Translations under genes and position numbers: made by a program
Origin: Moniliella sp. 'wahieum'
Taxonomy: Eukaryota
Direction: 5' to 3'
Assembly (NCBI GenBank): GCA_003971905.1
Contig: RSEE01000073.1
Span: 124,001-188,000, forward strand
Length of the DNA stretch: 64,000 bases
In this document: piece by piece, positions 1 to 64,000 of the stretch
Layout: the number at the start of each line of letters is the position of its first letter
Position numbering within the stretch: the stretch's first letter is position 1
Notes under the pieces: model-generated
Seen by the model: only the letters and a program-made list of their open reading frames with translations
Told to the model about the DNA's origin: nothing
Databases searched by the model: none

Positions 1-599
1 AGGAACCCATAAAGGCCCAGGCGGTACTGCAATGAGACAAACACAAAGTCACCGGGAGCTTCGGGGAGAGCGGGACCGGGTCGTACTGGCCATTGCCAAA
101 GCCGTAACCTATAGAGACGCGTTGAAGGGTCAGAGCGGGACCAAGGCCCAACATAGAGACAGGCGGAAGGGGACTGACCTCCTCCATGAATATAAACGTA
201 GACGGGCAAGTTTGAGGCGTTGGCAGGGGCCCACACGTTGAGGAAGAGGCAGTCTTCGTCGGTAGGCACATAGTATGGCGAGGGCAAGTCCTGTGCGGCA
301 GGCGACTGAGGGCACTGGGGGGCGTACTGGGAGGCGTCAATGATATGCGATCGGTTTGGCTGAGGCGGGAGGGGTGCCTGGAAGCGGTTCTTGCCAGTGA
401 CGGGCTGGGTAAAGCGGATGCCAAGCCAGCGGTTGTAGCCTGAGGCTGGGTCGGCTACGCCGCGGTAGATGCCAGAACCAGCATCGACGACAAGAGAGGC
501 AGGGGAGGAGCTGGGAGGGGTGAGGGGGCGAGCCGACACGGCGGTGGCGGCGAGGGCGATGGCCACCAAGCGACCCAGGAGCGATGGGGAGCACACCAT
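1..599 (-). CDS. Secreted type-B carboxylesterase/lipase (alpha/beta hydrolase), 5' part; runs off the window start
   Basis: Translated by hand; absent from the ORF track. ATG at 599 gives a signal-peptide-like MVCSPSLLGRLVAIALAATAVSARP, then YNRWLGIRFTQP..RFQAP, QCPQ and EDCLFLNVWAPANASNLPVYVYIHGG. After a GT-AG intron (178-109) it continues GYGFGNGQYD...FVSLQYRLGLYGF. These are carboxylesterase-B family motifs. TATA-like CATAAATA at ~704-697. Confidence 0.93.
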   Translation of the reverse strand, partial: MVCSPSLLGRLVAIALAATAVSARPLTPPSSSPASLVVDAGSGIYRGVADPASGYNRWLGIRFTQPVTGKNRFQAPLPPQPNRSHIIDASQYAPQCPQSPAAQDLPSPYYVPTDEDCLFLNVWAPANASNLPVYVYIHGGGQSPSACLYVGPWSRSDPSTRLYRLRLWQWPVRPGPALPEAPGDFVFVSLQYRLGLYGF

Positions 600-3500
600 G
601 AGGAGAGAATAAAGGACGGAACCGAAGGCGCACACAAGGAAATGTTGATGCTCCCCTAGGTGGGCGTGGGGCGTGGGGAGCTTGAGGCTTGGGGGGTATT
701 TATGTTGTTCTTAAGAGCCTACGTAGTACAGACGAAAGAAGATTCCAGAAGTATTGACGCGCCAGGCCAGGCCACGCCAAGGGTGGAGGCCGGGTTCGGT
801 TGGGATCAGGCCGATGAAGCCGGAAGGGACTGGGGGATGGATGCCCACAATGGGCGGCAGCGTGCTGTGAGCACGGCGTAGACCAGGTACCGCCTAACGC
901 AGTTCACGCGTTCACGGCGCTACGCATCCGAATCCGAGTCGCACAGATCGGCACGCCTCGTCTCCCCATAACAGCGGCAGTGGCTGTAACAGTCGGGGCT
1001 AAACGAGGGAGACCAAGGTCCTGTCAGAGGCGGGGGGAAAGGCAAGATCGTTCGTGGGAGGAAACAGAAGGCATCAGGCAGAGAACAGAAGCAAAAGGGA
1101 AGGGAAGAGCGAGAGACACAGGATGCGGAATTGGAAATTGGAGCGAGCTTAGTCATTCGGTGACAGTGGCCCAGATGGACGATCGGTCGTGGATCGGTGG
1201 CAGCACAGGAGAGCAACCCGGCTGTGGCTGAGTGGGGACATCATGCATCATGCATCACCGGTCACCAACAGCGGTCGCCTGCCTCGACACGGCCAAGGCT
1301 CGGCCCGAGGATGCTCGATCGATAACCCCACAGGATACCCCACAGAGTGGGGTCGGGAGTGTGCGTGCCTGCGCGAGCTGAGTCCTGAGGCTGAGTTCTG
1401 CAAGCGTCGGGTCTCAGGGCAAACGCACTTGCCGGTATATGTCTTGCGTTTGGTGGCTAATACGCGCTACGCACAGTGATGCGCACGTTTTTTCCTGCTG
1501 GGCCGAGCCGAACACAGCCGGTCAAAAAAGCTACACGAGACGGACGAATCAAAGGCCGACAAAACTCAAAAAGGCCGCCTGGGCCACGACCGCCACCGCG
1601 CCAGTGTGGGTGCGCTTTGACAGTGTTCCATATCTGTCGCCGACCTGAGGGGGAGAGGCTGGAAGAGGCAAGGAGGAAGTGGCGCTGGCGGTCAGGCGGG
1701 GGGGGGGGGCGCACAGAACACAACTGAGTGTTCTGTGCTGAGTGGCTGAGTACTATCACAGTTTTGGGGGGCTTTCCCCTCGAAGCCTCACCATTGGGGT
1801 TGTTGGGGGTCGGTTCGCATAGCAAGGTTGTGCGTATGCCCGCAACAAGTAGGACTAGTGTGGCTGTAGATGAGGCTCGGTGCCTGAAACGTTGGCCAGA
1901 AGGTTGACGCAGGTAAAGACCTGAGGGTATGACAGGTCCTGTGATGTCACAGCACTACAACTCCCAACTTTTGTAGTATCGCCGCTGGATCCGTACAGCT
2001 GAAAAGGAGACCGAAAGGAGAACGGCGCAATGAATACCGGGTCGAAATGAAAGGACACGGAAATACCTAGTAGTCGCTGATGGAAGCAGGTCGGTAGGAT
2101 GCTGGTGAACTATATACAGGAGTAACGTAGGAGTTGCTTGGTGGGTTAAGGATGGGTTTGCAAAGGATGTTGTTACAAAATGACCCGTTGGGGGGAAGAA
2201 CACCGTAGATGTCACGGGCGGGCGCCGCCAGGGGGCCCGCCCTGGGGTTTTTGGGGTACAATCCCTTAGGCGACGGTAGGTCGACTCGCGGTAGTTTCGG
2301 GCTTAGGCTGGTTGGTGCGTCCGAGCGGAGCTAGGGACGAGGAGAGGCCTTTGGTGGGGCGGCTGCACGTGTGGCAAGGCTGCGTCTGCACCGGCTTGGG
2401 CCGTAGTAACGTGTCTGAAGCCTCCGGGACTTAGGGACGGGAGGAGGCAGAGGGGGACAAACACTGCCTCAACAGAGACTGGGAATCGCCGCGACCAGAG
2501 GAGGGCTCGCGCGATTGGACTGACGAAGGGCTGGAGGACGAGGTCGGAGGAGAAGTCGGACGCTAACAAGAGAAGCTGTCTGTACTGGATAAATTGGCTG
2601 GAAACGGGCAGGAGTCGGACAGGATAGACGGGAAGGCGAGAGGATGACGAGAAAGGACGAGAATGGAAGGTGGGGGAAAAGATCCCCATCAACCAGGGGT
2701 ACAGGCAGGATCAAAAGGGAAACGGATACAAGAGGGGGTGTAGAAAGGAAGACATGTCAAAAGCGGGGTTGGTCGCCGCAGGCGCGACCGAGAAAGGAAA
2801 AGGAAACGGGAACGAGGCGGCAGACGCCGCCACGGCATTGGAAGCTCGGTGGCCTTATTTAGGCCGGCCGACTTGGACTTGGGCGGGGGGCGACTATTGT
2901 CGCGCGGAGCATGGTCCTTGTGCCACCGCACAGGGTACAACCAACCATCATCATACTTGGTTGGCCTGCGGAGCACGCTCTACTGGGCATGTGCGGAGCC
3001 GGCGGGCCTTAGCTTCGGTCGGACCATCTCGTGTCCGCCGCAGCCCGTGACAGTAGAACAACGGCTATACTACTCAAACAGGCGCTTTAAGGAATTGGCA
3101 TATACAGCGAAGAAAGGACGGAATAAAGGCGATGAATGTATGGCTCTCAAAAGGAGTACAGATCAAATACGGAAATGTTCTCCGCCAAACTCAGTTGGGA
3201 ACAGGACCAATCAAGCCCCAAAAGGACCCAAAGTAAAGTGGAGAGGTTCCCCGCCCTCAGCTAGAAACGTAAAAGGCATGTGGGGAGGATCTCACAAGCA
3301 GAACGAGACGATCATATGAGGAAGCTAACGTCCATCACATCTGGATGCTCAACTTGGAGCATATTTGCGTCCAAGACCAAAAAGATGATGTAAATCAGAT
3401 ACTCCAAAGCTCACGCACGGAGGGCCATGTCGGCTATGCAAAAGGAACTTACTCTTAACATTCAAGCCGGCCGGCGCACTCAGTCTTGCCATGCCCAATG

Positions 3501-4217
3501 TATAGTAGACCTAACCGAGGCAAGAGAGACAAGGGGAGAGGATGGGCTCGGCGGAGCTACTACTAGTAGGAAGACGGGGAACAGAGAGGCGACGATGGGA
3601 TGTGTGTTATTTTGTGAGAGGCTGCGGCTATATACCAAAAGACGAGAGGTGAACTATATTATGTAGATTCGCGGCCGTAGCAAAGGAAATGCAGCAATCG
3701 CGCATGGAGAAGAAGCAAGGGCAATACAGGCCAGGCCTGATGAAGGAAAAGCAAAAGGGTAGTGGGAGAATCGTCAATGCCATTTTCATGTTGTATCGAC
3801 GAGACCAAAGAGAGAGAGAGTTATGGGAGCACACCACTGCATAGATATGGAGACAAAAGAAGAACAAGAAGCTTCTTTTGGCTGTACCTAGTATGCCTAT
3901 GCCTTCCCATCCACAGGGGCAACGCGAGGCCATCTGTATTCGTGGCTGGGGATAGGAACACTTTTGGACACAGGGGAGCAGCTAGATTAGGCGGTGCTGC
4001 TAGGGTTGTGCGGCTGCGCGCGGTCAATCTGCCAGGGGGATTCCCATTTCACTAGTCACGGGACCCACGACTGGTCTGATTAAGCACCCCGCCCGGGGGA
4101 GCAGTCGTCGATCATCGATCATTGATGGATCCCCTGAGTACGATGCATGATCGATGATCCGCCTTGCTCCGCATCCCAGCCCGTCTCTCCGCCACCACCA
4201 CCAGCTCAGCTCCAGCT

Positions 4218-4275
4218 CCTCTTCCACCTCCTCTTCCACCTCCTCTTCCACCTCCTCTTCCACCTCCTCTTCCAT
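4218..4275 (+). repeat. 12-bp tandem repeat (TCCACCTCCTCT)n, about 4-5 copies
   Basis: Read directly; lies in the 5' region of the striatin gene and would encode SSST if the ATG at 4154 is used. Confidence 0.8.
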
Positions 4276-4345
4276 CACCACCACCACCTCCTCCACCTCC
4301 TCGCCTCCCATCCCCCCCCCCCCAGCGCCCCGCGCGAGCATCCCC

Positions 4346-7046
4346 ATGAGCGCCACTCCCCCGTCGGCGCTGGTGCATCCACATGCACAGCCTCCGCCGC
4401 CTCCCCAGCCCTCCCCCCCCCCCCCGCCCCCGACTACACCTTGCCTGGCACCCTCCACTACCTCCAAATGCAATGGCGCCAGTTCGAGCGCGAGCGGAAC
4501 GACTGGGTGATTGAGCGAGCGGATCTGCGGCGCGGGTGGCGCTGCTGGAAGGTGAGCGCCGTGCGCAGGCTCACGTCAAGATGGACCTGCTGCGCCGCAT
4601 CAAGATGCTTGAATATGTCTTGCGCCACGAACGGTACATGTGCTCTTCTGCCCCGCATCTATCTGCCTTTGCGACGCTGACCCTCTTTCTCGCCTTAGCG
4701 CACTGCATCTCTCGGGCCCACCGCCACGCCTCCTCCCAACCACGTCCCAATCGTTACCTCCCACCAATCCCCAGCCCCAGCCCCAGCCCCAGCCGCTTCC
4801 CCCGTCCACCCTCCACCCAGTCCACCCAGCCAATCCAGAAGGCCTTCACTCGTCTCCCGCGCCCTCCCTATCGGCCGCTACTACCACCAACCATCTCCAT
4901 CTCGTCTCCTCGCTGCGGGACCTTCCACCGGCCCAGGTCTGGGCCCGCGAAATGCAACAGCGTGCCCGTACCCGCCAGTTCCTGGGGCAATGTTTGCAAG
5001 AAATTAACGACCTGACGTACGCCAAAGCGTTGTGCACTCAACCGCCCGTGCCTTTTTCCCCAAGGAACGACTTGGGATCCTCTGAAAGCGGCGAAGTGGC
5101 CGGATCCGCCACTGCCTTTTACCTCGCCAAAAGTTCCGACGCGTTTGATAGTGGTCTGGGGGCTGGCTCTGGTTCTGACGAACCTTCATCTTCCGCTCCC
5201 AGTGATGACCAGGAGCACCTTGGTCCCCCTCCCAATGCGAATTCCCTCTCCCCGCCGCTGGCTCGGGTTCAGTCAGCCGGCTCGGGTGATGATCCCCAGG
5301 CCGACCAGAATGCCTGCCTGGATTCGAATTCGCTTAGGAGAGGAGGGGAGGATACTGAAGTGGGAGTTGGAGAAGGCGATCAAGAACATGGTGCTAGGGA
5401 GGTCTCGGGCATTGTCTCGCCAACTGCCATGACCGAGCTACAACGTACCGGAAGCCTCTCCCAAGCACGACGGCATCGTGGCCGAGGCGTGAGGGAGGCA
5501 AGCGAGGAAGAGACTAACACTGCCGGGGACGTAGATCGGGTGACATCTTCTGATGTTTCGTCGTTGGAGGACGGAAGCCGGTCCACCATGGCCGTTGCCA
5601 GCGTCGCTCAACATTGGCGGCTGAGCGGGGAGTTACGTCACCACCTCGACGCGGTACGTTCAATCGCATTTGATGAGAAGCACGCTGTGCTGGTATCGGG
5701 TTCGGACGACGGGACGGTCAAGTACTGGAACTTGGATCCTGCGCACCCGCCTGTCCCTTCGGGTGTGCTCGATCGTCGAGCTGGAACGAGCAGTGCCGCC
5801 GTTTCGGCCTACCGTCCCGATGGTACACCTACGCCCGTTCAACCGGTCATGACGTACCGTGGCCACAGTGGCCGTGTGACTTCGGTGCTGGTTAGCTCGC
5901 TCTACAAGCGCGTGTACTCAGCTTCGGTCGATGCAACGGTCCGTGTCTGGCGAGCACCGAGGGACGAGACGATGCTCTATGCGCCGTACGACCCCTCGTC
6001 CGACGTGGCCGTCTTGGCCGCTCACACCGATGCGATTTGGCACCTGGCCTTTTTACCTGCGACGGCACGTGCCGTGGCGGCACAAAGTGCACCGCCCGTG
6101 TCGGGAGGCATGCAAATTACCGAACACGGCTACCTTGCTTCGGTTTCAGCCGATGGGACGACCAAAGTATGGGATTTGCTGGCTGGTAAAGTGCCCACAC
6201 TGAAAACCAGTTGGACCTACCATGATCCTTCCCGCCCATCCACGCCTGGGGGGGAAGGGGAAGAAACCCACCGGAACCGGGACCGGGACCGGGACCGGGA
6301 CCTTCCCATTCCTACGGCTGTTGCGGCCTACCAATCGGACTGGCGGATGTGTCTGGTCGGGTACACCAACGGCGCAGTGCAAGTTGTTGAGATTGAGACG
6401 GGCATGCTGGTGCGCAGCTTGGGTGCGACCGAGGCCGGGAGTACGAGTGCGTCGCAAGTGAATCAAATGGTGGTCCATCCTACCCTGCCATTGGTCGTGA
6501 CAGGCCATGAGGATGGCAGTCTGCGTCTCTTGCACCTCGATACGGGCACGGTACGGTCGTTGGTCACCCTCCCTCTGCCCGTGACCGCCCTGGACATGGA
6601 CCCGGCCGGCTTGGCCCTCGTATCGGGCGGTCCGGATGGGAGGATTCGGATGTGGGATTTGTCGTTGCAGGACAAAGAGGTGGTAGATGGGCAGTCGGAT
6701 TCGTCTGCTTCGTCTTACCTTTCGTCCCACTCGCCTTCTCCCTCTACCTCTCCCTCTTCGCTCTGTTCTTCTTCCTCGTCCGAACCCCACCCCAGCTCCG
6801 AGAGCAAGAGCAAAAGCAAGAGCAAGAGCAAGAGCAAGGACGAGGCGGCGAGTAGGCCCAACGGGTCGCTTCCGACCGAATGGATGGGCGAGCCGGTCGG
6901 ACAGGAGGGAACAGAGCTGCGATGTGTGCAGGAAGTGCAGGCGCACACGAGCAAAGCTGGCGAAGGCGTCCTTTGCGTTGCCTATCATCGTTCTGCCGCT
7001 CTTTGCTTCGGCGGGAGCAGACGGATTGATTCAGACGTACGACTGA
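4346..7046 (+). CDS. FAR8: Striatin family WD40 protein (STRIPAK B''' subunit, Far8/Pro11-like)
   Basis: Striatin N-terminal domain YTLPGTLHYLQMQWRQFERERNDWVIERADLR..LEGERR..KMDLLRRIKMLEYVLRHER; probable intron from ~4635; RQFLGQCLQEINDL; WD40 repeats (HLDAVRSIAF..LVSGSDDGTVKYW, HPTLPLVVTGHEDG); C-terminus FASAGADGLIQTYD* in an adjacent frame. Several 1-nt indels. Alternative upstream ATG at 4154. Confidence 0.93.
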
Positions 7047-8325
7047 TCCGATCCAACCGGACCCGACCCGGTCCGATTTAGTTTTGGCACGCCCTCAGTC
7101 GGCCCCGGGACATGCTTCGCCCACCTCGCTTACCTCGCCCTTCCCTGTTTTGTAGAAACTGCGCGTGCTGTGTGTTGTATGCTATGTGCTGTGTGCTGTG
7201 TGCGGCATGCACCCCACACTCCCTCTCCGTGGCGATGCGCCACGTACTCCACCGCCTTTGCCCCCCGTATTGAATGGTCCTCTGACGTTGTACGATCCCA
7301 ACTCTCATTAGGCGAGCGGACTTGACTAGCTTGGATATGCTCGTTTATGGCGTGACTGGTGCCCAGACCTTTTCCCCAGCCTTTCTCCTTTCTCCCGTCG
7401 GGTGTGGGGAGGAGACAAGACAGATTTCAAGGCCCGTCCAAACGCCCCGCACCGTCGGCTCCCCTTTCCACCCTTCCACCCGCTCGAGCCTGCATGTGAA
7501 CGCGATGTCTTTCTTCGATCGATGGGACTAAGGGAGGGTTACACGTTGGACTCAACATTTCGGTTGAACGCGAAAGTTGATGCTGTTGATGGGACAAATG
7601 ATGTATACTCTACTAGAATATGCCCGAAAACGCTGTAGACCCTCCGCACCGCGCCGATCCCGTCTTTCTTTGCTTGTTACGAACGGTACCAATACTAACT
7701 TTTACTTTATTCGTCCCGGCTGCAATATACGGACACGGACTCTCCGTACCGTCGGGACAGAGGGTGAGTGGGTTCCTGCGAGAGGAAGAAGAGGGACAAG
7801 ATCAAAGAGGTATACGGAAGTGTGTACGTATGTACAGAAGGAGGGAAGTAAGACAAACAGAACGTGTGGGATCTTTGATCCATCGATCATCGCAGAGAAG
7901 GATAGTATATCAAAAAGGAAGAGCTACTAAGGCCAAAGCCCAGCGGGTCGAAACGACCGATCGGATCTGCGGTATAATCCCCTTGATCCGCTCGAGGCGT
8001 TTGTATTTGGCAGGTACTGAGAGCGTGGAGAACCACGGGGGCAAAACGGTGTTGGTTTGTACAGCGTATCGTAAAACGCGTGAGGCCTGAACTCAGGCGT
8101 CCCTGAGGCCCCTGAGGCCTGAGGGCCGGAAAAGCAAAAGAAAATGCCATGCCAACCAAAACCCAAAGAAAAACTCAACTCGGCTTCACGACAAAAACTA
8201 AGGACAAAAAACAAAAGGGATGAGAGTCTCTCATCTCTCATCTCTCATCCGTCGACCGAAAGAAACGAGTAGGTTAGGTGCTTGGCAACGCAGCAACCAG
8301 CGAGGGCGAGGTGTTGGGCAGCGCC

Positions 8326-10520
8326 TCACCACCCCCCACCACCATTACTTTCACCGCCATTACCTTCACCGCCATTACCTTCACCGCCATTACCTTCACC
8401 GCCATTACCTTCACCGCCATCATTGTCTTCACCACCATTTGCATCTTCCTGCACGGTCCGAGCCCGGGCTTGGCCATCCGCTTGTCCAGGTGCAAGTCCA
8501 AATCCCCATTGCGACCCCCATGCCCGACCGCGACCTCGCCCCTGACCCCGACCGCGCCGTCGAGGGACCGTGCGACCCACCTCGCCAAACGTGGCGAGGT
8601 TGCGTTGCGCCTCGTACTGGCGCAGGTGGCGTCGGTCTTGCTGGGAGGGGGGCAAGCCGGTGGGAAAGCCAACAAACTGGGGACCGACGGGGTCAGAGAG
8701 AGACGGTCAAAGAACCCCGCTTTCTTGTCGTAGAACTTCTTGTTGGTCGGAGTTGGATTGGTAGTGGTAGTGGTATTGGTATCGGGTTTGGTATTGGTAT
8801 TGGGGTTGGTATTCGGGTTCAGGTGCGGGTTGAGATTCTCGTCGTTCGCAGGGGCTTTTTTGGATGGGAGGGAAAGAGGAGAAAGAGAAGGAGAGGAAGA
8901 AGATACCAAGTTGACCACGTCCCCTGCCTCTTCCCCATCCCCATCGGCCTTAACCTCAACCTCAACTTCAACCTCAACCTTAGCCGCAGCCTCAGCCGCA
9001 GCCACAGCCTCGCCATCTGACGATGCCCGTGCACGAAGCGAGGGAGAAGAGACCAACATGTGGGTCGGTTTGCGAAACTGCGCATTGGCCTTTTCAAAAT
9101 CAAAGTCGATCGATAGGTCGGTTTCGGGTCGAATCAGTCCAGTGGGTCCAGTGGGTCCGTTGGGTGCTCGGTTGGCCCGCCCGCCCCGTCCGACAGGCGG
9201 ATGGGCACTGATCCCGGGCGGGGCACGCAGCGAGTGTGTGAGGGGGCGAGCGGAGGAGGCCGCTGCCAACACCGTGGTAGGTGCATACGCCGCGGGTGAC
9301 GGGGACGCATGAGGGAAGGAGGGCAGGGCGGGCGCGACGGACCAAGTTGGCACAGGAGGTAAGAAGTTGGATCCTGTCCCCTCAGGGGGGACATTCGTCT
9401 TCCTCCCGTCCCCGCCCCCACTGCCACTCATATTCTCACCCACGCGCGTACCCAGGAGGTCATGAACCAATTCGTCGGCGGCCACCGTGCTCGGGTGGCG
9501 CACCGTACCCGTACCCTTACCCGTACCCGTACCCTCGACGTCGCTCGATGCGGCCGTCGTACCCTCCGGTGCAGTGCGTGACGAGCTGCGGTGGGACGTA
9601 CGTTGGGTTGGTTGGGTTGGTTGGGCCGTCGGTTTGGGCGGAAGCGAGTCGGGCTTGGTGGGAGGGAGGGCGCGGTGGGTGGGGACGTGGCCCTGGGACG
9701 AGGGGGAGGGGGTAGGTGGGGCGATCCCTGCGAGAGATGGGGACGGAGAGGGCGACAGGGACGAGGTGGGAGCGTGGGTTGGGGCAGGAGCGGTGGTGGC
9801 GGGACGGGGTGGGCTGAGCGCCTGGGACGATGGGCTCGGGTAGGTCGGTGCGGGAGGTGGTAGGGCAAAGGGGCTAGCGGGCGGAGGCCAGGGTACGTAC
9901 GAAGGTGCGATGCTCGACGGCGCAGGTGGCGCCAAGTACGGCGGTGGGAAAGGAGGGTAGATGTACGGTGGGTCGTAAGGCCGGAAAGGTTGGCTCGGTG
10001 CGCCCGTGGGCGACATCAGGGCCCAAGGTACAACGGCCGGCGGGGGCGCAGGACTGGTCTGCTGCTAACAAGGGAGGTATTGTGGTCAAAAGCAGGATCC
10101 CCCCATACAAGGAGCACAGTGGGCCAAGCAGCGTTCTTACCCTGACCACGGCGGGGTCCGAGAGGGGTGTTGGGTACGGCGAGGTGGGAGCTGGTGCGGG
10201 TTCAACCGACAGGGTCTTGATGTCGGAAGCGCGAAAGACGACCAGATGAAAGACGGTTTGGGTGGGCCCGAGCTCGTCCGATGCACGGCCCACGGCGGCC
10301 AGCGGCCTTCGGTGCCAAAGCTGCGCACTGTTTCAAGCGTAATCGTCGTATCGGCAGGATTGATGGCCGCGAGCAGACCCTGGTAGCGGTGCTCGGACTT
10401 GGCGACGAGCGAAATCCACTGGCCAATATACTGGCTGGGCCCGGCGTCAGGGGCTGGTGCTGGCCCAGACGCGGTGCCAGACGCGGACGAGGACGTGGAT
10501 TTGGTGCCACGAGCGGACAT
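8326..10520 (-). CDS. SCD6: Scd6/Lsm14 (RAP55) decapping activator / P-body protein
   Basis: LSm14 domain YIGQWISLVAKSEHRYQGLLAAINPADTTITLETVRSFGTEGR..VFRASDIKTL; intron 10140 to ~10059; DFDFEKANAQFRK, FFD box (FYDKKAGFFDRLS), TFG box (RNLATFGEVG) and RG-rich tail. The TFG box and true stop (8326) are in the frame of ORF 8326..8655, so indels are present. Confidence 0.93.
8345..8425 (-). repeat. 15-bp coding tandem repeat encoding (GEGNG)n in the Scd6 tail
   Basis: CATTACCTTCACCGC, about 5 copies on the + strand. Confidence 0.85.
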
Positions 10521-11243
10521 GGCGCAGACAACACTGGCGGGAACAGCGGTTATACGCTGCCGGGGAGAGAGCGGAAAGGGAAGCAGAGGAGAGGGAATGG
10601 GAACGAGAGGGGGGGGAGGGTGATGGACAGAGGGGGGATGGGGTCGAAAGGGTGTTTTTGTCGGGGGGGCGATCAAGGGGTGGAAGCAAGCCAGCATGTC
10701 ACCCGCACCTCGACAGTGGCGAGAGAAAAGCGCCTGTCTATAACTAGCGAAGCGCCCACACGCGAGAAGCACATACAGAAGCACCCCAGCCAGGCGCCCA
10801 CGCCTGCGCCACAGGGGGCGTGCGCTGCGTTCAATTGTTCATTTCCCGCCCCTCTGCTACGTCCAACGCCTTCTAACAACACATCCCACTCGGTCATCTC
10901 GGGTGTCAACGCAAGCATCGCTCCAAGCATGGCCGCAATCCAGTCTGGCGCCCATGCAGCTAGTTGCGCCTCCAAGCTCCCCGGGCCATCATCTCTCAGG
11001 CGCAGGGCAGGACACGCCCCCTGGATGGCATGGCCAGCGCCAAGATGATCCCGGTCGCATCCATACCAAAAAGTGGAGCCGAACCGCTGTAACATCGTCT
11101 ACCCTCAACTTCCCCCTCACTCATACCGAGGGTCTTCTATCGCATACATCATGTGGCCCCCAGAGGGCAGCTAGTGCATTGAATCTCGTAATGATGAATT
11201 ACAGCAGAGGGGCACACTGCATATGCGTGGCAGATGAGCACAC

Positions 11244-11931
11244 TTAGGGCTTCAGCACCTCGGACGAGATGACCTTGCCGTCCTCGAGCTTGTAGATGTA
11301 AGGCACACCAGTGGCAAGCTCACGCTTGACAATCTGCTCGCCAGACAGGTGCTCGAGCTCCTTGATCATGGAGCGGAGCGAGTTGCCGTGGGCAGTGACA
11401 ATGACCGTCTTGCCGGCCTCGACAAGGGGGAGAATGTGCTCCTTGTAGTAAGGGTAGACACGCTTGCCGGTCAACTCGAGCGACTCGCCCTCGGGAGGGG
11501 GCACGTCGTAGGAGCGGCGCCAGATGAGCACCTGCTCGTCGCCCCACTTTTTGCGGGCGTCGTCCTTGTTGAGGCCGGTGAGAGCACCGTAGTCACGCTC
11601 GTTGAGCGCCTGGTTGCGCGTAATGGGCACCTTGCCCGTCAGGCCGAGCTGCGAGCTGGATGTCGAGCGTGTGCTGGGCACGCTGCAGGTCCGAGGTGAA
11701 GGCCTGGTCAATGTGGGTGAAGCCAGCCTGCTTGAGGAGCTTGCCACCGAGAGCAGCCTCCTCGCGGCCCTTTTCGGTCAGGTCGGGGTTCTTCCAGCCA
11801 GTGAAGAGGTTGAGCTTGTTCCACTCGGACTCGCCGTGGCGGGAAAGGATGAGGGTGCTGCGGGGGGGGGGGGGGAGGGTCAGTGGGGGAGCAGGGCAGG
11901 GCAGGCAGTCGAGAACGTACCCAACAACCAT
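11244..11931 (-). CDS. GPM1: 2,3-BPG-dependent phosphoglycerate mutase
   Basis: Exon 1 11931-11921, intron 11920-11858 (GTACGT..CAG), then [47 protein letters not shown]. One apparent indel near 11650. TATATA at ~12014-12019. Confidence 0.97.
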
Positions 11932-12606
11932 TTTGCGTGAGGTGAAGTGAGCGGTGGTGGGGAGGAGGGAGGAGATGGTGGTGGGAGCGTGGGGGCGTGG
12001 GCGCGGAGGGGGCTATATAGGCGTGGGAGGCGGGCGAGGGGATGGAGATTGGCTGCTGGGGGGGGTTCGTGCCAAACCAAACCCGGTTGCCGCCGGCAGC
12101 CGGCCAGTGGTGCGATTCACGGCTGAGGTTCTGCGAGGGCGCACGCACTCAGTCCTCGTGTCGTCCTCGGCCGCGACGCGCTGAGAAGCGCCGCGACGGT
12201 CTGGCCCGTGCACACTGGCCCCCTGCGCACCGGGCCAAGCGGCGCGGGCGCACAACCGGGGGGCCGGGCATCATGCATCACCCATCCCTCAGCGGCCAGC
12301 GCACACAAGCACGCCCCTGGCGCAGCACGCATGCAGCACGCATGCGGCCAGTGTCGCTGCGCCCGCCAGTTCAGCTTCTGCTGCTGCGACACTGGCCCTG
12401 TGCCCCCACGGCCCCCGTCCGTCGGAATTACGCCACTCTGGGGAGCGCCCAGCTTGCAATTTCAAACCCCCCGCCGCACTAGGGTTGCGCGACTGCAGCG
12501 TCCACACTGCCCCCCGCCTGGCCTGCCTGGGCGATCGGCGTCCGGCGCCAACAAGCGGGAGAGCGCCCTGGGCGTCCGCTTGGCCATGCACGTCATGCTG
12601 AACAGC

Positions 12607-12660
12607 CTGCCTGCCCTCCACGGGTGGGTCTGCCTGCCCTCCACGGGTGGGTCTGCCTGC
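12607..12660 (+). repeat. 23-bp tandem duplication CTGCCTGCCCTCCACGGGTGGGT x2
   Basis: Two exact adjacent copies (12607-12629, 12630-12652) followed by CTGC repeats, upstream of GPM1. Confidence 0.85.
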
Positions 12661-14062
12661 CTGCCTCCCGCCCCCTCGGTTGCCCAGCCCACCACTCGCC
12701 ACGCCCAGCCTCAGCTGAGTGCTCCACGTGTTTTTGCGGTCTGGCAGCATCAGTAATCCTCCCCCCCCGAGCCACCGCGCTCCGTGGTGGGCCCAAAATG
12801 CCCGAGTTTGAAAATCCCTCTCACAGTTTGAGCGTCGCTCGACCACTTCACTTGCACTCTGTAGCACTCTCTCGTGCCCTCGGGTGGAACAACAACTTGC
12901 CTCACTTCGCAGTGCCTTGTGCCATAGCCCCATCCACATCATCCATCCCTACCGATCACGATTTGGCCCACGCCTGAGGCCATGCCGACCAGCCCCCAAA
13001 CTTTGATCTACTCCCCAGCGAGCTAATCAACACATGCATCCACACCCATCGACCATCCGTCAACGTTCAACATTCAATCCATCTATCCCCAGTCCGTCAC
13101 TATTCATTCCACCCATCCATCCAGGTATCCATATGACCAGCCCACTCCTCTTGGTCCCCCCGGCAAGTGCACTCCCCTCCCCTCTCTTCCATCCGACTGA
13201 GCATGTAAAGCTCAACACTATAGCCACTGTGCTTCCCCGATGGACGGGGTATGCATTATGGTTGCTAGCTATGCATCGACGCCAACAAGGATGGTGAGCG
13301 CACGAGCGGGGGAGCGCGTACCAGTTCGGTCGACCTGTTTTTGTTTTCTGAGTGAGCAACACGGGTTGCCAGGCACCTCGCAGGCCCACCATGTCTCCCT
13401 TGCGGGTAGCTAGATGAAGGAAGGGGGTGCATACCCCTCCAGACGCGACCGTAACCCGTGTGTGGGCACGTTCTAGGTTTTGGGGTACCTGTTCGTGCCG
13501 AAGGGAACATTGGTCCGGTGCGTTAACTGGCGAGTTCTCCCACAACCTGGACACCATCCATCTAGCGTTCGCATGTCTCTGTGTGTCCCCAAGCGCCTGT
13601 AGCGCTAATGCTTCATTCGGCGGAAGCGTCATCGAGTGCTACATTGCCTGTGATGGCGCCGATGGGCCCGGTTCGATAGGCCGTTCGGTTGTATGGGGAA
13701 AACATGATTGGGTTCCATATTCTCGCTTGGATGTATTCCTGTACTTATGTAGACGCCCTCGCTCGGAAGCATCACCAGGCCTATGTCCTGGGTTGGGGCT
13801 GACAGCATGCCCAGCCATGTTGTCCGCCAACGCGCCAGTCGGGCGGGGGCCGGCCCACGTCCACCGGGTGTGGTGAGAGGGTAAAAGATGCGGGTGTCCA
13901 GTGTTGATTGACAAGAGGTCCCACCAGTTCCGAACGTGCCCACGGGTCCCACCGCCGGGCCAGTCGACGTCCATGGGGGTTGTGCCCGTAGGGAAGGGGC
14001 GGTGGAGGGGGGCTGGCCAAGCTATTTGCTTTTACTGCACCCCCAGCTGACTCGCCTCGAGA

Positions 14063-14080
14063 TGCACGTGATCACGTGCA
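14063..14080. promoter_or_regulatory. Perfect 18-bp palindrome TGCACGTGATCACGTGCA with two CACGTG E-boxes
   Basis: Read directly, ~135 bp upstream of the ATG at 14214. CACGTG is the canonical bHLH site; function here is inferred. Confidence 0.45.
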
Positions 14081-14213
14081 CCCCAGCGGGGTTAGCGTCT
14101 TGGTTCCGCCGGCACCGACTCGCGGCTGCAGCAATTAACGTACCCAGGCGCTGTCCACTCGGGGGCAGGCCCCCCCATCCACCCATCCACCCATCCACCC
14201 ATCCGCCACCGCC

Positions 14214-15587
14214 ATGTCGGGCCAGCCGCTGTCGGCACTGCAGCGACTTGCTCAACAACGTCTTGAGCGTGGTCGCCAATCTAACCAGCCGTCCACTTCC
14301 GCTTCCACTTCCGCTTCTCCCTCGTCGTCCTCGACCTCGACCTCCGCAGTCCCACCCCCTACAGCCGAACTGGCCCACCTTTCCCTGCACACGTCTCCTC
14401 CGCCTGCTGCCTCGCGCGGCGGCCGGGGCGGTCGGGCCCGAGGGAGAGTACGAGGACGGGGTCGTGGATCAAGCAAAGGCCGACCGATCGAGCACATGTT
14501 CCGCTCGGCCGAGCAACCTTCGTACGAGGAGGAAGAGCAAGGCGTAGAGTCTCAGTCTACGTCTCCGTCTACGATTCCCGATCCTACCCTCGCTTCGCCG
14601 TTTCCCAGTGCACTGGCGACCACCCACCGTCACGCCGGTGCGCCCGCTGGGATCAGTGGGGCGAAACGCGCACCCGGTACAGCCGGCTTGGTTTCCGGCG
14701 GCCGCGCCAAGCTGGCTAAACATAACTTGTCCCGCTTGGCCCCGGCTCATCTTCAACCGGCCTCGTTGAGTGCCGGCTCGCATGCATCGCTGCGTACGGC
14801 TACCTACCTTCATCCCCAGCAGGAGGAAGGAGGTAAAGGGGAAAGGGAACGGGCAGGCAGGAGAAGAGAAGAGAGAAAAGGAAGAGGAAGGGGACGGGGA
14901 AGGGCAAGGGCAAGGGCAAGGGCAAGGGGCGATGCCCCATGCCACGCCTACGAACGAGACACCTTCCTCTGTTCTTCCCTCTTCCGCCCCCACTCCCACG
15001 CCCACCTCCACCCTTACCGCCCAGAAGAGCAAACTGCAAGAACTGGCCGCCTCGATGCTGGCCAAGAAAGCGGCGGCGGCAGCAGCGGCGGCCGCTGCCT
15101 CTGCCACCCCCACACCCCAACCCGCCAGTACCCCCTCTGCTACCCCGCCTGTCCAGGCCAGTGCGGAACCCCCAAAGTCCAAGTTGGCCGCTAAGATTGC
15201 TGCGTACAAAGCGGCGAAAACGGGCAAAGCGGGTGTGGCATCGGCTGTACCTACTCCTGCCGTGTCTGAAGCACCACCCGAAGCGCCCGTACCACTGTAT
15301 GCTCCTTCGGGCGTGCCCCTCACTTGTCTTTTCCCCCTTGCTCAGGATGGGCCGGCGGCTCCATCGGCCCATCGGTCACAGAGGCTATAGCGGCCCCGTC
15401 CGGCCCGGCGGTCGCTACCGTGCCTGCCGCATGGACTGGTCCTGTGGACCACTTGCCCACCATCGTCCCCGGTGGCTCGCCGTTCGATCCGTGGTCTCGC
15501 TCCGATACGCGATGGGCTGCCTTTGCCGGTCCCAGTCCTGACGATACAGTCATGGCTGCGCGGGCCGGCACGCGCCTTGCTGGCTAG
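14214..15587 (+). CDS. SKI7: Ski7-like exosome/Ski-complex adaptor lacking a GTPase domain (low-complexity protein)
   Basis: Joined from ORFs 14214.., 14770.. and 15324.. across two apparent indels. Helical motifs SALQRLAQQR, SKLQELAA and SKLAAKIAA; C-terminal FAGPSPDDTVMAAR matches the FxxPSPDDxV motif of Ski7/HBS1L short isoforms. Confidence 0.6.
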
Positions 15588-16416
15588 TGGGCGATGCTGG
15601 TCCTTGCTCATCCGATTTACCCCGACGGCACGGCCATGTAGGCCCCAGAAGGTGGGATAGCCAGGTCGACAGCAGGCGTGAGGGAGATGCGCGGTGGTAG
15701 GAGCTACAGATGACAACCATGACCACGTACCATCCCTTTGGAAGGCACAGAACACAGAGAGCAAGACAGTGGAAGCGGGGGGGGAGGAAGTAGTTCCGCA
15801 TATTGTCCGCTGGACCAGCTCGGTCCTTGCTGCTGCGCAAGCAGCCCACCGTACGAGACAGCTGATGACCAGCAGCAGCCGTCGATCAGACGAGAAAGGA
15901 CGGCCTAACGTTTTCACGCCAGCCTCGCCATGCAGATCCCGGTTCCGTGTTCCCTTCTACCCGCACCAAGTCAGGTATCATGCATGTATCCTGGATCAGG
16001 CCGGGAAGGGCGAACTCGACGGTGTCGCACGCACGTGGGAGCAGCTGGGAATGGAATGGCAGGCCCCGGATGGAAGCCTCTGCGTACCGGCCAACTGGCC
16101 TCGAACTGCCTGACCTGGTTAGCTCGCGCATGGGAGTGGTACGCTACTATGGTGGGTCTATTGCTACGAGGGGATGGTCCATGCTCTGCCAGGTGCCAAG
16201 CGGGATCGGCAGTGCGTAGCTTTACCCCGACAAAGAAAAAAAAAAAATACGGGCGCTGTCCTGCGCCTGCTTTGTCTGTTTCTGTCCTTCTGCGCTGCGG
16301 GATGGGACAATGGGACCATGGTAGTTTGGACCAACACAACACAACACGAATCGCGCAAGCGTGAGCACAAGCGCAAGAGCAAGAGCAAAGCAACCAGGAT
16401 GCGATGCAGGTCCCGC

Positions 16417-16921
16417 TCAGCGCTTCTTCCACGACGGCTTGAGGTCGCCCTGGAGTGTGCTTTCGTAGCTCCAGTCCGTGCGCGGGGCGGGTTCGCGGTC
16501 CCTGTGGGAAGAGAAAGAAAAGACGAAGACGAAGAAGAAGAAGAGAAAGAGGAAGAGGAAGAAAAGGCAAAAGACAGATGCGCACGTCAGTGGGGGGGCA
16601 CGGGGGCGGTGGGGGGACCAAGTCGTGCAAAACCAAAACCACGAGGGGCACGTACCACTTGGTTCCGTTGGGCTGGTTGGGCGGGATGTAAGGAGCGGGG
16701 TGTTGGATGCGCTTGAGCTCTTCTTCGGCCTGGGCCAGAACGTGGGCCAAGGCACGCGGGTTGAGCACGTTGCGGTTGGCTTCGAACCGGGCGCGAATGT
16801 CCAGCACGTCGTAGCGCCAGTTGAGCATGCTGCCGCCCAAGTCGAATGCGTTCTTGCAGTAGCGCTTGTACAGCAGCTGCACGTACGCCTTGTGCGCCGC
16901 ACTGTACGCCGTCGTCGACAT
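16417..16921 (-). CDS. NDUFB9: NADH:ubiquinone oxidoreductase subunit NDUFB9/B22 (LYR family)
   Basis: MSTTAYSAAHKAYVQLLYKRYCKNAFD..IRARFEANRNVLNPRAL..AEEELKRIQHPAPYIPP..GTKW; intron 16655-16502 (GTACGT..CAG); short exon 2 to the stop at 16417. Confidence 0.9.
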
Positions 16922-17245
16922 GGCCAGGAGGGGTGGTGGGGGGGGCGGGGCTGGCGCTGCGCTCGGCTGGGACAGGTCCAGGGAGCGGGTGCGTTGAACG
17001 TTGAATTGGCGGCGCCAGACGGAGCGCTGCTGGCTGACAAATGGCCGTTCCGCCCGCGCGCCCATTCCGCCCGCCCAGGCGCCGCTGATTGCGGGTCGAT
17101 TACGCGGTGACGCACAGGTGGCTGCCAAATTATATCCTGGCCGCAACCGTGGGCTCCAACCCACTGCCACCTCTTCCTCCACCCACCCATGGAAATGGTC
17201 TACGTATCGAGTTGTGTGCCGCACGCACGCGGCTCATCTCATTAA

Positions 17246-21198
<3,953 letters not shown>

Positions 21199-21447
21199 GG
21201 CGGGGATGGATGGTGGTGGTGGTGAGCCAAACCCCGCCCGTGGCGGCCGGCTGGTTTGTTCTCGTGTTCCGCCCGGCGCCCAGCGCGGCGTTCCGCGCGG
21301 TGCTGACGTCAGCGGCGCCCGTCCCAAAATCACCCCACACTTCCCCGCACCCCGGCCGAAAGGCAGCACAAAAGCACGCAGTCGAATTCCTGCGCCCTCA
21401 TAAGCGCCTTCAAACCCCCCACCGCCACCGCCACCGCCGTCTGCGCC

Positions 21448-23751
21448 ATGCTCACCCTCACCCCCGCCGCCCCCCGCCCGCTCCACGCGTCCGGCACGGC
21501 GTCGCCCAGCCCCTACGTCTACTACCCCACCAAGTGGTGGGACGACTCGGACCCCAGCCACGTGCAGCGCATGCACCAGGGCCTGCGCCTCCCCGTCGAG
21601 GTCCTCCGCCACATCTTCCTCTTCCTCGACCCCCACTCCCTCTACACCCTCGTCCGCCCCCTCAACTCCCAGTGGAAGCACGCCGTCGAGTCCGAGCTCA
21701 TCCCGCACCAGTTCCGCTCCGGCCGCTGGCGCATCGGCCTCCGCGTCTCCCGTCACACCCTTGCTACCCCGGCCCCCTCTTCCGCCAGCGCCGCTCCCGA
21801 CGCCGCCAACGTGCCCGCGCATGGCCACGACATGGACCGCCAGGTCCTCGAGGACCAGCACGCCCTCCATGCACAGCGCCTCCTTGACACGCCTGACACG
21901 CGCGAGGACGAGCTGACACGGCTGCTCGATACGCACACTCGCACCATCGAAGCCCTGTCGAATTCGTCGCCCGTGCCCAAGGGAACCCAGCCGCCGCTCG
22001 TTCATGTTATTCCGCTCAAGTTTTCCAAGTACGATCCTGCCACGCTAACACTGCACTTCTCCACGGGAGGGGAGTGGCATGCGCTCTTTTCGTCCTTGCA
22101 ACACCAAGGCTCCCAGTCCTCCTGGCTTGGACTCGACTTTGGCCTTTGCTGGCGCTACTGGGGAGACGGAAAACCTGACCCCAGCCCCACCGGGTGGGAA
22201 CAGATCGACCGCTTGAACCGCCTGTGGGGCTTGCCCGACGAAGAGAATGGCTGGCTGAGCCGTTTCTGGTTTGTGCGTATTCACTCCCCCCCCCCCCCCC
22301 GATCCATTCGGTTCTAGTGGCTGATTGCATTTTTTTGCCCCAGTCCGAGTATGACATTCGTGATGCCGCAAGCTCCCCGCACTCGCACGGAGAAGAGAAC
22401 AAAATCACCTTGCGCAGCACGCCTCTTGCCCCTCGCACTCGCCGCCCTGGTACCGAAACCCCCGGCTTACGTTCCCCGCCTCCCGAGCCGGCGTTTAAAG
22501 AGCCATCCCCGGATGAGGAGGCGTTGGTCTGGTCGGATGCAGGCCACCAATACGCAGCAATTGATGTTTCTCTCGGAATCGAGTATTTTACCCGGCAAGC
22601 GGCTCGAGCCAACCTGCTCGCCAAGGGGCTCGAGGGGGTGCTGCACCCGCCTCGCTCCAAGCGAGGCAAACGGTCGGGTCGGTCCACGCCTGCGCGGTCG
22701 GGTACCTCGACTCCGCGTCGGGCCGAGGTGTCGCTACGTGCGGACGCGATGCGCCAAGCAGCTTCAGGCAAAGCGGAAGAAGTGGACGACCTACGCCGAG
22801 CAGTAGAACGGGCGTTGTTGGACCCAGGCACGCCCTCACGATCGCTCAGCCCCGGTCCCACGTTTTCGCCCAAACCACGCCCGGCTGACATTTGGGCTCA
22901 GAAACCTATCAGCGTGACAAGTGGGACCAGCACCCCGCTCCGGACCAGTGGGAACGGGATCAATGGCACTCGTTCCGGGACTGCCACGCCGCTGCGACCG
23001 GCGGGGGATGGGGTCAATGGCCATCGATCCGGGACCTCAACCCCACTTTCGCCTCGGCAACCTTACCCCCCGCCTTACGTTCCAAGGAGCGGTGCCACCT
23101 CGCCCCGTCCCGGTTTGTCCTATTCGGCTGCCGCTGCCGCAGCGCGCAAGGCGAACCAGGCCTGGCTGAAACCCCCCTCGTCGGGCGTCCGAAACATTGC
23201 CCCGTTCCATCCGCCCAACGAGTCGGGAGGGGTGGGCATGCGCAAGACCGCCCTGGCCAACTCCTCGGGCACTTCCTCCCTTTTGCGGAGGTGCAGCACT
23301 TGCGTCTCTGGCGGCGGCGGCGCCTTTGGGGGCGCCTTTGGTGCAAGACAAGTCGTCTCCTCCTGCTGAAACAACTACAGTCAATGTTTCGGCGCCGACG
23401 CCTCCGTCTGTTGGCCCCGGTTCGCCCGCATCGCGGGAAGTGCGTTCGGCGACGGGCACACCTAAGAAGAAGGCCAAGCCGCTGGTATTGGCTGGGCCCC
23501 GCGCCACCTTTACCGCCCGCCTGTATCGCGCGGAGCATCTCATGCCTCCTGCGGATGCTGAGGGAGGCGCATCGAAGGGGCAAGCGGGTGGGAGGACGCT
23601 GGACGGGATGGAGCCTGGGCCAGTGCCTCTGGGCCCGTTGGTGCCGTCGCACTGGCACGGCGGGGATTCGTTTGGGCGGGGGGACGCGCGGGGGGTGGAA
23701 CGCACGGAGGATGCGCAGACGCCGCCGGTGGTGTGGTCGTGGTCGCGCTGA
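21448..23751 (+). CDS. F-box domain protein with long S/T/P-rich C-terminus
   Basis: F-box consensus RLPVEVLRHIFLFLDPHSLYTLVRPLNSQWKHAV; intron 22273-22343 (GTGCGT..CTGAT..CAG) joins in frame to SEYDIRD; repeated SGTSTP/SGTATP motifs; indel near 23260. Confidence 0.8.
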
Positions 23752-24352
23752 TGGGGGGGGGGGGGTTACTGGATGCGGGGTGGCTGTTGTGGCGGGTAGG
23801 GGATGTGTGATGCGCTGTGAGCGTGTGTGCTAGTCCCAGCTTCCAATCTACATTCTATTGTTTGACGTGAGCAATGGCGTGAGATGTGCGCTGTAGGTGC
23901 GCCCGGGACGCGATGGGCGCGAGGGCGGGGATGGTGGAAGGGCTGGATTGGCGCGCGGGGACGCAGCGGAGGGCGGCGGGAAGGACGGAAATGAAGTGAT
24001 TAATGATTCGCGGGCAAGGCGTAGCTCCATTCAACTTGAATCTTCAATTGAATGTTTGGCGGCGGTACGTTTTGTTTTGCTCGGGCGGCGGCCAGCAGCA
24101 GGGCCAGTGTGCAGGGTCTGCGTGTCCCCATTGAAGATTCAATTCAATTCCCTCGCCTCCAGCGCATCCGTTCGCCTCCTGCTCGCTCCCGCCGCCCCCT
24201 GCCGATTGTCTCGCCTCGCCACAGCGCACCCACTTCCCGTCTTCAAGCTTCATCGCCCTCGTCCTCGCCCTCCTCGCCCTCGCCATCACCACCGCCCTCG
24301 CCCTCGCCTCCGCCACCGCCATCCATCCCGCCACGACGGCCACCCTCTCCCC

Positions 24353-25639
24353 ATGAACTACATCCGTACGTCCTCCTCCCGCCCGCCCCCGCCTCCCCCC
24401 TGACCCTAACCCCCCCGCCCCCTTCCAGAGCTCGAAAAGCTTGGCGAGGGCACCTACGCCACTGTCTACAAGGGCCGTTCCCGGCGTACCGGCGAGATTG
24501 TCGCGCTCAAGGAGATCCACCTCGATGCCGAGGAGGGCACCCCCTCTACCGCGATCCGCGAGATTAGCCTGATGAAGGAGCTGCGCCACCCCAACATTCT
24601 GCGCCTCTACGACGTGATCCACACTGAAACCAAGCTGATCCTCGTGTTTGAGTACATGGACCAAGACCTGAAGAAGTACATGGACCATCATGGCGACCGC
24701 GGTGCGCTTGACCCCTACACGGTGCGCAACTTTATGTTCCAACTGTTGCGCGGCACTGCGTTTTGCCACGAGAACCGCGTGCTGCATCGTGATCTCAAGC
24801 CACAGAACTTGCTCATCAACAAGGCTGGGCATCTTAAGCTAGCTGACTTTGGTCTGGCACGTGCGTTCGGCATTCCCGTCAACACGTTTAGCAACGAGGT
24901 GGTCACGCTCTGGTACCGTGCGCCCGATGTTCTGCTGGGGTCTCGAACCTACTCGACCTCGATTGACGTTTGGTCGGCCGGATGCATTTTTGCTGAAATG
25001 ATCACTGGCTACCCCTTGTTCCAGGGGAGGGATAACAACGACCAGCTGCAACACATTGTCAAGATCCTCGGCACGCCCGAGACGACGATCCGAAGGATGA
25101 TCCATGACTCGGTATGTACCATCTTTTTCCACCTTCTCCACCTTCTCCACTTGTTTGGGGATTCGAGGCAAGCCAGCTAACCTCCTGTGTAGCCTGAGAT
25201 TCAAGCCTCGCTTCATGGCCTGCCTCGCCGTGCTCCTGTGCCCTTCACCCAACTGTTTAGCAAAGCGCACCCGCTAGAGATTGACCTCTTGGAAAAGTTG
25301 CTCAAGTTTGATCCGACCCAACGTATCAGCGCCGAAGAGGCCCTGCGCCATCCGTACTTTACCACCTCGGAAGCGGTGTCGGGGCTGCAGGCTCCCACTC
25401 GCGTTCCTCGCTCTGTGCCTTCTTCCGCCGCACAGGTGCAAGCCCAGATGCAGGCTCAAGCCCAAGTGCAAGCCCAAGCCCAGGCCCAGGCCCAGGCTCA
25501 AGCTCAAGCCCAGGCTCAGGTGCACGCTCATGCGCATGCTCAAGCCCAGGCCCAGGCTCAGGCACACGCTTTGGCGCAGGCTCAAGCCCAAGCCCAAGCC
25601 CAAGCCCACGCCCAGGCACATGGGCACGCCCACACCTAA
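24353..25639 (+). CDS. PHO85: Cyclin-dependent kinase Pho85 (Cdk5-like)
   Basis: [73 protein letters not shown]; introns 24366-24428 and 25112-25192; one apparent extra T near 25200; QA-rich tail. Confidence 0.97.
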
Positions 25640-26536
25640 CCCCCTCTTGGCTCAGGCTCGGCCTACCGCAGCAACCACGCTCGACAATCCATTCTCTTCG
25701 CCCCTCTTTCCTTCCCCGCACGTGTAGCCCATGTATTGCACTCCTGTTTCGTCCCACTCCACCTTCACCACATTGGCCACTACTATTCTCCACGTATACA
25801 GAACGCTGCATGCCCGTCCGTGTTGGAGAGCCAAAGGGATGCGCTCCTGTATCCAAGTGCCATTGTGGTAAGCCTTTCTGTCCTCGTACTCTACCTCCCG
25901 GCAGGCGGGCCCAAGGACGTACTCCGTATAGCCCACGTCATGCGAGCCCCTTGAATGGCATGGCCCAAGAGGCATGGTAGTTCCCGTTTTCGTATGGGTT
26001 TGGTTCGTAGGCAGTAGTCAGTGGCATAGGATAGCAGTCGTGTAGGGCTCTGCTAGCCAGCTTAGAACGAACTGCTGGCTTGGCACGCTCCGACAGTAGT
26101 CCTCGTTCCATACTTGATCATCGATCTCCCCTCTCGCTTCCGGGCGGCGTGCGCAGCGCGCCAAACAGGCTGGTGTGGTCGCCGATCCGGAACCGAAGTG
26201 TCGCCTGCGTTCGGATGAGTACCGGCCAAGCGCATACCGTAACGTTGGTTCTGATGATCGATGCTCGATGTAGGGAAAGAGAACCACCTACGCCTACCTC
26301 AAAAGAGAGTCTGTCTAGAGGAAACCCAACCCAAGCACAAGCTGATCCACTTCTTGGTCCCGCTTTCGCCCCCCCACCCGCCTGCCGCTCACCCTCACCC
26401 TTCGCTTCCAAGATCCATGCGGGCAACAGCTTCTCCTACCATCGATCCACCATCCACCCACCACCCCGCCCAACATGATCGACCGTAACGCCTACCACGC
26501 CAAACGAGCTTGTCATGGATTACAAGGAACGATTGA

Positions 26537-28594
26537 TTACACCTGGGCCACTGCCTGGCCGTCGCCACGGGGTCGCTCCCGCCTGCCCAGACCAGCGGTT
26601 CCTGCTCCCCCTCCTCGACGGGCAGACCGACGTCGGCGGCGCGCAGACGCATGATCACCTGTCCCCGACCAAACATTGCCCGAGCGAAATCGGAGAGCGG
26701 GTGAATGTGGTGGCCCAAGGCGCGCAGTGCGTCGCGCACCTCGATCGGCACGTCGTCTTCTACAAACACCCTGCCATCGGCCGGTTTGGTCGCCGAGCGG
26801 GGCAGGCCAGGGCCAATGCAAATCCGAGGTGCGTCCAGGGCCTGTTGCGGGTTCAGCTGGCCATGGAGAATGTTGAGCAAGACCTGGAGATGGCCTTGCG
26901 GCTGCATCCACCCTCCTGTACAAACAAACGCACAGAGTGCGCGGTAGGCTGTGTCAGTACCCATCCTGGGAGAGAGGGAGAACGTACCCATCACACCGTA
27001 GCTCATGAACAGTTCCCCATCTCGAAGCACCATAGCAGGGATGATGGTGTGGTATGGCCGTTTGCGCGGGGCGAGCCCATTGGGATGATCTGCCTCCAAC
27101 CTAAACCCCGCTCCACGGTTTTGCAACGCCACGCCCGTGCCCTTGGCCACGATGCCCGAGCCAAACCCAGTATCTGGAAAAAGTAAACAGACCCCACCCC
27201 ACCCAAGCTGGTTAGACCGTCTTCCTTTTGGCACGGCACATCAACGTACAAGTAGAGTTGATAAAAGAGCAGGCATTTCCGTCCTTGTCAGCCACGCTAA
27301 AGTAGACCGTGTCGCACGTCTGGTCGGGCGAGCCTGTCTCGACATCCACACTGGCCTTGGTGGGATCAAAGTGGTCGCGCACCCGCTGGGTCAGGTAGGC
27401 CTTACTGAGCAACTTGGCAATCGGGATGGGACCTGGGGGGTCGCGGACATAGTACCGGACATCAGCAAAGGCCAAAGCGCAGCGCCTCGATCACCGCATG
27501 CAACCAAATGGGAGAATTGGGTTCGACGGTGGAAAGGTCCGGCACCAGACCGGTCTCTTGCATGGCGTCCACCAGGCCGAGGGCGATGAGTGCAGTCAGT
27601 CCCTGTCCGTTGGGAGGGTGCTCCAGGAGGTCGATCCCGGGCCCGTCGGGGGTGGGTTGGTAGTGGTACGCAATGGGCTCGACCAAGTCCGGTCCAAGCG
27701 CAAGGTGCGCCGCCAAATCGTCCGTCGTCAGCCACCCACCCAGCGCCTGCACCGTCTCCGCAATCGATTCGGCAATGCGGCCCGTATAGAATCCTTCCTT
27801 TCCCGACGTAGCCAGCGCACGGAACGTCTGCGCCAGCTCGGGGAGACGGATGACTTGCCCGGCCTGAGGCGCCTTGCCCGAAGGCAGTAACAGCTCTCGC
27901 CCGTTGGGCGACTGAGTGAGGAGGTGCTTCTCATTGTTGCCCCACTATACCTACCCGTCAGGAACCGTCCAGGCCAACGCCAACGCCAACGCCAACGCCA
28001 ACGCCTACACTTTACGCACCAACATCAAGGAGACGTACGTACCATGTTGGCGGAAATCTCCGATACAGGGAACCCACGTTCGGCCAACCGGATGGCCGGG
28101 GCAAGCACTTGCTCCAACGCCACCTTGCCCCCGCCAAAGACTTGCACCACGTCGTACCAAGCAGCAGCAGCGCCCGGGACGGTAACCGAATGGACGCTGG
28201 TCTCGGGGATGGCGGTACGGTCGTGCCATTCGGGTCCGAGGGCCCGGAGGCGTTCGAGGGAAATGGCGGCCGGGGAACGGCCTGAGCCATTGAGCGCTCG
28301 CACGGATTTGTCCTTGGCCGAGTAGAAGAGACAAAAGACATCGCCTCCAATGCCCGTGCTGGAGGGCTCGGTGACATTGAGCGCGGCCGCAACGGCGACA
28401 GCGGCATCGGCAGCGTTGCCGCCGGCCTCGAGGATTTGGATGCCAGCACTGGCAGCGAGGGGTTGGGAGCAGGCCACCATGCCCTGGGTGCCCAAGACGC
28501 TGGAGCGGCGCGAGGCATGCTTGCGGAAGGCGGGGGCGGCGGCAGGGTGGCTGGAGCCCAGACGCAACGGCGTGCGGGCGGCGGGCGGGGACAT
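26537..28594 (-). CDS. ggt: Gamma-glutamyltranspeptidase (Ntn hydrolase)
   Basis: SRRSSVLGTQGMVACSQPLA..GGNAADAAVAVAAALNVTEPSSTGIGGD; catalytic DTVYFSVADKDGNACSFINS; GFGSGIV..LQNRG, KRPYHTIIP, GVMGGWMQPQGHLQV, GRGQ and GGSDP..DGQA; about three introns and several indels. Confidence 0.93.
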
Positions 28595-29036
28595 GGCGGA
28601 GGTGGAGGTGAGGGGGGGGGAGACGTGAGGGGATGGCAGGGAAGAGGGCGAGCAGGGTGGGGGTGGGTAACAGGTAACAGGTACGGATGGATGGGGACGT
28701 ACAACTAGCAGCTGGCCACTTGTAACTGGAGTAGCAAGTAACCAGTAACCCCGCTGGGCTGCGTGGACCGTGCCACCGGAGTTAGGCCTTGGGCCGGGGA
28801 GCCGGGGAGAGCTGAGACCGGTGCCGGTGACGCCAGAGGCCCTCAGCTTTGTAGGGTTCAAATTTCAAGATCTGCATTAGGTAATGGGCCAGTGCGGAGC
28901 GGATGGGGGCGGAATGGAGGCGGTGATGGGATGTGTTGGATGTGATGGGATGCTGCCTGTTCGTCTATCTCCGCCGCTGGCTGCGCTCGGGTGTGCATTT
29001 TTATCGAGTGCGCCTGTGTCGAGGGCACGCCAAAGA

Positions 29037-31425
29037 CTAGCGGCGGCGCTCGGCGGCGCGGAAGAGGGCGCGCTCCATGCGCTCCCACGTGCGCACGCCG
29101 CCCGGGTCCTGCGCGCCCCACAGCAAGTCGTGCGCAAACGGCGCAAACGTGTCGCGCACCTCCACCAGCGACGAGCGCAGCACCGTGTGCACCACCGCCC
29201 AGTCGCTCTCCACGTCCGTCCCCCCGACGACGGCGACCACGGCAGCGCAGCCTCCAACGCCGCCGTCAACGCCCGCATCACCGCCGGCACGTCCCGCTGC
29301 ACCGTCCCATACCGATCTTCCTCCGTCGAGTGCACCGCCAGTGCACACACCGTCTGTGCCGCCCAGGCAGCCGCCGCAGCCGAGCCGCCTTGCGCGCCCG
29401 CCGGTCCCACCAGCGTCCGCTCCACCACCACCGCCGAAGGCTGCAGCGCTGCCTGGGTCCATTCGACACCCAGCGCCTTGGCACCGTGGCACCAGCTCTG
29501 CAGCCAGGGCGGCAAGCGCGGCAGCAGATGCGTTTCAAACAACGTGTGCCCAAACCGCAGCAGACGCAACAGGCCCGCGCCCGCCTGCGCACCATAGTGC
29601 GCCGCGGTATTCTGAGCCAAGGCCAGCTGCACCTGCGCACGCGGGGTGTTGGAGTCGGTGCTGGAGGGAGCGGGCAACCGCCGGATCGCATGTTCCACGG
29701 GCGGAGTGGCCACCGGGGTAGCAAAGAAAGGTTGTCTTGCGGTCGCCGTGTCGCTGGCCAGGCGTTCCCACACGGAGCTCGAGGTGGCCCGGACAGGTTC
29801 GGATCCCAATTGGGACACAGCCTTGGACACAGGTTGGGACACTTGTGGTTGGGCCGGCGTAGGTGGGGTGGGCTTGGGCTTGGGCTGCGGTGCAGTGACA
29901 AGAGCGCCGAGCCGCTGTTCAAATGCAGTGAGTTCATGCACACACCCTTTCAGCGCGGTGGTCCATGCTGAAGCACCTGCAGGGGGCAGGTCATTGTACA
30001 CCGCGGTACGAGCCGTGGCGGTGGTTCCCACAGCCGACGCGAGCGAGGCAAATGCAAAGGGCGCATATTCCTGTTCGAGCGACTGGAGAGTGGGCTTGAG
30101 GGCCGGGCCATGCGGAGCATCGACGGAAGGAAGAGGATGGGAGACGTAGACGGACCAGAAGACGCGGGCGACGGTCCAAGAAATGGCCAACGCGAGATGG
30201 ATGAGAAGGAGGGTCAACCCAGGCGAAGAGAGGCTCGTTCCGATGTGGGAAAGCGAAGGGGCAAAGTAGGCCCCCGTCCAAAGCGGACGACGGAACGAAG
30301 GCACAACAGAGGGACCGATGAGGGAGAAGACGCTGGCCCAAAGCGAACGGCGAATGAGCGGGTAGCACGCCAAGTAAAGTACCGAGACCACAAAAGTAGC
30401 CACCGCCGTCGCAGGAAGGGACAGTCCCGATAGCGTTGTCCAGGTTGCCGGACCGTACCAACTGTGCCTTGTTCCCTGTCCCCACTGGGGAAGGGGACTG
30501 TGAGCAAACGAGGGGAACAAAGAGTACAACAGCAGCTCGGGCAGGGGAGGGGAGTGGTGCCGCTGCATGCACTCGCAACGCCGGGGTTGTGAAGAGCCAC
30601 GAGCCAGGGGAAGGGACGAGAGGAGGTGCAGGCGTTTGAGGTGGCTCCTTGCGTGATGTACGGGAAAGATACCACGCTTGGACAGAAGGAGCCACGTCTG
30701 CAACGAGGGACAGAGTGACGCCAACGGCCAGAGAGGAGACCAAGGTGACGAGCACCAGCTCGTTGGGTCGCATGTCGAGGACGCGAATGCCTGGAGCAGG
30801 CCAAGGCTGAACCAAAACTGTGCCGGATGCGGCCGCCGGCGGGGCGGGTAAGCGCAAGGCCCACGGCGAGGTGGAGGTGAGGGCAGCGCAGGTCGCATCT
30901 GCACCCAGGGCCGGGAGGGAGGGCGTCAGGAAGCGGAGAGCGAGGAGGAGGGGCAGAGTAAACCCAAGCGAGCAGAGGGCGTGCAGCGCAGCCGACATCC
31001 AGACCGTCGAGTCAAACAGGGTGGCGAGGAGGGCAGCGAGCGGGCTGTGGGGGTGGGCGCGGCTGAAGAGGGGAGCGGAGGAGGGTGGTGAGGGCAGCAC
31101 TGCGCTTGGCGTGCGTGCTGGTCGTATGCACCTTGGCTGAGGTTCGGGCGAGGAAGAGCAGGGGAAAGACACCGAATCCAGCGGCGAAAAGCGAGGCGAA
31201 GAACCACACGGAGCCCGTGGCGACCCAGCTGACGCGGGCGCGAGTGGGAGCGGCACAGGCTGCGGGCGTGGGCGCGGCGGCGTGGGTGCCGGACCAGAGC
31301 ACGACGGCCGCAGCGGCGGCGATGGTGGCCAGCACGTACAGATGGATGCGCTTGGTGCGTGTGGCGAGGGTGCGCCGGACGAGGTCCGAGAAGGGGTGCG
31401 CGGCGAGCGCAACGCCCATGGACAT
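29037..31425 (-). CDS. NDC1: Nucleoporin Ndc1 (transmembrane pore/SPB anchor)
   Basis: Multiple N-terminal hydrophobic segments, AFASLA..ARTAVYND..WTTALKGC, and the Ndc1 C-terminal signature HSTEEDRYGTVQRDVPAVM. Fragmented by indels and probable introns. Confidence 0.8.
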
Positions 31426-32129
31426 GTTGGGTGTGTTGGCTGGCGGACGCAGCGGAGGTTGGCTGCGGGTGGGCGAGTAAATTCCAGCCGCCACCCACGG
31501 GCCCAGTCACGCCGCTTACGTCAGTTGCACCGACCGCAGTAACCCTACCACCGCACGACGGCCAGGCCAGTCAAATTCGATCTTGATATTCGTCCGCCGC
31601 GTCGTTTTGGTGTGGGTGCCCCATGCTGTTTTTGTTGATGGCCACGCCCCATCCCTATTGAGTCACCGCGCTGATCGGCCCAATGCTTCTGCGGCCGCAC
31701 TGCCGCTTCCTCGTCCATCCATCCTCCATCCGCGAGGTGCCGTGGCCCGGATGGACAGGCGGCGGCGGGGCTTCCGTCTGGCGTGGGGCGAACATCACCG
31801 CGCAATGCCCCGCAGGACAGGACGGAGGCGGGTGGCGCTGGCGAGAAAGGCAGGGACGAGTGGCGACGCGCTGTAACCCGCCGCTTCCACCCACCGAATG
31901 AATGAAAGAGCAGACACACGCACGATACGCCCCACGTGGGGCAGGCACAGCGCCAGTGTGTGGGCCCGCCAAGGCCCTGCGTCGCCCCCGTTCAACGTTC
32001 ACGCAGGCACGCGGTGATGGATCATGCATCCCCTGCTGTAACCCTCTGCTGGCCATCGCCGCCCGCTCGTGTGGGCGCAGCGTGCTTCCCTCGCCGGCCG
32101 CCATCGCCCCCCCCAGGCAGCCCACCGCC

Positions 32130-34807
32130 ATGGCCGACACCAAGCCCGGCGGGTGGAAGGCGGCTGGCCATGCGCGTCGGACGCAGCCCCACCGCCCACC
32201 GGCCCCCCCGGCCCCCCGCCGCCCACTGGGCCGCGCAGCACCCGCTACTACCACCCGCGGCCTCGCATTCATCCCAGCCCCAGCCCCAGCCCCAGCCCGC
32301 CGCTGCCCCCGCACGCCGCCTCCGCCTACTCCTCCCCGCACCCTCCGCCGCCAAGACACAGCGCGCGCCCGCACCCTCGTCTCCGCGCCTCGCCCCCCGC
32401 CCTCGCCCACAGCGCTCCACCCGCCGCCCCACGTCCGCAAGCAAACCGACCGCCATCACGCCCTACCTCCCCCCCGCTTCCACCACCCCATCCGCCTCGC
32501 ATTCGGGCGCTGCGTCGGCCTCGGCAGCCACCTCGCCTTCCGCCTCCTCTCGTTCGCCCCGCACCCATTCCCCCCGTGCCCCGCTCGCGTCGAGGCGCCA
32601 CTCCCCGTTCGGGCCGCAGTCTCGTCACATGCCCTCCTGAAACGCACCGCCCGCGCCATCCCCCTCGCCCACACGAAGGACCGCCGTCTCAACCCATTCC
32701 GCAGATGCCTACCCTCCTTCTTCTCGCCTGCACGCCCGCATACGCGTGACCGGCTTCCACTCACAACCCAAGCAGGATTCCCTCGAACAAGGACGAAACG
32801 ATGGTAAGTCCCCAGCTTGGTCCCACGGGCTAACTCACCTCTTTGGGGTTACTAACCAGCTTGCTCCTGCCCCAGACCCAGACTTGGCCGCCTACATGCA
32901 AGCACCACGGCGGCTGTGCATCTGTCGGCTGGGCATCTCGTTTGGCGCTACGGCGCCCGGGTCGCTCTCGTCCAATTCGGTTGTTCCCGGGGAGAACCGG
33001 CCGTGTCGCTTCAGCTAGCCCCGCCCTGTCGGACCGAACTTCATCGTCTGCGCAGCTAGCTTGCGCACTTTGCACCGCTTGTTCCCCGGCCCCTGCATGG
33101 CGCGCGAGGGGCAGGGAGTGGAAGTGATTCTGAGATGAGGGACGACGGATTACGTTTGGTCCACCGGAGGACCTGGAAGCTTCACGTGCAACAGGTGCGA
33201 GTGCCATCAGTCCGATTGACCTCCCTTCGTCCGACCTGCCGCCAGTGGAGGAAAATGCGCACCCTTCTCCCGGCCCTTCTCGCCGTCGCACGTTGAATAC
33301 AAAGAACGCGATGGGAACGGCCCCGACCCAAAAGAGGAGGCAACATGAGACGCGCTCGTTCATTGCGAGTCGAACCGCGCTTTCGCGACTCCACCCCTGG
33401 CGAAGGGGAGCGAGGGAAAGATAGCCCTGAGCCTATTCGCAGGCATGCCGTCGGTCGTATGGGGAGCGTGCGACGGAGGGAGCCACGTCGCCAGACCAGT
33501 CTGTCCCACAGGGGGAGAGCTGTGGTGCGCCGCCGACGGTCGGGACGGGGGTGGTAACCAAACGCCTACGTTGACCTTGGCCGATCCTCCTTCCGATCCT
33601 CCTCGGTGGTGGCCTCTCCCCCCAGTCGGTGTGGAACTGCGGATGGATAAGTCACGTGGTCCCACGCGTCGTCCGATCGAGGTAGGGCCTTCGCACTTCA
33701 GCAAGATTCGTCTGTTGGGCAAAGGCGATGTAGGCCGAGTGTATTTGGTACGGGACAAGCATGCGGGTACACTTTATGCTATGAAGGGTAAGTCTCATCT
33801 CGATCGGTGGGGGGTGAGTAAGGAAGGTACTGACGGAAGTTGACGCAGTGCTCAACAAAAAGGAGATGCTGAAACGCAACAAGGTCAAAGGGTATTGTCG
33901 GAACAGCGCATTCTGTTGGCTCCACCATCCCTTTATCGTTACGCTACACCACACGTTCCAGTCCGACGATTTCTCTATCTTTGCGCTCGAATTTGCTGAA
34001 GGAGGTGAATTTTTTTGCGGCACTCCAAGCGTGTGAGGGCAACGCGTTGGCCGAAGCCGATGCACGTTCTATGCGGCCGAAGTGGTTACCGCGCTGGCGT
34101 CCTACATGCCCATGGGTTCATCTACGCGACCATCAAGCTGAAAACTTGCTTCTGTCCCAAGACGGCCACATCCTTTTGTCCGACTTTGACCTGTCGGCCC
34201 AAATGAGCGGCAAAACTGGGTGGCAGACCAACTCATTTGTGGGGACCGAGGAGTACATTGCACCGGAAGTGATTCGGGGAGAAGGACACGGGAGCAGTGT
34301 GGATTGGTGGACTTTGGGTGTGTTGGTGTATGAGATGGTATACGCTCGGACTCCCTTCAAGGGCCGCACGCGGGACCAGACCTTTGACCGGATCCTTTCT
34401 TCCGAGGTGGCGTTTCCGCCTGCGCCACCTGGCGCTGGAGGCGGACTAAGCTCGAGTGGAAAGTCGTTGGTTCGTCAATTGCTGGACAAGGACGAGACGC
34501 AGCGGCTGGGAAGCCCGGAGCGTGGTGGGGCTGCGGACGTGCGTGCGCACAAGTGGTTTGCCACCACACCCTGGTCCGAGCTCCGACAGCTGACTCCCCC
34601 ATCAAGCCGGGAACGGTGTATGTGAGCCGGCGAGACGATGGGTATGGGGACGCTGGGGCTGCAGAGGAGGATGAGCTGGTAGCTTATCACCCCAGCTTGG
34701 CGCGAGCGCGACCCGTGGAACGGCCCAAAGTGGTTGAGCGCCGACGGCGGGCAGACGATCCGTTTGCTGCATTCGAGTGCGTGACGCTCGCCCATACGGA
34801 GGACTGA
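32130..34807 (+). CDS. AGC-family Ser/Thr kinase, Fpk1/Kin82/Nrc-2 type (DFD motif); many indels in the kinase domain
   Basis: EVGPSHFSKIRLLGKGDVGRVYLV..YAMK, intron ~33789-33848, VLNKKEMLKRNKVK, HPFIVTLHHTFQ, GGEFF, LSDFDLS, TNSFVGTEEYIAPEVI, VDWWTLGVLVYEM, RLG..GAADVRAHKWF, and the family C-terminal DPFAAFECVTL. Start and N-terminal exons are tentative. Confidence 0.88.
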
Positions 34808-35249
34808 GCGCTCCGGTCTTGTTCCAAGGCTCCTGGGATCTCCTTGCGTTGGGTCCCTGCTATTTCGTTCGACATTATTCCTCTTCTCTGCACCCTGCTC
34901 GCTCGTCTTCTGGCAACTGCCCTGCCCAAAAATTGTTCCTCTAGTCCAATCATGAAATGGGTGATGAGATGACGCGATGACGAACGAGCTGCTCCGTAGA
35001 AAAGCTAGTTGGAGCCTGGTCGACGGATTGGCGCTGCGCCAAGAAAGAATCAAACCATGAATCAACAACCCAACTCGGAACGAAGCAGATTTATATTAGA
35101 AGCGGTGTGGCGCTGGGGGCTGCGACAGACGCCGGACGCCCCTGGGCTGAGCGGGGGGGCTGTGGGCGCTGGGCAGCCGTCGGCCCCGCCACTACACCAC
35201 ACTGCACAAGCCGCATTGCACCACACCCGCTGCCCGCCCTGGGTGCTCC

Positions 35250-37110
35250 AGTGCCATCACGCCCTCTTCCTCCCCCGCATTCTCCCCCACCACCGCCCGC
35301 ACCTGCCCCCCCCCTTCCTCGGTCGGCAGTCTCCGTAGTCTGGTCCTGCTTCCCCTACGCGCCACGGCCCATCACCTCCCGTGGGTACGCATCAGCATCC
35401 ACGCCAACAACCGCGACGATGCGCACCTTTTTCACTCCCTCTGAGGCTGCCCCTTTGCCGTCGCCCGTCGAAAGCATCCCGCACTCAGCCTCGTCCTATC
35501 GAGAACGTGCTCGATACCTAGCAGCTGCTCGGCTGGTAGGACAAACCTCCTCAGCCTCGCAAGTGGACGCTTCCACCGAGCGGCCCTCCCTGCTTGAAAA
35601 AGCCAATGTCAAACCTACCACCCTTGCCTCTTCCGCCCCCGATGATCTCAATTGCACAACGCCCGTGGACCTGGGGGCAGAGCCAGAGCTTGTCCCTCCA
35701 TCGGTCGCTACATGTGCAACCCCGATGTAAGGGGGACTTCGTCCCTCCCACAATGACCAACAGATCGGTTGGTGAAGATACCCCCCTCCACCCGTTAGCA
35801 ACCTATCCTTCCTTCGTCGAGCCAAGAGTCTTCTGCATCGGCCGTCACGAGGAATGGGCGCTTCATTGACCCAGACCGCCGCTCAGTCGGACGAAGCTTT
35901 GACGCGCAGCGCCTCGAGCGCTAGTAGGCGCTCCTTACGCCCGCTCTGGAGTCGACATACTACTACCACTACCCCACCCCAACATGGGCAGAAGAACGAT
36001 GCGCCCGAGGTGCAGCCTGCTTCCTTGGGACAAGGCAAGGTGGGCCATTTCTTTCTTCTCGCGTTGGCAGTCTTCGAGGTCGGAGACCAGCAACTCTTTC
36101 GATGACGCCACCCTCGCATCGCAACAGTAGCCCAAACCCAACGCACCTGGCGAGCACTTACGCGTGGGTACCAACCTTCACCGTCAAGCCTCGTCTTCCT
36201 CGTTCCAGCCTAGCCTGATGATAACCACGATTACCCCGCCCCGCACGGGCGAGACGACACCTGGAGGCATCCGCACCACACCATCCAAGAAAGAAGATTC
36301 AGACTGTCCCCTTGTTCTACCGTGTCGACGGGTACCTTGTCGACGGATGTCCGGAGTGGCCCCACCTCAACTCCGATTCCCCATCCTCTACCCGCCCTAT
36401 CTCAATTGGAAGAGGACCATGCTGGCGATCCAAACGGTTTACCCTTCCAGTTCTCTTGCCCAAGACGAAGGAGAAGGATGAGTCGGGTTTGGCACGCCGA
36501 TCTCGGGTGCCAAGTCGTGTGGTTCGTCGCACATCATCTTCCGCGATGAAGGGTGCAACAAGCGTCAATCCGTTCTTTCTGTCCTCTCCGCTCAGCACTC
36601 ACTTCAAGCCAACAGAATGAGCTTTGGGGGGGAAATCCCGTCGGAGCTGCGGGAGTTGCTGAAACGTCAATCGCGAGCGAGTGCTAACCTCGGACCAAGT
36701 ACCCAACGAGATGCCTCCCTGGAAGGAAACATTGTCTTTCCGCTCGCACCTCCGCTACCGTCCGAATGGCAAGGAACGAAACGCGAGCGCCTCTTGTCAA
36801 GTGCAAGCCAGTATACCCAACCTTCCCCTGGTAGCGCTGTATCCTCTGACCCACCACTCCAGCTCCCTGGCATGGGGCATATTGAAATTGCGGAGCATGA
36901 TGAGGAGGAAATGTGGTCTGGCATGTCCTCGAAGGCTTTCAAGAGGGGGAAAGCAGTCTCCCTCTTAGCCCTGCTGAGCCACACAACGACGGATGGCGGT
37001 CGCCTCGGCGGGTCAGTCGTTCAGAACGGGGCAGCAACGATTCTCGATGCGAGTTGCCTCAGACACCTCAGCTCGAGATGGGAGCTGAGGCAGAGAGAGA
37101 GAGGCAGCTG
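35250..37110 (+). CDS. Putative low-complexity Ser/Pro/Arg-rich hypothetical protein, fragmented
   Basis: Chain of overlapping + strand ORFs (35107, 35854, 36164, 36312, 36617) with similar disordered composition and RRxS motifs; no recognisable domain; boundaries uncertain. Confidence 0.35.
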
Positions 37111-38395
37111 CAGGATGAAGCGCGGCGTACGTTTCTTGCCCCCCTATACGTGTTACATCTTATTTCTAAAATTGTCATAATGCAGGTGCAGAGAGGATAC
37201 TGACTCCTTTACTCTCCCATCCGGCAGAAGATTCCCTCGACGGATCGGAGGCAAAACAGCATCCTTCCGCAAAAGCCCTCGAGCTCCAATCGGAGGTTCA
37301 GCTCGACACAAACGTCCATTCGGATAGGGAGCCCGACGTTCATGTGATCTGGACTACGGATGACGATGTGGCGGCCATGCTCGAGTCTCTTTCGCGCGGC
37401 ACTGACTCGGCCAAGTTTGAGATCAAGTTCCACCATCCCACCACCACCGCATCTGCATTGGCTCATCCTCCTCATAGCCAACCGTCCTACCACCTCCTGT
37501 CTCCTCACTAAACCACTCTCTCACGCAACAATGCAAAACGGTTTCGATTCCCTTCGTGTCTTCCATTTTACCATTGTCTTCACGACACACTCGGCCGTCA
37601 TCATGCACACTCTCTCTAAGGGATGAGATTCATCGCACACGCGTCTTGTACACCTCGGTCGCTCCTTGTGTTGGCTGTACAGATCAGCTCTCGGATGTCT
37701 GGTAAAATCTCATCGACCAAACACTTTCCCTCGGGCTCGTTGGTGAGATGAATGAGACAATAGTAATGTCCCCCGGTCACCCTGACAAAATGATAGAGAG
37801 TAGACCGCTGCGGTTAAGCTTTGGGGCAGCACTTTTGTTCCTGTTTCACTCATATGGACAGGGGGTGATATATGATAGCTGGTGTATTTACCAATGTATA
37901 CTCAGTGTTGTCGCGTCGAAGCTGTTGGCGTGATTGTAAAATATACTGTTGGCATATGCCAGCATTTCCTAATCACTCCTTCTTGCTCAACTCTCCCCTC
38001 TGTATCCTTCCTCTGTCGAGAAGCTTCTTCTTGGAATAGAACAAACATCTCTCCCTCATTTCCTTCGTCTTCCACAGATGAAGTTCCCTCTGACGATGAC
38101 AGTGTGCAACGGCCACGCTCTACTATATGACTGTGTGTTGACTGCGTTTGGAGTTTTATCTGGACACAGAGACTGGCAGCAAACGATTATACGGATGGTT
38201 GGTGGTCTTACCTCTCTCTCCTTCATACCCTCGTCTTATCGCTCTTTGGCTTCTCCGGTTCCTCCTTCATCTTTTTGCAGTTAGTAACGCAATAAGTGGC
38301 GCATCTCCTAAAAGGATGGAGGTGTATCCTTCCTTCATTTGTGTACGGCTCTCCACGTTAAAGGCGGAGCACCTGTCCTCACAATCAGTATAGCA

Positions 38396-38483
38396 TCCTC
38401 GATGGTCCAACGGCTATGATGTGACGCTCTCACGGCTACGGCCGAGTACCGTCAAGACCCGGGTTCGACTCCCGGTCGGGGAA
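38396..38483 (+). tRNA. tRNA-Glu(CTC): tRNA-Glu (anticodon CTC) with 16-nt intron
   Basis: Acceptor TCCTCGA/TCGGGGA, anticodon stem TGACG/CGTCA, loop CT-CTC-A, intron 38433-38448, T-arm CCGGG-TTCGACT-CCCGG, T5 terminator at 38487-38491. Confidence 0.95.
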
Positions 38484-39192
38484 CTCTTTTTACTAACCTG
38501 AAATGAACTGTTGCGACTCAATGACCAACTGTGGGCGCCTTACTCGCTATAGATGATCGATGATCAATGATCGATGACCGGTGACCAACGCGTAACATTG
38601 CTGGACCCGAAATCGGGAAACACTAGGGCAGTTACCGGTTACCCTCGTATAGCGTTCGACTCGCCCTTCTCGTTCAAGCTCTTGTCCAGCATGGCCGTAT
38701 TCTGTACCCAGAGCCAACTCTGGCTCCAATCCATCACAACCTTTTCCTCATTCTTCTGCCCATCTGGCCCCCTAGGCCAACCTGAGGCAGTATAAAAAGT
38801 AAGAGTGAGGTAGGGGATGGTAAACACGTAGCCTGCTGGCCTGCGCGCGGCAACTCTGGCACATAATAGGGTCTAGCTTTCAACAGCTACTAGTAATGGT
38901 AGATCATATAGCGACGAGACATTTATAACTCAGTGATCTGTCTGCAACGATGTAAATATTACATTCGTATAGTAGGCTTGGACCGAGAATGAGGAATGAA
39001 GGGAGAGGTTCGATGCATGTGGAAGATTCGTTGGAATAAGATGGGGTGGGGGGTAGCGAAAAAGCAGGGTTATCATTGCCCGTCCCAAAGGAGGTGTTGG
39101 CGGGTCGAATGCCTTTTGCATTTGAGGGGAAGGTGGCAGAGTGCAGGGTAGAAGAGGAGGAAGAAAGCATCATGGACATAATGTCGTCACAG

Positions 39193-41088
39193 TTAAGGGT
39201 TGGTAATCAGAGACTCGGACGGCTTTTCATCCATCTGCATGGGGATTCCCTTCTCGGCCTCGGCCACCTCGTCGGGACCAACGGCTTGCTTCGAGCGGGC
39301 CCGGATCTGAGGACCCCACTTGAACAGGATGTAAGGGATGACGGTCAATGCAACCGCAATGAGGGAAAGAATGAGACCCGCGTATTGGCTTCCTACGTTG
39401 TGGAAGAAGTAGCTGGCGTACAAGGGTGAGGTGGCGCCCAGGGTGTTACGCATCAGACCTGTACCGGCAATGGCACTCGAGGAGTTTGGACCATAGCAGT
39501 CGGCCAAGAAGGAGTAGCAGCTCTCAAAGATCCAGAAGATGCCGAAAGCAATGAGGAAAAGACCAATGATAGGACCTGCGAAGCAGATAGGTCAGTGCCC
39601 CGTTCGTTTTCGGAAAGTTATCGGCAAAGATAGAGGAACGTACCAATCCAGTGGACAAAGGAATATTGCGTGAAACTGTAAATGAATAGACCGAGGAGAG
39701 CAGGCGCACCCCACATGCAACCGTAAAGGCGAGCCTCGGGAGGGGCCTTGCCACCGGTGCGTTGGTTCACCTCGTTGTATTTCCTGATCTGGAGGAAGTT
39801 CAGGAAGTAGGCAGCCGTGCATCCCAGAGCAAGGCCAATGTAAGGCAGACCACTAACGCCCTCGTTCCAGCCCTTGAGCTCCGAGTAGGTAATGCCAATG
39901 ACCGACAGGAACATGAACGTCAGGAACCAGGTGAAGGCGATCCAGAGACCGAAGAAGAAAAAGACAACACCCTCGGTGCAGAGCATGTAAACTGCCTTGA
40001 TCGAAGACGAGTACAGCATTCCCTTAAGGTCAGGGGCCACAAGTTTACCAGCCGTCATGTAGTCCTGGTTGTTCGTGGCCTTGCGGATGATAGCCAGACG
40101 CTTTGTAAGGACAGCCTCGCCACGGGTCTCCTTGAAGAAGATAGCGACGCAGATAAGCAATGGGATGTTGGACATGCCCTGAATACCCTCAACCCAGCGC
40201 CAGCCAATCTTCATGTCGATAAATCCACAGTAAATGGGAGCCGACACGGTACCTACGAAACAGAGTTAGTATACGGGCCAACCGATGAAGGAGTGTAGCA
40301 CGCACCCAAAATGGCAATCCAGGAGAAGGTAGCCATAGGAATGGCACGTTGAGCTGGGCGGTAAATGTCGTCAAATGTACCACCGACCAGAATGGTGCCG
40401 ACGCAACCAAAGAGACCGAGGAAAGCACTTTCACCGTAAATATTCTTGCAGAGAGCGAGGCCAATAAAGAGAGAGAGAGAAGCACAGGTAGGCGCCCACG
40501 TAGATCACCTGACGGCCAGCAAGCTCGCAGAAAGGAGCGAGGAACATGGGAGAAATGGCACAGACGAAGTTAAAAGAGAAAAGCCCGAGCTGAGCGACCT
40601 CAGTGGTTGTATGCAAGTCCTTGACCATCTTGGGCATACCACTGCTGTAGGCAGTAGTGGCCAAACCTGAATTGGGATTGTGGAAGTCAGCAAGTTGTTA
40701 AAGCCGGAAAGATAGGGTATGCGTACCAATGAACAAAGTCATGCCGCAAAGCATGATGACCGTAAAAGCCTTGCGGAGGGGTTCCAGTTGTAAGGGTCCT
40801 GGGGGTCGCCAGCGACGAAATCGATAACGGTGTAGTTGTTCCCGTTATGGTGGGTGGGGATGGTGACAGTCAAGGGCAAGTCGGGTTCAATGGTTACAGT
40901 TCGGTCCTTGAGATCAGGGTCGATCTCATTGGCGTACTTGCCACCGACGATTGTAACCCCGATTTTCCAAGAAGGCAGCTTGGTCAAAGGAGTGAGCGGA
41001 CGCGCCATCTGATGATGGCTCGGCTGTCGGCATCCTTGGTAGCCGTCACAGTAGACTGCTCCGGCTGTTTGCGAACGTTGAGTTTCAT
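39193..41088 (-). CDS. MFS transporter, DHA1 (drug:H+ antiporter 1, Tpo/Flr-like) family
   Basis: DFVAGDPQDPYNW, TTAYSSG, PMFLAPFCELAGRQVIY, GWRWVEGIQ, FKETRG, PEARL and MRNTLGATSPLYA; several short GT-AG introns; many hydrophobic segments; some indels. Confidence 0.92.
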
Positions 41089-43377
41089 GGTCGAAAACAA
41101 TGGGCGACGCTAAGGTCGATGGGTCTTGTTGGTAGTGGGTTGGAAGACGAGCAGAGAATGCGATGGAGGGAAGGAACGAAGCACCGTTCGGCAGTGCCTT
41201 TTAAAGGTTTGTTGGCTTTCAAGCTGGCTCACTGAGAATAAGTGGGGAGCGATGCAGTGATATGTCACATCGCGCCAGCTGGGAGGCGCGGTGGCACACA
41301 GGCTCACGTCAAGTTCCAGTGTGCACACCCCTAGCCCTGGGGGTTTACTATCGTAGACCGCTGCAATGCCTACTCCACCATCGTTCCCGTTCCTCCGCCC
41401 CATCCAGTGGAGAACACTGCCCCACGGGCTGGCCGATCTCTGCCGACTCCGAGTGTTGAAGTGCGACTGGGCGCCTTACAGCAGAGATCATGCACCAAGG
41501 AGTCAAACATCAAACCAAAACATGGCGGCGGTGGGCCCCCGCAAGTGGGCATGGAGATGTGTTTTGTTTCATCCGCGGGAGCAGTGGCACCACGAGCTTC
41601 CTTCACACGATGGGCCGATGGTCCTCTCTCCTTCGTCACCCGCGTCATGCGTCACGACAGGCGTTACGGGTTAGATCGCGCTCTTCGGTTCCTGCATTCC
41701 CCATCTGTGCAACCGGGGATGTTGGAACACGCGACCTTGGGCCTTAGCCTTAACTCCAATGACTTGTTACAGGATGCGCCTGTTCAACGTTCAACGTTCA
41801 CCTGGCTTTGACTCCCCCTTTGCCTCACGGGTCTACAGCCCCCGTTCCAGCTCCGAGACCGAAGCATTGGGACACAGTACTCAGCCTGAGTACTCAGCGC
41901 GCACAGAGTGTTCATCCTACGTTCATCGATCGAGCTCCGTGGCTCAGCGCGGGCCCAGCGGGTCAGCGCTCATCGCCATCGTTCACCCACATCGATCATC
42001 GCATAGTACACTGTGTGATCCCTGTGGAGCGTTGCACTCAGACCGAGCGCTCAACGCTTGACGGATGAAAGACTGGGAGAGTGCCCGCGTCGGCTTGCTG
42101 TGGTCCTGGCGCTTGGCACACTGGGGGCGAACTCATGCGAGCTTGCCGTCCTAGGCTACCGAAGGGCAAGAGTCATGGCGTTGTGGCGGCACATGTGAGA
42201 TGTGATGGCAAAATTCGAGGGAATGTTGTTACGCACTCACTTTTTCGGACTGAAGATCTGACAAGCTAAGCAGTGATGTGACATGTGACATGTGACGTAG
42301 CATTGGTGTCCCGCCCCCACTAGCCACTGCTTCCAAGCCTATGCGACTTGGCTTGCCTTGGCCTGCCTTGGCCACCGGCGAATGCCCTCAGCTACTCCGC
42401 ATCTCCATGTGACGCGGGTTAGGCGTGACGAATGGGCATGTGCATGACTAGTGACTAGTATGGTGCTGTGACATGTGAGGGACGACGCGTGACGCGGTGA
42501 CGAGAAAGACCTTCGGCCTTTGGGACATCGGTCATCGATCAGATCTAGGATCGAGCTACTGCTTCGGTGCCACAAGACACAGGTGGCCACCAACGTTGTA
42601 CGTTGTACGTTGTACGTTAACGGTATGTTGATGCATGATGGCGTTGCCAGGACGGTCGAGGGGCATGCTCATACAGACGAAGCCATCCTTGCCCCCCAAC
42701 TTCCTACTATGATATTCAGGCCGACTCTTCCCCCTTTCCCCAAAAGTCAATGTGGGGCGAACGTTGGCAACAAGTGCGTCCGTTTCATGTCACAGCCCCA
42801 GCCACAAATGGTAGCGTCAAACCGGAGCACCTACCATCAAAAGAAGCGCAAAAGGCGGAGGAGATTGCAGACGAGCAAAGCGCCATGCATGACGATGATG
42901 GATGATGCCGATGATGGACGATGCGTGTCCGGTGACCGGTGACCGGATGACCGATGCTCGGGTTTCAAAAAATATTGAACCTTAATAATCAGGCGATCGT
43001 GCTCTACGTACTCAGCGCCCAAGGCGCAGCAGCGCGCAGCAGCCACGTACAAACTGTTTCATGTAGCGTGTAATCAAACTTAACCCAAAATCAAAGCGAC
43101 CGACGCGGGACCGACACACTGCCCCCCTGCGACATCGGTCAAATTATGCTGTGGCCGCAACTGCAGCCGAGTGTCGCAGGCCGCGCGGTGCGGCTTATCT
43201 ATCACCCGAACGAACAACCAGGACTGCGAGAGACACTACGCACTCCATCGCCTACGTCATTGAACTTGTTCTTCATCGCATCCTTCCTGCCCGACGTGCG
43301 GCACCTCCGTATGCCGCGCTCCCACTCTCTTCCCTACTTCTGGAATACTTCCCTTCTGCCTTGAAGAGTTGAAGCTC

Positions 43378-43475
43378 TTCAAGCTTCAAATGAACTTCAA
43401 ACTTCAAGCTTCAAGCTTCAAGCTCGATGATCGATGATCGATGATCATCGATCATGCATTATCATATATCATATA
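43378..43475. repeat. Compound 7-bp-period array of TSA + 4-bp palindrome units (AGCT, TCGA, TGCA, TATA spacers)
   Basis: (TCA AGCT)x3 at 43404-43424, (TGA TCGA)x2-TGA/TCA TCGA TCA TGCA at 43428-43458, (TCA TATA)x2 at 43462-43475. Representative of dozens of such arrays in intergenic DNA. Confidence 0.9.
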
Positions 43476-45055
43476 GGTTGAACACGTTGAACGCTTCAAT
43501 GTATACTGCACGTCGAAGGTTGACGCGTTGATGTGTGGACGTCGTGGAAGCTTGAGGCTTAAGTTGAAGTTCTCGGCGATTAAGGAGCTTAAGGAGCGAG
43601 CGTCCTGTGGATCGCCCAGCGGTGGGCTCATCATGCAGGAAACCAAACCATCGCAATGGGAAGATGAAGAAGATATGACTGTTTGATATGCTTTTGTGGT
43701 CGAGTGCATTTTGGTGGAGTAGATCAAATCCAGTGTCCCCACTTGGATCGAATATCATATGGGATGGATGTGCACCCAGAGAAATCTCGATCTCATTCCG
43801 CATTTAGACTCTTCCAATGGAACTGCGCGGTTGTACATCACTGCAGCGAGAACACTCCAATCAGTCAGACCGGCCATTGCCTGTTAATTGGTGCATTTTC
43901 CTTTGACACAGGGAGTGACTCTAGTGACTAGTGACTAGTGACTAGTCAAGTGACCAATTGATATTGTTACAGACCCATCGCCAGTCACACATGCGTTACA
44001 GCCTGTTACAGCAAGTGATTAGTGTGCTTGCCGAGTCCGCGATATATGATAGTTAGCGCAGTGCATTTGAGGGAAAGGTTCAGCGCGTAATACAGCGCTC
44101 GCTCAGCGCACTCAGCCTGGCCCAGCGCCTAAGGCTCTGCGCTGGGTCGCAGGAGGTCTATGGCATGTGAGCCGCTGAGCGCCTCAGCGCGCTCAGGCTG
44201 AGCGACGAATACCAAGCTGGGGTGTGCATCCGTCTTGTACTCAGTTAGGCACGGCAGTGCGTGAGTATCCGACACTTGAGTGTATTAGTCCTAGCGCGAA
44301 GCCATGGAGGGTGATGCATGATGCATGATGCATGTTGCGTGCCACACGAAGTGTGGTGCATGATTCTATGTATGAGGCAGCGGGGCGCCCAGCTTAAGTG
44401 TTCCTTCTTCGATGCGAGCGAAAAAGTAGGCAGAGTCGGGTGTTTGGGCTGCGGCGTTTGATGTCTCAGTTTCGCCGCTGTCTCTGGCTGCCCACAACGA
44501 CCCTAGCTGTGCATCTGTATGTAGACCCAACGCATCATTCAGTCACCCGGTCACCCCGGTCACGTAGTCCCCAGTCACCCTAGTCACCGGTCACTGGACG
44601 TGTGATGCATGATGCATGATGCATCCAACATCAATTATTTCATCTCTCAGATCTCAGGTCGGACATATATCCCGACGATACATGCTTGGTTGCTGAGGGC
44701 TCGCTGAGGCCTGAGGTACCGTGCGTACCAGAGGACATATACCTCCCACCTATCGACTATCCCCACTTGTCTTTTATGTCTACTCTCCATGACATTTTTG
44801 GACATCAGTAATACTCCTTGATGCATCGACCGCGCTGGAGACAGGGCACGCGTATATATCTCAAAGAGAGGATATTATTCCTAGGGTATAACATCGTCAG
44901 AGAATGGGGCTGGCCCACTGGATCTAGTCCTCTTCTTTTCCACCGTTGAACGTTGAAGCATAAAGCGGACAAGCAAAAAGCGGACAATTAAAGCAAAAGC
45001 GGACCACTATCTGATCCAACACACTACTGAGGAAACATCAGATTCACGCCAAGGC

Positions 45056-45126
45056 ACGTCCATTTCATTGACAGAGCTTAAGGCTGGGACAGGGGGAACG
45101 CTACGTCTAAACCTAACCGTTCATCT
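45056..45126 (-). repeat. Second copy of the 3' terminus of the non-LTR element (direct repeat of 47834-47906)
   Basis: 47-nt core AAGGCTGGGACAGGGGGAACGCTACGTCTAAACCTAACCGTTCATCT is identical at 45080-45126 and 47860-47906; ACGTCCATTTCATTG is shared upstream of both. Confidence 0.85.
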
Positions 45127-46028
45127 AGGTTTTCTTTCCCAGCAAGCCTTAAGCTGCGCCGGCTTCAAGCTTCAAGCTTCACCGGTCACCACTTCTTCTC
45201 CTCTCTCTTCCCTTCTGGCGTAATGTCACCGTCACCGCTCTGTAACCTCCACAACGCCCGTTCTCTTACGATTCCAACTGATGCTTTTGTTCCTGTTGCG
45301 ACCTTGGCATCCTCAGTTCAGGATTGTTCAGGACCAAGCCTCTCACTAGGTACATTTGCGGCTTCAAGCTTCAAGCTTCAATTCGCTACATATAGCCTCA
45401 CGCGTCACGGTGCTTCCACAGACGTTTGCCCACCAGTAGCTAGCTCACAGTTTGGTAGTAGTATAGGCCAACACCTTTAGTGAAGTAGGCGGTTATTTCT
45501 CCGCCCGTATATACAGTACGATGATATCGATGATACCTCCAAGATCACCGGCACCGTGCAACGACCCCCCCCTATTTGATGGCAACCACCACACTTCGAT
45601 CTCAAGAGACGAGCTCGCCCGTCGCTCATAATGATGTGCATGATGCACATTATGAGCCTCTCATCGATCATCGGCCCTCAGGCCTCAGGCCTCAGGCTCC
45701 TCATCTCATCGTAAGCACCATAGTAGAAGAGAATGCACACCACACACACGTATTATCGATCACATATCTCTCTCCCCGCCCCCCGGCAACCGAGATGGCT
45801 TAAGCGGTTAGCATAGCTGTTCGCTCCAACATTCAATTCCGTCACCTCGGCCGGGAATAACGAACGAGAGAAGGTTGAGGACACAATGAAGATCGATTAT
45901 TTTCGTCCCCTGAGTCAAAAACAAGGATGGAGGTGAGGTTTAAGAGAGGAAAAGTATAGTGGGCCATTTGCTATTAGGGATAATGAAACAATCGCCATAG
46001 GATTTGCGTCAGAAGGGTGCGGCCACAA

Positions 46029-46128
46029 GTCGGGTTAGCTCAGATGGGAGAGCGTGAGATTGAAGATCACTTCAATGGAACATCCTCTGGATTCCTCAAG
46101 GTCCCCGGTTCGATCCCGGGGCACGACA
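46029..46128 (+). tRNA. tRNA-Phe(GAA): tRNA-Phe (anticodon GAA), intron-containing, with stem mismatches (possibly atypical or pseudo)
   Basis: GTCGGGT-TA-GCTC-AGATGGGA-GAGC-G-TGAGA-TT-GAA-G..intron..CTCA-AGGTC-CCCGG-TTCGATC-CCGGG-GCACGAC-A followed by T6. Intact A and B boxes. Confidence 0.85.
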
Positions 46129-47833
46129 TTTTTTGGCGATATGGTTACACAGGCATCTACCTCAACAACCACATAATCTCTCTTCGCTGTGAATCGGGGA
46201 AAATGTCTTTTTAGGTAGGATGAATCCGCCGTCCCACGGTGCGTTAGGCTTAGATCACAGAGACCTCAGATCTCATCAGCATAGATCAGACGACTCCTCA
46301 GGCTGTGCGAGCTGAACCTATTCTGAAAAATCTTCAGAAAAGCCATGTGACCTGTGAGGTATACTACTATGTGAGTTCGGAGAGGCCTGTGAGAGGTCTG
46401 AGGCCTGAAAATCTCTCGAGCCCATATGTATACTCTCAGAAGCTGAAACCTGAAGCTCTGGTGACGGACGACGAAAGCGCGAGGGAAAAGCGTGGTGTCT
46501 TTGAGTCTGCTATGAGCGTCGGGATTTTTTCGTACCCTCCCCCGTCTTCTAACCGTAAAAGCACGCACAGTCGCAGTCCACACAAACAAGAGTGCCAATG
46601 GAACTAGATATACAGAGGCCACACAGCCGTCAGCTCGCGACAATCGTAAACTGACGTACGGCAACAAAAAATGTGCCCTGGGGGGCAATGTCAAAAACCA
46701 GTACCACAGTCAATTATGGATGTAAAAATCCTCAAACAGGAACCATGCATCATTTGCAAAAAACGTTCAAGGGGGGGAGATGAAAAGTATTAATACCCCT
46801 ACTATGACCATGGGATCACACTACCAAGTCACTCCACCATATCTCATCATTTGCATCTCATTAGTATCATTTCCTCAGCACAGCAGAGAGCCACATGTGT
46901 CACACTGGTACTTAATCCAGGATTTTTGTATCATTCACAAGAATACTGAGTTGGATGATAATGACGTTCTTCATATCCTTGCCCCGTCGGGCTATAGGGT
47001 CCACAGAGACAACGTTGTCTCGCGTAGTGATCCCGGCCCACTGAAGATCTGCATTCAAGTATACCCGAAATGATAGAAGAAAACAAGTCTAAGCCATCAG
47101 AGCATGTATATAAGGAAGGCAGATCTGGATATGTTTTCGCATATCTTTCCTTTAGTGTCCTCTTTGTGTATGTATTCAAAATGAGCTCTCAATGTGAAAG
47201 ACCAATCTACTGAGTATATAGGGTGGCAACGGGAGAAGCTCCTATTTGCTCATCGTCCTTTTGAGATTGTAGAGGCCCCGTCCTTCCCGTCAGTTCTCGC
47301 GCGTCTGTGGGACAAAGATCCCCCAACAGAAACACCATTGGTTGATGAGGGCAATGACACACTCATAGCAAGTGGATTCGTTGTTATAGGGACTTGTTGT
47401 TGGGGCGATACCCCAATCACGCCATCCTGCGTGCAGTGATAGCGCTCCCTCAGCTCCGCGCTACCCTCGGCTAAGGCTCTACCCTTCTCATAACCTCCTG
47501 TACCTCTCCTCAGAACCACATCCTCCATTCCACTCCTCTTCAGCACTTGTTACCCATACATATACTCCGAGGGGCATAATAACGACTATATAAGTACGCT
47601 ACAAGATCGCAACCATCAGTGTGTGGTCTTGGCAAAACGAGTATCATATAGTAGCACAGTAGAATACTCAGTCCGAGGCCATAAAGGCATGCTCGAGCAC
47701 CTTTGAGAAGTCCCACACAGTATACCAATCGTTATAGAGGCCAATAGTACCTGAAAAATACCACAGGACATACATCTGGAGAAGGCCAAGGCGGGCCAAC
47801 GACGCAGTGCATAAACGCTTCTATCCCAAGTTA

Positions 47834-48380
47834 ACGTCCATTTCATTGGCAGACTTAAGAAGGCTGGGACAGGGGGAACGCTACGTCTAAACCTAACCGT
47901 TCATCTTGCGGGGGTTACTTAGGGGCGCCACCAGGGTCAAGGAACCAGGGGGATCGCCAGGATATCAGGACCCTCCGACTCATGCCATCCGGTCCCGTAC
48001 CCTAGGAAGCGCGTATGGACACGGAGGAACGTGGTTGACATCCGAGCGAGGAACCATTTCCACTGAGACTTAGTAACCAACTCCTTCCAATGCGCAAACA
48101 ACTTGCTCGCCGTCTTGGTGCCGTAGTATCCTCGCGTCGTCAAAACCAGGGGGAAAAACGTCTCTTGAGTGCGTCCCTGGTACTTGGCGTTCTTCTCGCA
48201 TTCTGCTTGTTCAAGCATCCGAAGCAGCTCCTTCTCCGGCGTTCCAAGGGGGTTGCGGTGCTCGCGTGCACCACCCTCCGGAATAAAATCGGTCGAAATG
48301 GCCTGCACTTTTTACATCAGCTGCCCCGTGCCACGTTCCCAGCCACCCGCAGCCAGAGTATCGGTGATATTATTTGCCCT
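47834..48380 (-). mobile_element. 5'-truncated non-LTR retrotransposon remnant with restriction-like endonuclease (RLE) C-terminus, CRE-like
   Basis: ORF 47937..48308 reads LEQAECEKNAKY..FFPLVLTTRGYYG, matching the K..KY / FxPLVxxTxG pattern of RLE-clade elements. A frameshifted DVK-V lies just upstream, and a ~100-nt 3' UTR ends at AATGAAATGGACGT. Confidence 0.7.
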
Positions 48381-48381
48381 C

Positions 48382-48532
48382 TCCAGCGTGGAAGGGTTCC
48401 AGCGTGGAAGGGTGGACCGGGGGAACGGTGGCTAAGGTGGCGAAGGGGACCGGTGGCTAAGGTGGCGACGGGGGAACGGTGGCTAAGGTGGCGACACAGC
48501 AGACCGGGCCGTAGGCCCGGTGGTCTTCTCGT
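48382..48532 (+). mobile_element. Helitron-like 3' terminal fragment: minisatellites, GC hairpin and CTCG|T end
   Basis: TCCAGCGTGGAAGGGT x2, then three ~25-nt units containing GGTGGCTAAGGTGGCGA, hairpin ACCGGGCC-GTA-GGCCCGGT (48503-48521), CTCG at 48528-48531 and T. Confidence 0.5.
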
Positions 48533-50965
48533 TTTGCAATAAAACCCATCCTACGCCGTGGTTAATCTGCTCTTTTGTGGGCATGTTGAATCTGGATATA
48601 AAAGCCTCTGGGCTTATTATGAGCCTGCACATGAGATCGAGCTTTTTGCTCTAATGGACGGCAAAAGTGTGGGGTATAGTGTGGGGTATGCGACAGATTG
48701 GCAGCGCATTGGACTTGATGCCTTTTATATCATCTCTGTTGAAAAGGTGGGATAGTGTTGATGGAGAAAAGTACACAACTGATTCGAGAGAAGCAGAACG
48801 TGTGGAAGGCTGTAAGAGACCCATAACATCGTAAGCGCCTATCAAATACGAGGAGAGACGAGAGAGCTATGGGGTTATACTCATCTGGGTTAGTAGACAC
48901 GATGTGGGCGAGGTAAACCGTCTCCAATAAGAATCTTTCGGCAAGTTTTTTCTTCCAGTGTGTTCAAGCATCTTTTTGCATTCTTATTGGTGTGTCTCGT
49001 CTTCAGCCTGAAGGGAGAGAGAATGTGTTTAGTGAGTCCCTGGTTCGAGGTATTCTTGTGGCAAACCGCTTGCACGGACCACCGATTCAACTCCTTTTCT
49101 CCAAAGGCTGTCCATGGACGTCACTGTGTCCTCGTCATGTGCCACCACGGCTCAGTCAAAAACGGTCTACGCAACCTTGCCCTCCTTGCACCGAGTCGCT
49201 TTTAGAGTGTGCCCCAAACTCAACACATCCATTTTTGAGATCCGACAAATGTCCCTGTCCCCGTCCATATTCTCGTGCTATGCCAGATTCAATTTGGAGA
49301 CGAGGAGAGCGATGCAAGATAGGGGAGAACGGGATATGGTCCTGATCTACTACCGCCGCTGTTGGCGCTGCCATAGTTGATGGCCTTCAATAATTTCAGG
49401 ACGGGAACCAGTGATGGCGAGACGAGCGAGGCTAGTGTGGTGTGGTTGAAGCGGTTCCCAGAACCCCCTGCTGGTGCTTAAAGTTAGTGTGTATTAGATA
49501 GAAGATAGATGCCAGTATGGATTCGGTCATACTTTTATAGGCACTCGATCGTCGTAATTGGCAGTTTTGCTCGCCGGAATACACGCGAGAATAATAGCTT
49601 GCTGGAGTGTGACTTGGGAGCACTCGCGATCCTACAACGGATCAGCTGCAAAGCATCAGCCTTCAGATCTCAGACAAGGCCTGAAGGCGAAGTGGCGAGC
49701 CACAAGTATTCAAGTAACGTCCGAAGGAAAGGAGACAGGAGAGAGAGGAGGGAGATGGAGCGAGCAGGGGGTGCACGGGCTGTGAGAGCGGAACTCTTCT
49801 GGCAGGCTCTAAGCGAGCGTCACCGGTCAACTGAGGGTCGGGCAGGGGAACCCTAGCACTACCCTCCAGCATAGGATAGTAGACTTGACTTGGGGATCAG
49901 TAAAAGCGCTGTAAGCATTGGTCATCATCTTCTGTAAAGTGGCTCGTGCTCCGTGGGGGGAAATGAAATGACATCATCATTAGCTAGAGTATTCCCTGTC
50001 GCAAGTGGAACAGTCTCCCAACGAAATGGCATGTGGCGGGGGAATAGCATGATGCATGATGCACGATTCGATTTCCTTTTCCTCTAATCTCTCTTAGATC
50101 TCTCTCCCTCCCCCTTCGCTCTCACACGGCCCCATGATCACGAGCCTGTTTTGCGGGGATATTAGCTGTGGCAGCGAAACGTAGTGTGGGCGGGGGCGAG
50201 ATGGAATCATTACATCCTATCACAACTCGATGGAAGCCATCCAGCAGACACGGGAGACTCTGTGTACTACTACTGGGCTGAGGCTATCTCTCTCGCTCTC
50301 TGGACTTCTATAGGACACCTCTCTCTCCTGTGAAAATAGGGTCGTCTTTTGTGCGTATTGCGAGGATGGCCGTGGGGAGGGTGGCCGCATCTGCCGAGCG
50401 TGAGGGCGGGTGAGATGAGAGGGGCGATTCAAGATCTACGTTTCCCACCCCGGGTGGAGAGTGGCCCCATCCTGACTGGGTCCCAATGGACCATTCGCCA
50501 TAGTTCGTGCACGAGCCACGCCTCCCGGGCGCTGCACGGGGCTGCCACGGCGGCGCTGCGCTGCCCCCACGCCGCCCCCAATGCGGAGCCCCACACTATT
50601 TCAGCCCCGCACAGGGGCAGCGTCGTCTGCTTGGGGCGGCGGCGCATCAGACACCAATCACCGATCGCCGTGGCAGGCGTGGGTGCCCACCGAGCACTAA
50701 CCCACTCTCAGTACCCACACGACCACGGTGCGCACACGCACCCCATCTGCAGGCGCCCTTTCGTGCTGCCGTGTCCATTCATGAGCGATTGCTGGGCAGT
50801 TCGCCTGCGTATATATACCCCCCCCCGCCGTCGTCCTCCTTCCTCCCTCTCCCCAGGCAACTCCCCCATCCCAGAGAGCCATTTGAACGTCTCTCATCAG
50901 CTCCTTTTTCAGCCACCTCCCTCCCGTCCACCCTCCACCCTCCTATCATCCTACGTGTGCCCAAG

Positions 50966-52028
50966 ATGGGGAAGAAGAACCGCAAAAACCAGTCCGCCGC
51001 TGACGAGCAGGGCTTTGCGCCTGTCAAGGTATGTACTTGCTTCCCTTCGTGCTATTACACGCCCTCTCTTCTCTCCTGACCTTGGCCTGCTCTGTATATT
51101 CCAGCGTGACGGTGGAATGGAATTGGTTCCAATCGGCCGACGCGGTGCTCGAGGCGGTGCAGAAGCAAGTGGGCCTAATGCACGTTACCAAGCCCTGGAC
51201 CCGGGACGCATGGGAGCGCGCCAAGCCGTGGGTGCTGGAGCAGCGGCAGAAGCTCGAGGATGGGCATTGGACCCAAGCCGACAGTTTGCGTACCGAGCTC
51301 TTTGCTCTGCGCAAGCCCGCGCCTTCTTCGGCAGACACGGACGATGGCTACTTGTATCTCCACATGCCGCGCAAGTGGATTGACTTCATTCGTGCTGGCA
51401 AGACGGAGGCGGACCGGGCGGCCGAGGAGGCGGCCAAGGGCCATCGGCACCATCGGGTCCAGCGCCGTCGCGCATGCTGCACGGCCACGCGCCGTCGTAT
51501 GACATGTCGAACCCGGATATTTTCCAAGTCAGGGTGGACCAATCGGACGACCATCCTTCGTCGGTTTTGCTCGACGTAGCCGAGCCGCTGGAGAACTGTT
51601 TGTATTTGATCATGTGCATCCAACCGGGTCTGGCGCGCCTTCACGCGCAGCGTTCGGAGGTGATTCAGCCCGGCACGCGACAGACGGACGAGAACCGGGA
51701 TGGGGAAGCGCCTTCAGTCCGTGTGCGTGCGATGGTGGCCAAGTCGGAATCGTACCAGCGCCTCCTTCCGCCCGCTTACTGGGTCAAGCGTAACTTCCAG
51801 CAACTGCGCAAGATTCTGGGCGACGAAGCGTATGAGGCGACTCTTGCTGCCGCTGAGAACGAGTCGCGCTCGACTCAGCGCACCGTCACGGATGTGGAGG
51901 AAAAGGTGTGGGAGGAGGCGCTTCCGGTCCAGGTGACAAAGGAGAAGAAGAAGAAGACGAAGAAAGTTCGCCGCCCCTCGGCCATGATGGACGAGACCGC
52001 TACCCCGCCCGCCTTGGCTGCTGCTTGA
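50966..52028 (+). CDS. Hypothetical protein (no domain recognised)
   Basis: TATA at ~50810, ATG start MGKKNRKNQ, intron ~51029-51104 (GTATGT..CTGAC..CAG), then coding-like ORFs 51031..51579 and 51474..52028 joined by an indel; Lys-rich basic tail. Confidence 0.65.
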
Positions 52029-53836
52029 AGAAGCCACAGCTATTGGGCCACAGAGTCGATACCTTCTACGGGTATTGACTCTCTGCCATTAGGTGGGTCG
52101 CGTTTTACGGCTCATGGTACATGTCGCACTGTACGCTACCAAGAAAGCATCCAAGCTCCTGTCAGCACCACTCTATATAGCTCTCCCCTCCGCTCCCAAG
52201 TTTATACTGCCCGATGAACCCCAATTTTTGTTCTCTCCTGGAAGTGCTCTACGATCTATCAAAGGTGGCGATATGCAGCTTGCTGAACTAGGAGAGCGTG
52301 GTTGTTCTATGCCATGTAGAGAGCCATTGTCGGGGAAAGAAGAGAGAACAGATAGCTGTGGATATCTTCGCCATGACCACGAGCAAAAGTCCCAAGGGAG
52401 AGTACTCAGCTCAAGCGATTCTCTGCATCCACCTCCTTCCTCCTTTATTAACCACACGATCAGCGCGGCTGGCTCCCGCGTCTTCTACGGACGAAAAGCA
52501 CACGTTGTGTAGCCAACTTTTCGGATAAAGAGAGAACACATAGTGGATATACTGTTGAGCCATCGGGTGGCTCGTGCTTTGGCCAATGTCCCTTCAGTTC
52601 CTCCTCAGGCCTGGGAGTTCCGTTGGTTTCTCTCTCTTGTTTTTCCTTGTTCCGCAGCTTAGCCCCTGGTGGCGACTCGCTGCTTGTTGTTCCTCTGTAG
52701 GCGTTGCTGGTTGGCTTAGACCACCACCACCACCAGTGCGATTGCATCACCCTCGAGGATCATCAAGGCTCCAGGTCTCATCATATACTTGACAAGGAAC
52801 CCTCCTCATGTGAGATGGGCATGCTTTGCCCACATGTTGGAAGGAACGTCCCGCCTTGTTGAGGCCAATATACCGAATCCAGACCGAGAAAAGTGATCTG
52901 GTCCGCAAGGCTGTTGGTTGTTGGTTGAATCCGCAAGGGAGGGGCCCGTGCTTTATCCATCGCCCACACCCGAACGCCAGCGGGGAAGCATGCCTCCCCC
53001 CCTCCCCCGTTTTGAAGGCGGTTTCCCATTGCAAAGTGGCAAAGCCGTAGTAGTGACCTCAAGAGAGAGAGAGAGAGACTGGCATGCCGAACGCCAGGGC
53101 TTGCGGCCCTCGAGGCTCTAACACGTCAAACGGCTGATTATGTATCCCTGAACTCAACCTCTCTGCCCAGCAGGTCGAACGCCGTCGCGGCACGTACCAC
53201 AGTACTCCACTTACAATGTCCACCCTGCCTACCCTGTCCAGCGCAGACGAGGCAGGATGAGGACCGAGGAGCATATCTCAAAAAGAGAGACGAAGGATGT
53301 GCTGTGGATGACACCAAAGCGGAAAGGGGGGCTCTTTGACGCCAAGTGGAAGAAGGCAAGGACAGGTGATGCCAGTGATGTGGGTGGGGGGTGGGGGGGG
53401 GAAATTTTACTGGTTAGAAGTAAGGTTATTAGTAGGTGAAGAGATAGCGTGGGTACTTCAAGGTGTTATGACTCAGTTGAGTGCCAATCTCCCACAACCC
53501 ACCCTTGATCAACTTGATCCGAGGACTACCCTGGCTTGGGATGAACTTGCCTGTTCCCACCCCCTACCCCCAGAGATACTCGCGGGGCCAAACGATCGGC
53601 TATATCCTCACGATGCATCCCATCGCCTCTCACTTCTGTGGTCGCCTCGAGGGGAAGGGGGGGAGGCAGAATGCCAAATGCGGCATGAAAACGTGGCACG
53701 CAGGAACTGCTGTAGCCTAGGTGAATTGCTTCTCCTCATATTCCTCGTCGTACAGCCCATCTGAAGCAACTGGTGGTGATTCGGTTGGTTTGGTGCTGCT
53801 GCCTACGCCCTGGGAGGGTACTACACAGCCCATAGG

Positions 53837-53892
53837 GTACGGCCCACAGCGTACGGCCCATAGCGTACGGCCCACAGCGTACGGCCCACAGC
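53837..53892 (+). repeat. 14-bp minisatellite GTACGGCCCAYAGC x4
   Basis: Four adjacent copies read directly. Confidence 0.9.
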
Positions 53893-54135
53893 GTTCCCTC
53901 GCCTACACCAACATTCGCTCTGGTGAGATGGGGTGAGAATACATATATACATTGTCTGGTCTCTGGCCATCTCTCTCTCTCTCACGGCACATAGCACTTA
54001 GCACGCGTACGTGCACATGCACATGCACATGCGCGTGCATAGGGGCGCGAAGCTCCCTTCCCTCCTCGTAGCAGGACACTTGTTTTCAAGCTTCAGGATC
54101 GGTGGCCAAAGGGGGAGAAAGAGAGGAACTAGTTC

Positions 54136-55928
54136 CTAGATGCGTGCATGGGCGCGGCGGCGGAGCCACGTGACGCCAGCAGCGAGCACGGCAGCGAGCA
54201 AGAAGGCCACATCAAACAACGTCCCAAACGCATCTTCAAACGGCGGGAGGGAAGCCAACAGAGCCGGTCCTGGATCGACGGCGGTCCCTTGCGCAATCGC
54301 TTGGCCTGCCACGGGCGCGTTCCGGCCCAGCAAGTGGGCGGGGGAAGAAAGGGAAGAGGAAGAGGGATAGGAAGAGGGCGCTACGCCCGAGATCAAGTGC
54401 GAGCTAGGACCTGAGCTGGGTGCCCACCCCGAGCCTGAGCCTGAGCTCGAACCGGCCCCGGCGCCGGGAACCGATCCGGCTAGCGAGCCAGGGCCCAGCG
54501 CGCGGTGAGGGAGCAAGATGGCACGTACTTGGAGCAAGGCCGCGAGCAAGTAAGCCGCGCCAGCTTGGGCTAGGAACAAGGCCAGGCCATCAGCGGCGTG
54601 GTGGAAGAGGCTTGGGAGGAAGAAGAGAGGTAGCGTCCCAAGCGCAGGAGGCCGTTCATGACGGTTCGTAAGCGGAGCGAGATGAGGATGCCAGCAACGA
54701 GGAGGGAGGTGACGTGGGTCAGCAGGGCTGGGTCCAAGTGCGCCGTGGGAAGATGGAGCAAACGCATGAACCAGAGTAAAATGCTCGATGCATGTTCAGT
54801 TGCCGTGCCTGATTTCCCACTGGGACGCCACGAGCGCGGCAAAAGGAGCGAAAGGAGCAGACTAATCAACGTGGTTAGGATGATCACTGCGCCGTACAGT
54901 CCCACCACGGCGTCGAGCGCCAAAGTAGCTCGTCCCATCAGGCTCGTGGCACGTTGCGCGCGCGCATGCGCCGCGGCCAGGTGCGAGCGATCTTGTTCGA
55001 GCGTGAGCGTGATGCGTTCCAGCGAGTCCAGCTCCGAGCGCAGCACCGCCGCATCTTTGCCCCCGGGTAAGGACCGTAGTACCGAAGGCACCCACCCGCC
55101 CCATCCAGGATCTTTAGTGTGGTCCTTTTGTTCCAGCGCAGCCAGCGCCAGCCGTTTGGACGCCGCGTCTTCCCTTGCCCGAGTCACCGCCGCATCGGCC
55201 GCAGCCAAGGCAGACGAATGCGAATGGGATGCTGTGCCACGGGAAGGCGTCTCGGTGACAGTAGAGGAAAGCGGGATGTAATCTTCCGACGACGAAGCCG
55301 GTGCCAGACCCAAGTAGGGCGCGAGCCATCGCGGCGCCCACAGTTCGGCATCGAGCCATGCGTCCGACGCTGCGGCCGCGGCGGCACTGCCAGACAAAGT
55401 CCTAGTAGCACGGTACCGACGGTGCATAGGCGCAGGAGGCCGGGGGCCATCAGCGTGTGGGGCACGTCCGACGGCACGGGGATGGCGAGAAAGAGGAGCG
55501 CCCAAAGGAGGAAAGGGATGAGCGTAGCACTCCAAGCAACTTTGCTGGTAATGCGGCCGTTCCACAGACCGGTCCCAAGACCACACAGCACCAGCGGGAT
55601 CAGCACGGCATGGAGCAGAGCGGTGGCGAAACAGGCGGCGGACCATAGGGGGCGGAGTTGCGGCCGGGCACTAGGGCCCAGCGCCGCATCGGCCACAACG
55701 AGAACAAACATCGCCGCGGGCTCCTCGAGAGCAAGACTGAACAGCAAAGAAATCTTCCATGGCGCGGAGGGCGGAAAGCGGGTGCGCGGGCCACCGCGGG
55801 CGTGGGCAGGTCGGCGGTGGCAGAGGAGGCTCGAGCGCGCCGCGGACAAAGGGGAGGAGCGCGCGCCAGCACACGGCGGCAAACACGCCGCGCACGGCGA
55901 GCACCACCACGTGCGCCGTGCCCAACAT
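54136..55928 (-). CDS. GPR89: GPR89/Golgi pH regulator (ABA-GPCR-like) membrane protein
   Basis: Transmembrane segments with LFSLALEE..FVLVV, RLCTVGTVLLG-LSGSAA, ELDSLE coiled region, TSLMGR..GLYGAV, SLLVAGILI..LR, LAQAGAAYLLAALLQVR and LFDVAFLLAA, in GPR89 family order; several indels. Confidence 0.8.
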
Positions 55929-56823
55929 GCGTATGGAGGGGGTGGGCGCAGACGCGTATGGAGCACGGGCGGGGCAGGCGGCTGGCGTGGCAAGCCCAGC
56001 AAGCGCGGCGAGGTGGTGGCCAGCAGGTTGGTGGGACGGGGAGCGAGCGAAGGCGGTCCATCAGGACATCAGTCGACTGGTCGCTGTGCGGTTGGATCTG
56101 GTCATCGATCATTGACGGCCATTCATGCATCGTGATGCATGACTGCCACCACCCAGCCCCAACTTTCAGGCGCCACGCTGCAAGAGCGAGATGCTCACGT
56201 GACCGACGATCTGCCTCCGGTCGCTGCCCAGCTCGCTGTGGCGGGGCGCGCTTGGCTATGGAAAGCACCGCACAACACGGACAAGGAGGGCAGGCAAGCA
56301 TGGTTGAGGGGGGGGGGGGGCGGCGCCTGCGTCGCACCTGGCACCTGGCATCTGGCAGCTGGCAACCGGCCCAGAGTGGGTTAGGCGATGGGGGGGGGAG
56401 GGGTCCTGCGACGAGGTCCACAATCGCACCAGACGTGTCCGAACCCCTTTTCCTTTTGCTGCTACTTTTCACCAAACACCGGTCCCCCCGGGCCGACCAA
56501 GCGAGGGACGCGAGCATCAGGAGGGGCTCGGCCGTGCAGCAGGGAAGGATGTGGGTCAAGGGAACGAAGGAGCGGAGCGTGGGGACATGGGACAGGAAAG
56601 GATGGGTATGGGGGGAGCGGGGCGGGGCAAGGCAGACAAAGGCATGTGTGTGCGTTTGGTTGCTAGTTGGTGGTCGGGGGGGGGCGCTTCGGCTGAAGCT
56701 TCAGCTGAAGCTTGAGGGCGTAGTGAAGGATATGGAGCGCGAGGGGCGGGCCGGGAGGGGGTTCTAAGAAGTAGGTGGGTAGGCAATAGAAAACCGAGAT
56801 AGGTAGGTAGGCAGTTGCAGTAG

Positions 56824-58471
56824 TTACTCGTCGTCCTCGAGTTCAATGGTAAACGAGGTGATCTGGGGCAAGTAAGCCGATGCGGCGAGGTCGAGGCACC
56901 ACATATCCCCAAACACGTCTTTCCCATCAAACCCACCATGAACAAAGAGGCGCGAGTCGCGGAGCCAGGTTTGGTGGTACCCGCGGCCGGGGGGCAAAGC
57001 GCCATACGCTTTGCGCTGCTCCCATTGGAGGTTGACCAAATTGAGGGTAAGGATGTTCATGGTGTAGGACTGGCTGTCGTGACCGCCGACAATGAAGAGG
57101 TAGGAGCCGACTTGGGTCGCAGTGTGGCCGAGGCGGTGGTGAATCTCGTCGGTTTGATTTGGTACCATACCTTGGTTTGGAGGTCGAGGATGTGAATGTC
57201 GTTAAAGCTCATGTGACCATCGGAACCACCAATGACGATCAGTTTGTCGTCGACAATGTTGGCGGTATGGTAGCCGCGGCCAAGCGGGACCTTGCCCGTG
57301 CACTCCCACCTCGTCCACTCGAGCATGGGGGGGTATCGCCATCGAGATCGAGCGAGGGGGGTTCGGTGCTGGGAATGGGACGAAGAACATGAACGTCGTT
57401 CAAGGCGCCGACGCCGTTCCCACCCCCAAACACCACCATCTGGCCCCGCCAGGTATTGGCCGTGTGAGCACGAGAGAGGGGCGGGGTGCCAAAGATGTGG
57501 ACGCCAGGTTGGGGTTTGGACCAGCGAAGAGCGAGCGTGTCGAGGACATAGAGATCGTTAAAGTAATGCGGGCCGTCGCCGCCGGCAAAGACGTACAGAG
57601 TCTGCTGAATCATGCAGGACGAGTGCGCTCTCCGGGCCGGGGGGATGTCGCCCGACACGCGGGGCCGGGCCCACGACATGGTCTCTGTGTCGAGTGTCCA
57701 GAGCTCGCGGAAACAGCCCTTGGAGTCGCACCCACCAAACAAGAACATCGTTTCCTCGCTCAGGGTGGCCGTGTGCGCACGGAACGGGCGGGGGGGACCA
57801 CGCCGTGGATGGGGGTGCGGGACCAGTACATGCCCGGCGCCGGCGCCGGGTTGACGCGCGCCGAGGGCAGGTGGGGCACGGCGATGCGCACAGCAACGCG
57901 AGAACTCGAGTCGCGCACGTCACGCACCTCGCGCTCGCGCTCGCGCTCCCGTTCCGTTCCCGCTCCCGCTCTCGCTCGCGGCTGTCGCGGCCATCCTTCT
58001 CGCGCTCCTTGCCCCTTGACCTCGAACCCTCTTGCCGCCCGGTGGAGGAGCGGGAGTGGGCGGAGGCAGGTTGGCGATGGTCTGGGGCAGAGGAGATGGT
58101 TGCAGCCGGGGCAGGGGCCGGGGGGGGGCAGGGGGGAGTGGCAGCAGGGCAGGAGCAGGAGCAGGAGTAGATGCCGACGCAGAGACTGACGCAGAGGCCG
58201 ACGCGCCCGAGCGGCTGGTGGGGGTGTTGGTGGGGCGGGGGAGGGCGGGCCAAAGCTGAGGTCGGCGTGGAGCTGGCCGAGGGAGAGGCTGCTGGCGGGG
58301 GCGGTGGGCACGGGAGGGGGCGGGTGGTGGGGGGGGTGAGGGTGCGCGTGGGGCGGGGCGGCGGCGGGTGGGGTGAGGGTGTGGGTGTGGGTGCGGGTGT
58401 GGGTGCGGGTGCGGCTGGGACGGCGGCTGGGGCGGGGAGATGGAGGCGAAGGCGGGGTGGGAGACGTCCAT
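56824..58471 (-). CDS. Kelch-repeat beta-propeller protein with Pro-rich N-terminus
   Basis: Six Kelch-like repeats (MFLFGGCD, RRAHSS..YVFAGGDG..FNDLYVLD, VVFGGGNG, GRGYHTA..IVIGGSDG, RLGHTA..FIVGGHD, GRGYHQ..FVHGGFDG) across frames joined by indels. Confidence 0.9.
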
Positions 58472-60373
58472 GGTGGGGAGGCAGCGGAGGGCGGACGTTG
58501 GACGTGGACGGCGCAGAGAGAAAGGAAGGGCGAGCGGCAGGCGGCAGCCACACCGAGTACTCAGTTGAGTAGTGTGCTGGCGGATGATCGATAAGCAGCA
58601 AATAATCAGGCCCAGCGCTGGGCTGTCGGGGGCTGCGTGCGCACTGCTCGCTGTCTGAGTGCTCGTGTGGGATGGCAGTGCGTACGTCAGCGCAGCGTGC
58701 ATCCCAAGCTTGGCATGCACTATGCACGGGCCGACTGCGATCGGCCGCCGCGAGCATCGATGGACGATGCACGTCACGCGTCACGCGTCACAGCGTCACG
58801 CTGGGCCAGCCATGCGCCGAGACAGGGCGGCTGGGCTGTGCAGGCCAGCAACCCAGGCGTCGTGTGCCATGTGCCATGCGACATGCGACCAGTGCGCGTC
58901 ACCTGGGTTACTGTCCTACTGAGTACTGACGCGTACGCAACTCCAACGCAGTCCTGCGCACGCCCAGTGTATGACCAACGCAGCGCCGGGCTTGTCTCGC
59001 TTCGCACCCGCTGCCAGCGTCGGCTGAGGCCCAGGCGGCCGCGCTGTGCCCCGGTGGGACTGGTGACCAGCACACGTCACATGTCACACGTCAAGCTTCC
59101 AGCTTCCAGCTTCACTTCAAGGCGGCATGCAGCCTGCAGCCTGCGCGTCATGCTCTGCGCGTGCCCACGCAGTACGCAGTCGCAGTACTCAGTACTCACC
59201 GCTTGCCCGCCACACGCATTGCTCCGGGCGCCACATTGGGCCCTGGCACAGCACAGTGCACCTGTGCGGCAGCCAGCCGCGGAGCACTCAGACCAGGGCC
59301 GCAGTTCCCAGTACTCAGTACCCAGTTACTCCGTGCGGGTGCCTGCGGGTGCGCCTGCCATGCAATGCGCCCCCTCACCCATCGATGCCGCTCACCGGCC
59401 ACCTGTCATCGATCGTGGATCATCGAATCTGTCGACGCGCTTTCGAATTGGCAGAGCATCCAATATCCAACGTCCAGCTTCCAGCCTCCCCGCCGCGCCA
59501 GGCCGCTGCCAGCTGCGTTGGAACGGCCGCCTGGGAAGCTGGAAGCTTGGAGCGTTCACTGGAACTGTCCCACTGCAAAAGCTTGAGCGTGTTCAACAAC
59601 AAGCTTCCAGGGACTGCTGACGTACGAGTAGCATCATGTGCTGCTTGCTAACCGAGGCCATGTGCCATGTGCCATGTGCCATGTGCCATGTGCCATGCAC
59701 CCCCTCGCATACAAACAAGACATGCGCATTCCGCCTTGCGCGCTGCCCCACCCGAGGCCTGACCCCTGGGTTGCTACATCGACCGAGGGGAGCACCTTAC
59801 CCACCCCATTCCAACACGTCCCTCCCGAGTGTGCTGGCGCTCCGCCTCAACTCCTCTGTGCTCCCCGCCCTCCACACGGCGGGGGTACGCGAGCCTATGC
59901 ATCACCACATTCAACGTTCAACCGGCCATCATTAATCATTGTCATCGACATCATCCAACGAGCGCAGCCACAAGAGAGAGCCAAACCACATCAAACCAAA
60001 CCAAAACGAGAGAGAAACAGAGCGTACCGCGTCGCGTGTCGCGCGCAGCCCAGCATCCCAGCGTCCCAGCAGGCAACCAACAGCCTAGGCCAGGGAGACA
60101 AGTTGAACGCGGGGGAGGGGAAGGGGAGACAGCGGGAGATTACTAGGGAAAAAAAGATAAAGATAAAGATAGGACGTGTCGTGCCGGCGCGGGGCCGGGG
60201 GGAGGGGGGGTTATTCGATATAGGACCAACGGCGAGCGAGAGAGGAGATAGGAGAATGGGAGAGACAACGTGGCGCCTCAGGGGTTCGTAGCACACGAGC
60301 CCACTAGCCACTGGGCACCGGACCTGATCGACCCTCGCTCCTCGCTCCTTGCTCCTCGCCCATCAACCATCGA

Positions 60374-62926
60374 TCATCTTTCCTCTTGTGCTTCAAGCCG
60401 TCGTAGGGCCTGGAGCAGGATGAGGGGCTTGAGACGAGTCGCTGCGCGTGGGCGAGGAGGGAGCGACTGGGGCAGGCGCGGCGCAAGGGGGAGGAGGGTG
60501 TGGTCTTGCTTGTTCTCAATTTGCGTGGGCTGGGGCGCCTGGGGGAGCGCGCCAGACGCAGCGGGCAGATCCAGGTGCGTGCCAAGAGCGGGCGGGGGGT
60601 CCAGGTCCGCAGAGGGAAAGTGAGCCGAGTACTTATCCACCAGGCTCTTGACCTTGCCCACTAGGACCGCTCGCTCGGCCTGGATGTGCTCAAAGGTAAA
60701 CTGCGGGTGGGCAGGACGCGGCAGGCCACGCATCAAGGGGCCCACGTTCCTCGGCGCCGGCAAGCCCAGCGCAAGGAACAGCGGCGGAAGGGAACGGTAC
60801 ACGTCCAATGCGTTTTCTCCCAGTCGGAGCGAGATGTACGCCCACAAGGCCAAGCCGGGCCAGACGAGCATAGGTAACGCCGGTAGGCCCACCACGGGCA
60901 CCGAACTGAAACTCAGTCGGCGCAACCGACTCCACCACGTTGAGCCGAGAATCCACCATGACGGGCGCGTCGCTGGTGCAAAGGTCTTCTGAGCCGCCCA
61001 GGTAAAGACCAAACTGTACAGCGACCACAGCGTGGGGGATACGACGGCGGCCACCATGACTTTCCAGCTGGCCAAGACGTCGCGAGCGGCCACCTTGACA
61101 GTGGATTCGGCCAACGCCTCGCGCGCCTTGATCCGAGCCAAGCGTTCGGAAATCAGGTAGATGGGCAAGTTGAGCGCAATGCCCGGAAGCGCCACGCTCA
61201 ACCAGCCCAGCAGCCGAGCCAGCCGAAGCACCAGCACGCCCATCATCCATGCCCGACCGTGAAGCCGCGCTTGCCTGGTCGCATTGGCCACCTGATGATC
61301 TTCCAAGCCAAAGGAACCCAGAACGTCGAGGTACCTCTCGATTTCTTTTTGTAGTTGCATCACGTCGGGTTCGTGGCGGAAATGGAGGTAGCCCTTGAGC
61401 AGCTTACGACTGAGCGCCATCACCTGGCCCGGGCTCAGGTGTCGACGACGTTCCTCCTGTTCGGCAAAGGAAAGGGGTGCCACCTCGTCCCCCTCCAACG
61501 AGTGCTGCAACGGAAGCGGATACAACCGGCGAGCCGCATGGACAAAGCGCAGCGTGGCGAAATCGGGGGCCTCAATCACCACGCTCTTCACCCCTTCTTC
61601 GATTCTCGCCATCATTTCTCCTGTCGCGGCTCGCTTTTGCTTGCCGCCCTGAGAAAACTGCTGTACCAGCTCTGGCGGGACGGGAATCGACCGTCCAAAC
61701 TCCACCACGGCACGGGAACGGAACTGGTCCCGGTGGAAATAGTAGAGGCCGACCGGGACCACCTTAAGTTTGAGGTTGGGATGGGTCGATAGCGCACCCA
61801 ACGCAATCAATGCAGCTCCTGCTTTGAGGGGGAGGAGAGAAGTGCGGTCGTGGCTCCCCCCTATATAGACAAACAAAACTGTTACCTCGAGTCTCTGAAA
61901 CCAACGGGGCCACCCTACTTACCTTCGGGGAAGATACCAACGCTCTCAGAGAGGAGCAACCGTTCGTATACTTGTCGGTACATGGAAGACTGGTCTAGGT
62001 AGGGCACCACGGTGAACTCCGACCCGTGGTCCAAAGCTTCGGACAAGGCTTGCATTTCAATTCGGTCGTTGGTGGGGAACGGAGCTTTGACCCGCACCTC
62101 GGTATCGGAGATGACTTGGACTACCGTTGCCGTTCCACTGCCCAATGGTTTGGGAAGCATAATCTGTCCACGCACTTCCAGCTGCTCGGTGAATACCGTA
62201 CCTTGTCCCACGACCAGTGTCGGGTCAGACGAGGAGACACGGACTGTGCCTTTTCCCGGCTTGGCATTGTCAAATGCGCGGGCAACCGGGACTAGAACGC
62301 GAACCGGTCAGTGTCCATCAAAACAAAAACAAAAACAACAAAAAGGGAAACGAGCGCAACCTACTTCCTTGCATGGCCCGAGCAAAAGCACCGACAAACA
62401 ACCGTTTCCAGCTCTTCTCGGCCGTGACAAAGGTAACGTGTCGGCCACTGGCGCGGAGAAGCTCGGACGAGACGACGGCCGGGTCGAGGAACTGGTTGGC
62501 ATGCGGTGCACACACAAATAGCACCCCATCTGCTTCTCCCGGAGCGGTGGCAACGAGGGGGATGCGGTAGATCCCGCGCGTCTCCACACACCGGAAGAAC
62601 ACATGCAGCACGATTCTCCACAGCGCAATGATCATGTCAAGCGACTGGACTGGCGTCAGGATTGGATTGGATTGGATTGGATGGTTTCCCCCACACTACA
62701 GGAAGAAGGGACGTACCATGTTGGCTGGGTTGAGGCCCGAAGCAGCAAAGAAACGCACCAACGCCGCCTTGACAGAGGGGGGGAGATTGGCATCGACAAA
62801 GTGCGGAGGCAAGAAGGGGATGGAATTGAAGAACTGGGTTAGGGAGAGCTGGGCGGCATGCTGGGCACGCTCCGCCCTGGAGTTGGCAGGCGCAGCGAGT
62901 AGGGTGGACCCGGGTGACACGGGCAT
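60374..62926 (-). CDS. SCT1: Glycerol-3-phosphate/DHAP O-acyltransferase (Sct1/Gpt2 family)
   Basis: Exons 62926-62717, 62644-62365, 62291-61923 and 61860-60374 splice in frame. Motifs FVCAPHANQFLDP, IPVARAFD, IFPEGGSHDRT, VPVGLYYFH..FRSRAVVEFG and RDVLASWK. Confidence 0.95.
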
Positions 62927-64000
62927 GGCGAGGTGAGGCCTGAGGGGTGGTGGGGGTGGTGGTGGTGAGCTGCTGGGTGGCGTTGGGCTCCCATTTGTAA
63001 TTTCCCCACCGGGCAGACCCCGCTTTTTTTAGGGGTTAGCATCCACCCAACCCCACAGGCGTGGCAACGCGGCAGGCCAGCCCCTACCACGCTGGGTTAG
63101 ACGTTAGCCGGTTAGAACTGGCCTGGCGGGTTCAAGTTGAACCGCCGCCCATCCTTTCATTTTTGCCCATTTTTGCCCCTCATTTCGGGCGGCCCTTCCG
63201 GTCCCTCAGCCGGCGGGGGCCGGTGGAGCTAGAGGAAGCCAGACGCTGCTCCGCCTGAGCGCCCTGCCGCCCATGTGCCGATGTCACTACGCCGTGGAAC
63301 ACGTAGACGCACGCCCAGGGCAGAGCCAGGAGCACCGACAGTCATTATAGCCTGCTATACTTGTCGCGGCCGTCTCGTCGCGTAAAGAAAGAGTGCATCC
63401 CTCAGGTGCCCTGCAGCCCGTCGGGCGCGCGTGACGTCTAGGTGTATACTGATGCCATCTAAAGGTGGCATCCAAAGGCACGTGTCGGGCAGACGCGTGC
63501 TCCCTGTGGGCGTGGTGGCCATCGAGGGCAACGTGCAAGGCCTGCAGACGGTTCGCATCCTGGTCCGCAAGCCATGTTCAGAACCGACCAATGGGAATTC
63601 CCCACCTATAGTTTCTTGGTCGCTTGTTCCGAGGTTGCGGCAACCTACGCAGATGAGAACGCGGGCCATGGGCGTGTCAAAGCCCCTTCGATAGAGTGTG
63701 TGCGGATCCAGAGAGCCAAGATATGGGAACGTAACAAGATTCTATAGGCTCTGCCACCTCGGCCTACAGTACCGACCCGATTGTTCTGTTACGATTCCTC
63801 GCCCACCCACCACCGCCATCTGTCTTTTCTGCTCTCCTCTGCGCCCAGGCACGGTTCCTTCTTACCCTACATAGGCAACGTGCCGAAATACCATGCAATA
63901 TGCGTCCCTCGGTCCGGGTCTAGGCAAACTCGGGGCGGCAAAAGTCACCCGGTCCATAAGGCTGTACAAAGAAACACGTTAACTCGTGGCCAGCAAGCAA

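Follow-up and report, generated by a model that had tools for sequence, protein, structure and literature searches.

What kind of process places two copies of TCA, or two of TGA, exactly four bases apart in the DNA of Moniliella sp. 'wahieum', and fills the gap between them with one or another 4-bp palindrome? The sample is a single window, the whole 64-kb stretch analysed here (assembly GCA_003971905.1, contig RSEE01000073.1, positions 124,001-188,000, forward strand). It has a GC content of 0.60, and its striatin-like ORF finds its best named relatives among Puccinia proteins, which are 39-40% identical to it across 43% of the query. We write TSA for TCA or TGA (S = C or G) and pal4 for a 4-bp palindrome, so that the unit sought is the 10-mer TSA-pal4-TSA. 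Backgrounds were order-1 and order-5 Markov models, with 30 simulations each, and an order-3 Markov model.

Abundance and specificity of the unit

The window holds 73 TSA-pal4-TSA 10-mers (42 TCA and 31 TGA); these counts are not independent, since 10-mers overlap within single arrays, and they group into 61 arrays and 44 clusters. Expectation is 1.7 under the order-1 model, 3.0 under order 5 and 0.9-1.4 under order 3, so the preliminary description was fair in its chance estimate of about 2 (the models give 1-3), and the excess is real and far above chance. All 18 positions that it listed carry the 10-mers it reported, with the spacers TGCA (1241), TTAA (17239, 23997, 59929), AATT (28858), TATA (37866, 43462), TCGA (38554), ACGT (41784), GCGC (41963), CATG (42279), CCGG (42933), AGCT (43404), CTAG (43925), GATC (44647), GGCC (45678), CGCG (58774) and GTAC (59189). 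The full count likewise bears out its tally of 15 of the 16 possible palindromes, with ATAT missing.

Comparison with the Markov background, with other cores and with other spacings, as had been proposed, leaves only TSA with a palindromic 4-nt spacer strongly enriched. Between the same cores, 4-nt spacers that are not palindromic occur 22 times, where 16-23 are expected. At other gaps the counts for TSA cores are 5+21 (gap 2), 13+25 (gap 3), 2+24 (gap 5) and 1+38 (gap 6); gaps 7 and 8 likewise stay close to expectation, and a mild excess is confined to gaps 3 and 6. The remaining 62 trinucleotide cores give 126 palindromic and 1960 non-palindromic 4-nt spacers, or about 6% palindromic as against 77% for TSA. 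There are 56 exact period-7 runs that reach 14 bp or more, and in 22 of them the unit is a rotation of TSA+pal4; such units account for 224 of the 16384 7-mers that are possible. The enrichment does not extend to palindromes in general: those of 6-12 bp are not enriched, those of 8-12 bp lie at or below expectation, and the enriched ones are limited to A-pal4-T, where C..C-flanked cases number 68 (17 expected) and G..G-flanked cases 53 (18 expected).

The near-absence from coding exons that had been noted by eye holds as far as an approximate, ORF-based measure can tell. With stop-to-stop ORFs having a Pfam match as the coding proxy (18.4 kb, 29% of the window), 2 of the 73 10-mers fall inside (binomial p = 8e-9).

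Flank-templated spacers and direct-copy cores

The identity of the spacer had been described as free, a view that has to be abandoned, because in 47 of the 61 arrays the spacer is set by the dinucleotide next to the core (about 12% by chance; p = 3e-31). The rule turns TSA-r1r2 into TSA-r1r2-r2'r1'-TSA-r1r2, with a mirror-image version on the left: the 2 nt beside the core are copied in inverted form to make the spacer, and to this is joined the core plus 2 nt, copied in direct orientation. The commonest class comprises 5 nt direct and 2 nt inverted. The signature is right-type in 20 arrays, left-type in 18 and both in 9, a balance that a symmetric reaction predicts; 14 of the 61 arrays lack it. 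In the 45 two-core arrays the period-7 identity extends by a+b = 2-3 nt in 24 cases, and by at least 2 nt on one side in 32. The compound arrays at 1239, 38552 and 45162 each switch palindrome once, passing around one shared core from the form derived from the left flank to that derived from the right, and a TGATCA seed has given rise to a mirror-image double array at 43424-43455. Representative arrays and joints are collected in Table 1. Pairs of identical arrays lie 190-290 bp apart, an arrangement for which a transposon-scar origin offers no explanation.

Both cores of a pair carry the same S in 73 cases and opposite S in 3 (TCA-pal-TGA 0, TGA-pal-TCA 3), so the cores are direct copies and simple fold-back is ruled out. 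A preliminary proposal of local copying or inversion at TCA/TGA therefore stands in part: an inverted 2-nt flank is indeed joined to a direct core plus 2 nt, but fold-back or template-switch synthesis through the core, which predicts perfect TCA...TGA palindromes, fails on these counts, as does quasi-palindrome correction, which also finds no general palindrome excess behind it.

Whole nnTSAnn 7-mers also recur as direct repeats with 0-2 nt between the copies, some of them set apart by 1-2 P nucleotides. Where the spacer is 2 nt long, it reverse-complements the end of the repeat next to it in 5 of 8 TSA-centred repeats, compared with 5 of 79 other 7-mer repeats (Fisher p = 3e-4); two further TSA-centred cases have a 1-nt spacer (7+1+7). 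The joints fall into classes with a net gain of 7 nt (61 arrays), 9 nt (5) and 8 nt (2). These joints suggest that the duplicated unit is 7 bp, symmetric about S, and the arithmetic agrees: a 7-bp duplication minus 2 x 2 nt leaves the 3-nt core, and 2 nt plus 2 P nucleotides make the 4-bp palindrome. The 5+2 and 7+P+7 anatomies are better fitted by enzymatic flank hairpins and a 7-bp target duplication than by polymerase fold-back.

Table 1. Selected TSA arrays and 7-mer joints (window coordinates)
Positions	Sequence or feature	Remarks
902-916	GTTCACG-C-GTTCACG	7+1+7 joint
1239-1266	CA-TCA-TGCA-TCA-TGCA-TCA-CCGG-TCA-CC	compound; putative seed CATCACC; left-type units from flank CA, right-type from flank CC
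8102-8124	CCTGAGG-CC-CCTGAGG-CCTGAGG	P-type 7+2+7 joint, then perfect 7-bp tandem copy
17239-17250	TCATT-AA-TCATT	isolated right-type 12-mer, typical of commonest class
34968-34982	GATGACG-C-GATGACG	7+1+7 joint
38552-38586	GA-TGA-TCGA-TGA-TCAA-TGA-TCGA-TGA-CCGG-TGA-CC	compound; putative seed GATGACC; G>A change in one unit
40001-48000	gene-poor, low-GC (0.50-0.54) stretch	38 of the 73 10-mers
41782-41800	GT-(TCA-ACGT)2-TCA	left-type, 3 cores
42276-42296	(TGACATG) array	3 cores
42467-42478	TGACATG array	
42929-42946	CCGG-TGA-CCGG-TGA-CCGG	match on both flanks
43377-43475	(TCAAGCT)n with decayed TCAAACT units; (TGATCGA)n-TGA|TCA-(TCGATCA); (TCATATA)2	densest cluster, in this order; the second is a 22-bp perfect palindrome from a TGATCA seed
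43477-43492	GTTGAAC-AC-GTTGAAC	TGA-centred 7-bp direct repeat, 2-nt P-type spacer
43914-43946	AGTGACT-CT-AGTGACT then (AGTGACT)n	P-type 7+2+7 joint continuous with 3-core TGACTAG array
44312-44334	(TGATGCA)3.3	
44573-44594	AGTCACC-CT-AGTCACC-GG-TCAC	repeated non-palindromic 7-mer, 2 P nucleotides, then right-type unit
44603-44624	22-nt array	identical to that at 44312
45162-45190	CT-(TCA-AGCT)2-TCA-CCGG-TCA-CC	compound; putative seed CTTCACC
45361-45381	23 nt	near-identical to the array at 45162
45520-45535	GATGATA-TC-GATGATA	P-type 7+2+7 joint
45661-45697	TCA-TCGA-TCA-TCG then CC-(TCA-GGCC)2-TCA-GGC	
58772-58791	CG-(TCA-CGCG)2-TCA-C	left-type, 3 cores, then decayed units
59076-59198	TCA-CATG-TCA, then TCA-bounded (AGCTTCC)n, GCA-GTAC variants, TCA-GTAC-TCA	second hot zone
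59910-59940	T-TCA-ACGT-TCA-AC + A-TCA-TTAA-TCA-TT	two right-type arrays with two cores each

Origin of the arrays

The reading that we favour, with a probability of roughly 0.55, is that the arrays are footprints left behind by the excision of a cut-and-paste DNA transposon of the flank-hairpin kind, which makes 7-bp duplications centred on T-S-A and whose scars have been stacked by repeated hits. The transposon is inferred, no element lying within the window, and the following steps are likewise read back from the anatomy of the products, none having been seen directly. Integration would proceed through a cut staggered by 7 bp, with T-S-A at its centre (target nnTSAnn), giving the flanking duplication l2l1-TSA-r1r2. 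On excision the transposase would seal both flanks as covalently closed hairpins, in the manner of hAT, MULE, Transib and RAG enzymes, and a host nuclease of the Artemis/Pso2 type would open each of them 2 nt 3' of the apex. The resulting ends would carry 4-nt self-complementary 3' overhangs (left r1r2r2'r1', right l1'l2'l2l1), with the duplex ending exactly at TSA. End joining would then ligate an overhang on one side to the 5' end that is recessed on the opposite side, and the two overhangs would form a 4-nt mismatch, to be resolved to one of them by replication or repair. The predicted product is TSA, a 4-bp palindrome from the dinucleotide of one flank, and TSA again, with a net gain of 7 nt and the same S in both cores. 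As each scar would supply a new TSA site, re-insertion and excision could lengthen an array, perhaps with some slippage; the 12 of 61 arrays with three cores need either repeated hits at one spot or such extra slippage. Scars would be kept out of coding sequence because 7-nt gains shift the frame and are removed by selection.

Two features expected of excision footprints are present, namely a direct repeat of the target duplication on both sides of the joint, as the prevalence of same-S pairs attests, and P nucleotides templated by the ends of the duplication, seen in the flank signature and the 7+2+7 joints alike. The putative 7-bp unit, symmetric about S, also has the length of a hAT7 target-site duplication, and the best candidate for the agent is a family of hAT-like elements that duplicate 7 bp (hAT7 type), Kyakuja-type elements being an alternative. 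No Pfam transposase domain was detected in the 214 ORFs of at least 120 aa in the window or in the 95 ORFs of 75-119 aa between 35.5 and 54 kb, and Pfam matches to the BED or dimerisation domains of hAT transposases were not found in the window's ORFs. Within the 64 kb no donor element was found that combines defined termini with a transposase, and there is no multi-copy repeat beyond one 74-bp pair; segments between identical nnTSAnn 7-mers do not have terminal inverted repeats above chance. A product retaining both overhangs, TSA-pal4-pal4-TSA, is predicted and occurs 0 times, and the dominance of one product class (61 arrays as against 7 joints of the 7+1/2+7 kind) contrasts with the heterogeneity of measured hAT footprints.

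This uniformity, together with the high density (61 arrays in 64 kb) and the lack of an element in sight, would suit a transposon-free process, which we regard as possible but distinctly less probable: a host or domesticated nuclease would nick or break TSA, and repair would recopy TSA plus 2 nt, turn round for 2 nt on the displaced strand or hairpinned end, and ligate, adding 7 nt and yielding an identical product anatomy. We know, however, of no enzyme that duplicates 7 bp in direct orientation, with a single base pair as the centre of symmetry, other than by staggered integration. Templated insertions at sequences that form secondary structures are described for alternative end joining (PMC5728401, in the part available), but a turn-round of 2 nt with zero loop would appear to be transposase or RAG hairpin chemistry and not that of a polymerase, continued fold-back would give cores of opposite S, which are not enriched, and the 7+2+7 and 7+1+7 joints resemble variable processing of two ends that already bear the 7-mer. 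Of similarly modest probability is a reading with no transposon at all, in which a host-encoded or domesticated activity, specific to its site and working by hairpin formation or by nick and turn-round, would repeatedly write 7 nt (5 direct and 2 inverted) at T-S-A. It would then constitute a dedicated, sequence-anchored mutational process that makes heptamer microsatellites de novo and gives rise to a considerable fraction of the small insertions found outside coding sequence.

Ordinary replication slippage of heptamers, with hairpin-prone quasi-palindromic units favoured in expansion, is an improbable origin. Slippage may well add units to existing arrays. Arrays with mutated cores are homogeneous, evidence that units are copied whole, such as (GCCATGT)5.9 at 59657, (ACGTTGT)3.7 at 42593 and (AGCTTCC)2.9 at 59094. 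But of the 83 exact runs, 61 have a length of just 10-13 bp, under two units, and the period match of the flanks past the first mismatch, at 0.33-0.40, is little above the background of about 0.25, so the short runs are not decayed longer arrays. Nor could slippage derive a palindrome from the flank; it could not fix T-S-A, as the preliminary description had already argued, and it would not spare other spacers and cores; short runs, a motif restricted to TSA+pal4 and non-decayed flanks together largely refute it as the origin, the expected marks of a microsatellite or minisatellite being absent. If the units were bound by a dimeric DNA-binding protein, or had a structural or regulatory role maintained by selection, this would agree with their non-coding, clustered location and with their being mostly perfect (73 perfect 10-mers and 58 one-mismatch neighbours, with 31 of the latter expected). 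Such a functional grammar, doubted from the outset, is nonetheless very unlikely. The spacer takes 15 palindromic forms, the choice being dictated by the dinucleotide beside it; the usual dimer sites, perfect 10-bp palindromes, show no enrichment; and the arrays abut and switch strand with no fixed architecture. Least probable of all is an assembly or sequencing artefact: we know of none that adds flank-templated 7 nt at TSA only, and the avoidance of ORFs and the point-mutated copies indicate evolved genomic sequence.

Comparison with known systems

The canonical footprint of Sleeping Beauty and other Tc1-mariner elements is a scar of fixed length, in which a few nucleotides between two copies of the duplication make a short palindrome-like word; its inner bases derive from the ends of the transposon and do not change from one excision site to another, whereas those described here come from the local flank and are specific to the site. 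Synthesis-dependent microhomology-mediated end joining, with its snap-back or loop-out templated insertions, as far as the available part of PMC5728401 describes it, likewise adds short direct and inverted copies of the flank during break repair, but it depends on primer repeats and loops that are already there, and the lengths it adds vary, unlike the fixed 5+2 nt that arise here at one trinucleotide with no pre-existing homology.

Closer parallels are found among hairpin-forming systems, the sources cited from here on being drawn on in part. In hAT, Transib, MULE and RAG reactions, flank hairpins are opened by host enzymes and footprints result from end joining (PMC5499845). The footprints of Ac/Ds in Candida albicans consist of short deletions along with inserted, palindromic P nucleotides, with 28 types in 128 events and the two commonest in 35 and 18 clones (PMC5873905), a spectrum far wider than the three joint classes of the window. 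Our arrays share with hAT Ac/Ds footprints and V(D)J P nucleotides the target duplication kept on both sides of the joint and the short palindromic additions templated by terminal flank bases, which would arise here too through off-apex opening of flank hairpins and end joining (PMC5499845, PMC5873905, PMC3299998). They differ in a duplication of 7 rather than 8 bp, in the strong prevalence of one joint type, and in that the scars are dense and stacked into tandem arrays, a stacking of which our literature search found no report.

Among basidiomycete DNA transposons, hAT7 families of the Pucciniales (rust fungi) and Kyakuja elements of Laccaria both make 7-bp duplications, and hAT7 belongs to a superfamily known for flank hairpins (PMC12730594); the window differs in holding no such element or transposase, and the likeness is one of duplication length, target sequences not being given in the available text and supplement of that source. 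[quoted passage not shown]

Specificity of the TSA-palindrome words

The window contains 73 words in which two copies of the same core, TCA or TGA (TSA, where S is C or G), enclose a self-complementary spacer of 4 nt (42 with TCA, 31 with TGA), and the pattern is real and striking. At every coordinate listed in the preliminary description the 10-mer is present, and the use of 15 of the 16 possible palindromes, ATAT being absent, is confirmed. Markov simulation predicts 1.7 (order 1), about 1 (order 3) or 3.0 (order 5) words for the window. The words fall into 44 clusters or, by another grouping, 61 arrays; because overlapping words in one array are not independent, the fair counting unit is the array (about 61), and even so the expectation is exceeded more than 20-fold. 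A check against non-palindromic spacers, other cores and other spacer lengths, as the preliminary description had suggested, showed that the enrichment is narrow: non-palindromic 4-nt spacers between TSA cores number 22 versus 16-23 expected, spacers of 2, 5, 7 or 8 nt occur as often as expected, and those of 3 or 6 nt are just mildly in excess. Within the window, palindromes of 2 or 6 nt and double 4-nt palindromes show no enrichment between TSA cores, and no alternative family, combining another core of 1-6 nt with a 4-nt palindrome, is prominent. Of the 56 runs with exact 7-nt periodicity that reach 14 bp or more, 22 are rotations of the TSA-palindrome unit. Perfect words outnumber their one-mismatch neighbours (58, with 31 expected), and the scars that we take them to be would therefore be recent or still forming.

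Flank templating and the duplicated unit

The two cores of a word are direct copies: S is the same in 73 pairs, whereas TCA-palindrome-TGA does not occur and TGA-palindrome-TCA occurs three times. There is no general excess of palindromes of 6-12 bp; the only enriched form is A-palindrome-T around a 4-nt palindrome, flanked by C on both sides (68 versus 17 expected) or by G on both sides (53 versus 18 expected). Simple fold-back through the core, which had been proposed initially, and the perfecting of quasi-palindromes are therefore excluded, since neither opposite-S cores nor general palindromes are in excess. The identity of the spacer, thought at first to be free, is instead templated by the flank: among the 61 arrays it is set by the adjoining dinucleotide on the right in 20, on the left in 18 and on both sides in 9. 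In the 45 two-core arrays, period-7 identity past the 10-mer peaks at a summed extension (a+b) of 2-3 nt, where chance predicts 0, and in 32 of them one side extends by 2 nt or more. If l2l1 and r1r2 are the two bases to the left and right of the core and primes denote complements, the left rule is l2l1-TSA -> l2l1-TSA-l1'l2'-l2l1-TSA and the right rule TSA-r1r2 -> TSA-r1r2-r2'r1'-TSA-r1r2, so that the unit gained consists of a 5-nt direct copy and a 2-nt inverse copy. Three compound arrays and one double array are accounted for by this rule (see table).

The duplicated unit is probably 7 bp, nnTSAnn. Such a unit has S at its centre of symmetry, in keeping with a staggered cut by a symmetric enzyme dimer; a 5-bp unit beginning with TSA would lack that symmetry. 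Direct repeats of TSA-centred 7-mers have a 2-nt spacer of P type, that is, the reverse complement of the adjoining repeat end, in 5 of 8 cases versus 5 of 79 for other 7-mers (Fisher p = 3e-4), and two more TSA-centred repeats have a 1-nt spacer. Elsewhere, one 7-mer is repeated exactly without a palindrome and could be a scar with both duplications retained intact, and where TCAC-containing units follow one another with spacers that are imperfect or longer, several joints of differing types seem to overlap at a single spot.

Coordinates of arrays, repeats and other features in the window
Feature	Position	Sequence or remark
Compound array	1239	seed CATCACC -> CA(TCATGCA)2TCA-CCGG-TCACC
Compound array	38552	seed GATGACC
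Compound array	45162	seed CTTCACC
Double array	43424-43455	seed TGATCA -> (TGATCGA)n-TGA|TCA-(TCGATCA)
7+2+7 P-type repeat	8102	CCTGAGG-CC-CCTGAGG
7+2+7 P-type repeat	43477	GTTGAAC-AC-GTTGAAC
7+2+7 P-type repeat	43914	AGTGACT-CT-AGTGACT
7+2+7 P-type repeat	44573	AGTCACC-CT-AGTCACC
7+2+7 P-type repeat	45520	GATGATA-TC-GATGATA
1-nt-spacer 7-mer repeats	902; 34968	
Exact 7-mer repeat	8227-8249	(TCTCTCA)3.3, 7-mer TC-TCA-TC
TCAC-containing units	44540-44600	TCA-CCCGG, TCA-CCCCGG, TCA-CCCTAG
Same-unit array pair	44312-44334 / 44603-44624	
Same-unit array pair	45162-45181 / 45361-45381	
Same-unit array pair	42276-42296 / 42467-42478	
Array without TSA core	59657-59697	(GCCATGT)5.9
Array without TSA core	42593-42618	(ACGTTGT)3.7
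Array without TSA core	59094-59113	(AGCTTCC)2.9, bounded by TCA cores
Dispersed repeat	45056-45126 / 47834-47906	direct, 2.8 kb apart; 74 bp, 93% identity, 47 nt identical
Low-GC island	36000-50000	GC 0.48-0.55 vs 0.60-0.71 elsewhere
GC-rich stretch	20001-22000	GC 0.71
tRNA match (+)	46029-46128	Rfam RF00005, 37.4 bits
Hexamer-based coding repeats	17559-18013; 25436-25617	

Proposed excision footprints and alternative origins

With a probability of about 0.55, we regard the words as excision footprints of a cut-and-paste transposon. The steps that we infer each draw on chemistry established in other systems. An element would insert at nnTSAnn with a 7-bp target duplication, and its excision would leave hairpins on both flanks, as is described for hAT, MULE, Transib and RAG (PMC5499845); repair of Ac/Ds hairpins in yeast is reported to require an opener of the Pso2/Artemis type (PMC3299998). 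Opening at +2 would shorten the duplex of each 7-bp copy so that it ends at TSA, and would leave a 3' overhang of 4 nt that is self-complementary, r1r2r2'r1' at one end and l1'l2'l2l1 at the other. Once each overhang is ligated to the opposing recessed 5' end, the joint would read TSA-(4 nt)-TSA, its 4 nt mismatched until resolved to the left- or right-derived palindrome. Such a scheme would explain why the core has 3 nt (7 - 4) and the palindrome 4 bp, why the period is 7 nt, why S matches between the cores and the spacer depends on the flank, and why left and right types are balanced; it would also cover the minor 7+2+7 and 7+1+7 joints. Opening at +1 was rejected, the x-y-y'-z spacers that it predicts numbering 3 versus 4.6 expected. 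Since every scar adds a TSA site, repeat visits would lengthen arrays. Slippage may also lengthen existing arrays, because units are homogeneous in arrays whose core has mutated, for instance (GCCATGT)5.9; the three period-7 arrays that carry a 4-nt palindrome without a TSA core are probably mutated units later copied whole, and unit-level amplification would therefore also occur. As an origin slippage fails: of the 83 exact runs, 61 measure 10-13 bp, less than two units and thus too short, and the flanks of short runs are not decayed repeats; together with a grammar of protein sites and artefact, it is a minor contender. Among other transposition schemes, a Sleeping Beauty-style 4-bp palindromic duplication with a 3-nt end remnant would make S vary between neighbouring cores, and is further disfavoured by the rarity of palindrome-TSA-palindrome alone. 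A 3-bp TSA duplication with 2+2 nt of transposon termini is at odds with a flank-templated spacer that takes 15 different palindromes. A Transib-style 5-bp duplication with one-sided P nucleotides yields the same main product as the 7-bp reading, but it is asymmetric around the cut and leaves the 7+2+7 repeats unexplained.

Several observations count against the footprint reading and therefore hold it to the probability stated. No resident element, transposase fragment or filled site was found in the 64-kb window by self-BLAST, by scans for terminal inverted repeats with 7-, 5- and 3-bp duplications and controls, or by Pfam searches of 309 ORFs, and no double-overhang joint occurs in the window. 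Footprints of hAT elements, where measured, vary more than the words seen here, and 14 of the 61 arrays bear no flank signature. Likewise unexplained are three array pairs that share a unit and lie 190-290 bp apart; two of these pairs are identical over 22-23 nt, bases outside the array included, and the sequence between paired arrays is unrelated and lacks terminal inverted repeats. Templated insertion anchored at TSA, which dispenses with a transposon altogether, is in our judgement an unlikely rival; if no element exists, the words would represent a new kind of templated mutagenesis. The window holds one dispersed repeat (see table).

Genomic setting and relation to known systems

The window is a fungal nuclear region with Pfam matches to striatin/WD40, LSM14, histidine phosphatase, Pho85-like kinase, gamma-glutamyltranspeptidase, Ndc1, MFS, a GPR89-like protein and Kelch. 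Among the best named matches, the Pho85-like kinase ORF is 82-84% identical to several basidiomycete proteins and the striatin-like ORF 39-40% identical to Puccinia proteins, so that at the protein level the matches point to a basidiomycete-like fungus. Coding sequence also carries long hexamer-based repeats: (TGGGCT)n, repeated about 76 times, is part of a minus-strand ORF of 1019 aa with a Myb domain, and (CAAGCC)n, which resembles its reverse complement, adjoins the Pho85-like kinase ORF; the two form inverted repeats, 74-88% complementary and 7.5 kb apart. As first noted, the words lie mostly outside coding sequence: 2 of the 73 fall inside Pfam-supported ORF spans (29% of the window), and 38 in a gene-poor, low-GC stretch at 40-48 kb. 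The surrounding low-GC island has few long ORFs, an MFS fragment as its sole Pfam match and about half of all arrays. A tRNA match within the gene-poor, scar-rich stretch probably contains an intron, given its 100-nt span; ARAGORN reported no tRNA there. The GC-rich stretch has long overlapping ORFs on both strands without a Pfam match.

If the words are footprints, the nnTSAnn target, the gain of 7 nt and the flank-templated palindrome would make a transposon's jumping history readable in any genome of the lineage, with no need of the element itself. The rule would also tell which target the element prefers, where the host opens hairpins (at 2 nt) and how it tends to join ends. It would further offer a concrete way for heptamer repeats to arise and lengthen from excision scars, and mark a major source of non-coding insertions, at about one array per kb in the window.

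Hairpin footprints and hAT elements with 7-bp duplications are already known; full-text searches of openly available papers yielded no earlier description of a rule-like, genome-wide heptamer grammar of such scars with a T-S-A target. The palindromic repeats of Fusarium mitochondria and Replitrons are unrelated to the pattern. In Ustilago maydis, "numerous small (10 bp) repeats" have been put forward as footprints of transposable elements (PMC4081816), a possibly related claim that is compared here by description only, their sequence not being given; the present rule could bear on that old claim in smut fungi. Footprints of Ac/Ds in Candida are described as short deletions and P-nucleotide palindromes (PMC5873905), and their joints are more varied than those in the window. 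Families of hAT elements with 7-bp duplications (hAT7) are reported from Puccinia and Melampsora, and the Kyakuja elements of Laccaria likewise make 7-bp duplications (PMC12730594, 2025); by analogy in the length of the duplication, an element of hAT7 or Kyakuja type is a candidate agent.
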